Below, in pieces: positions 1 through 30,870 of a DNA stretch of 30,870 nt. Origin of the DNA: an uncultured Thermoleophilia bacterium. Lineage in GTDB: Bacteria; Actinomycetota; Thermoleophilia; UBA2241. Both the position numbers and the translations under genes were made by a program. The notes beneath the pieces were generated by a model. That model saw only the letters and a program-made list of their open reading frames with translations, searched no databases and was not told where the DNA came from. The stretch covers positions 1 through 30,870 of the forward strand of contig CAIWHY010000083.1 in assembly GCA_903912585.1 (NCBI GenBank), given 5' to 3'. How positions within the stretch are numbered: position 1 is the first letter of the stretch; each line of letters starts with the position of its first letter.

Positions 1-376
1 CGAACGCGTGTTCGTTGAGGATCTCCATGAGCTGGTCGCCGATGCGCAGCGCCGGGTTCAGCGCCGCGGAGGCGTCCTGGGGGACGTACGAGATCAGGCC
101 GCCGCGGACGCGCCGCAGCGCGCTGCGAGACGCGCTCAGCACCTCGGTGTCGGCGATGTCCACGCGGCCCTCGGAGATCTTGGCGCCGCGCCGCTGGTAG
201 GCGAGCAACGACGTCGCCGCCGTCGTCTTGCCGGATGCCGACTCGCCGACGAGGCCCAGCACCTCACCCTGGTGGATGGCGAAGGAGACGTCGTCGTCGA
301 TGTCGATGCCGGACGGGTCGAGGACGATGCGCAGGTCCGTGACGCTGAGCACGATGTCGGCACGCGGCTCGCTCAT
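1..376 (-). CDS. Peptide/nickel ABC transporter ATP-binding subunit (DppD/OppD-like); C-terminal part runs off the window edge
   Basis: Not in the ORF track; translated by hand from ATG 376: MSEPRADIVLSVTDLRIVL...GEVLGLVGESASGKTT (Walker A)...LISYVPQDASAALNP (Q-loop). ATGA overlap with the upstream permease stop. Confidence 0.9.
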   Translation of the reverse strand, partial: MSEPRADIVLSVTDLRIVLDPSGIDIDDDVSFAIHQGEVLGLVGESASGKTTAATSLLAYQRRGAKISEGRVDIADTEVLSASRSALRRVRGGLISYVPQDASAALNPALRIGDQLMEILNEHAF

Positions 377-1320
377 GTGACGGCCGTGTCTCTGTCGATG
401 CCCATCATCGCCCGCGCCAGACCGTCGGCGATGAGGTTGGTGCTGATCGTGAGGGCGGCGATGAGGAGGACGGGCGCCACGACGGCCCACGGCTGGATGG
501 TGATGGCGATGCGGTTCTCGTTGATCATGAGGCCCCAATCGGCGGATGGCGGCTGCATTCCGAAGCCGATGAACGAGAGCGCCGCGATCATGATGATCGA
601 GTAGGTCAGGCGCAGGCCGAACTCCACCAGCAACGGACTGCTGATGTTGGGCAGCACCTCGTAGAAAAGGATCTTGCGCCGGGGCACGCCGAGTGCGGCG
701 GCGGCCCTGACGAAGTCGCGCGCCGCCAGCTCCACGGTCGCCGCGCGCGTGACGCGGGCGATGCGCGGCATGTGCGATATGCCGACCATGAGCACGATCA
801 GCCAGAGCCGCGGCCCAAGGATGGAGACGAAGAGCATCGCGAGCACGATCGACGGGAAGGCCAGCACGACGTCGAGCATGCGCATGATGCTCTCGTCCAA
901 CCAGCGCCGGGCGTACCCGGATATGAGGCCCAGACTGACCCCGAGGACGATGCCGATGACGGTCGCCGCGATGCCGAGGACGAACACGGTGAGTCCGCCG
1001 TAGAGCACGCGGGTGAGCACGTCGCGGCCAAGGAAGTCCGTGCCCAGCCAGTACGCGGAGGCGGGCAGCGAGAAGGGGGGGCCCACGAACTCCGTCGGGG
1101 AATAGGGCGCCACGAAGCGGCCGAAGAGGGCGATGGCGAGCAGCACGATGAACATGACGAAGCCGATCTTGGTGCGCCGCAGATGCCAGGCGTCGCTGAT
1201 CGTCTGCACCCATTCGCGACGACCCCTGGCAACGAGCGGGACCGCCTCGAGAGGCTCGAGCGGCTCGAGCGTCCCGAGCGGCTGGAGCGGGTCCAGGCTG
1301 GCGTCGCCGCCGGAGCTCAT
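373..1320 (-). CDS. Peptide ABC transporter permease (DppC/OppC-like)
   Basis: WLGTDFLGRDVLTRVLYG and EAA-loop-like ARDFVRAAAALG...ILFYEVLPN motifs; several hydrophobic segments. Start ATG 1320 overlaps the upstream stop (ATGA); the longer ORF-track N-terminus is a shadow of the upstream gene. Confidence 0.92.
   Translation of the reverse strand: MSSGGDASLDPLQPLGTLEPLEPLEAVPLVARGRREWVQTISDAWHLRRTKIGFVMFIVLLAIALFGRFVAPYSPTEFVGPPFSLPASAYWLGTDFLGRDVLTRVLYGGLTVFVLGIAATVIGIVLGVSLGLISGYARRWLDESIMRMLDVVLAFPSIVLAMLFVSILGPRLWLIVLMVGISHMPRIARVTRAATVELAARDFVRAAAALGVPRRKILFYEVLPNISSPLLVEFGLRLTYSIIMIAALSFIGFGMQPPSADWGLMINENRIAITIQPWAVVAPVLLIAALTISTNLIADGLARAMMGIDRDTAVT
1246..1290. repeat. Five imperfect 9-bp tandem repeats (CTCGAGCGG-like) in the permease 5' end
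   Basis: CTCGAGAGG CTCGAGCGG CTCGAGCGT CCCGAGCGG CTGGAGCGG; encodes PLQ-PLG-TLE-PLE-PLE on the minus strand. Confidence 0.75.
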
Positions 1321-2285
1321 CGCAGACCGGTCCTGAGCCGCGGGCTGATGAGAATAGTGAGGATATCCGCGATCAGGTTGAGCACCACGTAGACCGCGGC
1401 GATCAGCAGGCAGAGCGCCTGCACCACGGGCATGTCGCGGTTGGCCACGGCGTCGACGAGTGCCGACCCGATGCCGGGGAAGCCGAACAGGTACTCCACC
1501 GTGACGATGCCGCCGGCCAGCCACGCGATGTTGATGGCGATTACCTGGATGGTCGGCACGATGGCGTTGGGCAGCGCGTGGTGCCACAGCACGCGCGACT
1601 CAGAAAGGCCCTTCAGGCGCGCCATCATGACGTACTCGCTCTCGAGCACCTCGACGGTGGAGGCGCGCAGCATGCGGCTCACGTAGGGGATGACGGCGAG
1701 CACCAGCGTGGCCACGGGCAGCACGAAGAGGAGCATCTGACTGCCGAGCGGAGACAACGAGTCGATGTTGGAGACCGAGGGCAGCCACTTGAACACCGCC
1801 GTGGCGAACAGCAGCACGAGGGCGATGCCGATCACGAACTCGGGAAGCGCCGCAAGGCTGAGATTCGCGAGATTGACGACGTTGTCGAACCGGGAGTCTC
1901 GCCAGATGGCGCTCAGCGCCCCGATGAAGATCGAGATGGGGATACTGATCAGGGCGGCCAGCAGCACCAGCGTGGCCGAATTGACGATGCGGCTGCGAAG
2001 CAGCGTGGTGACCTTCGCCCCGCCGCCGACAAGCGAGTTGCCGAAGTTGCCGCGCACGACTCCGCTCAGCCAGCTCGTGTACTGCGTGACGACAGGTCGG
2101 TTCAGCCCCAATTCCTTGCGCAAGGCCTCATAGCGCGCCACGTTGGCCGAGTCCTTGCCGAGAATCGCCTTCGCGGCGTCGCCCGGCAGCGCCTGCGTGG
2201 CCGCGAACACGACCAGCGTGACCAGCAACAGGGTCAGCAAGCCAAGCCCCAGACGGATGAGCATGAGTTTGACGAGAGGCGGCAC
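1317..2285 (-). CDS. Peptide ABC transporter permease (DppB/OppB-like)
   Basis: LLVTLVVFAATQALPGDAA, LGLNRPVVTQYTSWL...GNFGNSL, SEYVMMARLKGLS...HALPNA, TVEYLFGFPGIG, NRDMPVVQ; GGGAG RBS before GTG. Confidence 0.93.
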   Translation of the reverse strand: MPPLVKLMLIRLGLGLLTLLLVTLVVFAATQALPGDAAKAILGKDSANVARYEALRKELGLNRPVVTQYTSWLSGVVRGNFGNSLVGGGAKVTTLLRSRIVNSATLVLLAALISIPISIFIGALSAIWRDSRFDNVVNLANLSLAALPEFVIGIALVLLFATAVFKWLPSVSNIDSLSPLGSQMLLFVLPVATLVLAVIPYVSRMLRASTVEVLESEYVMMARLKGLSESRVLWHHALPNAIVPTIQVIAINIAWLAGGIVTVEYLFGFPGIGSALVDAVANRDMPVVQALCLLIAAVYVVLNLIADILTILISPRLRTGLR

Positions 2286-2312
2286 GTGTGTCTCCCTAAG
2301 CGGCCGGCAGGA

Positions 2313-2348
2313 GCCGGGCGCCCCGACCGCGAGGGCGGGGCGCCCGGC
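2313..2348 (-). terminator. Strong stem-loop between the substrate-binding protein gene and the first permease (attenuator or mRNA stabiliser)
   Basis: Perfect 13-bp arms GCCGGGCGCCCCG (2313-2325) and CGGGGCGCCCGGC (2336-2348), 10-nt loop; no U-tract. Confidence 0.6.
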
Positions 2349-2378
2349 CGCGAGCGGCCGAACAGTCGAGCGGTTGGA

Positions 2379-4028
2379 TCACGCCAGCTGGGCCAAGCGA
2401 TACCTGGCGTTGGCGGCGGCCGAGCCGAGGCCCGAGTAGTCGGGGATCATGCCCGTCACCTTCGAGCTGTGGGCGTCGACCTGATTGTCGAACCCGCAGA
2501 TGATGTAGCCGCCCTCGTTGTACTCCATGGTGGAGGCTTCGGTGATCAGGGCGTTGCGCTTGGCGTCGTCGACTGTCTTGAACGCCTCGTTGACGAGCGC
2601 CACGTACTTCGGGTTGGTGTCGGCCCAATGGGTCTCGTTGTAGACCGCTCCGGGCAGCGTCCCCATGCCGGCCTGCGCCAGATAGCCGCGCGTGCCCCAG
2701 TTGTCCATGGCGAACGGGTACTTGAGGTACTCGGCGCCCCAGAAGACGTCACCGGTGACGTTGTCGACCTTGACGGTGACGCCGGCGCCCTTCGCCTGCT
2801 GCGCGAACACCGTGGCCGCGGCGGGCGCGGCGCTGCTGACCGAGGTCGACGTCGTGAGCTTGAGGGAGAGGCTGTTGTCGTAACCGGCCGCCTTGAGCAG
2901 CGACTTGGCCTGCGCAAGGTCTTGTACGCGCTGCGGCAGGTCCTTGGCGTAGCCGGGATCGTAGGGCGCGTACATGTCGTTGCCGAGCCACTGCAGCCCG
3001 TCGGCCGCCTGGGCGATCAACTGCGGACGGTCGACGATGAGACGGAACGCCTGACGCACGCGCACATCGGTGAACGGCTTCGCTTTGCAGTTCATCGTGA
3101 AGGGGATCCACGACCCGGTCTTCGCCTTCAGGAGCACGAAGCCGGCGCCTTCGGCCACCTTCAGCTGGGCGCCCGGGATCATCTGGCAGTAGTCGGCGGC
3201 GCCGCCGAGCAGGGCGTTGAGCTGGGCGGTGTTGTCGGAGAACTCCACGATCGTGAGCTTGTCGACGTACGGACCGCCGCCCTGACGCCAGTAGTTCGGG
3301 TTCTTGACCATCGCGCACTGCACGCCGGGCTGGAAGTCGCCCGGGCTCGCCAGCTTGAACGGGCCCGTACCGACCACGCCTGCGCCGCCCTTGGGGTTGT
3401 AGCCCACCGGGACGATCCCCGCGCTGTAGGTGGAGAGCGCCTCTGGGAAGATCGCGTTCGGCTCCTTCAGATTGAAGCTGACCGTGAGGTCGTCGATCTT
3501 CTTGGTGCCGCCGGGCGCGAGTCCGCGCAGCTGCTGCGCCGCGAGCCCGGGGTTCTTGGGGTTGAGGATGCGCTCGAAGCTGGCGACGACGGCGTCCGCG
3601 TTGACCGGCGAGCCGTCGTGGAAGACGAGGCCCGACTTGAGCTTGACCGTGAACTGCGTCGCCTTCGCGTCAGGAGTGATCGATTCCGCGAGCGCCATGC
3701 CGAGGACGCCTTGAGCGTCGTGCTCGAGCAACGAGTCGTAGAGGTTGAAGCGCATGTCCATCGACGGCATCGTCAGAGCCGGAGCGTGGATGTCGAGGTT
3801 CTCCTTGGCCGAGCCCGCGGCCGCGGCCACCCGCAACTCGCCGCCCGACTTTGCGGCGGCGCTGCCGCTCGCCGCCGGACTCGCACTGCTGCTGCTACTG
3901 CCGCCGCAGGCCGCGACTACCGGCCCCATAGCAGCGCCGGCGCCAACCAACGCCGCGGCCTTGAGCACCTGCCGTCTCGTTAGGGGCGTCTTCAAGAATT
4001 CCAGAGAATCACCGTCTCGTGCACTCAT
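2379..4028 (-). CDS. ABC substrate-binding protein, family 5, predicted Tat-exported lipoprotein
   Basis: Twin-arginine TRRQVLK, hydrophobic stretch, lipobox VVAAC, Ser-rich linker; SBP5 motifs LYDSLL, FHDGSPVNADAVVASFER, VGTGPFKL, PFTDVRVRQAF; GGGGGAG RBS. Confidence 0.93.
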   Translation of the reverse strand: MSARDGDSLEFLKTPLTRRQVLKAAALVGAGAAMGPVVAACGGSSSSSASPAASGSAAAKSGGELRVAAAAGSAKENLDIHAPALTMPSMDMRFNLYDSLLEHDAQGVLGMALAESITPDAKATQFTVKLKSGLVFHDGSPVNADAVVASFERILNPKNPGLAAQQLRGLAPGGTKKIDDLTVSFNLKEPNAIFPEALSTYSAGIVPVGYNPKGGAGVVGTGPFKLASPGDFQPGVQCAMVKNPNYWRQGGGPYVDKLTIVEFSDNTAQLNALLGGAADYCQMIPGAQLKVAEGAGFVLLKAKTGSWIPFTMNCKAKPFTDVRVRQAFRLIVDRPQLIAQAADGLQWLGNDMYAPYDPGYAKDLPQRVQDLAQAKSLLKAAGYDNSLSLKLTTSTSVSSAAPAAATVFAQQAKGAGVTVKVDNVTGDVFWGAEYLKYPFAMDNWGTRGYLAQAGMGTLPGAVYNETHWADTNPKYVALVNEAFKTVDDAKRNALITEASTMEYNEGGYIICGFDNQVDAHSSKVTGMIPDYSGLGSAAANARYRLAQLA

Positions 4029-4160
4029 GTCTGCTCCCCCTTTGCCTTGGATTCGCTCATCCCCGCAGTATCAGCTGGACAAGAGCGCCTTGGAGAACCA
4101 GCGACCGCCACTCCTCGATCAGGAATCGGAAGAGCGTGCCCGATGGCTTTCTCCCAGAGA

Positions 4161-4192
4161 ATCATATGCGGGTTCGCCTCCTGTGATGACAA
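4161..4192 (-). promoter_or_regulatory. Candidate promoter of the ABC transporter operon
   Basis: TTGTCA (4192-4187), 20-bp spacer, TATGAT (4166-4161). The spacer is long, so it may be activator-dependent. Confidence 0.5.
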
Positions 4193-4208
4193 GTCCGAGG
4201 TCGAGACT

Positions 4209-4222
4209 TCCCAAATACCAGA
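4209..4222. promoter_or_regulatory. Candidate IclR operator A
   Basis: TCCCA-AATA-CCAGA, 16 bp upstream of TTGTCA on the minus strand. Confidence 0.6.
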
Positions 4223-4258
4223 CACGTTTTTTCCCGTGGAGGCGGGCCCCGTCGGGGT

Positions 4259-4273
4259 CGTGTCGTTGACACG
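4259..4273. promoter_or_regulatory. Inverted repeat overlapping the -35 box of the dehydrogenase operon promoter
   Basis: CGTGTC-GTT-GACACG, followed directly by the palindrome GTCATGAC (4273-4280). Confidence 0.45.
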
Positions 4274-4294
4274 TCATGACCGCGAACCTAGCAT
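4266..4294 (+). promoter_or_regulatory. Housekeeping-sigma promoter of the dehydrogenase-larA-M20 operon
   Basis: TTGACA (4266-4271), 17 bp, TAGCAT (4289-4294). Confidence 0.7.
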
Positions 4295-4474
4295 CCTCGT
4301 GAGTGCATCGGCGTGCCCAGCGGAGTCCGCGCCGCTCGCGCTACCGTTTGTCGACGCTGTCGCTTCCGGTCGTCCGCTCAGCCTGAGCGGCAGGTAGGGC
4401 GCCACGTGGCGGCCCTTCGAGGTGGTGCGCGCGAGTCTCACGCGTGACCACCATCCACGAGACTGAGGAGCCAG

Positions 4475-5500
4475 ATGCGAATCGTTGTTTTGGACGACAT
4501 CGGGATGGGCGCAGAGGATCTTCACCGCCTGGAGGCTCACGGCCATGTACGCGTCTTTTCCGCCGCGCCGTCCGACGACGCCGAGGTCATCGAGCGCATA
4601 CGAGGCGCAGAGGTCGTGATCTCCGGTTGGACGAAGATCGGCAGCGACGTCCTGCAGGCCGTGCCCGAGCTCCGGCTCGTCTCCCTCTGGGCTACGGGCC
4701 TCGACAACATCGATCTGGCGGCGGCAAGCGCGGCGAACGTGGCCGTCTGCAACGTGCCCTCGTATGCGACGGATTCAGTGGCCGAGCTCGCCCTCGGCTT
4801 GATGCTTGCGGTGATCCGCAAGATCCCTGCGGCCGACCGGCATCTGCGGCGCACGCTGCGAAGCGACTGGCGACCGTTCCAGGGAAGCCAGCTTCGCGGC
4901 AAGACCCTCGGCATCGTCGGCACCGGGGTGATCGGCCAGCGGGTGGCCCAGCTGGGCCACTGCCTCGGCATGCCCCTCCTTGGCCACGATCTGCGGGTGT
5001 CGGAGGCACTGGTGAACGATGTGGGCATGCGCTACACGTCGCTGCCGGATCTCTTCGCGAACAGCGACGTGGTAACGCTTCACGCGCCCCTCACAGCGGA
5101 CACCGAGCACCTCGTGGGCGCGTCCCTCCTGGGCCTTCTCTCTGACACGGCGGTGATCATCAACACCTCTCGCGCGGGCCTCATTCAGCAGGATGACCTG
5201 TACGCGGCGCTAGCGGACAAGGCCATCGCGGGCGCCGGACTCGACGTCATCGACCTTGAGTGCGAGAGCGGTCGGCGGCTCCTGGAGCTCGAGAACGTCG
5301 TCGTCACTCCCCATATCGGCTTCTACACGCATGAGGCTCTGGGGCAGCTGACGGCGATCTGCGTGGAGAATGTCGTCCGCTTTCTGGATGGGGACCCGAT
5401 CAACGTCGCCGGCCCTTGGCCCGCTTCACGCGCCATGACGGCGCCCGCGGGCGGGGAGACCGGCGACACGAGCGACGAGGTGAGCAGCGATGGCGCCTGA
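4475..5500 (+). CDS. D-isomer-specific 2-hydroxyacid dehydrogenase (NAD-dependent)
   Basis: WATGLDNID, Rossmann GIVGTGVIG, VTLHAP, INTSRAG (Arg), LDV, VTPHIGFYT (His); GAGGAG RBS. Confidence 0.93.
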   Translation: MRIVVLDDIGMGAEDLHRLEAHGHVRVFSAAPSDDAEVIERIRGAEVVISGWTKIGSDVLQAVPELRLVSLWATGLDNIDLAAASAANVAVCNVPSYATDSVAELALGLMLAVIRKIPAADRHLRRTLRSDWRPFQGSQLRGKTLGIVGTGVIGQRVAQLGHCLGMPLLGHDLRVSEALVNDVGMRYTSLPDLFANSDVVTLHAPLTADTEHLVGASLLGLLSDTAVIINTSRAGLIQQDDLYAALADKAIAGAGLDVIDLECESGRRLLELENVVVTPHIGFYTHEALGQLTAICVENVVRFLDGDPINVAGPWPASRAMTAPAGGETGDTSDEVSSDGA

Positions 5501-6785
5501 GCGACAGAGAATCTCGATACCGTACGGCGCCGGCTCGCTGGAGGCGGATATCCCTCAGGGCGGCACCCTGTTCATGGGCGAGTTCGAGGAGCTCTCGGCG
5601 CTCGATGACTTCAAGTCGACTCTTCTCGCGAGACTCGACCAGCCGACCGGGACCGATCCCCTTCGCGAACTCGCCAGCGGCCGCGCCAACACGCTCATCC
5701 TCGTCGACGACAACACGCGGCACACGCCGGTCGACCGCATCCTGCCCGTACTTCTCGACTACCTCAACGAAAGCGGCCTCGCGGACGAGGACATCCAGAT
5801 CCTCACGGCATCCGGAACACATCGCGTCATGACCGACGACGAGGTGCTGGCCAAGGTGGGTGCGGAGGCGCATCGCCGGGTCACGATCACTCAGCACGAC
5901 TGTCGCGACCTGGAGTCGATCGTCGAGCAGGACTCCGTCAGCAGCGGCGCCAGCATCATCCCCGTGCAGATCAACAGGAAAGTCCTCGACGCCGACCTCA
6001 TCATCGGGCTGGGAAGCATCTTCCCCCACAGCGATGCCGGCTTCACCGGCGGGGCCAAGATCGTGCAGCCGGGTGTCTGCGGGACGACCACTACGGCTGC
6101 CACTCACATCGCGGCGGCGCTTCTGGATGAGATCCCTCTGGGAGACGCCGACTCCCTGTGCCGGCTCGGCATGGAGGAGGTCGCGCGCAAGGTGGGCCTC
6201 GACTTCATCGTCAATGTCATCCAGGACCATCGCGGCCATCTCCTGGACATCGTCGCCGGCGACGTCGTCGCCGCCCATCGCCTCGGCGCCGAGGTCTCGC
6301 GCAGGGCGCACGGCGTCGTCGTCCCCGAGCCGGCGGACGTGGTCATCGTGAGCTCGTATCCCGGCGACATCGACTGGTGGCAGGCGGAGAAGTGCCTCGT
6401 CGCCGCGTACTTCGCCGTCAAACCCGGCGGCTTCATCGTGTTCGCCGGTCCCTGCTACGAGGGCCTCGTACACAACCATCCACGGCTGCGCGACTGGTTG
6501 CCGCTGTCGTTCGAGGAGGCTCGGACGAAGGCGGCCGGCATCGACCCGGCCGACACCGAGGCGGATCTCATCGCCGCCGACGTGGCCATCGTCAACGCCA
6601 AGGTGCGGGAGAAGGCCACCATCCTCATGGTGACCGACGGCCTGTCGGACGCCGACGTCGCCCTGCTCGGCTACCGGCGCATGCCGGACCTCCAGTCGGC
6701 GGTGGATCGTGCGCTGGAGCGTGCCTCGGGTGGCAGCGTGGGCGTCCTGCCGTACGGTGGGATCTGCCTGCCGATCGTCGGGTGA
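5490..6785 (+). CDS. larA: Nickel-pincer-dependent LarA-family hydroxyacid racemase/epimerase
   Basis: DDNTRHTP (Asp/Arg), ASGTHR (His), FPHSDAGFTGGAK (His and cofactor-binding Lys), TH, DIDWWQAEK (Gln/Lys), following the recalled LarA catalytic pattern. Confidence 0.9.
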   Translation: MAPERQRISIPYGAGSLEADIPQGGTLFMGEFEELSALDDFKSTLLARLDQPTGTDPLRELASGRANTLILVDDNTRHTPVDRILPVLLDYLNESGLADEDIQILTASGTHRVMTDDEVLAKVGAEAHRRVTITQHDCRDLESIVEQDSVSSGASIIPVQINRKVLDADLIIGLGSIFPHSDAGFTGGAKIVQPGVCGTTTTAATHIAAALLDEIPLGDADSLCRLGMEEVARKVGLDFIVNVIQDHRGHLLDIVAGDVVAAHRLGAEVSRRAHGVVVPEPADVVIVSSYPGDIDWWQAEKCLVAAYFAVKPGGFIVFAGPCYEGLVHNHPRLRDWLPLSFEEARTKAAGIDPADTEADLIAADVAIVNAKVREKATILMVTDGLSDADVALLGYRRMPDLQSAVDRALERASGGSVGVLPYGGICLPIVG

Positions 6786-8137
6786 CTGCCGGCGTCGAGG
6801 ACGCGGGGCTTCAGGACGAGGTCGTCCGTCTGCTCTCGCGGCTGATCCGGGCAGACACGAGCAATCCTCCCGGCGATTCGGCCGCCGCGGCGCACGTCCT
6901 CGAGCGTTACTTCCTCGACAACGGCGTCGAGCCCGAACTCGTGGGCGAGTCCCACGAGCTGTCCAATTGCATCGCCCGCGTGGCCGGCGGCGACGGGCCA
7001 TCCCTGCTCCTTCTCGGTCACCTCGACGTGGTGCCGGCGGACGAGAAGGAATGGATGCACCCGCCGTTCTCCGGCTTGGTCAAGGACGGCTACGTCTGGG
7101 GCCGAGGGGCCCTCGACATGAAGAACCAGGTGGCCGCCCAGGCCGTGGCCCTGGTGCGTGCAGCCCGGCGCAGACGCGCGGGCGAGACGCCGCGCGGCGA
7201 CCTCATCTTCGCCGCCACCGCCGACGAGGAGACCGGCGAGAGGTGCGGTGCCAAGTGGCTTCTCGATACGAAGCCGGACCTGCTGCGCGCCGACTTCGTG
7301 CTCAACGAGGGAGGGATGGACATGTTCGCGCCGGGCGACGGTCACGTCTACACGATCCACGCCGGCGAAAAGGGCTACGCCGCCTGCCGCATCACCGTCA
7401 GCGGCCGGTCGGGACACGGCTCGGTCCCGCTCCATCAGGACAACGCTGTCCTCGGCTTGGCGCGCGTCATCTCGGCGCTCGAGCGCTACGAGCCCACGGT
7501 CTCGACGGACCGGCTTCCGGTCGCCGTCATCGACAGGATCGTCGCCGACCCCCGGTCGCGCCGAAGCTTGAAGGAGCCGGCGACCGCCTACGCGGCGGTC
7601 AGGGAGCTGGCCGCCGTCGATCCGGGCGCCGCGGCGGTGATCGAGCCCTTGCTCGGAGTCACGTTCTCTTCCACGATCGTGCGCGCCGGCGGGGAAGCGG
7701 TGAACGTCATCCCGTCACGGGCGACGGTCACCGTCGACTGCCGCATGCTCCCCGGACAGACCGCCGAGGACATCCGCCGGGAGATCTCGCGCGCCCTGGA
7801 AGACCTCCCGGATCCGTGGGAGATGGAGATGCTCAACTTCATGCCGGGCAGCGAGTCGCCGCCCGACACTCCCTTCCGCGATGCCATCGCGGCGACGATA
7901 CAAGGACTCGTGCCCGATGCCGAGGTCCTGTGCGCACACTTCAGCGGCTTCACCGACTCGGCGCACATAAGGGCCGCGTTCCCCGGTACGGTCGCGTACG
8001 GGTTCTGCCCCTTCATCGTCGAGAGCGGGGCCACCGTCAGGCGACGCCTCCACGGCGTCAACGAGCGCATCGCCATCGCGGACCTCGTCCTCCAGACGCG
8101 GTTCTGCGAGAGGCTGGCGGCCAGGCTGCTCGCATGA
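6782..8137 (+). CDS. M20/M25/M40 family metallohydrolase (peptidase or amidohydrolase)
   Basis: GHLDVVPA, GRGALDMK, ADEETG, NEGG, HGS, NVIP, HGVNERI. GTG 6782 overlaps the larA stop (GTGA). Confidence 0.92.
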   Translation: MTAGVEDAGLQDEVVRLLSRLIRADTSNPPGDSAAAAHVLERYFLDNGVEPELVGESHELSNCIARVAGGDGPSLLLLGHLDVVPADEKEWMHPPFSGLVKDGYVWGRGALDMKNQVAAQAVALVRAARRRRAGETPRGDLIFAATADEETGERCGAKWLLDTKPDLLRADFVLNEGGMDMFAPGDGHVYTIHAGEKGYAACRITVSGRSGHGSVPLHQDNAVLGLARVISALERYEPTVSTDRLPVAVIDRIVADPRSRRSLKEPATAYAAVRELAAVDPGAAAVIEPLLGVTFSSTIVRAGGEAVNVIPSRATVTVDCRMLPGQTAEDIRREISRALEDLPDPWEMEMLNFMPGSESPPDTPFRDAIAATIQGLVPDAEVLCAHFSGFTDSAHIRAAFPGTVAYGFCPFIVESGATVRRRLHGVNERIAIADLVLQTRFCERLAARLLA

Positions 8138-8158
8138 CCCTGCGCGCGGCAACGCCGC

Positions 8159-9001
8159 TCAGGGGCGGGACCAGAGGTCCGTGGCGCTCAAGCCCAGCTC
8201 CTGTTCGACTTCGAGACGGTAGGCGGCGACGGCGCCCCGGGTGAAGGGTCCGGGGGGATCATCGAATTCGCGGTCCTCGACGACCGCGACCGCCTGGACT
8301 TCGCGCGCCGCTCCGGCCAGAAACGCCTCCGCGGCCGCGAGCGCGTCCTCGGTGCGGCACGTACGCTCGGAGACGTCCAGATGCCTCATGACGATGCGAC
8401 GCGTGATGGAATCCAGGATGCCGGCGTCGAGAGGCGGCGTGCACACCTCACCCTGCGGGGTGACCCAGAAGAAGGCGGCCTGCTGCACCTCCATGACGCG
8501 GCCGTCCGGCGTCGCGAGCAGCGCCTCGTCAAAGCCGCGCTCCTGAGCCGCACGCTTCGCCACCATGTTGCCGGCGTAGGAGAGGCTCTTCGCGCCGGCC
8601 AGCACCAGCCTCGGCGTGTCGATGACGAACGCCAGCCGGGCCGGCGGCCAGTCGAGGTACGGCTCGAGGAACACGATGCGCCTGCCGCCGCGCGTCAGCA
8701 CGATGCGCAAGTCGCTGAAGACGGGGCCGGCCCAGTCGAGGAGCGCGACGATCTCGCTCTCGAGCAACTCGCGCGGATACGGCAGGCGAAGCGTCGCGCA
8801 GGTGCGCGCCAGGCGATCGAGGTGCTCGACGAGCGTGAACGGCCGGCCGGCATAGCAACGCAGATACTCGAACGCGCCGTCTCCACGCAGCATGCCGTCG
8901 TCGTACAGAGGGACGGTCGCCTCGCGGGCGTCGCACAGCACGCCGTCGACGGAGGCCGCCATCTCAGGCGCGCCACTTGAGCCGCGCGCGAGCCCCGTCA
9001 C
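8159..9001 (-). CDS. Fold-type IV PLP enzyme (D-amino-acid transaminase / BCAT / ADC-lyase family)
   Basis: GDGAFEYLRCY, HLDRL, AKSLSY (PLP Lys), GFDEALL, LDSITRRIV, AREVQAV. GTG overlaps the upstream stop; alternative ATG at 8963. Confidence 0.88.
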   Translation of the reverse strand: MTGLARGSSGAPEMAASVDGVLCDAREATVPLYDDGMLRGDGAFEYLRCYAGRPFTLVEHLDRLARTCATLRLPYPRELLESEIVALLDWAGPVFSDLRIVLTRGGRRIVFLEPYLDWPPARLAFVIDTPRLVLAGAKSLSYAGNMVAKRAAQERGFDEALLATPDGRVMEVQQAAFFWVTPQGEVCTPPLDAGILDSITRRIVMRHLDVSERTCRTEDALAAAEAFLAGAAREVQAVAVVEDREFDDPPGPFTRGAVAAYRLEVEQELGLSATDLWSRP

Positions 9002-11037
9002 ATCCTCTCCACTCGCACCTCGACCGACTTCATCAGCGGGAACCCGCTGATCGGGTCGAAACGGTCGTCATGCGTGATGAGGTTCACGTTGGCGTCCCTC
9101 CATCCGTGCGTGATCTGGAGGCTGCCGGGGAGGATCTCGTTGGGAGCCATCACCTTCACGGGCAGCTCGAGTGAGCCGATGCGCGACGTCACGCGGACCG
9201 TGTCGCCGTCGGCCACCCCGAGAGCTTCGGAGTCGTCCGGGTGCATCTCCACCTCGGGGCCGGGAATGGCCGTCAGGAAGCGGGGGATGTTGCGAAACCG
9301 GCTGTGCAGGTAGAGGAGCTTGCGCGCCCCGGTGATGAGCACGAACGGGTACGCGGCGTCGGGTTCGCGGCGGTAGGCGGGACTCTGGTACACGGGGAGC
9401 TCGTCGTATCCCAGGTCCTTCAGGTACTGCGAGGCGAACTCGACCTTGCCGGACGGTGTGTCGAAGCCCGTATCCTTCCAGCGCCCCGGCAGAGACGGAC
9501 TGTACTCCACGCCCTCGGGATGAGCCTCCAGCTCCTCGAGGGTGAGACCCGTCGGCTCGAGCAGCCAACGGTTGAGAGCCGTCTCGTCCTCCCAGGGGAA
9601 GTAGTCGCCGATCCCCAGGCGGGCAGCGAGGTCATGCCAGAACTCGTACTCGCCCTGCACGCCCGGCCACGAGACGACCTTGCGGGTAACGCTCACGATC
9701 TGATGCTTGGCGTGAGCGTGCAGCTCGGTACGCTCGAGGAATGACGCCGCCGGCAGGACGTAGTCGGCCACCGCAGCCGTCTCGCTCATGAAGAGATCGC
9801 GCACCACCAGCAGGTCGAGGGACTTCAGGGCCTCGAGGACCCTCGTGGAGTTAGGATTCGTGGACGCCGGGTTCGCTCCCGTGACGATGAGCGCCCGCAG
9901 GGGATACGGGTCGTCCTGCAAGATGGCCTCGATGGCCGTCATGGTGTGACACTCCCGGCGCAGATCGTACAGCACGGGGAAGCGCCCGGCGCCGAGAGGG
10001 CCAAGGTGCTTCAGCGGCACGTCCTCGTACAGGGTGAGGTCGCGTAGCGGCAGCTCTGCCTTGAAGAAGGTGCCTCCCGCCCGGTCCAGGGCGCCGAGCA
10101 ACCCGTCAAGCATCGCGATGGCGCGGATGTTGTTGACGCCGTTCTCGTGGTGCTCGAGGCCGTTGCCGACGTAGGCGGCGACCCGCGGCGCGGCGCTCTG
10201 CATGGCGCGGGCGATCGCCCGGACGGCAGCCGCCGGCACCCCCGTCTCCGCCTGCACTGCCTCTGCAGTGAACGCCTTCGCATAGTCGACCACCTTGGCG
10301 AAGCCGACCGTATGATGCTCAACGAAGTCCGCGTCGCAGGCGCCCGCCGTGACGAGCTGGTGGATCAACCCCCAGGCCAGGGCGCCGTCGGTCCCCGGTC
10401 GCACCGCGGCGTGGATGTCGGCGCGGCGGGCGATCGCCGAGAGCCGCGGGTCCACCACCACGAGAGTCGCGCCCTTGCGGCGCGCGGCGGTGATGTACTG
10501 GGTCATGTTGGGATGCGCGTAGGGCGGGTTCGCTCCCCAGAGGACGATGCAGCCGGCGTTCTCGAGGTCGGGGACGGGCCAGGCACCGGCGACCAGCTTG
10601 AAGCCGAAGTAGCGCGCCGCGTAGCACATCGAGTCGTTGGAGAGGTAGTTGGGGCTCCCGACGGCGTGAGCGAAGCGACGCGCGATGTTCTCTTGCTGGC
10701 CAAAGCCGATGGCCTCGCCCTTCCACACACCGATGCTGCGCGCGCCGCGCTCCTCCCTGATCGCGGCGAGACGCGCGGCGATCTCGTCCAGCGCCTGCTC
10801 GAGCGGGATCTGCTGCCAGCCTTCGTCGGTCCGCTTGAGCGGCGTGAGGATGCGGTCGGCGTGATAGACCATGTCCACGGCCGCACGGGCCTTCACGCAC
10901 AACCGGCCCCGGTTCCAGAGATGCGCCTTGTTCCCGAGGATGTCGACGATGCGGCCGTCTTCAAGATGGACGTCGATGCCGCAGCGATCGTCGCACATCC
11001 GGCAGAGCGTCTGCTGGATCTCCGTCTCGGGCGGCAT
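8998..11037 (-). CDS. Cytoplasmic Mo/W-bisPGD oxidoreductase catalytic subunit, acetylene-hydratase-like clade
   Basis: N-terminal CRMCDDRC...LCVK [4Fe-4S] motif, GSPNYLSNDSMC (Cys ligand position), WGANP, VVVDPR, PGTDGALA, ADYVLPAASFLER, TPSGKVEF, EVEMHPDD; no Tat signal. Confidence 0.9.
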   Translation of the reverse strand: MPPETEIQQTLCRMCDDRCGIDVHLEDGRIVDILGNKAHLWNRGRLCVKARAAVDMVYHADRILTPLKRTDEGWQQIPLEQALDEIAARLAAIREERGARSIGVWKGEAIGFGQQENIARRFAHAVGSPNYLSNDSMCYAARYFGFKLVAGAWPVPDLENAGCIVLWGANPPYAHPNMTQYITAARRKGATLVVVDPRLSAIARRADIHAAVRPGTDGALAWGLIHQLVTAGACDADFVEHHTVGFAKVVDYAKAFTAEAVQAETGVPAAAVRAIARAMQSAAPRVAAYVGNGLEHHENGVNNIRAIAMLDGLLGALDRAGGTFFKAELPLRDLTLYEDVPLKHLGPLGAGRFPVLYDLRRECHTMTAIEAILQDDPYPLRALIVTGANPASTNPNSTRVLEALKSLDLLVVRDLFMSETAAVADYVLPAASFLERTELHAHAKHQIVSVTRKVVSWPGVQGEYEFWHDLAARLGIGDYFPWEDETALNRWLLEPTGLTLEELEAHPEGVEYSPSLPGRWKDTGFDTPSGKVEFASQYLKDLGYDELPVYQSPAYRREPDAAYPFVLITGARKLLYLHSRFRNIPRFLTAIPGPEVEMHPDDSEALGVADGDTVRVTSRIGSLELPVKVMAPNEILPGSLQITHGWRDANVNLITHDDRFDPISGFPLMKSVEVRVERM

Positions 11038-11523
11038 CTACTTCTCTCCCTTGTCCAGATGAAGGAGGCGCCTGAGGCTGGCGTCGAGCACCTCACGACG
11101 AAGGTCGACCGCCTCGTCGGCCTCGATGTAGCGCAAGGCTCCTGAGATGCAGGAGCGCACGCACATCGGGTCGCCTCCGCACAGGTCGCACTTGCCGCTC
11201 ACGCCTTGCGTCCTGTCGAAGTGGACGTTTCCGAATGGGCAGGCGAGCAGGCACATCTTGCACCCGGCGCAGCGAGCCGCGTCGATCTGGACCGCCCCCG
11301 TCTCCGGATCGCGACTGATGGCGGCGGCCGGGCACACCTCAAGGCACCAGGCGTCGTCGCAGTGCATGCAGGTCAAGGGGACGCACGCACGCTCCTCCGC
11401 GTAGAAGTTCACGCGGATGTGAGAGGCCCGCCTGTCGAAGTCGCCGCTCTGACGGAACGCACAGGCGTACTCGCAGTTGCGGCACGCGACACACGAGTCG
11501 GGGTCTACGGCAACTATGCGCAT
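11038..11523 (-). CDS. 4x[4Fe-4S] electron-transfer subunit (DmsB/HydN/CooF/AorA-like)
   Basis: CVACRNCEYAC, CMHCDDAWCLEVCP, CAGCKMCLLACP, KCDLC...CVRSC; its TAG abuts the Mo subunit ATG. Confidence 0.93.
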   Translation of the reverse strand: MRIVAVDPDSCVACRNCEYACAFRQSGDFDRRASHIRVNFYAEERACVPLTCMHCDDAWCLEVCPAAAISRDPETGAVQIDAARCAGCKMCLLACPFGNVHFDRTQGVSGKCDLCGGDPMCVRSCISGALRYIEADEAVDLRREVLDASLRRLLHLDKGEK

Positions 11524-12779
11524 GGCGTCTTCTCCTTGATCGCTCCCCTGCCCACGAGCCGCTGACCGAGGTCTCGTCCCTCAAGAAAGGTCGGCAGGTC
11601 AGGCAAGAGCCGTCTCTGACGCACAAATGGCCGGAGGCGGCCCAAGAGTGCCGCCCCTTCGGGGTCTCCCAACGAGATCGCGCCCACAGGCACTCCCGCC
11701 CGGGACACGAGCTTCAAATAGCGGATGCCCGCAAGGTCGCGCGACTCGAACACGTCGTCACCGTCGTCCTCGACGAACCGACCCAGCGAGGCCACGGTGA
11801 GCCCGAACATCTCGGTGACGTTCATGCTCAGGCTGCCGGCATAGGCCACGCCGGCCTCAGCGAGGTTGGCTCCGGCCACCCGGCCTTGTTCGACGGCCGT
11901 AGGCCACAACGCGTGGATCTCCCGCGGCCCGCCGGCGCTGGTGGGGCCTCGCGTCACGTCTCCGGCGGCAAAGACGCCGTCCACGCTGGTCTCCATGGTG
12001 TCGGCCACCGGGATGCCCGGCTTGCCCGGCTCAAGACACTCCGGCAGCAGCCCATCGTTGGGCCGCGCCCCAGTGGCCACGATGACGGCGTCGACCGCGA
12101 ACGCGCCTGTGCCGTCGGTCGAGACGCGCACCTTGCCGTCGTGGTCTGTCTCCACGCCGTCGGTGCGCGTGCCCGTGCGCACGTCCACGCCGTACGCGAG
12201 GAGCTGCTCGTGGAGGATCCGCGCCGCCGCCGCGTCCAGCACGCGAGGCAGGATCTGATCAAGCAGCTCCACGACGATCACTTGGAGTCCGCGCTGCCTG
12301 GCGGCCCAGGCTGCCTGCAAGGCGACGAAGCCCGAGCCGAGCACCATCACCCGCGCGCCCTCCCGGAACAGCGAATCGAGCCGAGTGGCGTCGTCCAAGG
12401 TCCACAGCGTGTGGATACCCGGACCGTCAAGGCCCGGGATCGGCGGCCGCGCCGGACTCGATCCGGTGGCGAGCAGAAGCCGGTCGAAGCCGAGGCGGCG
12501 TCCGTCCGCGAGTTCGAGCTCGCACGTCGCGGGATCGACCCGCTCGACGCGAGCGCCAAACTCAGTCGCCACGCGCAAGCGCGCGTAGTCGCTCATCTGC
12601 CGGATGAACAGGCCCTCGTACGAGAGTCGTCTGCGCAGGTAGTACGGCAGCAGCACGCGGGAGTAGGCCGGGACCGGCTCAGCGGAGACGAGCGTGACCG
12701 ACGCCGTCTGGTCACGCTCGCGGAAGCCCTCGAGCGCACTCAAAGCGGCTGCGCTGTTGCCGACGATGGTCACCTGCAC
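11514..12779 (-). CDS. FAD/NAD(P)-dependent oxidoreductase (NirB/Nox/AorC-like)
   Basis: IVGNSAAALSA, AYSRVLLPYYL, RLLLATGSSP, LGSGFVALQAA, VIVATGARPN, VFAAGDV, GSLSMNVTEMFG. Confidence 0.9.
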   Translation of the reverse strand: MQVTIVGNSAAALSALEGFRERDQTASVTLVSAEPVPAYSRVLLPYYLRRRLSYEGLFIRQMSDYARLRVATEFGARVERVDPATCELELADGRRLGFDRLLLATGSSPARPPIPGLDGPGIHTLWTLDDATRLDSLFREGARVMVLGSGFVALQAAWAARQRGLQVIVVELLDQILPRVLDAAAARILHEQLLAYGVDVRTGTRTDGVETDHDGKVRVSTDGTGAFAVDAVIVATGARPNDGLLPECLEPGKPGIPVADTMETSVDGVFAAGDVTRGPTSAGGPREIHALWPTAVEQGRVAGANLAEAGVAYAGSLSMNVTEMFGLTVASLGRFVEDDGDDVFESRDLAGIRYLKLVSRAGVPVGAISLGDPEGAALLGRLRPFVRQRRLLPDLPTFLEGRDLGQRLVGRGAIKEKTPCA

Positions 12780-12800
12780 AGGCCGGCCCTGGTCCCGTCG

Positions 12801-14252
12801 TCAGTCGGTCGCCGCTGCGAACGCCGCGACGAGCTCGTCCGCGGCCGCCGCGATCCGAGGCGGCAAGGGCGGCGCCTCGTGCTCGGCCAGCAGCCGCATC
12901 GCCTTGACGCGAGCCTTGGCCGCGAGGTCAAGGCCGCCGTCGGCCAGCCAGCTCTCGCGCCCCTGGCGGTTCAGGATGCCGGGCCGCCACTGGACCTCGC
13001 GCATGTGGCGGCGCGTGTGCTTGCTGCCCATGAAGTGGCCGCCCGGACCGGTCTGGGCGATCGTCTCGACGGCCAGGCTGTCGCGGTCCACGGGAACGCC
13101 TCCGAGAAGGCGCCTGTTCATGGCGATGGACTCGTCCACGATCACGATCTGCTCGAGAGAACACGTGAGCCCGAAGTCGAGATACCCGACGTCGTGCGCG
13201 AGATTGGAGCCGGCCTGCATGGCGAGGAACGTGATCTGCGTCGCCTCCATGCCGGCCTGCGCGTCCGGCAGATGGCTGTCGCTCGTGCCGGCGTTGCCCC
13301 AGTTGGGGATGTCCAGCCACTTGGCCATCTCGACGGCGCACATGTAGCCGGTGAGGTAGCCGAGGTCGTTGTAACTCGATTGCGCGGTCGCGATGTCGAG
13401 GACGGCGGAGCCGATACCGAACAGGAACGGCGCGCCGGGGCTGCGCAGCTGATGTACCACCATGCCGAACAGGCACTCGGCCACTCCCTGGGCCGTATGC
13501 CCGGCGACGGTGATCGGCGCCGTTGCTCCGGCGAGCGGCGCCGGCGAGTAGATCGACGGTACGCCGGCATCGGCGCACAGGAGGAGCTTGTCGATGCTGT
13601 CGCCGGGATGGACCAAGGGGCTGGTCGGCTCCATGTAGACGACGAAGTACGGCTTCTGACGAAGCTGCTCGGCCCCGCCGCGCAACTCGCGGGCGATGTC
13701 GATCATCACCGCGAGGTCGCGGGCGTTCTCGGCCGTCATGACCAGCGGCTTGGTGCTGTTCTCCATCATCGCCTGGAAACTCAGCAGGTACGCTTGATGG
13801 GGATCCCGGTCTGTCGGGTGGGCCGAGCTCATGACGAAGTCCAGATTCGGCAGCGCGTCGCAGAGGCGAGCGGCGCGACAGACGTCCTCGAGGACGCTCG
13901 GCCGGTGCTCGCCGGTGTCGAGATCGTACGTGGACATCAGGTCCGACCCGGTGCCGAAGTAGCTGTTGTACCCCCCGAGCTCCATGGCCGGCTCGCCCAG
14001 GCGGTCGTACACGTCGACCACCTTTGGCACGGAGAGGCGTGCCTGCTCGACGAGGTGCCGGGGCATCAGCACGCGCTCGTCGGCGGTCAGCGTGCAGCCG
14101 GCGTCCAGAAGCATGGCTCTCGCCTCGTCGTGCTGCACCAGCATCCCGACCTTGCCGAGGATCTCGAGCACGGCCACGTAGATGTCGCGCTTGGCCGCCT
14201 CACTGAGAAACTGGAGGCGGCCGACCTGCGACGCGTTGCGAAGTTCCTTCAT
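12801..14252 (-). CDS. MttB-family (trimethylamine methyltransferase superfamily) protein, non-pyrrolysine, copy A
   Basis: SYFGTGS, NSTKP, EPTSPL, APLAGATAPITVAG, PGAPFLFG, NAGTSDSHLPDAQAGME, HDVGYLD, GPGGHF. ATG 14252 has a GGGAG RBS; no in-frame TAG. Confidence 0.92.
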   Translation of the reverse strand: MKELRNASQVGRLQFLSEAAKRDIYVAVLEILGKVGMLVQHDEARAMLLDAGCTLTADERVLMPRHLVEQARLSVPKVVDVYDRLGEPAMELGGYNSYFGTGSDLMSTYDLDTGEHRPSVLEDVCRAARLCDALPNLDFVMSSAHPTDRDPHQAYLLSFQAMMENSTKPLVMTAENARDLAVMIDIARELRGGAEQLRQKPYFVVYMEPTSPLVHPGDSIDKLLLCADAGVPSIYSPAPLAGATAPITVAGHTAQGVAECLFGMVVHQLRSPGAPFLFGIGSAVLDIATAQSSYNDLGYLTGYMCAVEMAKWLDIPNWGNAGTSDSHLPDAQAGMEATQITFLAMQAGSNLAHDVGYLDFGLTCSLEQIVIVDESIAMNRRLLGGVPVDRDSLAVETIAQTGPGGHFMGSKHTRRHMREVQWRPGILNRQGRESWLADGGLDLAAKARVKAMRLLAEHEAPPLPPRIAAAADELVAAFAAATD

Positions 14253-14306
14253 GTCACGCACTCCCGTCTTGTCCATCACGGGTGTGGGTCTCGCGCGCCT
14301 GCCCGG

Positions 14307-15413
14307 TCACGAGGAAGCCTGCGGCTCGAGCGAGCGCAGGCGATCGAGAAAGAAGTCCATCTCCTCGCGCGTGCCTGTGCTGACCCGCGCCCACCCGGGA
14401 CAGCCGAGCCCGTTGCCGTCGCGCACGATGACGCCCAGAGCCATGAGGGCTTCGCAGACCTTGTCCTGGGGCACGCTCAGGCCCTCGATGGAGACGAGGA
14501 CGAAGTTCGTCTGGCTGGGGACCACGGCGCGACCCATGCTCGCGAGGGCGCTCTCGAGGTACTCGCGCATCTCGATGATCAGGCGCCGGCGCTCGAGTAT
14601 CTGGTCCTGGTGCTTGAGCGCCTCAAGTGCGGCGACCTGCGCCAGCCGGTTGACGTTGAACGGCTGGCGCACCTTGTCGAGAGCATCCCTCACGACCTCC
14701 GGACAGAGGCCGTAGGCGACGCGCAGACCGGCCAGCCCGTAGGCCTTCGAGAACGTCCGGAACAGGCAGACGTTGGGCCTCTCGGCCTGGAGTCTCTGTG
14801 TATCCTCGCGATCGTCCGCGGAGACGAACTCGTTGTAGGCCTCGTCGATCACCACGAGAACGTCCGCCGGGATCTTGTCGACGAAGGCCGCGACCTCGGC
14901 CGCGGGCAGGTAGTTGCCGGTCGGGTTGTTGGGGTTGCACACGATGACCAGCTTCGTGCGCGGAGTGACCGCGGCGGCCATGGCCTCGAGGTCGTGGCCG
15001 AAGTCCGGGAGCAGAGGGATCATCACGGCTTTGGCGTCGCGTCGCAGGCAGATGTCCTCGTACAGCATGAACGACGGGTCTGCAAAGACGACTTCGTCGC
15101 CGTGGTCGAGCAGGGCGTCGCCGAGCAGCTCCAGCAGGTCGTCCATGCCATTGCCGACAGCGATCTCCTCGAGGCGCCGTCCGAAGAGCTCGGCCAGCGC
15201 CTGGCGAAGATCCAGGCAGTCGCCGTCCGGATACCGGTTCACCTCGTCGAACGCCGCCATCACGGCCGCCTTGACCTCGGCAAGAGGCGGCAGCGGGAAC
15301 TCGTTGGACGCCAGCTTGACCACTTCGGTCAGCCCATACTGACGCATGACGTTCTCGATCGGGACGCCGGGCGTGTACGGCACGATGCCCTCGATAGCCG
15401 CAAGGAACCTCAT
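14307..15413 (-). CDS. hisC: Histidinol-phosphate/aromatic aminotransferase (HisC-like, fold type I PLP)
   Basis: PYTPG, KLASNE, RYPD, GNGMDD, CNPNNPTG, DEAY, RTFSKAYGLAGLRV (PLP Lys). Its role in this cluster may be catabolic. Confidence 0.85.
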   Translation of the reverse strand: MRFLAAIEGIVPYTPGVPIENVMRQYGLTEVVKLASNEFPLPPLAEVKAAVMAAFDEVNRYPDGDCLDLRQALAELFGRRLEEIAVGNGMDDLLELLGDALLDHGDEVVFADPSFMLYEDICLRRDAKAVMIPLLPDFGHDLEAMAAAVTPRTKLVIVCNPNNPTGNYLPAAEVAAFVDKIPADVLVVIDEAYNEFVSADDREDTQRLQAERPNVCLFRTFSKAYGLAGLRVAYGLCPEVVRDALDKVRQPFNVNRLAQVAALEALKHQDQILERRRLIIEMREYLESALASMGRAVVPSQTNFVLVSIEGLSVPQDKVCEALMALGVIVRDGNGLGCPGWARVSTGTREEMDFFLDRLRSLEPQASS

Positions 15414-15850
15414 CGCGCCTCCCGCTCTCCCGGACCGTTCCGCCTATGGACGACGATCTTGCCCGCAACGGCGTCGACGGCGATGCGGTCGCCATCCTCG
15501 ATGTCGTCGTAGAAGGCGGGATCGACCTCGTCCACGAGCGGCACTTCCATCGCGATGATGGTCGACACGAGCACCGGCTCCGGCGTCTGGATGACGACGG
15601 CCGCCGGAGCCGTCTTCTTCATGATCAGCCGATACAGGCCGTCGGCCTGCACGACGGAGCTGCCCTTGCCCGTGGGCATGACCAAGACCTTGCCGGCGAC
15701 GCTGCGGCCGTCCAGGCAGTGCCCACTCTCGATCACGCAGCCCGTGTCCGGCTCGCACAGCGCAAAACAGAGGGCGTCTGTCGACAGAAGCGCCTCGCCC
15801 TCCCCGATGCCCTCGGAGATGGGCCGGCATGCGTACTCGTGCTCGCTCAT
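15410..15850 (-). CDS. Aconitase X small (swiveling, DUF126) subunit
   Basis: GEGEALLS, GHCLDGRSVAGKVLVMPTGKGSS, APAAVV, IEDGDRIAVDAVAG; ATGA overlaps at both ends. Confidence 0.88.
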   Translation of the reverse strand: MSEHEYACRPISEGIGEGEALLSTDALCFALCEPDTGCVIESGHCLDGRSVAGKVLVMPTGKGSSVVQADGLYRLIMKKTAPAAVVIQTPEPVLVSTIIAMEVPLVDEVDPAFYDDIEDGDRIAVDAVAGKIVVHRRNGPGEREAR

Positions 15851-17064
15851 TTGACCACCTCTCCAGCAAGGGCTGCTTGGACGGCTTGCGCCAAGGGCCG
15901 CACGGCGTAGCGCTGCCCGTAGACTTGACAGTAGAAGGCGCATTTCTGGGACTCGGTGACGCCAGGCCGGCCGTAGTACGCGTCCCAGCAGCCCGGGATG
16001 TCCATGCAGGTATCGGCGACGACGTGTCCGCCTGCCCGCTGGATGACGCCGAGGAACCCCATGCGCTCGGCGAGCTCGAGCGTGAGAGAGCTGACGAGGA
16101 TCCAGGTGTCGACGGCCAACTGCTTGCCATCCACGAGCGCAGCGACCTCCCCCACCTGGCGGATCGTGAGATGGGGACAGCCGAGCATGGCGTACTCGAT
16201 GGGCCCCGACTCGCCGCTGAACTGCTCGCGCACGCGGTCGAGGTCGGCGTCGGTGATCGTCACGCGATGCTTGACGGCGTTGCCGCCGAAGGCCGCCTCG
16301 ACCGTCGGCGCCTCCGGCGTGATCCCGGCGATGTGGTACATGGCGACGGCGCCGGAGGTGGCGAGCTCAGCGCCGAACTGAACAAAGCCTTCGGGAGTGG
16401 CACGTTTCTCGATGCCCGTGAACACCGGGACCTCAGCTCCCTTGTACTTCTGCGGATACGCATAGCCCAGAAGACTCCAGTCGAAGTCGTCCTCGATCTT
16501 GGCCTCGACTTCGACCAGCACTTCGCCCTTGCGGTTCTCGTCGAGCAGCAAGCCGTACTCGGGCACGCGCCCGGTCACGGCAGCGCAGAGCGCGCTGATC
16601 GACGACTCGCGGTTGCTGCGCGCCCCGAGCACGGAGTTGACGTAGGGAGTGGCGGAGGACTCCGAGAAGGCCACGACCTCGCCGAAGGCGGGCACGTTCT
16701 TCTCGAGCTCGGGCGTGCAGCTCAGCGTCAGCGTCGCACCGATGCGCCGGTAGGCGTCGTTGCTGGCCTGCACCCTGTCCCGACCCTCGTCCGTCAACGG
16801 GCCCAGATGTTCTTCAACGTACCCGGTGTCCATGCTTGGGTTCGTCGTCGGGGAGACGACGCAGCGCGCCCCGAGGTCGAGCAGCTTGGTGACGAAATAG
16901 AGATCGCCCTCTTGGGCGCTGGCCGCGACGTGCGTGCGGGTGATGGGCACCATACGCTTGGCGTAGAAGGCCTTGCCGGTACCTACCTGGACCTTCATCG
17001 CGAGCGCGACGCCTTCGCCATGCTTGCCCGCCAGCATGTCGAGTTCGAGGCTTGTCAACTCCAT
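15847..17064 (-). CDS. Aconitase X large (catalytic, DUF521) subunit
   Basis: MELTSLELDMLAG, TTNP, SCTP, FSESSA, GARSNRE, AAVTGRVPEYGLL, GAVAMYHIAGITPEA, LGCPH, DTC (three Fe-S Cys); GAAGGGAG RBS before ATG 17064. Confidence 0.92.
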   Translation of the reverse strand: MELTSLELDMLAGKHGEGVALAMKVQVGTGKAFYAKRMVPITRTHVAASAQEGDLYFVTKLLDLGARCVVSPTTNPSMDTGYVEEHLGPLTDEGRDRVQASNDAYRRIGATLTLSCTPELEKNVPAFGEVVAFSESSATPYVNSVLGARSNRESSISALCAAVTGRVPEYGLLLDENRKGEVLVEVEAKIEDDFDWSLLGYAYPQKYKGAEVPVFTGIEKRATPEGFVQFGAELATSGAVAMYHIAGITPEAPTVEAAFGGNAVKHRVTITDADLDRVREQFSGESGPIEYAMLGCPHLTIRQVGEVAALVDGKQLAVDTWILVSSLTLELAERMGFLGVIQRAGGHVVADTCMDIPGCWDAYYGRPGVTESQKCAFYCQVYGQRYAVRPLAQAVQAALAGEVVK

Positions 17065-17170
17065 CAAGGCTCCCTTCTCACACCCGGTGACCGGGTCGAC
17101 GGCTGGAGTGGTTCTCGGCGAACGCACGATACTCGGCGGCGCCTGGGGCGCCACGGAAGCAACCTCGCCA

Positions 17171-17198
17171 ATCATGAACGGTCCCTGCAACGGGTCAA
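17171..17198 (-). promoter_or_regulatory. Candidate internal promoter for the acnX-to-aminotransferase IV sub-operon
   Basis: TTGACC (17198-17193), 16 bp, CATGAT (17176-17171). Confidence 0.5.
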
Positions 17199-17215
17199 GC
17201 TGCCGGGGCCCGGGG

Positions 17216-17229
17216 TCTCGTATGCTGGA
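17216..17229. promoter_or_regulatory. Candidate IclR operator B
   Basis: Minus strand TCCAG-CATA-CGAGA(C), 17 bp upstream of TTGACC. Confidence 0.6.
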
Positions 17230-17474
17230 TGGGAATGACCTGCACCGGGCGGGACGGGATCGGCTTCAGGCCGCCGGGAGCGGAATCCGGCCGATCGGAG
17301 AGTGACGTCCAGACGAGCTCGCCCGGAGCGCCGGATGCGGCGCGCCCACTGGACGCGCTGGTCGAGGAGGCGCGCAGGGAGCGCAGCGCCTGAGCGCGTG
17401 CCACGCGCAGACGAGCGCGACCAAGGCTCGCGGCGACGCCGCACGACCCTTCGTCCCAGGCTGCGCCCGTCGGC

Positions 17475-18878
17475 TCAGCTCAGGCAGTAGCGGTCGAGTT
17501 GACGACGCGTGAGCGCGTCAAGGTCGTCGGGCGGCTCGTGGGCCGAGAGCAGTTCGGCGACGCGCCGGGTGGTGGCGGAGGCGGCGTCCTCGCCGCCCGC
17601 CGCGGCCCAGCGCTCGAAGGGCTCGATAGCGCGGGGCCCCACGCGCTCGAAGTCCCGCGCGTGCCGCCGCGTGTGCGCCTGACCGAGATAGCCGCCCCCG
17701 GGTCCGACGGCGTCGATCGCTTCTTCGGCGCGCTCGTCGTCGCTCGCAGGCACGTCCTGCAGGGCGGCGCGCAGTCCCGCGACGGTGTCGGCGTCGAGCA
17801 CGTACTTCTCGAGCGAGAGGGCGTTGAACGAGCTCAGCATGCCGACGGCCTGAAAGAGGAAGTGGCTCCCCGAGAACGCGGCTGCTGCGAGGCCCACCGC
17901 GGATTCCGACAGCGCCCGGGCGTCGACGACATGGGCGTCGGTGACGGCCCCGCCCGCGCGCACCGGCAAGCTGCAGTGACGGGCCAGTCCGGCGGTCGCA
18001 CGCGCCAGCCGGGCGAACTCCGGCGTGCCAAAGAGCGCCGCCCCGGTGCGTAGCGAGGCCATCGCAGAGACGCCGCCGTACACGAAGGGGCTGCCCTCGC
18101 GGGCCGCTTGCGCAAGCACGAGCGCGGCGAGCACCTCCGCGTGCTGCACCGTGAGGACGCCGGCAAGCGTTGCCGGCCCGGTCGTGCCGCCCATGACGCA
18201 GGCGGTCACACACGCAGGCTGGCCCAGCCGAGCCCAGCGCACGAGGATGCGAGCGTTCTCCGCAGAGAGCTGCAGCGGGGACGTCGTGTTGAGGACGATC
18301 AGGGCGCGCGGCCGGTCGTGCCAGGCCGCGCCGAACAGGATCTCGTTGATCCGCTCGGCGGCGACGATATCCTCGTCGGCCGAGGCGACCCACTCGATGG
18401 CCTTGTCGCTCAGCGTCAGGCGTGCGTGGGTGCCGTGCCGCGTCCGCGCCTCCTCGGGGAGGTCGAGCGGCTCCATGCAGTCGCTGTTGAAGTCGATCGC
18501 CGGCAGGAGGTGGCCGAGCTTGGCCGTGGCGGCCAGATCGGCCAGAGTGCCCGGGCGCATCGTGCGTCCTTCGATCATGTAGGCGGCGCCTGAGCCCGAA
18601 CCGACAACGCGGCCATCGGCGCCACCGAGCGGCAGATCCAGCTCGGGCCGGCGGCCGGCGAGCACGAACGAACGGACCACGGTGGACAGCGCCGCCTGCA
18701 CCGCGCCGGCATCCAGATACACGCGGCGGCCGTCGCAGCGCGCTCCGCGCGAGCGGAGCAGGGCGACGGCCTCGTCGTCGTGGATGAGCACGCCGGTCCG
18801 CTCGAGCACCCGCAGCGCGCTCTCGTGGACGGCGGCGATCGAGGCCACCTCGGGAAGCTCCGCGCCGCCTGCGCCCAT
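17475..18878 (-). CDS. MttB-family methyltransferase, non-pyrrolysine, copy B (divergent from A and C)
   Basis: ALRVLERTGV, NTTSPL, GGTTGPATLAG, HAEVLA, GSPFVYGG, GTPE, RAGGAVTDAHVVDA, SLEKYVLD, GPGGGYL. ATG 18878 lies 2 bp after the copy C stop. Confidence 0.88.
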   Translation of the reverse strand: MGAGGAELPEVASIAAVHESALRVLERTGVLIHDDEAVALLRSRGARCDGRRVYLDAGAVQAALSTVVRSFVLAGRRPELDLPLGGADGRVVGSGSGAAYMIEGRTMRPGTLADLAATAKLGHLLPAIDFNSDCMEPLDLPEEARTRHGTHARLTLSDKAIEWVASADEDIVAAERINEILFGAAWHDRPRALIVLNTTSPLQLSAENARILVRWARLGQPACVTACVMGGTTGPATLAGVLTVQHAEVLAALVLAQAAREGSPFVYGGVSAMASLRTGAALFGTPEFARLARATAGLARHCSLPVRAGGAVTDAHVVDARALSESAVGLAAAAFSGSHFLFQAVGMLSSFNALSLEKYVLDADTVAGLRAALQDVPASDDERAEEAIDAVGPGGGYLGQAHTRRHARDFERVGPRAIEPFERWAAAGGEDAASATTRRVAELLSAHEPPDDLDALTRRQLDRYCLS

Positions 18879-18880
18879 CC

Positions 18881-20335
18881 TCAGCCGCCCGGTGTGAACC
18901 CGGCCACCAGTGCATCGATGCGCACCGTCAGCTCCGCGGGTAGCGGCGCCGGCGCGTGGGTCTCGAGCAGCTGGAGCGCTTTGCGGCGGGCTTTCTCGGT
19001 GAGGTCGAGCGCGCCCTCTTCCCGCCAGCGCGCGTGGCCCTGGCGGTTGATGATCGTCGGACGCCACTGGGCTGTACGCACGTGCCTGGCAGTGTGGCGG
19101 GCCGCGAGGAAGTCGCCGCCGGGGCCGACCTGGCGGATGGTGTCCACGGCCAGGGTCTCGGCGTTCACTTCCACGCCGGCGAAGAGACGGCGATTGAGGG
19201 AGAGGTACTCGTCGACCATGACGATCAGCTCGAGCGACGCCGTGAGGCCGAAGTCGAGGTAGCCGACGTCGTGGTTGAGGTTGGACCCGGTAGCGAGACT
19301 CAGGAAGGTGAGCTCGGCCGCCTCCATGCCCGCCTGGGCGTCGATCACCTGGGCGTCGGTCGTGCCGGCGTATCCCCAGTTGGGCAGGTCGAGCCAGCGC
19401 GCCATCTCGACGGCGCAGACGTAGCCCATGAGGTACTCCGGCGCGTTGTACGCGGACTGCATCGTGCCCATGTCCAGCACCGCCGGGCCGATGCCGAAGA
19501 CGAACGGCGCGCCGGGCCGGCGCAGCTGGTGGATGACGAGCCCGAGCAGCGACTCGGCCGTACCTTGGGCGATGTGCCCGGCCACCGTGATCGGCGCCGT
19601 GCCGCCGGCGAGCGGGGAGGTGGAGTAGACGCAAGGGACGCCGTGGTCGGCGCACAGGAGCAGCTTGTCGACGGCCTCCACGGGGTGACGCAGCGGGCTG
19701 GTCGGCTCGCCGTAGAGGACGAAGTACGGCTTGGCGGCGAGCTCGTCCGCGCCGCCGCGGACCGCGGCGGCGATCTCGATCATCACGGCGAGGTCGCCGG
19801 CGTTCTCGGCGACGACGACCAGTGGCTTCGTCGTGTTGGCGACCATCGCGCGAAAGCTCTCGAGCAAGGCGCGGTGCGGGTCGCCTTCGCCGGGGTGCGC
19901 GTAGGCCATGACGAAGTCGATGTTCGGCAGGGCGTCGCAGAGGCGCGCCGCCTGGACGCCGTCGGCGAGGACGGTCGGCCGGTGCTCGCCGGTCTCGAGG
20001 TCATAGACGGCGGTCACGGCCGAGCCGTTGCCGAAGTAGCTGTTGTAGCCGCCTAGGCTCATCGCCGGCTTGCCGGTGCGGTCGAAGACCTCGATCACGT
20101 GCGGTGCGCTCTCTCGCACCTGCTGCACGATGGCGCGCGGCACCTTGACGAGGTCGGGCTCGGTGACCTCGCAGCCGGCGGCGCGCAGCAACTCGAGAGC
20201 CTCGGGGTGATGGACGCGCATGCCGATGGTGGAGACGATCTCGAGAGCCGCCTCGTAGATGGCGAGCTTGTCGTCGTCGGTGAGATAGGCCAGGCGGCCG
20301 GCGCGAGGCCGATCGCTTGGATCCGTGATAGGCAC
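18881..20335 (-). CDS. MttB-family methyltransferase, non-pyrrolysine, copy C (paralog of copy A)
   Basis: SYFGNGS, NTTKP, EPTSPL, PLAGGTAPITVAG, PGAPFVFG, YAGTTDAQVIDAQAGME, HDVGYLD, GPGGDF; GGGAGG RBS before GTG. Confidence 0.92.
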   Translation of the reverse strand: MPITDPSDRPRAGRLAYLTDDDKLAIYEAALEIVSTIGMRVHHPEALELLRAAGCEVTEPDLVKVPRAIVQQVRESAPHVIEVFDRTGKPAMSLGGYNSYFGNGSAVTAVYDLETGEHRPTVLADGVQAARLCDALPNIDFVMAYAHPGEGDPHRALLESFRAMVANTTKPLVVVAENAGDLAVMIEIAAAVRGGADELAAKPYFVLYGEPTSPLRHPVEAVDKLLLCADHGVPCVYSTSPLAGGTAPITVAGHIAQGTAESLLGLVIHQLRRPGAPFVFGIGPAVLDMGTMQSAYNAPEYLMGYVCAVEMARWLDLPNWGYAGTTDAQVIDAQAGMEAAELTFLSLATGSNLNHDVGYLDFGLTASLELIVMVDEYLSLNRRLFAGVEVNAETLAVDTIRQVGPGGDFLAARHTARHVRTAQWRPTIINRQGHARWREEGALDLTEKARRKALQLLETHAPAPLPAELTVRIDALVAGFTPGG

Positions 20336-20376
20336 GGCTGTCCTCCCGTAGCAGTGGTATGCAGCATGTGCTCTCC

Positions 20377-20405
20377 ACCCTGACGCGCCGTCGCGCGCAC
20401 TTCAA
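20377..20405 (-). promoter_or_regulatory. Candidate promoter of the mttB C-B operon
   Basis: TTGAAG (20405-20400), 17 bp, CAGGGT (20382-20377). Confidence 0.45.
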
Positions 20406-20413
20406 GTGCGCGC
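20393..20413. promoter_or_regulatory. Perfect 10-1-10 inverted repeat overlapping the candidate -35 box
   Basis: GCGCGCACTT-C-AAGTGCGCGC. Confidence 0.5.
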
Positions 20414-20421
20414 CCGGCGCG

Positions 20422-20435
20422 TCCAGAGTACTGAA
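20422..20435. promoter_or_regulatory. Candidate IclR operator C
   Basis: (G)TCCAG-AGTA-CTGAA(C), a near-perfect palindrome 16 bp upstream of TTGAAG on the minus strand. Confidence 0.65.
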
Positions 20436-20445
20436 CTCGTTTTCG

Positions 20446-20474
20446 TTGTGGTGCGCGCAGGCGGCCGCTATGCT
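20446..20474 (+). promoter_or_regulatory. Candidate promoter of the iclR gene
   Basis: TTGTGG (20446-20451), 17 bp, TATGCT (20469-20474). An operator half-site (TATG-CTGGA, within 20464-20477) overlaps the -10. Confidence 0.5.
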
Positions 20475-20497
20475 GGATTTGGATGGAGGTATGTGCA

Positions 20498-21367
20498 GTG
20501 CCGGGCGACCCGAAACAGGACGAGCAGGGAACGACTTGGGGCGCCGCCCACGTGCTCGACGTCCTCGAGTTCCTCGGGCGCCGCACGAGTCCGGCGCCGG
20601 CCAGCATCGTCGCATCCTCCTGCGACATCCCCCGCTCCAGTACCTACGCGCTGCTCAACCTGCTGAAAGCGCGACGGTTCGTCACGTACCGCGCGGAAGA
20701 GCGCGCCTGGTCGCTCGGCTCGGCGGCATTCGAGCTGAGCGCAGACGCCCCGCTCTTCGCTCACGGACTGGCAGTGCTGCGCGCGTTCGCGACGTCCTCT
20801 CGCGGCCTCACCGTCTCGCAGATCGCGAGTGGCGCCGGCATGTCCCGGGTCACCGTGACGCGCATCCTTCCGCATCTCGTCGAGAGCGACCTGCTGCGGG
20901 CCGAGCCCGACGGGACCTACTCGTTGGGCTTGGAGCTCGTGAGCCTGGCTTCGCGGGTGGGCTGGGTAGACCGGCTGCGGATCGCCGCCCGCCCGCACCT
21001 CGTGCGCCTGCGCGACGCGACCAGCGAGACCGCGAACCTGATCATCCTCGACGGCGATCACGCGATCTACGTCGATCAGGTCGAGAGCCCATACGCGCTG
21101 CGACACAGCGGCTGGGTGGGTCGCCGCGTGCCGCTGGCGGGGACGGCGACCGGCACGGCGTTCGGGGATCGCACGACATCACATGTCGCCAAAGACGCGG
21201 TCGAGACAGGAGTCACAGCCATCGTCTGCGCCATCGACCTGCCCGGCGACGAGGCTGCCGTCGGGGTCACGGCGCCGAACTGGAGGATCGAGGAATTCGG
21301 CGTGATGCGCGCGCAGCGTATGGTCGAGGCGGTCGCCCGCGAGATCGCGCAGCGTCTGCACGGGTAG
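20498..21367 (+). CDS. IclR-family transcriptional regulator with two tandem N-terminal winged-HTH domains
   Basis: HTH1 VLDVLEFL...IPRSSTYALLNLLKARRFV...WSLG; HTH2 GLAVLRAF...LTVSQIA...MSRVTVTRILPHLVESDLL...YSLG; effector domain ARPHLVRLRDATSETANL...VGRRVPL...GVTAI. GTG 20498 is 7 nt after GGAGGT. Confidence 0.9.
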   Translation: MPGDPKQDEQGTTWGAAHVLDVLEFLGRRTSPAPASIVASSCDIPRSSTYALLNLLKARRFVTYRAEERAWSLGSAAFELSADAPLFAHGLAVLRAFATSSRGLTVSQIASGAGMSRVTVTRILPHLVESDLLRAEPDGTYSLGLELVSLASRVGWVDRLRIAARPHLVRLRDATSETANLIILDGDHAIYVDQVESPYALRHSGWVGRRVPLAGTATGTAFGDRTTSHVAKDAVETGVTAIVCAIDLPGDEAAVGVTAPNWRIEEFGVMRAQRMVEAVAREIAQRLHG

Positions 21368-21388
21368 CGAGAGGGGGGCGCATTTGCG

Positions 21389-21402
21389 TCCGTAATGCGA
21401 GA
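21389..21402. promoter_or_regulatory. Candidate IclR operator E
   Basis: (G)TCCGT-AATG-CGAGA(C), 16 bp upstream of TTGCAT. Confidence 0.6.
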
Positions 21403-21418
21403 CTCCCGCCTGGCGCCC

Positions 21419-21446
21419 TTGCATAGACGGGGACCACGCCTAGTGT
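21419..21446 (+). promoter_or_regulatory. Candidate promoter of the ammonia-lyase gene
   Basis: TTGCAT (21419-21424), 16 bp, TAGTGT (21441-21446). Confidence 0.5.
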
Positions 21447-21532
21447 CCCGAATGAGAATATGTCGGCGCCGGGCGCGACCCTTTTCGAGCCACCGGGCGC
21501 GTTGCCCTGAAGCCCCGTGAGAAGGAGACACT

Positions 21533-23056
21533 GTGACCATCATCCTGGACGGCGCGTCCCTGACGGCCGAGAGGCTCGTGCGCATCGCGCGCGGCGGCGA
21601 GAAGGTGGAGCTGGACCCGGCGGCCGTGGAGCGCATCCGGGTCTGCAGGGTCATGCTCGAGGACAAGATCAAGAACCGCGAGATCATGTACGGCACCAAC
21701 ACCGGCATCGGCGAGTTCAGCGAGATCGTGCTCGACGACGACCAGGTGCAGCAGTTCCAGCGCTTCCTCGTCTACAACCACGCCGCCGGCATCGGCGCGC
21801 CCGCCCCGATAGAGGTCGTGCGCGGCGCCATGGCGGCCCGCGCCAACGTCCACGCCCACGGCAACTCGGGCAACCGCCCCGAGATCACGCAGACTTTGGT
21901 CGCGCTGCTCAACGAAGGCGTGACCCCGCTGATGAGCTCCAAGGGCTCGGTGGGCGCCTGCGGCGACCTCGCCCCGATGGCCCAGATGGCGCTGTCGATG
22001 ATGGGCGAGGGCGAGTCCTTCTACCGGGGCGAGCGCATGCCCACCCGCGAGGCGATGGAGCGCGCCGGCATCCCGATCCCGGGGCTGGAGGCGCGCGACG
22101 GCTTGGCGACGATCAACGGCTCCAACGTCCTCACGGCGATGAGCGCGCTGCTCTGCTGGGACGCGGACCGCTGGCTGCGCCAGGCCGAGATCGCGGCTTC
22201 CATGAGCCTCGAGGCACTGCTCGCCAACCTCAAGCCGTACAACAGCAAGCTGCACGAGCTGCGCGGCTTCGCAGGCGCGGTGCGCAGCGCCGCGGCCATC
22301 CGCGCCTGCATCGCGGAGAGCGACCTCGCCACCGGCAAGATCAAGACCAAGGTGCAGGACGCCTACTCGATGCGCTCCACGCCGCAGGTGATCGGGGCCG
22401 CGCACGACGCCCTCAAGTGGGCCAGAAGCCAGGTGGAGATCGAGCTCAACGGCGTCGGCGACAACCCGATCTTCGTGCCCGAGGACAAGCTGACGCTGAC
22501 CGGCGCCAACTTCCAGGGCACGCCGGTCAGTCTCCCGATGGAGATGGTCGGCCAAGCCATCACCATGGTCTGCGTGCTCAGCGAGCGCCGGCTCAACCGC
22601 ATGGAGAACACCGCGACGAGCCAGGGCCTGCCCGACTTCCTCACGCCGAACCCGGGCTTCTACAGCGGCCTCATGCTCAGCCAGTACACTGCCGACATGC
22701 TCATCACCGAGCAGCGCATCCTCGCGGCGCCGGCGAGCACGATGAGCATCCCGGCGGCGGCCGATCAGGAGGACTTCGTCTCCATGGGCATGAACACTGC
22801 CCTCAAGAACCGGCAGATCCTCGAGAACGCCTGCGGCGTGCTCGGCATCGAGTTCATGGCCGCGGCGCAGGCGCTCGACTTCCGCGACTTCACGCCCGGC
22901 AAGGGTGTGCGCGCCGCCAAGGCGGTCATCCGCAAGCACGTCGAGCACCTCGACGTCGACCGGCCGCTCTACCCGGACCACAACGCCATGGCCGCGCTCG
23001 TCGAGTCGGGCGAGATCCTGGAGGCGGTCGAGGCCGCCGTCGGGCCGCTGGGCTGA
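21533..23056 (+). CDS. hutH: Histidine ammonia-lyase-like (HAL/PAL/TAL family) enzyme with an Ala-Cys-Gly MIO triad
   Basis: YGTNTG, LVYNHAAG, GSVGACGDLAP, LATINGS, QDAYSMRSTPQV, DNP, GANFQG, QEDFVSMG; AAGGAG RBS before GTG. Confidence 0.88.
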   Translation: MTIILDGASLTAERLVRIARGGEKVELDPAAVERIRVCRVMLEDKIKNREIMYGTNTGIGEFSEIVLDDDQVQQFQRFLVYNHAAGIGAPAPIEVVRGAMAARANVHAHGNSGNRPEITQTLVALLNEGVTPLMSSKGSVGACGDLAPMAQMALSMMGEGESFYRGERMPTREAMERAGIPIPGLEARDGLATINGSNVLTAMSALLCWDADRWLRQAEIAASMSLEALLANLKPYNSKLHELRGFAGAVRSAAAIRACIAESDLATGKIKTKVQDAYSMRSTPQVIGAAHDALKWARSQVEIELNGVGDNPIFVPEDKLTLTGANFQGTPVSLPMEMVGQAITMVCVLSERRLNRMENTATSQGLPDFLTPNPGFYSGLMLSQYTADMLITEQRILAAPASTMSIPAAADQEDFVSMGMNTALKNRQILENACGVLGIEFMAAAQALDFRDFTPGKGVRAAKAVIRKHVEHLDVDRPLYPDHNAMAALVESGEILEAVEAAVGPLG

Positions 23057-23058
23057 CG

Positions 23059-23088
23059 CCTCCCGCGCGGGAGGACCGCAGCGCGGTC
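23059..23088 (+). terminator. Twin hairpins after hutH
   Basis: CCTCCC-GCGC-GGGAGG and GACCGC-AGC-GCGGTC; no U-tract. Confidence 0.35.
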
Positions 23089-23127
23089 GGATAGACTCGC
23101 TCCGGCAGACACGAGAGGCGGGCGGAC

Positions 23128-24753
23128 ATGCAGACGGTGTACGCGCAGCTGGAAGAAGCCGGCATCACAGTCGGCGCGATCCACAGGAACCTCCCGGCGC
23201 CGGAGCTCACGGCGCGCTCCCTGGCGCGCAAGGAGGGCATCCTCGCGGCCAACGGCGCGCTGGTGGTCACCACCGGAGCACGCACCGGCCGCTCGCCCGC
23301 CGACCGCTACATCGTCGACGACGAGGGCGCGGCCGGCGTCGCCTGGGGCGGGCCCAACCAGCGCTGCAGCCCGGCCGAGTTCGAGCGGCAGCTCGAACGC
23401 GCGAGCCAGTACCTCCGCGCGCGCGAGGTCTACGTCTTCGACGGCTTCATCGGCGCGGAGCCGGTCTACCGGCTGCCGATCCGCGTGGTCGCCGACGCCA
23501 CCTGGCACGCGCTCTTTGCGCACACCCTGTTCGTCGGGCCGCAGCCGATCGAGCTCGAGGGCTTCGCGCCGGGCTTCACCGTGATCGACTGCGGCGCGCT
23601 GCCGGCCGACGATAGCGACGCGCCCGCGCGCGACGGCGCGGCCGGCGACGCCGACGGGACCGGCGGCGCTGCCGGCTCCGGCGTCTTCGTCGGCATCTCG
23701 TTCAGCCGCCGGCTCGTCCTGATCGTGGGCACGATGTACGCCGGCGAGATCAAGAAGGCGCTCTTCAGCGTCATGAACTACCTGCTGCCGCAGCGCGACG
23801 TGCTGCCCATGCACTGCTCGGCCACGGCCGGGCGCCAAGGCGACGTCGCCTTGTACTTCGGCCTCTCGGGGACGGGCAAGACGACCTTGTCGGCCGACCC
23901 GTCCCGCCACCTCATCGGCGACGACGAGACCGGCTGGAGCGACCACGGCGTATTCAACTTCGAAGGCGGCTGTTACGCCAAGGTGATCCGCCTCTCCGCC
24001 CGCGCCGAGCCGCAGATCTTCCAAGCCATCCGCTTCGGATCCGTCCTCGAGAACGTGGTCGTCGACCCGCTCACGCGCGCCATCCACTGGGACGACGACT
24101 CGATCACCGAGAACACGAGGGCCACCTATCCCGTCGACCACATCCCCGGAGCGATCGTCAACGGGGTTGCCGGCATGCCGCGCAACGTGTTCTTCCTCGC
24201 CTGCGACTCCTGCGGCGTGCTGCCGCCGCTCGCCAAGCTCACGCCGCAGATGGCCGGCTACCACTTCCTCTCCGGCTTCACGGCCCGGCTCGCCGGCACC
24301 GAGGACGGGGTGGACGACCCCGAGCCCACGTTCTCGCCGTGCTTCGGGGCGCCGTTCATGCCGCGCGACCCAGTGCTGTACGCGACGATGCTGGAGGAGC
24401 GCCTGCGCACGGCGCCCACCCAGTGCTGGCTGGTCAACACCGGCTGGAGCGGCGGACCCTACGGCGTCGGCAAACGCATGCGCATCTCCGTGACGCGCAA
24501 CCTGCTCAAGGCCGCCCTGACCGGCGACCTCGACCATGTGGACTTCGCGCCGCACCCCGTGTTCCGCGTGCTCGTGCCCGCGCACTGCCCGGGCGTGCCG
24601 GTGAAGCTGCTGGACGCGCGCGCGACGTGGGCGGACCCGGCGGCCTACGACGAAAGCGCCTCTCTCCTGGCGCGGCACTTCGTCGAGAACTTCGCGCGCT
24701 TCGCCGGCCGCGTGCCGCAAGGGCTGGCCGCGGCCGGCCCGATCGCCGGCTGA
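23128..24753 (+). CDS. pckA: Phosphoenolpyruvate carboxykinase (ATP)
   Basis: TGARTGRSPADRYIV, GTMYAGEIKK, MHCSA, GLSGTGKTTLSADP, IGDDE, FNFEGGCYAK, ENTRATYP, WLVNTGWSGG. Confidence 0.96.
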   Translation: MQTVYAQLEEAGITVGAIHRNLPAPELTARSLARKEGILAANGALVVTTGARTGRSPADRYIVDDEGAAGVAWGGPNQRCSPAEFERQLERASQYLRAREVYVFDGFIGAEPVYRLPIRVVADATWHALFAHTLFVGPQPIELEGFAPGFTVIDCGALPADDSDAPARDGAAGDADGTGGAAGSGVFVGISFSRRLVLIVGTMYAGEIKKALFSVMNYLLPQRDVLPMHCSATAGRQGDVALYFGLSGTGKTTLSADPSRHLIGDDETGWSDHGVFNFEGGCYAKVIRLSARAEPQIFQAIRFGSVLENVVVDPLTRAIHWDDDSITENTRATYPVDHIPGAIVNGVAGMPRNVFFLACDSCGVLPPLAKLTPQMAGYHFLSGFTARLAGTEDGVDDPEPTFSPCFGAPFMPRDPVLYATMLEERLRTAPTQCWLVNTGWSGGPYGVGKRMRISVTRNLLKAALTGDLDHVDFAPHPVFRVLVPAHCPGVPVKLLDARATWADPAAYDESASLLARHFVENFARFAGRVPQGLAAAGPIAG

Positions 24754-24907
24754 GCGGCCCAGTCGACCCCGGCGATCTGCGCGGTTCGCTCGCGGCAGCT
24801 CCCGCTTCCCGACTCGTCTGGGTATCCTTTCTTGGACGCCTATTCTATAGCGTGCCGAGGTACCGACGCCGATGCTGTTGGTGTAGTCGACGGCAGGAGG
24901 GGCGCAG

Positions 24908-25468
24908 GTGGACCGGCAGACGACAGGGCGCAGAGGCGACAGCGGGCTAAGCGTCCTCGAGGCACTCATCGTCCTTGCCATCGTCGGCCTTGTCGCCGCC
25001 ATCGGTATCCCCGCCTATGCCTCCCGGGCGCAGAAGTCGGTCCTGCAGCAGAACGCGCAGGGCCTCGTCGTGCAGGTGAAGAGCTACCTGGCACTCGACC
25101 TCAGCCCTGCCTACGCCGCCGATGGCGAGCAGACGGCCGGCGGCGAAGGCGTGGTCTCCACGGTGCTCAGCGGCGCTTTGCGCAGCGGTACCGCGGGGCG
25201 CTTCACGAACCCCTTGAGTGGCAGCCGCGTCATCGTCTGCGAGAGCGCCCCGCCGGCCTCCCCGAGTCGCACTCGCCCCGCCGTGTGGATCACCGACGAC
25301 GCGCACTACGCCCATGCCGGGTTCCGGACTACGGCTATGACCAGGTCCCAGCTCGCGGGCACGCTCGTGGTCGTCTTCGTCTCCGAGGAGGGCGCGAACA
25401 CCGTCCAGGTCTTCTACGTCGACGCCCATGGTGGCCGCTCGCCGGCTGAGGAGGCGCTGGAGCTCTGA
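24908..25468 (+). CDS. Type IV pilin / pseudopilin-like protein with a class III signal peptide
   Basis: Short basic leader RRGDSG, then LSVLEALIVLAIVGLVAAIGIPAY (Gly -1, Glu +5, hydrophobic helix, Pro). Confidence 0.8.
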   Translation: MDRQTTGRRGDSGLSVLEALIVLAIVGLVAAIGIPAYASRAQKSVLQQNAQGLVVQVKSYLALDLSPAYAADGEQTAGGEGVVSTVLSGALRSGTAGRFTNPLSGSRVIVCESAPPASPSRTRPAVWITDDAHYAHAGFRTTAMTRSQLAGTLVVVFVSEEGANTVQVFYVDAHGGRSPAEEALEL

Positions 25469-25573
25469 GGCCGGCCGCAGCGGAAGCGCAGTTGCTCCTG
25501 CTGCCGCCATCCAGGCGTCGCCGAGGCCCGTGCACCACGCTTGCTGACGATGAGCGAACGGGGGGCGGGGTGA

Positions 25574-25595
25574 TCGGAGTCCGTTCGGAGTCCGT
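25574..25595. repeat. Two exact tandem copies of TCGGAGTCCGT
   Basis: 25574-25584 and 25585-25595. Confidence 0.7.
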
Positions 25596-25634
25596 CTCTG
25601 GCGCCGCCGTGCGTGCATCTGCCGGGGCCGCCTT

Positions 25635-25662
25635 CCCATCGAGCTGCTGAGCGCCGCCTCGC
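25635..25662 (+). repeat. Left copy of an imperfect direct repeat flanking higBA
   Basis: 24/28 nt identical to 26387-26414; exact 14-bp core GCTGAGCGCCGCCT. Confidence 0.65.
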
Positions 25663-25766
25663 TTCCCCACCCGCCACGCTCTCCCACGCCCAATCAAATA
25701 GCCCCAGCTGCAGGCCCCGCAGCGGAGACAGTCCCCTCTCACGCGGCCATGATCGCCGATGCGCTC

Positions 25767-25795
25767 TTGACCACTGTCACGTGACGCGTTACACT
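25767..25795 (+). promoter_or_regulatory. higBA promoter with operator palindromes; predicted leaderless mRNA
   Basis: TTGACC (25767-25772), 17 bp, TACACT (25790-25795). Palindrome GTCACGTGAC (25776-25785) in the spacer; near-palindrome GTGACGCGTTAC (25781-25792). The ATG begins 7 nt after the last base of the -10 and has no SD. Confidence 0.75.
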
Positions 25796-25801
25796 CCACT
25801 C

Positions 25802-26083
25802 ATGATCAAGACGTTCGCCGACAAGCGCACGCAGGATCTGTACCTCACGGGCAAGGCGAGGCGCTTCCCGCCGGATGTCGCCCGGCGCGCCGCCCGCAAG
25901 CTCGAATACGTCGACCTGGCGACGACGCTCGACGACCTCCAGGTCCCGCCTGGCAACCGGCTGCACGCCCTCGAGCGCGAGCGCAAAGGCCAGCACGCGA
26001 TCTCGATCAACGATCAGTGGCGCATCTGCTTCCGCTTCGTGGACGGCGATGCCTACGACGTCGCGGTCGCCGACTACCACTGA
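25802..26083 (+). CDS. higB: HigB (RelE-superfamily) toxin
   Basis: MIKTFADK...PPGNRLHAL...GQHAISINDQWRICFRF...VADYH, the typical HigB / plasmid-maintenance killer pattern. Confidence 0.95.
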   Translation: MIKTFADKRTQDLYLTGKARRFPPDVARRAARKLEYVDLATTLDDLQVPPGNRLHALERERKGQHAISINDQWRICFRFVDGDAYDVAVADYH

Positions 26084-26098
26084 ATGCGAGGTGAGAAC

Positions 26099-26413
26099 AT
26101 GACCATCGACAACACCGGCGCCATGAGTCGCCGGCCGACACACCCCGGCGAGATGCTGCGCGAGGACTTCTTGCCCGACTACGGGCTCACGGTCGCGAGG
26201 TTGGCCGAGTCCCTGGGCGTCTCCCGCCAGACGGTCAACGAGCTCCTGCGCGAGCGCCGGGCGCTGAGCCCGGAGATGGCGCTGCGGCTCTCCCGCCTGT
26301 TCGGCAACACGCCAGAGTTCTGGCTGAACGCGCAGCGGGCGGTCGACCTCTGGGATGCGACCCAGGCGATCAAGTCGGACGTCGACCGCATCAAGCCGCT
26401 GAGCGCCGCCTAG
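26099..26413 (+). CDS. higA: HigA antitoxin (XRE HTH)
   Basis: PTHPGEMLREDFL, LAESLGVSRQTVNELL, SPEMALRLSRLFGNTPEFWLNAQ; GAGGTG RBS; toxin-first order. Confidence 0.95.
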   Translation: MTIDNTGAMSRRPTHPGEMLREDFLPDYGLTVARLAESLGVSRQTVNELLRERRALSPEMALRLSRLFGNTPEFWLNAQRAVDLWDATQAIKSDVDRIKPLSAA

Positions 26414-26414
26414 C
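26387..26414 (+). repeat. Right copy of the imperfect direct repeat flanking higBA (includes the higA stop)
   Basis: CGCATCAAGCCGCTGAGCGCCGCCTAGC, 752 bp from the left copy. Confidence 0.65.
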
Positions 26415-26438
26415 AAAGAGCGCCGGGAGGGTCTATTC

Positions 26439-26457
26439 AGACTTCGGCTTGAAGTCT
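26439..26457. terminator. Hairpin between convergent higA and tRNA-Asp
   Basis: AGACTTC-GGCTT-GAAGTCT; an outer pair TATTCAG (26434-26440) / CTGAATA (26486-26492) is also present. Confidence 0.45.
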
Positions 26458-26543
26458 TGATAGCGCCCGCGGGTATCCAGCTCGCCTGAATACGAAGGCA
26501 CGTCGCGAACGCCGACAGGCGGCACGGTGCTGATGAGGAGAAG

Positions 26544-26621
26544 TGGCGGGAGCGACGGGGCTCGAACCCGCGACCTCCGGCGTGACAGGCCGGCGCTCTA
26601 AACCAACTGAGCTACGCCCCC
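26544..26621 (-). tRNA. tRNA-Asp (GTC)
   Basis: GGGGGCGTAGCTCAGTTGGTTTAGAGCGCCGGCCTGTCACGCCGGAGGTCGCGGGTTCGAGCCCCGTCGCTCCCGCCA: cloverleaf, anticodon GTC, TTCGA loop, encoded CCA. Confidence 0.98.
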
Positions 26622-26679
26622 GCGTGGGGCACTGCGGTGCGGCCGGGGGTCGAGAAAGGCCGCTGTGCAGCGAATCGGG

Positions 26680-26708
26680 AGTGTAGCACACGCCGGAGAG
26701 GGCGGCAA
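26680..26708 (-). promoter_or_regulatory. tRNA-Asp promoter
   Basis: TTGCCG, 17 bp, TACACT with an extended TGn motif. Confidence 0.65.
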
Positions 26709-26782
26709 AACCGCCGGCGGAGGGTCGGAACGCGCGCCGGCCGTGCACCCGACACGGCGCCGGCGACCGGCCGCGCGACGAC

Positions 26783-28021
26783 CTACTCGACGCGGCGCAG
26801 CGCCGGGTCGCGCGCGTATTCGACGAGCGCCTGTCCGAACCACGGCCGGCCCGGCCGGCCGTGGATGCCGGGGCGAAACGGGGCCGCGAGCGCGTCCTCG
26901 TACGCTTCCAGGATCTGGTCGGTGACGCGGCGCCAGGAAAGCCGCTCGGCGACGAAGAGGCCGGCGGCGGCAAGCCGCCGCCGCTCGTCCGCGTCGCCGA
27001 GGATGTCGTGCAGCGCGTCGGCGAGCAGGGCCGGCTCGTGGGGAGGCACCAGCCGGCCGGCCTCCCCGTCGCCGAGCACGGCGCGGTAGCCGGGCAGGTC
27101 GGAGGCGACCACTGGCACGCCGGCCGCCATCGCCTCCGCAAGCACGATGCCGAAGCTCTCGGCAGCGAGCGACGGCGCGCAGACGACCTCCGCCTCCCCG
27201 AGCAGCCGCACCTTGTCCTCGTCGGTCACCCAGCCCAGCGGCTCCACGCCGCGGAGATCCGGGCCGGCGCCGGCGCCGAAGGGCTCGCGCGTCGACTCGT
27301 AGATGTCGCGGCGAGTGGCGCCGGCGATGACGAGCGTCGCCTCGGGCAGCCGGCGCCTGAGCAGCGCGAACGCCTTGAGCATCACGCCGAGCCCCTTGCG
27401 CTTCTCGGCGCGCCCGATGAACAGGATGCGGCCCTTGACCTTGGCGGCGCCGATCGCGGATGCGTACTGCTCCACCGTCACCCCGTTGGGGATGATGCGG
27501 TACTCGCCGGGGAAGCGGCCGGCCGGGAAGGCGAGCGCGGCCGGCGACACGGCGATGCGCACGTCCAGCCGCTTCTGCACGAGGTCCCCGAGCCACATCC
27601 AGCGGTCGTAGGCGGACGAGTCCTCGATCGCCGCGTGGAAGGTGCCGACCACGGGTGAGGTCGCGAGGAGCACCGCCGACAGCGCGACAGAGGGGGTGGC
27701 CGGTTCGTGCACGTGCAGCAGGTCGAAGCGGCCGTGGCGGATGGCGCGGTCCATGCGCATCGCGATCTTGGGGTTGGGGCTGAGGTAGGCGCGCGACCCG
27801 TTGGACGGGATGGAGATCGCCGTCCCCATCGGGATGAATCGCTTGGCGGCTTTGTGGCGGCGGCTGTCCACCGCGCGTCGCGTGAGCGCAAAAGCGCCGA
27901 CGGGAGCGATGATCCAGGGCTCGTGGCCGCGCTCCTCCAGTTCCTCGGCGAGGTGCTCGATGTGGTGGTTCACGCCGCCGGGGACGGTCCACGAGTACGG
28001 CGACACCAGCGCTACGCGCAT
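26783..28021 (-). CDS. GT4 glycosyltransferase, PimA-like
   Basis: MRVALVSPYSWTVPGGV, HVHEP, VGTFH, RAEKRKG, ESFGIVLAEAMAAG; resembles the recalled mycobacterial PimA pattern (CPYSFDVPGGV, LHEP). Confidence 0.85.
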   Translation of the reverse strand: MRVALVSPYSWTVPGGVNHHIEHLAEELEERGHEPWIIAPVGAFALTRRAVDSRRHKAAKRFIPMGTAISIPSNGSRAYLSPNPKIAMRMDRAIRHGRFDLLHVHEPATPSVALSAVLLATSPVVGTFHAAIEDSSAYDRWMWLGDLVQKRLDVRIAVSPAALAFPAGRFPGEYRIIPNGVTVEQYASAIGAAKVKGRILFIGRAEKRKGLGVMLKAFALLRRRLPEATLVIAGATRRDIYESTREPFGAGAGPDLRGVEPLGWVTDEDKVRLLGEAEVVCAPSLAAESFGIVLAEAMAAGVPVVASDLPGYRAVLGDGEAGRLVPPHEPALLADALHDILGDADERRRLAAAGLFVAERLSWRRVTDQILEAYEDALAAPFRPGIHGRPGRPWFGQALVEYARDPALRRVE

Positions 28022-28028
28022 GGCTGCC

Positions 28029-28715
28029 TCACTCCTTCGTGTCGCGGTCCAGCCAGAAGCGGTACCACCAGGCCTTGGGCGAATCGGGGAGGCCGGCGCC
28101 GGGCGTGCCGCGCAGGCGCGCGCCGAAGATCACGGCGATCAGCGCCAGCGGCCCAAGGGCGCGGGACGGCTGGTCCCGGTGCAGCGCGAGGCTGGTGAGG
28201 GGGAGGGCGAACGCGGTGAGGCTGACGCCCTCCGCGTGGCGGTGCAGCGCGGTGCCCCCGACGACTGGCACGAGGTCGATGGTCATCATCTTCGCATCCA
28301 TGGCGAAGGCGGCGCCCAGACCACAGGCGGCGCCGCGGCCCTTGACCATGGCGATATGACCGAGCATCGTGGCGATCCCGACAGCGGCGACCGTCCCCTC
28401 GCCGGCGCCGGCCAGGCGGGCGGCCGCAGCCGGGACGTAGGCCTTGCCGGCGTCCAGGGCCAGGGTGAGAGCGCCCGGCTTCCAGCCCAGGCTGCGCGCG
28501 ACGTTGGACGATCCGGGCTTGCCGTCTCCCAGGTCCTCGAGAGCCTCGCCCGAGACGGCCCTGGCGACGATACGGCCGTTGGGGATGCCGCCCATGGCAA
28601 AGCCGGCGCCGATCCAGAGGAGCGTCTTGGCGGCGCCCCACGGCCGGCGGCCTTGCGCCTTGCGGCCCGGAGCCCGTCGGCTCGAAGCGCAGCAGCTCGC
28701 GGCCCGGCGGCTCAT
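28029..28715 (-). CDS. Divergent PlsY-like membrane acyltransferase
   Basis: GFAMGGIPNG...GDGKPGSSNVARSLG...LALDAGKA, LGH...GRGAA, ARLRG. ATG 28715 overlaps the upstream stop (ATGA). Confidence 0.75.
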   Translation of the reverse strand: MSRRAASCCASSRRAPGRKAQGRRPWGAAKTLLWIGAGFAMGGIPNGRIVARAVSGEALEDLGDGKPGSSNVARSLGWKPGALTLALDAGKAYVPAAAARLAGAGEGTVAAVGIATMLGHIAMVKGRGAACGLGAAFAMDAKMMTIDLVPVVGGTALHRHAEGVSLTAFALPLTSLALHRDQPSRALGPLALIAVIFGARLRGTPGAGLPDSPKAWWYRFWLDRDTKE

Positions 28716-29893
28716 CGCCCGGCCGCCGTGCGCAGCAGCGCGCGGTAGCGCTTGCCGACGGTCTCGGGCGTGTGGCGCGAGAGCGCCAGCTCGCGGCCTC
28801 GCGCGCCCATGGCGCGGCGCTCCTTCTCCGACCGGCGCAGGACGTAGGCCAGCGCGGCGGCGACCTGCCCCACGGAGCGGCCGTCCACGACCATGCCGGT
28901 ATCGCCTTCGATGACCGCTTCGGGTGCGCCGCCGGAGCGGCCGGCGATCACCGGCAACCCGCACAGCGCGGCCTCGGCGAACACGATGCCGAAACCCTCC
29001 ACCTCCATGCCGGCCCAGCGCGAGCGGCAAGGCGATGCGAAGAGGTCCGCCGCCTGCAGCCACTCCTGCACGGCGGAGTCGACGAGCGCGCCGGTGAGGT
29101 GCACGCGCGCGCCCACGCCGCGCTTCTGGGCGCGGTCGTACAGGCGCGTCTGCATGCGCCCCTCGCCGATGAGCGCCAGGTGCAGGCGCGGGAACTCTGG
29201 AGTGAGCCGCGCAAGCGCCTCGATCAGGACGTCCTGGCCCTTGCGCGGCACGAGGCGGCCGAGGCAGACGATGAGCTCACCGTCGATGCCGAGACTTTGT
29301 TTGAGGGCCGCGGCGTCGCCCGCCGGCGCAGGCACGAACTCCTCCACCGTGATCGGCGGCCGCAGCACCTCTGCCGGCACGGTCCACTTGACCTGCAGCG
29401 AGGCGGCGCGCGCCGTGTACTCGCTCACCGTCAGCAGCATCGCGGCGTTGCCGAGCACGTGGCGCAGCATGTTGTTGACGCCGGGGATGGCCCCCGGCAG
29501 CGTGACCTCGGCGCCGCCGAGGAAGACGACGTAGGGCAGGCCGATGCGCTCCTTGACCTGCGGCCCGAGCAGGCCGGCGGGCAACGGATGGCCGAGCTGG
29601 ATCAGCTCGGCCCCGACGCTCTGCGCGAGGTCCACGACCTGGCGAAGCATCGCCGGCGTGGGCCACAGCACGGAGGTCGAGGCACGCACCACGTTGTAGT
29701 CGTGCGTGGCGTCGAAGGCCTCGGCGTCCACGTGCGCCGGCGCGAGGACCGTGACTTCCGCGGGGTCGAGGGTGCGGATGACGCCCCAGTAGAACGACTG
29801 GGCCCCTCCGATGCGTGGCGGGAAGTCGTTGGTCACGAACAACGTCCGCAACGCGTCCCCGCTGGGTGCGCTCCCCGTCAGGTCGCCCTCCAA
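28712..29893 (-). CDS. GT4 glycosyltransferase, PimB'-like
   Basis: LFVTNDFPPRIGG, LGRLVPRKGQDVL, EGFGIVFAEA, GRSGGAPEAV; resembles the recalled PimB'/Rv2188c pattern. Start uncertain (TTG 29893 or TTG 29851). Confidence 0.82.
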   Translation of the reverse strand: MEGDLTGSAPSGDALRTLFVTNDFPPRIGGAQSFYWGVIRTLDPAEVTVLAPAHVDAEAFDATHDYNVVRASTSVLWPTPAMLRQVVDLAQSVGAELIQLGHPLPAGLLGPQVKERIGLPYVVFLGGAEVTLPGAIPGVNNMLRHVLGNAAMLLTVSEYTARAASLQVKWTVPAEVLRPPITVEEFVPAPAGDAAALKQSLGIDGELIVCLGRLVPRKGQDVLIEALARLTPEFPRLHLALIGEGRMQTRLYDRAQKRGVGARVHLTGALVDSAVQEWLQAADLFASPCRSRWAGMEVEGFGIVFAEAALCGLPVIAGRSGGAPEAVIEGDTGMVVDGRSVGQVAAALAYVLRRSEKERRAMGARGRELALSRHTPETVGKRYRALLRTAAGR

Positions 29894-29958
29894 AGTCGGC
29901 CCAAATGACTTGCCCCGCCGGGAGCGAGGCGTCCCGCGCTACCGAGGCGCGAGATGCG

Positions 29959-30786
29959 TCACTTTACCATGGGCGCGGCCGGCGGGCCTTGGGCGGCCGG
30001 CAGCGTCACGGTCGCGGCGAGGCCTCCGGCGGCCGGACCGATGTCGAAGCGGCCGCCGTTGCGCTCCGCCAGGCGGCGACAGGTCCACAGCCCGATCCCG
30101 AGGCCGGGCGTGCGCGCCTCGAGCGGAGAGGCGCCGCGAAAGCCGAACTCGCCGGCGCGCCCCAGTTCGTCGGCGGGCATCCCCGGGCCGTCGTCGGACA
30201 CTGTCAGCGTCACGGTCCCGCCCGGGCCGGTGCCGAGCATGATCTCGACGCTCCCGCCGGCGCGGCCGTGCACGGCCGCGTTGCGGAGCAGCGCGCCCAC
30301 GATGAGCCGCACGTCCTCACGGTCGGCCAGGGCCGGCGGCGCATCGCCGTGCACGCGGATCTCCTGGTCGCCGGAGCCGTCGCGGAGGGCGAGGGCGATC
30401 GCCTCCTCCGCGGCCTGGTGGAGCGACACGGCGCTGGGCTCCGCCGGCGCCACGCTGCAGTCCATCCACCCGCTCTCCATCGCGCTCACCAGCAAGTGCT
30501 CGAGGCGCTCGACGTTGCGCTCCATGGTCTCGAGGTACTCGCGTTGCTTGGGCGTGAGCTCACCCGCGGTCTCGCCGAGCAGCAGCGAGAGCAGCGGGTA
30601 CATGACGGCGAGCGGAGAGCGCAGGTCGTGCCGCACGTGCGACTGGCGTTCGCGTGCGGCGCTTCGTGCGGCGTCGTTGGCGGCGCTGCTCGCGACGCTT
30701 CGCGCGGCGTCGCTCGCGGCGCTGCTCGCGGCGCTGCTCGCGGCGTCAAGAGCGCCGTCGCGGGCGCTGGGGTCTGCCTCGGTCAT
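29959..30786 (-). CDS. Soluble histidine kinase (HisKA + HATPase) with no recognisable sensor domain
   Basis: H-box HDLRSPL, N-box LLRNA, G1 DDGPGMP, G2 GLGIGL; N-terminus is low-complexity with no TM helix. Confidence 0.9.
   Translation of the reverse strand: MTEADPSARDGALDAASSAASSAASDAARSVASSAANDAARSAARERQSHVRHDLRSPLAVMYPLLSLLLGETAGELTPKQREYLETMERNVERLEHLLVSAMESGWMDCSVAPAEPSAVSLHQAAEEAIALALRDGSGDQEIRVHGDAPPALADREDVRLIVGALLRNAAVHGRAGGSVEIMLGTGPGGTVTLTVSDDGPGMPADELGRAGEFGFRGASPLEARTPGLGIGLWTCRRLAERNGGRFDIGPAAGGLAATVTLPAAQGPPAAPMVK
30656..30747. repeat. About 7.7 imperfect 12-bp tandem repeats (GCGGCGCTGCTC-like) with 36-bp higher-order periodicity
   Basis: GCGGCGCTTCGT GCGGCGTCGTTG GCGGCGCTGCTC GCGACGCTTCGC GCGGCGTCGCTC GCGGCGCTGCTC GCGGCGCTGCTC GCGGCGTC; encodes AASS-AASS-AASD-AARS-VASS-AAND-AARS. 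Confidence 0.85.
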
Positions 30787-30795
30787 GTGCGCACT

Positions 30796-30870
30796 CTACA
30801 GGTTCGTGCGCGCGAAGATGAGCGACTCGTTCCCGTTCGCATCGTAGAGCGTGAGGGCGTCGCCGGCGCG
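30796..30870 (-). CDS. 3' end of a hypothetical protein truncated by the window edge (possibly META/HslJ-like)
   Basis: Open frame ...RAGDALTLYDANGNESLIFARTNL* with GC-rich third positions; TAG lies 9 bp before the kinase ATG. Confidence 0.5.
   Translation of the reverse strand, partial: RAGDALTLYDANGNESLIFARTNL

Follow-up and report, generated by a model that had tools for sequence, protein, structure and literature searches.

A putative HutR-like operator at a fixed upstream position connects MttB-family methyltransferase and histidine-utilisation genes in an uncultured Thermoleophilia genus

The window (the whole 30,870-nt stretch of DNA analysed, contig CAIWHY010000083.1 of assembly GCA_903912585.1) comes from an uncultured Thermoleophilia bacterium (UBA2241), and the contig, C83, is a 31-kb part of its 3.13-Mb genome. 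The genus is found among lake water and soil MAGs. Along the window lie an SBP-ABC transporter operon, an acnX operon, the mttB1-mttB2 pair, the gene of the IclR-family regulator R1a, and a gene for a HAL-like lyase (Table 1). The acnX operon encodes the AcnX large and small subunits, a HisC-like aminotransferase, MttB#3, Pyr_redox_2, 4Fe-4S, and Mo-oxidoreductase proteins and a class IV aminotransferase; its gene order is the same in two related genomes (G035 and G001), and alignment of orthologs places the true start of the AcnX large subunit at the ATG at 17064. The mttB pair, which adjoins R1a in most orthologous loci, encodes pyrrolysine-free MttB-family methyltransferases with an NCBIfam score below the TMA-specific cut-off. 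The HAL-like protein falls just under the NCBIfam hutH cut-offs, with ACG where ASG is expected, and among solved structures it comes nearest to histidine ammonia-lyases (287 bits), with ergothionase at 179 bits.

Table 1. Positions of the genes, putative operators, and candidate promoter boxes.
Feature	Position	Strand	Remark
SBP-ABC transporter operon	373..4028	-	Pfam; SBP_bac_5 2379-4028, ABC permeases 1317-2285 and 373-1587
Candidate SBP -10 TATGAT	4166..4161	-	unusual 20-bp spacer from TTGTCA
SBP -35-like TTGTCA	4187..4192 (read 4192..4187)	-	15 bp past A
A', 15-bp imperfect palindrome	4193..4207		fills entire 15-bp gap from A to the -35
Operator A GTCTGGTATTTGGGAA	4208..4223	-	15 bp upstream of SBP/ABC-transporter -35
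A-W-W-C patch of site A	4226..4229	-	AAAC, within AAAAAC run
TTGACA-17-TAGCAT promoter	4266..4294	+	2-hydroxyacid dehydrogenase/LarA-like/M20 operon; strong consensus
acnX operon	8159..17064	-	Pfam, NCBIfam
acnX -10 CATGAT	17176..17171	-	promoter called by consensus scan
acnX -35 TTGACC	17198..17193	-	called by consensus scan with -10 CATGAT
Operator B ATCCAGCATACGAGAC	17215..17230	-	16 bp upstream of TTGACC
mttB2	17475-18878	-	Pfam MTTB
mttB1	18881-20335	-	Pfam MTTB
mttB1 -10 CAGGGT	20382..20377	-	candidate box
mttB1 -35 TTGAAG	20405..20400	-	15 bp after C
Operator C GTTCAGTACTCTGGAC	20421..20436	-	15 bp upstream of mttB1 -35 TTGAAG
iclR -10 TATGCT with half-site	20469..20478	+	TATGCT 20469-20474, CTGGAT 20473-20478
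IclR-family regulator R1a	20483..21367	+	Pfam; probable start GTG at 20498 behind GGAGG
Operator E GTCCGTAATGCGAGAC	21388..21403	+	15 bp upstream of TTGCAT
HAL-like -35 TTGCAT	21419-21424	+	15 bp after E
HAL-like -10 TAGTGT	21441-21446	+	candidate box
HAL-like aromatic amino-acid lyase	21533..23056	+	Ala-Cys-Gly at MIO position
R2, IclR paralog	contig C113, ~1.5 kb beyond the window's left end	that of the A-driven ABC genes	tandem wHTH

The original prediction had placed one palindromic operator at a fixed upstream position at four promoters, 16, 17, 16, and 16 bp (counted from 14-bp cores) before a TTG hexamer. The four sites were found where predicted, the gaps becoming 15, 16, 15, and 15 bp after the 16-mers A, B, C, and E, and the orthologous promoters of same-genus MAGs retain all four sites and their spacing while the flanks diverge. 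From 63 ortholog sites of five classes in same-genus MAGs, the operator reads as a 16-bp GTCC-N8-GGAC palindrome, in most cases with AT at its centre; the order is a distal A-W-W-C patch, 2 bp, the palindrome, 15 bp (rarely 16), and a -35 TTGnnn, with the dyad centre near -58.5 as reckoned from inferred -35/-10 boxes. Own sites and ortholog sites alike are palindromes of about 16 bp with the GT..AC ends of an IclR-type operator; by class-weighted frequency over both sets, T2, G14, and A15 occur in 100%, G1 in 95%, and C16 in 85%. In the distal patch, counted over all five site classes, A fills position -6 in 93%, A or T fills -5/-4 in 98-100%, and C fills -3 in 73%, with 1.65-2.3 bits of information at -6 to -4. 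Of the 63 ortholog sites, 51 have a gap of 15 bp between palindrome and TTG and 4 a gap of 16 bp; the remainder are seven E-class orthologs, whose hexamer at that place is TGGGCA, and one A-class site without a TTG there.

Sites C and E flank R1a at alignable orthologous loci. Site C was matched in 16 of 19 aligned regions (PWM 17.0-17.9 bits, GAAAACGA on the distal side) and also lies 9 bp upstream of the iclR -35 TTGTGG (20446-20451). Site E was kept in 11 of 17, with the consensus GTCCGTrATsCsGGAC, most of these orthologs having the poor -35 TGGGCA and a TAnnnT -10. Eleven SBP orthologs keep site A (consensus GTCyCGTATnyGGGAm; PWM 14.8-15.9 bits), one as a perfect palindrome, together with CTTGyCA and GCATATGAT at the same spacing. 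For site B, a block CATTCCC-(G/A)TCCAGCATACGAGAC-N15/16-TTGACC is kept in 4 genomes, in which the flanks vary. A second operator copy had been proposed beside A; the imperfect palindrome A' is indeed present, but its PWM score is negative in every register, its left half is not conserved among orthologs and no conserved palindrome is seen there; A', which makes up the spacer between A and the -35, is probably not an operator. On the other side of A, the divergent TTGACA-17-TAGCAT promoter has 10 of 12 matches to consensus and is kept in divergently arranged orthologs; the centre of A lies ~85 bp upstream of the inferred TSS of its operon.

The regulon had been thought to span about 17 kb. It extends further, with one operator grammar at six promoters: hutU, mttB4-corrinoid, the SBP-ABC transporter, the acnX operon, mttB1-mttB2, and the HAL-like lyase. 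Two of the six operators are off the window, the hutU site (U) on contig C302 and the mttB4 site (M4) on contig C113, which shares 73 nt with the left end of the window. By this contig join the transporter operon continues into an ATPase gene and then R2, with M4 directly downstream of R2; the transporter-ATPase-R2 order is the same in G035 and G001, and G035 holds a contiguous replica with sites E, C, B, A, and M4 in order.

The island encodes two paralogous regulators, 46% identical, each with two tandem wHTH domains. In R1a these are followed by a short effector domain, and the protein scores 68 bits for Pfam HTH_IclR (cut-off 22) and 61.9 bits for IclR_C (cut-off 24), placing it in the IclR family. 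PDB IclR proteins (PcaR, TtgV) align to residues 92-227, and an AF2 model (pLDDT 81.5) has wHTH domains at 21-78 and 92-148; the second N-terminal wHTH and the shortened C-terminal domain are atypical. No NCBIfam equivalog was matched, the best being BhcR (90 bits vs a cut-off of 350).

That the local IclR controls all four window promoters is only partly supported, because phyletic patterns associate R2 with A, B, and the mttB4 site, and R1a with C, E, and the stand-alone hutU site. The region upstream of hutU was obtained for 21 R1a genomes, 20 of which have the hutU site; the site is missing from G073 and G008, the two genomes that lack such an IclR altogether. We weighed a single-regulator reading, in which R1a would activate all four window promoters and repress itself and R2 would be irrelevant to A and B. 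The operator grammar is identical at all sites, and neither PWM nor site-class comparison found a nucleotide position that cleanly separates R1a-linked from R2-linked sites. E-type sites, necessarily R1a targets in R1a-only genomes, closely resemble A-type sites (an E-trained PWM ranks A 54th genome-wide), and in G016, where only R1a was found, an A-type site lies upstream of the hutU site. However, among the 14 acnX-module genomes of the genus, which are related, partly incomplete MAGs, the acnX/SBP module occurs with R2 in 14 and with R1a in only 2; in three of them (G001, G021, and G027) R2 was the only one of the two detected, and each showed A- and/or B-type sites; and R2 sits behind the A-driven ABC transporter genes on the same strand. 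We regard a single regulator as unlikely. Judged by phyletic co-occurrence, two paralogous regulators, not one, probably share the operator, R1a most likely serving C, E, and the hutU site and R2 most likely serving A, B, and the mttB4 site, with cross-talk possible because the operators are so similar.

We propose that an effector-responsive dimer or tetramer of R1a or R2 would bind the operator centred near -58.5 and would recruit or stabilise RNA polymerase from upstream in class-I-type activator fashion. The promoters of sites C, E, and A fall below a sigma-70 consensus scan (for A, the TTGTCA/TATGAT pair), as expected of activator-dependent promoters; the B promoter is called by that scan. 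At the iclR promoter, R1a may act on its own gene through site C and a half-site: as predicted, CTGGAT overlaps the -10, and GCCGCTATGCTGGATT is nearly invariant there across orthologs. As a full operator, the best register over the iclR -10 (20463-20478) scores only 4.1 bits. Activation and autorepression are plausible, judged from position. Against this account, a spacer of 20 bp would be required at the A promoter, and IclR proteins can repress from upstream sites.

Under repression or anti-activation, tetramers would span the upstream site and half-sites close to the promoter, or would mask an UP-like A/T patch, until an effector releases them. The IclR family does include repressors and dual regulators (PMC8222616). 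Four helical turns (42 bp) separate the centre of the half-site register over the iclR -10 from that of C, and the A/T patch beside every site could be an UP element occluded by the protein. Against this, the four catabolic promoters are weak and depart from consensus, the PWM found no full second operator over their -35, -10, or TSS, and the distance to the -35 is strictly fixed, which is typical of activators contacting RNA polymerase; HutR sites in Corynebacterium resistens likewise lie upstream of mapped promoters. Repression therefore seems to us improbable, and the explanation as a whole that we prefer, HutR-like operators with class-I-type activation and a division of targets between R1a and R2, we hold at slightly better than even.

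An excess of the motif over shuffled DNA had been put forward as a check. Scanned with up to 3 mismatches, the level required to include site A, the original consensus (about GTCYRG-N4-CYRGAC) was below chance, with 119 matches in the window vs 157 ± 13 in shuffles; a TTG stood at +15/16 in just 8 of the 119, and the 4 of these 8 that are intergenic are the four predicted sites. A PWM trained solely on orthologous sites from other genomes (cut-off 15.5 bits) gave 10 matches in the 3.13-Mb genome, barely above the 3-9 of Markov-3 simulations; 4 of the 10 fall in contig C83, and a TTG lies exactly 15-16 bp away at 6/6 intergenic and 0/4 coding matches. Leave-one-class-out PWMs recovered every site (chance expectation 0.0003-0.013 per 300-bp promoter), cross-class PWMs detected sites of non-homologous promoters, and a composite pattern, derived post hoc, had 5 matches in 3.13 Mb, all at operators described here, and 0 in the reversed genome. 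Where consensus counts alone show no enrichment, we accept the motif of this operator class as real because of its conservation in orthologous promoters. Chance likeness, in which GC-rich DNA yields GTC...GAC palindromes and the four sites are functionally unrelated, agrees with the consensus count and the near-chance PWM total, but it is exceedingly improbable and effectively refuted by the comparative data, given that dozens of orthologous promoters conserve the sites, the 15-bp spacing is invariant, and the sites are restricted to intergenic DNA and co-occur with regulators. We take the four elements for genuine conserved operators, to which HutR-like IclR-family regulators are predicted to bind.

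The predicted operator connects MttB methyltransferases with genes of histidine utilisation. Site E lies before the HAL-like gene. The U site precedes hutU in this genome and in about 20 genomes of the genus. The proposed tie of the methyltransferases to histidine chemistry holds because the same operator precedes hutU and because, in relatives, mttB4, the corrinoid protein gene, and hutU stand in line on one strand behind one operator. Within the literature searched, this is the first regulatory link found between pyrrolysine-free MttB plus corrinoid protein and hut genes, and no mention of MttB together with hercynine was found there. Through this link, the candidate substrates of the MttB paralogs narrow to quaternary or methylated amines related to histidine. 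As a tentative proposal, possible though doubtful, the ~35-kb island may encode an undescribed catabolic route of freshwater and soil Thermoleophilia for an N-methylated histidine derivative (for example, hercynine, ergothioneine, or methylhistidines), in which four pyrrolysine-free MttB paralogs and a corrinoid protein would strip or capture methyl groups, the imidazole skeleton would then enter the hut pathway through the Ala-Cys-Gly HAL-like lyase and HutU, and at least two paralogous tandem-wHTH IclR activators would sense different intermediates and read one operator grammar. The six promoters give this uncultured genus a high-confidence, testable regulon, and the operators are a simple handle for discovering effector and pathway.

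The closest known system is HutR of C. resistens DSM 45100, an IclR-type regulator of hutHUI, hutR, and hutG (Schroder et al. 2012). The likeness given in the original prediction was confirmed: the HutR motif GTCTGWWATWCCAGAC (PMC8222616, Table 1) is a 16-bp palindrome in the same frame, matched at 13 of 16 positions by A and by E, 10 by B, and 9 by C. As with HutR, the regulator here is of the IclR family and clusters with hutH-like and hutU genes, the likeness being one of motif and gene context. Unlike in HutR, the half-site is mostly GTCC, not GTCT, and an A-W-W-C patch is added on the distal side of the operators; the regulators combine two tandem wHTH domains with a short effector domain, at least two paralogs share the operator grammar, and the regulon also takes in the MttB methyltransferases, a corrinoid protein, the AcnX/HisC-like/Mo-enzyme operon, and the ABC transporter. 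The operators also resemble the 'NGT-12-ACN' or GTNCG-N5-6-CGNAC group of IclR motifs, common in Actinobacteria (Suvorova and Gelfand 2021, PMC8222616), in being palindromes with GT...AC ends 12 bp apart beside a regulator gene and adjacent catabolic operons. That survey stresses tandem IclR sites 18-22 bp apart, whereas most promoters here are single-site and tandems occur only at some hutU promoters, 25 bp apart centre to centre. Among IclR-type activators that bind upstream, PcaU/PobR of Acinetobacter recognise a palindrome plus an external repeat (PMC8222616). The operators here likewise have a conserved element outside the palindrome, though it is a short A/T patch with no recognisable half-site repeat. 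The site of MhpR of E. coli, also an activator of this type, is centred near -58, and the operators here, judged from inferred boxes, have the same fixed position upstream of the -35. Effectors and pathways differ from those of MhpR and PcaU/PobR, and the present system is predicted from sequence.

Four 16-bp palindromic operators were confirmed in the window, at the promoters of the binding-protein (SBP)/ABC transporter genes (A), the acnX operon (B), mttB1/iclR (C) and the HAL-like lyase gene (E), and the observation has been strongly reinforced. Sequences and TTGnnn distances were all as stated in the original prediction, with gaps of 15, 16, 15 and 15 bp between the 16-mers and the hexamers. 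Statistical support from the window by itself is weak. At the mismatch level required for all four sites to be included, the consensus first proposed (about GTCYRG-N4-CYRGAC) was found 119 times in the window and 157 ± 13 times in shuffles, that is, below chance, and a refined IUPAC pattern gave 40 matches versus 33 expected; IUPAC counts were therefore discarded as evidence. Only with the further requirement of an intergenic location and TTG at +15/16 do the four sites stand out. A half-site at the iclR -10 and an imperfect copy of A at 4193-4207 are both present as described, but the copy was rejected as a second operator: its PWM score is negative, it is not conserved, and it is merely the 15-bp spacer separating A from its -35.

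Orthologous loci for IclR, AcnX, the binding protein and hutU were taken from same-genus genomes, and alignment of their upstream regions revealed each site as a conserved island amid diverging intergenic DNA. Of 19 aligned regions, 16 matched the C consensus GTTCAGAACTCTGGAC; consensus sequences were also obtained for E (GTCCGTrATsCsGGAC, 11 loci), A (GTCyCGTATnyGGGAm, 11 loci, including one with a perfectly palindromic site) and B (GTCCAGCATACGAGAC, 4 loci); in the remaining genomes acnX lies behind a dehydrogenase gene and lacks its own promoter. Of 63 sites, 51 have 15 bp between the 16-mer and the TTG and 4 have 16 bp; of the remainder, seven are E-class orthologs in which a poor -35 (TGGGCA) occupies that position, and one is an A-class site without TTG. 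A promoter-distal patch is common to all classes (A at -6, 93%; A/T at -5/-4, 98-100%; C at -3, 73%), and the dyad centre would fall at about -58.5, given an inferred 17-bp spacer and -10 at -12 to -7. Predicted TSSs lie near 4154, 17164, 20370, 20481 and 21453. The transporter promoter (4161-4192) would have an unusually long 20-bp spacer between TTGTCA and TATGAT, kept in all orthologs. The binding-protein gene has a predicted 5' leader of about 130 nt (4029-4160) with ortholog-conserved blocks, one directly before the RBS; an Rfam scan of the long 5' regions for leaders and riboswitches returned tRNA only, with no family fitting this leader.

Genome-wide, a PWM trained only on ortholog sites of other genomes gave 10 matches of at least 15.5 bits in the organism's own genome versus 3-9 in Markov-3 simulations, which indicates that the palindrome by itself is not specific; the 16-bp PWM alone was set aside as near chance and is useful only together with position and conservation. 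Four of the 10 matches lie on the window contig. A TTG at exactly 15-16 bp follows all six intergenic matches and none of the four coding ones. Leave-one-class-out PWMs recovered every own site (chance expectation, 0.0003-0.013 per 300-bp promoter), and a composite pattern derived post hoc (patch, GT-12-AC, 15-16 bp, TTG) had five matches in the genome, every one a site described here, against zero in the reversed genome. On sequence evidence, the regulon is larger than the four sites of the window, the other two intergenic PWM matches lying at hutU (U) and at a fourth mttB (M4). The hutU promoters of about 20 genus genomes read GAAATCGC-GTCCAGnnnnCTGGAC-15-TTGAAG.

Additional palindromes were also seen. 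Three hutU upstream regions (L141 in genome G016, L147 in G024 and L150 in G020) carry a second, A-type palindrome, e.g. TTCCCGTATTCGGGAA, a short way ahead of the hutU-type one; a 9-bp gap in G016 and G024 puts the two centres 25 bp apart, a non-integral number of helical turns. The operator PWM gives GACCATCATCCTGGAC, in the first lyase codons (21535-21550), a score of 13.7 bits, and the same position in genome G035 one of 15.4 bits. This match may simply reflect the coding sequence (N-terminal TIILDG), or it may be an auxiliary site located downstream.

Positions of the operators outside the window and of the annotated genes (gene map based on Pfam and NCBIfam; contig named where it is not that of the window)
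Feature	Position	Strand	Context	Basis
U site	C302:280-295		upstream of urocanate hydratase hutU; promoter TTGAAG-17-CAGGGT, same as that of mttB1	
M4 site	C113:2443-2458		between R2 and fourth mttB (then B12-binding corrinoid protein gene)	PWM
ABC permeases, SBP_bac_5 binding protein	373-4028	-		Pfam/NCBIfam
2-hydroxyacid dehydrogenase, LarA-like racemase, M20 peptidase	4475-8137	+		Pfam/NCBIfam
AcnX large and small subunits, HisC-like aminotransferase, MttB#3, Pyr_redox_2, 4Fe-4S, Mo-oxidoreductase, class IV aminotransferase	17064 to 8159	-	long operon	Pfam/NCBIfam
mttB2, mttB1	17475-20335	-		Pfam/NCBIfam
IclR	20483-21367	+		Pfam/NCBIfam
HAL-like lyase, then PEPCK	21533-23056 (lyase)	+		Pfam/NCBIfam

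The window is a complete contig of a MAG of 3.13 Mb (69% GC, 568 contigs). Related records are titled as uncultured Thermoleophilia/Actinomycetota MAGs, and DNA nearly identical to the window was found in metagenomes of lake water and freshwater; the public runs listed with the locus are DNA metagenomes only (lake, freshwater), with no RNA run among them. Ortholog alignments corrected the start of the AcnX large subunit to the ATG at 17064 and probably place that of IclR at the GTG at 20498. The end of contig C113 (L132, 4959-5031) and the start of the window (1-77) share 73 identical nt within an ABC ATPase gene. Hence the two contigs abut, and the island runs leftwards into the ATPase gene, a second iclR paralog (R2), mttB4 and the corrinoid protein gene. 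This places R2 (C113:2603-3439) some 1.5-2.4 kb beyond the window's left end, behind the transporter genes driven from site A and co-oriented with them. Contig C302, with hutU, probably comes next, judging from a 12-nt overlap and synteny with G035, in which a single contig carries HAL, E, the window-type iclR (R1a), C and mttB1, further on B and the acnX operon, and then A with the SBP-ABC genes, R2, M4, mttB4, the corrinoid gene and hutU. The boundary of the island may be marked by two features immediately to its right, a toxin-antitoxin gene pair (HigB-like toxin, HTH antitoxin; 25574-26413) and, after it, a minus-strand tRNA gene (26547-26621).

R2 is 46% identical to R1a, and in a tree the IclR homologs split into two clades, R1 and R2. 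R1a orthologs (73-88% identical) always adjoin mttB1 and the HAL-like gene, R2 orthologs (43-48%) always lie 2-4 kb from hutU, and a further R1-clade type, R1b, is 62-68% identical. The acnX module occurs in 14 of 54 genus genomes, and R2 accompanies it in 14/14, R1a in only 2/14. In three genomes with the module (G001, G021 and G027), R2 is the sole regulator detected; G001 retains A, B and M4, and A-type sites precede the SBP ortholog in the other two. Where R1a alone occurs, sites C and E persist together with a hutU site standing by itself (present in 20 of the 21 R1a genomes whose hutU locus was retrieved), and hutU lacks the site in two genomes without such an IclR, G073 (97% complete) and G008. 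The genomes are related and partly incomplete, so that these counts are not independent. The most parsimonious reading of the distributions is that two adjacent paralogous regulons would use nearly the same operator grammar. Cross-regulation between R1a and R2 is possible because no nucleotide position separating R1a-type from R2-type operators was found among the site classes. Neither the central AT (absent from the C and U subclass, present in A, E and M4) nor the flank types tracked the regulators. Control of all four promoters by the single IclR of the window, as first proposed, is at odds with the acnX distribution. The earlier interpretation was partly right: the HutR-type operators at a fixed upstream position and the histidine link hold, but it over-unified the sites under one window-visible regulator.

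A third IclR paralog, 49-53% identical, was observed at L180 (G006:C27 140-153 kb) and also in G020 and G069; genes for a HutU-like protein (47% identical), a HutI-like protein, a distant MttB and a HisC-like protein adjoin it, and more PWM matches, e.g. GTCTCACATTTCGGAC, occur close by. These loci suggest a family of paralogous modules with a common operator grammar.

R1a and R2 share one architecture, a tandem pair of IclR-type wHTH domains and then a short alpha/beta (effector) domain; in the window protein, the wHTH domains span approximately residues 21-78 and 92-148 (AF2 model m8601e4582c36, pLDDT 81.5). Alignment with solved IclR proteins begins only at the second wHTH, and the recognition helix of the first is more conserved than that of the second. 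Site C lies 9 bp from the iclR -35, with a nearly invariant half-site over the iclR -10 (centres 42 bp apart), an arrangement from which iclR autoregulation is suggested. A full site there scored only 4.1 bits and was retained as a half-site.

The proposed tie between MttB and histidine-type chemistry was borne out by three features taken together: in relatives, hutU lies downstream of mttB4 and the corrinoid gene on the same strand; the acnX operon includes a HisC-like aminotransferase; and the HAL-like lyase, which always accompanies R1a and mttB1, has Ala-Cys-Gly in place of the Ala-Ser-Gly of MIO-forming enzymes. A search for an MttB-hercynine link found none in the papers covered. The lyase scores slightly under both NCBIfam histidine ammonia-lyase cut-offs. 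Histidine-betaine/ergothioneine TMA-lyases have no Ala-Ser-Gly triad at all (bioRxiv 10.1101/2025.08.13.670108), whereas the HAL-like lyase retains a putative MIO triad; this, and its much closer relation to true HALs than to ergothionase, led us to reject assignment to the TMA-lyases.

The promoters at C, E and A fell below a sigma-70 consensus scan, which was passed only by those of B and of the divergent dehydrogenase gene. Operators fixed upstream of weak promoters would fit activation, and the operator positions of HutR and MhpR reportedly agree with such activation-type placement. Repression from upstream sites is a possible alternative to activation.

The Corynebacterium resistens HutR motif is GTCTGWWATWCCAGAC; HutR is classed in the GTNCG-N5-6-CGNAC group, and an 'NGT-12-ACN' motif subtype has also been defined (PMC8222616). 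The 12/14 match of A to HutR noted originally was upheld against this published motif: the island motif has an identical frame and identical ends, and both A and E match it at 13 of 16 positions.

Follow-up and report, generated by a model that had tools for sequence, protein, structure and literature searches.

Pyrrolysine-free MttB paralogs in a Thermoleophilia gene island and candidate corrinoid partner genes elsewhere in the genome

What do three methyltransferase genes of the MttB superfamily do in a gene island that carries none of the partner genes of corrinoid-dependent methyl transfer? The window analyzed here is a contig of 30,870 nucleotides (C83) from a lake Thermoleophilia MAG that is 90% complete and comprises 568 contigs. 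The three genes, A, B and C, are as follows.

18881..20335, minus strand: MttB-C, pyrrolysine-free MttB-superfamily methyltransferase, 484 aa (Pfam MTTB, 278 bits)
17475..18878, minus strand: MttB-B, divergent pyrrolysine-free MttB paralog, 467 aa (Pfam MTTB, 328 bits)
12801..14279, minus strand: MttB-A, paralog of C (Pfam MTTB, 273 bits; translation; start context)

Family, fold and the residue at the pyrrolysine position

The initial annotation described these genes as three pyrrolysine-free MttB paralogs, and the gene models agree: all three are intact minus-strand reading frames whose near full-length matches to PF06253 (E-values of 3e-81 for A, 9e-98 for B and 1e-82 for C; cut-off 25 bits; match span profile positions 26-493 of 500 or similar) place them in the superfamily. 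No internal stop was found in any of the three translations, and hence none contains an in-frame TAG. Their coding signature has a GC3 of 0.90-0.92 and a GC2 of 0.45-0.47, in a genome of 69% GC. C starts at GTG 20335, 5 nt 3' of GGAGGA, and its TGA stop (18881-18883) is followed by GG and then by the ATG of B at 18878, so that the 2-bp spacing claimed earlier is read directly off the sequence. The start of A as listed is GTG 14279; an alternative ATG at 14252 is preceded by GGGAG and, from this context, is the likelier true start.

The position that holds pyrrolysine (Pyl) in Methanosarcina barkeri MttB (PDB 7XCL), the Pyl-containing trimethylamine methyltransferase of the same superfamily, is occupied by ordinary residues in A, B and C. 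When 7XCL is aligned with C, the leading T of the GTTD stretch lies opposite Pyl, and an HMM alignment of all the paralogs places Thr (AGTSD), Val (GAVTD) and Thr (AGTTD) in this column in A, B and C, respectively; the residues originally reported are the same. In holding an ordinary residue the three resemble MtgB, the glycine betaine:corrinoid methyltransferase of Desulfitobacterium hafniense (PDB 2QNE, 9YCE), which has Leu there. None of the three reaches the TIGR02369 equivalog cut-off for Pyl-type enzymes (253-357 bits against 525), and with these residues and zero in-frame TAG codons we reject their assignment as MttB sensu stricto. Since they lack Pyl and fall under this cut-off, trimethylamine is not an expected substrate.

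An AlphaFold model of C, the paralog chosen for modeling, has a pLDDT of 90.8 and the TIM-barrel fold, with TM scores of 0.89 to MtgB, 0.84 to MtpB and 0.85 to MtcB. A and C are 61-62% identical and B is ~30% identical to either, as expected from their earlier description as two close copies and a divergent one. A and C form a single clade with the paralogs on C528 and C19 (support 100/100), and B groups with a paralog from its own genome on C171 (47% identity).

Corrinoid proteins, activators and methyl acceptors

Whole-genome Pfam searches found no B12-binding, RamA (RACo_C_ter), URO-D or pterin-binding domain on the window contig, and a seed search among all window ORFs returned no corrinoid, RamA or MT2 gene, bearing out the initial claim that these 31 kb encode no corrinoid protein, activator or tetrahydrofolate methyltransferase. 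The genome-wide search for MttC/MtqC, RamA/RACE and MtqA homologs that the initial annotation proposed nevertheless found corrinoid, RamA and candidate MT2 genes on other contigs. MttC-like corrinoid genes number at least six (C411, C113, C171, C275 and C513, all with DxHxxG, and a gene start on C528). There are also two RamA genes (C193 and C342), two pterin-binding genes (one adjoining RamA on C193, the other on C197) and URO-D/MtaA-like genes on C473, C210 and C51. AcsB is encoded on C208, and Wood-Ljungdahl enzymes are encoded in the genome. The MttB family is itself large, with ~35 matches of which 28 are full length; four are true Pyl-type MttBs with a TAG exactly at the Pyl column, and PylS, PylD and tRNA-Pyl are encoded on contigs other than that of the window.

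With ~35 MttB paralogs and their carriers and activators encoded elsewhere in the genome, the missing partner in the window is ordinary. The surprise at its absence implied in the initial annotation is also unwarranted in the light of Eubacterium limosum, where MtpB, MtcB and MtyB all share MtqC and MtqA/RamQ, whose genes lie in separate clusters (PMC8604678). Like A, B and C, MtpB, MtcB and MtyB are pyrrolysine-free MT1 enzymes with many paralogs per genome, and in both organisms a RamA-type gene adjoins that of a pterin-binding methyltransferase (here on C193); the hosts differ, E. limosum being a gut firmicute and the present organism a lake actinobacterium. MtgB differs from A, B and C in being encoded with its own corrinoid protein, MtgC. 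Among the options originally offered, that of a shared corrinoid protein encoded elsewhere is thus well supported, by the genes in trans and also by the contexts of related genes: a corrinoid gene comes next after two of the paralogs, the A/C-clade member on C528 and the B-clade member on C171, and orthologous islands of relatives contain an MttB and corrinoid gene pair, either between the HAL and IclR genes (L032, L034, L037 and L049) or after B (L035 and L042). High-quality genomes of the same genus have 8-15 corrinoid genes against 15 to >34 MttB matches.

In our view A, B and C probably act as the substrate-specific MT1 enzymes of a modular methyl-transfer network that depends on corrinoid, with the MT1 chemistry predicted from what is known of the family. 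Each TIM-barrel protein would bind an N-methylated ammonium compound and offer one of its methyl groups to Co(I) in a small corrinoid protein, a separate polypeptide that would be encoded on other contigs and be common to the ~35 MttB paralogs. RamA-type activators would re-reduce the corrinoid, and the methyl group would pass to tetrahydrofolate through a pterin-binding (MtqA-like) or MtaA-like methyltransferase, from where it could enter the Wood-Ljungdahl enzymes. The absent partner gene would also be explained if A, B and C worked with no corrinoid protein, either on free cobalamin only or by direct methyl transfer to another acceptor. Methylation of free cob(I)alamin in vitro has been reported for some members of the family (PMC8604678), and the 31-kb window has no corrinoid gene. 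Against this, the rest of the genome is rich in partner genes, which also adjoin the nearest paralogs, and the sister islands include a corrinoid gene, making such action highly improbable. Nor do we know of any corrinoid-independent member of the MttB family.

Substrate-contacting positions and the pairing of C with B

Returning to the MT1 reading, the identity of the substrates can be approached through the characterized enzymes. Judged by sequence, A, B and C are orthologs of none of those compared, namely MtgB, MtpB, MtcB and MttB. The best match among solved structures is MttB 7XCL for C (188 bits) and MtgB for B (231 bits). In structure-based alignments C is 27% identical to MtgB, 22% to MtpB and 21% to MtcB (the last two comparisons being for C only), and the values for MtpB and MtcB indicate no close relationship. 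MtgB binds glycine betaine through Y97, R312, H348 and F356 (PMC13080624). The corresponding residues are Ser, Trp, His and Gly in A and C, and Ser, Arg, Gln and Phe in B. Identity with MtgB is thereby rejected for A and C, which keep the His alone, and likewise for B, which keeps the Arg and Phe but neither the Tyr nor the His. The initial annotation had set its view against one in which all three cluster with a single characterized enzyme; they do not. Because A and C have Trp at the position of the carboxylate-binding Arg of MtgB, which B retains, the two types probably recognize different compounds or methylation states. This Trp also sets A and C apart from the E. limosum enzymes, where the Arg is conserved.

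Orthologs of C with 77-87% identity occur in ~25 Thermoleophilia MAGs, and the adjacency of C and B is kept in ~25 related genomes. This conservation, together with the 2-bp gap and the translational coupling that it suggests, would suit an obligate hetero-oligomer in which C and B act as one enzyme, for example as a heterodimer with swapped C-terminal arms; MtgB offers a precedent for such an interface, as in its dimer the C-terminal arm of either subunit lines the active-site cavity of the other (PMC13080624). A hetero-oligomer was among the options originally offered. However, the solved members of the family considered here are homo-oligomeric, MtgB being a homodimer and the 7XCL MttB entries having six identical chains, and both C and B keep full-length, well-scoring catalytic domains. 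Moreover, members of either clade are found where the other is missing: on C171 the B-like gene is accompanied by a corrinoid gene of its own, and many loci have a single C-like gene (57-64% identity). We therefore regard an obligate C-B complex as very unlikely.

Island neighborhood and candidate substrates

In contrast to the E. limosum systems, the neighbors of A, B and C are genes for HAL, IclR, AcnX, HisC and Mo-enzyme proteins. The features concerned, with a transporter locus, are as follows.

21533..23056, plus strand: HutH-like aromatic amino-acid lyase, Ala-Cys-Gly at the MIO triad (Pfam Lyase_aromatic, 519 bits)
20483..21367, plus strand: IclR-family regulator, divergent from C-B (Pfam HTH_IclR, IclR_C)
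15847..17190, minus strand: aconitase X large subunit (Pfam AcnX, 395 bits)
15410..15943, minus strand: aconitase X swivel (small) subunit (Pfam AcnX_swivel_put, 82 bits)
14307..15413, minus strand: HisC-like class I/II aminotransferase, adjoining A on its upstream side (Pfam Aminotran_1_2)
8998..12779, minus strand: three-gene Mo/W-bisPGD enzyme module, adjoining A on its downstream side (Pfam, NCBIfam)
11514-12779, minus strand: PadH-like FAD/NAD(P)H oxidoreductase of the Mo/W module
11038-11523, minus strand: 4Fe-4S protein of the Mo/W module
8998-11037, minus strand: catalytic subunit of the Mo/W module (best solved match acetylene hydratase 2e7z, 248 bits)
373..4028, minus strand: peptide/opine-type ABC importer genes (Pfam)
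2379-4028, minus strand: SBP_bac_5 with Tat signal, of the ABC importer
373-1587, minus strand: permease of the ABC importer

The core of PEPCK, HAL and IclR genes with the C-B pair is conserved in relatives, where the IclR gene likewise adjoins the C orthologs. The HutH-like lyase, a conserved neighbor in the island, falls just under the HutH cut-offs; its MIO triad is ACG, and ACG or ASG in its orthologs. A second HAL gene lies on C273. The aminotransferase scores above the TIGR01141 hisC cut-off (327 against 276.55 bits). Gene order outside the C-B pair is variable among relatives, and the AcnX, HisC and Mo modules may thus be functionally separate from the MttBs.

Histidine-related genes recur beside the A/C and B clades, namely those for HutH, HutH-like proteins lacking MIO, HutI and HutC-like regulators, as does an acetylene-hydratase/MES-like Mo enzyme, with many of the loci related to one another. 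True HutH adjoins A/C- and B-clade genes in two loci (L078 and L084), and HutH-like lyases without MIO are present in 10 loci, where they come either immediately behind A/C-clade genes or behind the island. Lack of MIO is characteristic of the trimethylammonia-lyases that act on ergothioneine and histidine betaine (bioRxiv 10.64898/2026.04.22.720169). The Mo/W module is found beside these MttB clades in at least nine related loci, and the N-terminal module of MES, which sulfurizes hercynine, is related to acetylene hydratase (PMC9516567). In a Desulfobacterales locus (L090), HutH, HutI, a HutC-like regulator, MtmB-like and MtaA-like proteins, a corrinoid protein and an A/C-like MttB are encoded together. 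Related genomes account for many of the HAL co-occurrences, and these are not independent.

This gene neighborhood points to N-alpha-methylated histidine derivatives, such as hercynine and ergothioneine, as the substrates of A, B and C, with the products of demethylation passing to the HutH-like lyase and the HisC-like aminotransferase next door, a tentative prediction to which we give somewhat less than an even chance. No MttB enzyme linked to hercynine or ergothioneine was found in the literature searched, and to our knowledge a histidine-betaine:corrinoid methyltransferase family has not been described. It is rather less likely that the whole island forms an oxygen-independent, cobalamin-dependent pathway of hercynine/ergothioneine catabolism, in which the acetylene-hydratase/MES-like Mo enzyme would act on the sulfur, removing or exchanging it, the MttBs would then strip the N-alpha-methyls, possibly all three of them, with A/C and B split by methylation state, and the histidine so formed would pass to the adjacent HutH-like lyase, with its ACG triad, or to the HisC-like aminotransferase. 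Were it so, this would be an undescribed catabolic route and the first case of pyrrolysine-free MttBs acting on non-quaternary amines.

A strict form of such a scheme is sequential demethylation, with C, B and A (and C' in relatives) each taking one methyl group as a compound such as hercynine goes from tri- to di- to mono-methylated, yielding a free amino acid for the lyase and the aminotransferase. An MIO-type HAL and a HisC-like aminotransferase, both conserved beside the MttBs, need a free alpha-amino group; the islands of relatives hold 3-5 MttB genes; the Desulfobacterales hut cluster combines MttB-like with MtmB-like methyltransferases; and A/C differ from B at the substrate-contacting positions defined by MtgB. 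Set against these points, all characterized pyrrolysine-free MttBs use quaternary amines, from which they take a single methyl group (PMC13080624, PMC8604678), the number of MttB copies in the island varies between relatives, and A and C, at 61% identity, share a clade of four paralogs in which the other two lie in unrelated contexts. We judge such a division of labor, also one of the options originally offered, unlikely.

The contexts of the nearest paralogs raise the further alternative that the island is a mosaic and its histidine-type neighbors are coincidental. The B-clade gene on C171 lies with those of a BetI-type regulator, a Zn-ADH and an FAD oxidase, the C19 gene with Pyl-type MttB and MtbB, and the C528 gene with a xanthine-dehydrogenase-like gene, all unrelated to histidine. 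Coincidence would also fit the variation in synteny beyond C-B, the retention in B of residues matching Arg312 and Phe356 of MtgB, which is its best solved match, and the dozens of MttB paralogs in the genus, presumably for many substrates. On the other hand, only one of the four residues that bind glycine betaine is kept in A and C, the three missing ones including the Arg common to MtgB, MtcB, MtpB, MthB and MtyB; C is only 21-27% identical to the characterized enzymes; and the recurrence of HAL-family lyases and hut genes by these clades takes several different forms and extends to a second phylum. A coincidental neighborhood consequently seems to us rather unlikely.

Expression of both Pyl-type and pyrrolysine-free mttB genes has been reported for Actinobacteriota of Stordalen Mire (Ellenbogen et al. 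2023, PMC10805028). Two MAGs from that site, bog_752 and palsa_645, are among the matches found and represent related uncultured actinobacteria; the substrates and this island were not resolved in that study (PMC10805028), and the DNA of the present organism is found in lake-water metagenomes. In relatives, the SBP5 and permease genes of the ABC importer recur after MttB-B.

Gene content of the island

The MAG in which the window forms contig C83 comprises 3.13 Mb in 568 contigs, is 90% complete and has a GC content of ~69%. Third-position GC profiles were used to tell true genes from the numerous spurious ORFs. The window is most closely related to DNA of uncultured Thermoleophilia (Actinomycetota) found in soils, peat and lakes, and near-identical DNA is present in lake-water and freshwater metagenomes from >10 studies.

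The initial annotation described three pyrrolysine-free MttB paralogs in one island, and this observation is correct in every element. All three proteins match the Pfam MTTB family almost end to end (E 1e-81 to 1e-98), and the genes have no internal stops and thus no in-frame TAG. Alignment to M. barkeri MttB (7xcl) sets the pyrrolysine column, which is occupied by Thr in MttB-A, Val in MttB-B and Thr in MttB-C. A and C are close paralogs (61-62% identity), while B is divergent, at ~30% identity to either. The C and B genes are almost contiguous, with the TGA of C at 18881-18883 and the ATG of B at 18878. RNA data sets gave no listed match to the 7.5-kb MttB stretch or to C by itself, a result that is uninformative as to expression.

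Genes of the island and its surroundings
18881-20335 (-): MttB-C, first gene of the minus-strand run, which is read downwards from 20335
17475-18878 (-): MttB-B, after C and followed by a ~280-bp gap
Past this gap (-): aconitase X large and small subunits
Between the aconitase X genes and MttB-A (-): HisC-like aminotransferase
12801-14279 (-): MttB-A, after the HisC-like gene and before the PadH-like gene
8998-12779 (-): PadH-like FAD/NAD(P)H oxidoreductase, 4Fe-4S protein and Mo/W-bisPGD catalytic subunit, a packed module after A
Past the Mo/W-bisPGD catalytic subunit (-): class IV aminotransferase, last in the minus-strand run
Divergent from MttB-C: IclR regulator, HutH-like lyase (HAL) and PEPCK
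Further left, 4475-8137 (+): D-2-hydroxyacid dehydrogenase, LarA-family (nickel-pincer) racemase homologue and M20 ArgE/DapE-type hydrolase, three overlapping genes divergent from a peptide/opine-type ABC importer

The core of this arrangement, PEPCK-HAL-IclR divergent from C-B, is kept in ~25 relatives, frequently together with a further C-like gene, and outside the C-B pair the gene order is variable. The tight and conserved C-B pairing is the sole basis for supposing that C and B form an obligate heteromer, an arrangement that we regard as distinctly improbable given that members of either clade are also found alone. No terminator was found between B and the aconitase X genes. A perfect 10+1+10 palindrome, GCGCGCACTTCAAGTGCGCGC, is located at 20393-20413, where MttB-C and the IclR gene diverge. 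This sequence has no second copy in the rest of the window or in the related loci, the common half-site TGGACGCGC shows no enrichment (4 matches versus 1.7 expected), and the 12-mers common to the intergenic regions have the appearance of high-GC noise. With the palindrome single and the common half-site not enriched, a shared operator or regulon joining A to C-B is not confirmed.

Elsewhere in the window, a HigA-family antitoxin gene (26084-26413, +; 110 bits, above cut-off) is directly preceded in the same frame by an unassigned 156-residue ORF (25613-26083), and the two may constitute a toxin-antitoxin pair.

Partner proteins encoded in trans

As stated in the initial annotation, the window has no corrinoid protein, activator or THF methyltransferase gene: genes for B12-binding, RamA, URO-D and pterin-binding proteins are all absent from it. 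A search of the whole genome for MttC/MtqC, RamA and MtqA homologs, as had been proposed, located corrinoid, RamA and pterin-binding genes outside C83. The corrinoid genes are MttC-like, have the DxHxxG motif and are present on C411, C113, C171, C275 and C513, with the start of another on C528; RamA genes are present on C193 and C342, the former adjoined by a pterin-binding methyltransferase; and URO-D/MtaA-like genes are likewise found on other contigs. The MAG contains ~35 MttB-family genes, of which 28 are full length. On both C528 and C171 a corrinoid gene directly follows an MttB paralog. In a tree of the MttB proteins of this genome, A and C group with the C528 and C19 paralogs (support 100/100) and B pairs with the C171 paralog.

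Sister islands in related genomes carry a corrinoid gene together with a further MttB. This pair lies between HAL and the IclR gene in four loci (L032, L034, L037 and L049) and after B in two others (L035 and L042), and the gene order of L040 is exactly that of the window. No strict orthologue of the pair was found in the assembled 90% of the MAG, in which C113 holds only a paralogous counterpart (47% and 56-60% identity). Four high-quality genomes of the genus contain only 8-15 corrinoid genes each, few in comparison with their many MttB genes, and we therefore conclude that corrinoid sharing is the rule. Separately encoded partners are also a feature of the E. limosum system, in which MtpB, MtcB and MtyB are all served by MtqC and MtqA/RamQ, whose genes lie elsewhere (PMC8604678). 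Systems of this kind are known to be modular, which accounts for the absence of a corrinoid gene from the window; the absence is thus ordinary and unimportant. That the paralogs work by a mechanism independent of corrinoid is very unlikely.

The MAG also encodes acetyl-CoA synthase (CdhC/AcsB, on C208) and haem-copper oxidase subunit I (on C491); Wood-Ljungdahl chemistry and a degree of oxygen respiration may therefore occur together in this organism.

Predicted substrates of the three paralogs

The pyrrolysine-free MttB superfamily is very large and, to our knowledge, for most of it no substrate has been assigned; the neighbourhood of the A/C and B clades is unusually informative in this respect. 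Among solved structures C is matched best by MttB (188 bits) and next by MtgB (180 bits), and the best match to B is MtgB (231 bits). A high-confidence predicted model of C (pLDDT 90.8) can be superposed with TM scores of 0.84-0.89 on MtgB, MtpB and MtcB, to which its identities are only 27, 22 and 21%, respectively, these being structure-based values obtained with Swiss-Prot models. Glycine betaine is contacted in MtgB by Y97, R312, H348 and F356, with R312 also kept in MtcB, MtpB, MthB and MtyB (PMC13080624). The corresponding residues are S, W, H and G in A and C, and S, R, Q and F in B. B looks like an acidic-betaine enzyme, and the pocket of A and C is different and more aromatic. Given these differing positions and the low identities, the three proteins do not all group with one characterised enzyme, as they would have had to for the reading of the initial annotation to fail. 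They extend a known superfamily with new, uncharacterised members.

The window HAL (21533-23056, +) has Ala-Cys-Gly at the triad that is Ala-Ser-Gly in MIO-forming lyases, and in relatives some of its orthologues have ACG and others ASG. The window HAL scores slightly below the HutH cut-offs and is followed by PEPCK, not by hut genes. Elsewhere in the MAG there are a second HAL (C273), HutU (C302) and a HutI-like gene (C54). In L078 and L084 a true HutH lies beside A/C- and B-clade genes. HutH-like genes without the Gly of the triad (xS-D; motifs GSLGES-DLA and GSLGAS-DLA) directly follow A/C-clade genes in L059, L061, L074, L079 and L093, and in L043, L044 and L046-L048 they come after the orthologous island.

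HutH-like genes without the triad Gly, among others
L059: 4948-6474
L061: 12701-14191
L074: 5086-6978
L079: 2180-3814
L093: 8862-11234
L044: 16851-18275

From their sequences these are candidate trimethylammonia-lyases, a missing MIO being the mark of lyases of this type that act on ergothioneine and on histidine betaine (bioRxiv 10.64898/2026.04.22.720169). A locus from another phylum (L090, Desulfobacterales, ~1-11425) has HutH, HutI (450 bits, above cut-off) and a HutC-like regulator in one cluster with an A/C-like MttB, a homologue of MtmB that is pyrrolysine-free, a methyltransferase of the MtaA/CmuA type, a corrinoid gene and CobW, and could be a system that demethylates methylated histidine. 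For the Mo/W-bisPGD enzyme downstream of A the best match among solved structures is acetylene hydratase. The enzyme is accompanied by a 4Fe-4S protein and a PadH/NirB-like oxidoreductase, and this module lies beside these MttB clades in at least 9 related loci. The hercynine-sulfurising enzyme MES has an N-terminal module akin to acetylene hydratase (PMC9516567).

On the basis of the HAL relatives, the MIO-less lyases, the hut genes and the nearby MES-like molybdoenzyme, we tentatively predict that A, B and C act on N-alpha-methylated histidines. Many of the loci behind this lead are related to one another. The contexts of the nearest paralogs in the same genome (C171, C528, C19 and C113) contain no histidine genes and therefore add no support to it, and among the papers listed for MttB, ergothioneine or hercynine the 15 ranked highest do not mention MttB. 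The initial annotation also raised the possibility that the paralogs act on tri-, di- and mono-methylated intermediates, as in a sequential removal of three methyl groups. The free amine required by MIO lyases and aminotransferases is circumstantially in keeping with this idea, which is without precedent among pyrrolysine-free MttBs and seems to us unlikely. Methylated histidines, if they are indeed the substrates, would be a new substrate class for the MttB superfamily and would mean that in lakes and soils ergothioneine and hercynine have a new, anaerobic sink. The lasting value of the locus lies in this testable substrate hypothesis, not in the missing corrinoid gene.

MttB expansion in the genus and possible recoding in the MAG

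Each of the 18 sampled genomes of the genus (G001-G018; 2-4 Mb) has between 15 and >34 MttB matches, with up to 69 candidates per genome at first look, a massive expansion of the family; genomes from other genera in the class (G019-G030) have 0-3. Four MttB genes of the MAG have TAG exactly at the pyrrolysine column (C19:18783-20387, C366:4372-5904, C8:142-2043 and C79:10527-11768), and an MtbB gene is also present on C19. PylS is encoded on C101, and PylD on C61 beside tRNA-Pyl(CUA) (128-200); tRNA-Sec is encoded on C159. Such a gene set fits a Thermoleophilia bacterium that decodes pyrrolysine as well as selenocysteine. Our literature search returned no paper joining 'MttB superfamily' with Thermoleophilia; an earlier study reported expression of mttB genes, Pyl-type as well as pyrrolysine-free, in Actinobacteriota from Stordalen Mire (PMC10805028). 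If the methylated-histidine prediction holds, this genus, with its many MttB matches and its Pyl and Sec tRNA genes, would be specialised in methyl-group scavenging. Some MttB and RamA matches of the MAG contain one in-frame TGA.

Follow-up and report, generated by a model that had tools for sequence, protein, structure and literature searches.

Enzymes of the aconitase X (AcnX) family have only two known functions, and the other bacterial subclasses are still without an assigned function, as the authors of the structures point out (PMC8184944). Here we ask which substrate is handled by a split AcnX encoded in an uncultured Thermoleophilia bacterium, in a stretch of 30,870 nucleotides of contig CAIWHY010000083.1 that was analysed as a whole (the window). 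An earlier note on this DNA had placed the two AcnX genes at the head of a sub-operon with methyltransferase, aminotransferase and molybdenum-enzyme genes, and had inferred a new substrate, such as one of the imidazole-lactate/urocanate type or a demethylated hydroxy-betaine. Our analysis makes it probable that the enzyme is a hut-linked hydratase or dehydratase of an imidazole hydroxy-acid, its substrate, direction and binding mode being inferred. The narrower reading, in which the enzyme is a [4Fe-4S] dehydratase that makes urocanate from imidazole-lactate, has no biochemical evidence behind it, and we regard it as evenly poised between right and wrong.

Gene organisation in the window

The large-subunit gene is preceded by a ribosome binding site, GGGAG, 6 nt 5′ of its ATG (Table 1). 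A longer open reading frame that begins with TTG at 17190 was rejected as the gene, because the homologues are 404–405 aa long and can be aligned from residue 1. Pfam assigns the large subunit to PF04412 (E = 2.9e-118, 395.5 bits against a cut-off of 31.5) and the small subunit to the swivel family PF01989 (E = 1.7e-23, 82.7 bits against a cut-off of 27). All the motifs that had been read from the sequence earlier are present: the large subunit carries S-C116-T-P, G-C296-P-H and D-T-C353, the small one G-K-G-S64-S65. The large and small genes are linked by an ATGA overlap at 15850–15847, and the translational coupling to the HisC-like gene proposed before is borne out by a second such overlap at 15413–15410.

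Table 1. Predicted features of the AcnX locus and its surroundings in the window
Feature	Position	Strand	Remarks
D-isomer-specific 2-hydroxyacid dehydrogenase (2-HADH)	4475..5500	+	
LarA-family nickel-pincer racemase homologue	5490..6785	+	
Class IV aminotransferase	8159..9001	-	operon end
Mo-bisPGD oxidoreductase	8998..11037	-	operon member
2x[4Fe-4S] protein	11038..11523	-	operon member
FAD/NAD reductase	11514..12779	-	operon member
MttB, pyrrolysine-free	12801..14279	-	operon member
HisC-like class I/II aminotransferase	14307..15413	-	start overlaps AcnX small-subunit stop (ATGA)
AcnX small (swivel) subunit	15410..15850	-	146 aa; PF01989
AcnX large (catalytic) subunit	15847..17064	-	405 aa, ATG 17064 to TGA 15847; PF04412
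Promoter-like TTGACC-16-CATGAT	17171..17198	-	in 410-nt gap upstream of AcnX genes; consensus match only
HAL-family lyase (PF00221)	21533..23056	+	classical urocanate source; 4.5 kb from AcnX

The earlier note had also given the AcnX genes a candidate promoter of their own under IclR control, and only half of this survives. A promoter-like site is indeed present (one observed against 0.2 expected), but the operator pattern GTCYRG-N4-CYRGAC matches at 17215–17230 only with two mismatches. Across the window this pattern has 16 matches with up to two mismatches against 21 expected, which is the level of chance, so control by IclR is without statistical support. Beyond the HisC-like gene the same strand continues to 8159, with neighbouring genes either overlapping or no more than 27 nt apart, and the contiguous sub-operon described before stands as a stretch of genes. 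Its methyltransferase and molybdenum genes, however, are lineage-specific neighbours and not part of the conserved AcnX context. Further MttB genes lie just upstream of the AcnX operon. An FTCD_C gene or remnant, found upstream of AcnX in the closest relatives (L001–L003), is absent from the window.

The true partners of AcnX in the window are the 2-HADH and LarA genes at 4475–6785. In sister Thermoleophilia an orthologue of the 2-HADH (56–64% identity) immediately precedes AcnX, and further orthologues (42–46% identity) lie in the AcnX-LarA operons of L013, L016, L018 and Clostridiaceae/Wukongibacter loci; orthologues of the LarA homologue (50–66% identity) immediately follow AcnX in 42 loci. 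Both lie 9 kb from AcnX, and urocanase is encoded on another contig. The genome as a whole holds one AcnX, one urocanase, LarC and three HisC-family genes.

An AcnX clade apart from both known activities

The catalytic machinery of AcnX is intact in the alignment with the solved structures, although cluster binding and dehydratase activity are inferred without an assay. The predicted cluster ligands C116, C296 and C353 align with Cys110, Cys283 and Cys342 of the Thermococcus kodakarensis enzyme (TkAcnX), E135-S136-S137, K374 and Y378 with its Glu129-Ser130-Ser131, Lys361 and Tyr365, and small-subunit Ser64 with its catalytic Ser62 (PMC8184944); N75 is also among the core residues that align with the structures from T. 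kodakarensis and Agrobacterium tumefaciens (AtAcnX). In the hut-linked clade the large-subunit cluster and core residues are near-invariant (82–89 of 89 sequences), and S64, within the invariant stretch K62-G-S-S-V-V-Q68, is found in all 97 small subunits.

The pocket around this core differs from that of either known type. Asp203, which binds the amine in AtAcnX, is replaced by Ala47, Thr72 by Val66, Trp35 by Ala30 or a gap, and Asn294 by Ser137; the Ile206 landmark is missing as well. The phosphate loop of TkAcnX, G48-V49-S50...N53, becomes A48-S49-A50-Q51, four residues shorter, and Asn53 has no counterpart. In its place the clade has a large-subunit specificity loop with R43, H45, S49, Q51 and D54, invariant in 87–88 of 89 members. 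Its signature is R-x-H-V-[AS]-x-S-x-Q-x-x-D for the large subunit, together with K-G-S-S-V-V-Q for the small one, and both are present here. For the large subunit, an AlphaFold2 model built on an alignment of 11 sequences reached a mean pLDDT of 67, with the active-site stretch 115–154 below 50, a quality too low for interpreting the pocket or looking for related folds.

The earlier note had proposed a phylogeny and a comparison of substrate-binding residues as checks, and both turned out in favour of a new substrate. In a tree of 126 representatives the members of the hut-linked clade group on a single branch with an SH-like support of 98, apart from both the clade of phosphomevalonate dehydratases anchored by Thermococcus P0160 and that of the cis-3-hydroxy-L-proline (C3LHyp) dehydratases. 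Against the NCBI C3LHyp model NF051439 the window's large subunit scores 210 bits, far from the cut-off of 700, whereas C3LHyp-type large subunits score 366–570 and the archaeal enzyme 250. As had been noted before, no proline racemase, pyrroline-carboxylate reductase or mevalonate genes were found among the large open reading frames of the window, and the hydroxyproline context genes (epimerase, pyrroline-2-carboxylate reductase) are missing both from the window and from the recurrent neighbours at 78 orthologous loci. Since landmark residues, the NCBIfam cut-off and phylogeny all speak against both known types, the inference that the substrate differs from cis-3-hydroxyproline and mevalonate-5-phosphate is supported. 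That the enzyme is nevertheless a known type, for which one could cite the shared Pfam families and the label "cis-L-3-hydroxyproline dehydratase" that JGI auto-annotation gives to several orthologues, is scarcely credible and already contradicted by these comparisons.

Conserved neighbours across six phyla

The census of neighbours covered the 78 loci, which come from Actinomycetota, Chloroflexota, Bacillota, Synergistota, Thermodesulfobacteriota and Ignavibacteriota. A LarA homologue is present in 42 loci and a divergent LarA-like gene in 13 more, followed by a TRAP transporter (DctPQM, 38), urocanase (33), a GntR regulator (32), cyclodeaminase (25), 2-HADH (19), formiminotransferase (16), the HisC-like aminotransferase (15), HutI (12) and histidine ammonia-lyase (HAL, 11). 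The gene orders HAL-AcnXL-AcnXS-HutU (L074) and FTCD-HutU-HutI-AcnXL-AcnXS-LarA-2HADH (L034) illustrate the association, and HAL-less loci of the Pelotomaculum type hold AcnX, the HisC-like aminotransferase, alcohol dehydrogenases and HutU in one operon. From this comparative genomics we propose that the uncharacterised clade functions in histidine catabolism. Solved relatives of the TRAP binding protein are generically named and give no hint of a substrate; the protein resembles C4-dicarboxylate DctP proteins. Among the gut carriers of the clade are [Clostridium] symbiosum, Lawsonibacter and Cloacibacillus.

Many loci carry two paralogous AcnX pairs whose division of labour is unexplained. 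In L029 and L032 a second AcnX with an altered loop adjoins a second LarA with an altered loop, and this pairing of altered copies suggests that AcnX and LarA act on a common substrate, which would be a 2-hydroxy acid. The window's LarA keeps the catalytic His and Lys, with P-H-S-D in its specificity loop and a Glu before the catalytic Lys. At the published specificity positions the LarA partners carry S/C-D following the catalytic His and E preceding the catalytic Lys, in contrast to Y-K and Gln in malate racemase; these acidic or small residues would fit a basic side chain such as imidazole. Imidazole-lactate is not among the substrates assayed in the LarA papers retrieved.

Whole genomes point to the same pathway. 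Of the 50 carrier genomes 49 encode urocanase, whereas only 102 of the 301 genomes sampled evenly over phyla do so, and in that sample the clade occurs in 4/7 genomes with HutU and without HAL as against 3/95 with both (Fisher p = 2.7e-4). The clade is thus enriched among HutU-positive, HAL-negative genomes, but these counts ignore relatedness and many of the genomes are metagenome-assembled. The AcnX module is not generally a replacement for HAL, because 47 of the 50 carrier genomes, including the source genome, also have HAL.

A putative route from histidine to urocanate

Of the two substrate ideas offered earlier, comparative genomics strongly favours imidazole-lactate/urocanate: the clade lies in hut operons beside LarA, 2-HADH and HisC-like genes in six phyla, though without an assay. 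In the route that we envisage, the HisC-like aminotransferase would convert histidine to imidazole-pyruvate, the D-specific 2-hydroxyacid dehydrogenase would reduce this to D-imidazole-lactate, and the LarA-type nickel racemase would interconvert the D- and L-forms. AcnX would then remove water from imidazole-lactate (2-hydroxy-3-(imidazol-4-yl)propanoate) to give urocanate, which urocanase would pass into the normal Hut pathway; in other organisms the TRAP transporter may take up external imidazole-lactate. By analogy with both known AcnX enzymes, the Fe-S cluster would act as a Lewis acid on the leaving hydroxyl, and the small-subunit Ser64 would accept the proton. According to the literature imidazole-lactate is a widespread metabolite, and our search found no report of an imidazole-lactate dehydratase, of DUF521/DUF126 in histidine catabolism or of an imidazole-pyruvate pathway.

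The chief difficulty is one of regiochemistry. Both known AcnX enzymes take the proton alpha to the carboxylate and lose the beta hydroxyl. Since the hydroxyl of imidazole-lactate is itself alpha to the carboxylate, this substrate would need to bind flipped, with the imidazolium instead of the carboxylate stabilising the carbanion. Against flipped binding, the canonical carboxylate binders S136, K374, Y378 and S65 are all kept.

Weighing other substrates

All the residues that hold, in both crystal structures, the carboxylate alpha to the proton being removed are conserved, and this speaks for a beta-hydroxylated imidazole acid, which would keep the canonical regiochemistry within the same pathway context. 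Such a substrate might be 3-hydroxy-3-(imidazol-4-yl)propanoate, interconverted with urocanate, or 2,3-dihydroxy-3-(imidazol-4-yl)propanoate, dehydrated through an enol to imidazole-pyruvate, with the HisC-like enzyme making histidine and LarA epimerising C2. The coupling of AcnX to the aminotransferase in the window would suit a keto-acid product; the HAL-less loci have HisD-like alcohol-to-acid dehydrogenases, a Zn-dependent alcohol dehydrogenase and a sugar/polyol-type ABC transporter that could supply a polyol-derived dihydroxy acid; and epimerisation of sugar acids at C2 is an established activity of LarA homologues (PMC7583248, PMC11770544). An endpoint at imidazole-pyruvate or histidine would still need HAL before urocanase, however, and leaves the enrichment among HutU-positive, HAL-negative genomes unexplained. 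Hydroxylated imidazole acids of this kind are not known to be common metabolites, whereas imidazole-lactate is widespread, and we consider a beta-hydroxy substrate unlikely, if not to be dismissed. 2-Hydroxyglutarate dehydration was rejected separately on chemical grounds, as no acidifying group lies next to C3.

The Thermoleophilia enzyme may also have been recruited to a modified histidine skeleton on which the adjacent MttB methyltransferases and molybdenum enzyme would act, either the hydroxy-acid of a ring- or N-methylated or 2-thiolated histidine from hercynine or ergothioneine breakdown or the demethylated hydroxy-betaine (norcarnitine) of the earlier note. At the small-subunit pocket position of AtAcnX Trp35 and TkAcnX Leu27, all 13 Thermoleophilia sequences have Ala30 and the other 84 of the 97 have Tyr, which implies a larger pocket; and because this change goes together with the aminotransferase coupling and the MttB and molybdenum-enzyme genes that follow, the lineage might take a modified substrate. 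Here, as in the closest relatives of the window, one operon holds the two AcnX genes together with these neighbours, more MttB genes lie just upstream, and corrinoid-binding proteins occur in related loci. MttB is found in only 15 of the 78 loci, though, either in Thermoleophilia or in a few loci of the Syntrophaceticus type, and the large-subunit loop is identical in members without MttB nearby. Sister Thermoleophilia with the same Ala30 show the standard order 2HADH-AcnX-LarA-HutU, and nothing connects carnitine-type substrates with the hut genes that prevail around members of the clade, so that the hydroxy-betaine idea is disfavoured and a modified skeleton of any kind is improbable. Still harder to credit is a (de)hydratase of a hydroxy-dicarboxylate (malate, citramalate/mesaconate, tartrate or similar), taken up through the DctP-type TRAP system and used in glutamate fermentation after histidine breakdown. 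It would use canonical AcnX chemistry, the clade-specific Arg43, His45, Ser49 and Gln51 could accommodate another carboxylate, among solved structures the LarA partner is best matched by the malate racemase Mar2, and the DctP resemblance of the TRAP binding protein would fit. Yet the LarA partner has Ser-Asp and Glu in place of the malate racemase Tyr-Lys and Gln, glutamate mutase, methylaspartase and citramalate lyase are not among the recurrent neighbours, and neither the HisC-like aminotransferase nor the link to HAL-less genomes would be explained.

Implications

Returning to imidazole-lactate, we extend the proposal only tentatively, with doubt slightly outweighing support, to anaerobes from six phyla or more. 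These would convert histidine, and also D/L-imidazole-lactate from the environment, to urocanate by transamination and without HAL; AcnX would dehydrate a free alpha-hydroxy-acid and LarA would match the stereochemistry. If this reading is true, the regiochemistry is new to the AcnX family and is otherwise met only in CoA-dependent radical dehydratases, and an Fe-S Lewis-acid enzyme would carry out a dehydration that otherwise needs CoA esters and radical chemistry. It would add a second entry into the textbook histidine pathway, would account for the absence of histidine ammonia-lyase from some anaerobes that have urocanase, and would mean that gut Clostridia, Oscillospiraceae and Synergistetes have a source of urocanate that has gone unrecognised. 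Microbial imidazole propionate is made from urocanate, and through it the route could affect host-relevant metabolite pools. The clade offers a testable prediction, the conversion of imidazole-lactate to urocanate with its absorbance at 277 nm, and with it comes a predicted partner substrate for an uncharacterised group of LarA racemases.

Comparison with known systems

The best solved relative is AcnX Type-IIb, the mevalonate-5-phosphate dehydratase of T. kodakarensis and Aeropyrum pernix (PDB 7CNR/7CNS; PMC8184944, PMC10040528), at 220 bits for the large and 62 bits for the small subunit. Both have two separate subunits, large then small, a three-Cys [4Fe-4S] site, the Glu-Ser-Ser, Lys and Tyr residues and the small-subunit catalytic Ser. 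The window AcnX differs in that it is bacterial, shares only about 37% identity, has a shorter loop (R-x-H-V-A-x-S-x-Q-x-x-D) than the phosphate loop of Type-IIb, and belongs to a separate clade in hut and not isoprenoid context. With the C3LHyp dehydratase AtAcnX it shares the superfamily and fold, the restriction to the first half-reaction of aconitase and the Ser/Lys/Glu arrangement. That enzyme, in contrast, has a [2Fe-2S] cluster with another third ligand where the window AcnX has the Type-II Cys set; the pyrrolidine holders Asp203, Thr72, Trp35 and Ile206 are missing here, the score to the structure is 130 bits, and no hydroxyproline genes are nearby. The window AcnX also fits the description of the bacterial Type-IIc to IIf subclasses, split and without the landmark residues of either known activity, which have been named but are uncharacterised and have had no function proposed (PMC8184944, "Phylogenetic insights").

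Outside the family, HutH (PF00221), often encoded next to AcnX of this clade (L074, L053), would yield the same product through loss of an alpha substituent and feed the same urocanase, but it has an unrelated fold and MIO chemistry and removes ammonia from histidine, not water from a hydroxy-acid. In Clostridia, aryl-lactates are dehydrated by phenyllactate dehydratase FldABC with its activator FldI, a system that needs CoA activation, a radical [4Fe-4S] dehydratase and an ATP-driven activator. The order of steps would be alike, from aminotransferase through 2-hydroxyacid dehydrogenase to the dehydration of an aryl-lactate to an aryl-acrylate. The window AcnX, however, would dehydrate the free acid by means of its Lewis-acid cluster, which is plausible only because the imidazolium can stabilise the carbanion.

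AcnX genes and their surroundings

A minus-strand ATG preceded by GGGAG opens a frame of 405 amino acids, whose stop codon overlaps in an ATGA the start of a 146-amino-acid frame, and a second ATGA joins the latter in the same way to a HisC-like aminotransferase of 368 amino acids. Pfam identifies the longer protein as the catalytic domain of aconitase X (AcnX; E = 2.9e-118), here AcnXL, and the shorter as the swivel domain (E = 1.7e-23), here AcnXS. The start codon of AcnXL is fixed by its homologues, which are 404-405 amino acids long and match it from residue 1 onward. The motifs quoted in the earlier note, SC116TP, GC296PH, DTC353 and GKGS64S, are all present in the pair. AcnX occurs once in the assembly, whose source organism is a Thermoleophilia bacterium. 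The genes downstream on the minus strand are spaced by no more than 27 nt or overlap, as far as the class IV aminotransferase.

A promoter-like TTGACC-16-CATGAT lies within the 410-nt gap 5′ of AcnX. The IclR operator proposed for the window does not occur there more often than expected by chance. Three imperfect GTCYRG-N4-CYRGAC palindromes each fall in a promoter-bearing intergenic region; overall, this pattern is not enriched in the window.

Features of the window and of orthologous AcnX loci in other genomes (L numbers)
Feature	Position	Strand	Remark
D-2-hydroxyacid dehydrogenase (2-HADH) and LarA homologue	4475-6785		Left part of window; 2-HADH 4475-5500 and LarA 5490-6785 adjoining, 11-nt overlap at 5490-5500
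M20 peptidase, peptide ABC transporter			Left part of window
Class IV aminotransferase	end 8159	minus	Last of minus-strand run
Mo-bisPGD oxidoreductase		minus	After 2x[4Fe-4S] protein
2x[4Fe-4S] protein		minus	After PadH-like reductase
PadH-like FAD/NAD reductase		minus	After pyrrolysine-free MttB
Pyrrolysine-free MttB methyltransferase		minus	After HisC-like gene
HisC-like aminotransferase		minus	After AcnXS; 15413-14307
AcnXS	15850-15410	minus	Swivel domain
AcnXS residue 30	~15764-15763	minus	
AcnXL	17064-15847	minus	Catalytic domain
Palindrome	17215-17230		5′ of AcnX
Two more MttB genes		minus	Upstream of AcnX pair
Palindrome	20421-20436		MttB-iclR gap
Palindrome	21388-21403		5′ of HAL
IclR regulator, HAL-family lyase, PEPCK		opposite	Beyond upstream MttB genes
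Two AcnX-LarA units	L029:1354-7300		Desulfobacteraceae
Two AcnX-LarA units	L032:7236-13200		Desulfobacteraceae
AcnX-headed operon	L063:10001-21197		HAL-less genome
Lar_N-only protein	L025:14691-15965		
Lar_N-only protein	L040:16226-17473		

Comparison with the two characterised enzymes

Among solved structures, the archaeal mevalonate-5-phosphate dehydratase 7CNR scores highest (220 bits with AcnXL and 62 bits with AcnXS); the Agrobacterium cis-3-hydroxy-L-proline (C3LHyp) dehydratase scores 130 bits. Alignments to the A. tumefaciens (At) and T. kodakarensis (Tk) enzymes were read with the residue roles of PMC8184944. The common core is intact in the window pair (the Type-II three-Cys set, Glu135-Ser136-Ser137, Asn75, Lys374, Tyr378 and the catalytic Ser64), and the specificity residues of both known enzymes are not kept: At Asp203, which binds the ring nitrogen, is Ala47 in AcnXL, Val66 stands at the position of At Thr72, At Trp35 (Tk Leu27) has Ala30 or a gap as its counterpart in AcnXS, and a loop four residues shorter takes the place of the Tk phosphate loop Gly48-Val49-Ser50...Asn53. 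AcnXL reaches 210 bits with the NCBI curated C3LHyp model, whose cut-off is 700; the model gives 366-570 to large subunits with the C3LHyp landmarks and 250 to a Thermococcus phosphomevalonate dehydratase.

An exhaustive search over 1.8 billion representatives returned the cluster of AcnXL itself, then five clusters at 39-52% identity with the same loop and, lower, many further AcnX lineages at about 32-41%. A tree of 126 full-length representatives shows the query group as a single branch with support 98, separate from the clade of the Thermococcus enzyme (recognised by sequence name) and from the Asp47/Asn137 clade. The earlier note had inferred a substrate different from those of both known types, to be checked by phylogeny and by comparison of substrate-binding residues; both bear the inference out, as does the C3LHyp score, and judged by its sequence the window AcnX is neither of the two known types.

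Conserved neighbours of the clade

The neighbour census covers 78 orthologous loci at 53-90% identity, taken from contigs of one genome per species; ORFs were called in each and grouped, and Pfam was used to identify the recurrent clusters. The loci come from Actinomycetota, Chloroflexota, several Bacillota families, Synergistota, Thermodesulfobacteriota and Ignavibacteriota; AcnXS follows AcnXL in every one, and many carry a second AcnX paralogue. The recurrent neighbours are a LarA-family racemase (42/78, with a divergent LarA-like gene in 13 more), the TRAP transporter DctPQM (38), urocanase (HutU, 33), a GntR/FCD regulator (32), formiminotetrahydrofolate cyclodeaminase (25), 2-HADH (19), glutamate formiminotransferase (16), HisC-like aminotransferase (15), MttB (15), imidazolonepropionase (HutI, 12) and histidine ammonia-lyase family (HAL, 11). 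At least one hut gene lies inside 10 kb in 43 of the 78 loci, and 66 have a hut gene, a LarA-type gene or both. With FTCD for formiminotransferase/cyclodeaminase, gene orders include FTCD-HutU-HutI-DctPQM-AcnXL-AcnXS-LarA (L016), FTCD-HutU-HutI-AcnXL-AcnXS-LarA-2HADH (L034), HAL-AcnXL-AcnXS-HutU (L074) and LarA-AcnXL-AcnXS-HutU-FTCD-HAL (L058).

The divergent Lar_N-only protein, of about 415 amino acids with the motif H-T-D-F and without the GG-K motif (L025, L040 and 11 other loci), regularly follows DctPQM, 3′ of AcnX, in Clostridium, Oscillospiraceae and Sedimentibacter loci without standard LarA.

The methyltransferase/aminotransferase/Mo-enzyme sub-operon described in the earlier note is real, but the 78-locus census indicates that it is a derived arrangement whose MttB and Mo genes are not conserved partners. 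MttB together with the Mo enzyme recurs only in the closest relatives, and MttB alone also in other Thermoleophilia and two Syntrophaceticus-like loci. In sister Thermoleophilia (L004-L011) the standard order is AT<, 2HADH>, AcnXL>, AcnXS>, LarA>; the adjoining 2-HADH and LarA genes of the window are orthologous to the genes that flank AcnX there (56-66% identity), and the AcnX pair has left its position between them for the MttB/Mo operon. The conserved functional partners of the window AcnX are thus 2-HADH, the LarA homologue, the HisC-like aminotransferase and the hut enzymes. AcnXS residue 30, the counterpart of the substrate-contacting At Trp35, is Ala in 13/13 Thermoleophilia and Tyr in the other 84 clade members, a difference that would allow a modified substrate in the lineage of the window.

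Corrinoid proteins with a B12-binding domain stand beside MttB near AcnX in L004, L005, L007, L008, L048, L052 and L072; none was found in the window.

The partner racemase

The LarA homologue of the window keeps both catalytic His, the cofactor Lys and the nickel-binding His, and the genome also encodes LarC, on which the nickel cofactor depends. According to PMC7583248, LarA specificity depends on three positions, the pair that follows the second catalytic His and the one that precedes the catalytic Lys: Phe-Phe and Val in lactate racemase, Tyr-Lys and Gln in malate racemase. In the AcnX-linked group the pair is Ser/Cys-Asp, or Cys-Gly in some Thermoleophilia, and the third position is mostly Glu, which argues, on residue identities alone, against a dicarboxylate and for a cationic or hydrogen-bond-donating side chain such as imidazole. 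The two Desulfobacteraceae loci each hold two AcnX-LarA units in tail-to-tail arrangement. In the second unit the AcnX pair is divergent, with HVSLAHYPSD in place of HVALSxQxxD as its loop, and the adjoining LarA has Ser-Tyr (PHSY vs PHSD). The two loops thus appear to vary together, as expected for a common substrate, and the second unit looks like one for a different 2-hydroxy acid.

Co-occurrence with urocanase and HAL

Urocanase is encoded in 49 of 50 genomes carrying the clade, the exception being a 1.5-Mb MAG, and in 102 of 301 genomes in an even sample of the phylum of Pelotomaculum, including all 7 carriers among them. HAL is present in 47/50 carriers, so the AcnX module usually stands alongside HAL, as in the window. 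Only 7 genomes of the sample have urocanase without HAL; the clade is found in 4 of these and in 3 of the 95 with both (Fisher p = 2.7e-4, relatedness uncorrected). The HAL-less carriers (Pelotomaculum propionicicum, one related MAG and three other Bacillota MAGs) form one subclade, whose AcnX operons include genes for a GntR regulator, for HisD-like dehydrogenases (one or two) and for an ABC transporter of sugar type; in Pelotomaculum-type loci these are followed by genes for a Zn-ADH, a HisC-like aminotransferase and HutU. Besides the HAL-less Pelotomaculum propionicicum, carriers that can be cultivated include Clostridium pascui DSM 10365, Acidaminobacter hydrogenoformans DSM 2784 and Desulforhopalus singaporensis DSM 12130. 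In HAL-less carriers the source of urocanate must be some product of the AcnX operon.

AcnX is first in the operons of L063, L066, L057, L055 and L074 (HAL-less Pelotomaculum/Peptococcaceae-type genomes), together with one or two genes of the histidinol-dehydrogenase family (HisD-like), Zn-ADH, SDR, a sugar/polyol-type ABC transporter, HisC-like aminotransferase and urocanase, a content that suggests histidinol or imidazole-polyol catabolism. The genomes of L013 (Dethiosulfatibacter aminovorans), L059, L025 and L054 are very rich in HAL-family matches, up to 14 in a single genome, and have 2-4 urocanase paralogues that fall into two length classes; this suggests lyase and hydratase families for histidine derivatives.

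Discussion

The simplest scheme, an inference, gives each conserved gene one job between histidine and urocanase. Histidine would be transaminated, or imidazole-pyruvate or imidazole-lactate imported; the keto acid would be reduced by the D-specific dehydrogenase, the hydroxy acid racemised by LarA and dehydrated to urocanate by AcnX, and urocanase would take urocanate onward. If it operates, this route spends NADH and passes the amino group to 2-oxoglutarate without releasing ammonia, which could suit fermenters. Imidazole-lactate from the environment would be recovered as well, in both enantiomeric forms.

The imidazole-lactate reading is weakest on chemical grounds. In both known AcnX enzymes the proton removed is the one alpha to the carboxylate, and the hydroxyl that leaves is in the beta position. 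Their carboxylate-holding residues are kept in the window AcnX, so imidazole-lactate would have to bind in reverse, its carboxylate perhaps occupying the pocket of clade-specific Arg43, His45, Ser49 and Gln51 while the imidazolium serves as electron sink, both by inference. Because of this objection the main rival keeps the pathway and makes the AcnX substrate a beta-hydroxylated imidazole acid, which fits the conserved residues better than imidazole-lactate but leaves the HAL-less genomes unexplained. Dehydration of imidazole-lactate remains the best reading, at about even odds.

Literature searches found no paper on an imidazole-lactate dehydratase or on AcnX in histidine catabolism, and imidazole-lactate is not among the substrates tested in LarA surveys. 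The AcnX family itself has been described before, unlike the activity and the pathway branch predicted for this clade. Bacterial AcnX subclasses Type-IIc to IIf have neither landmark set and are uncharacterised (PMC8184944), and the hut-linked clade, though its letter is not identified, is presumably one of these.
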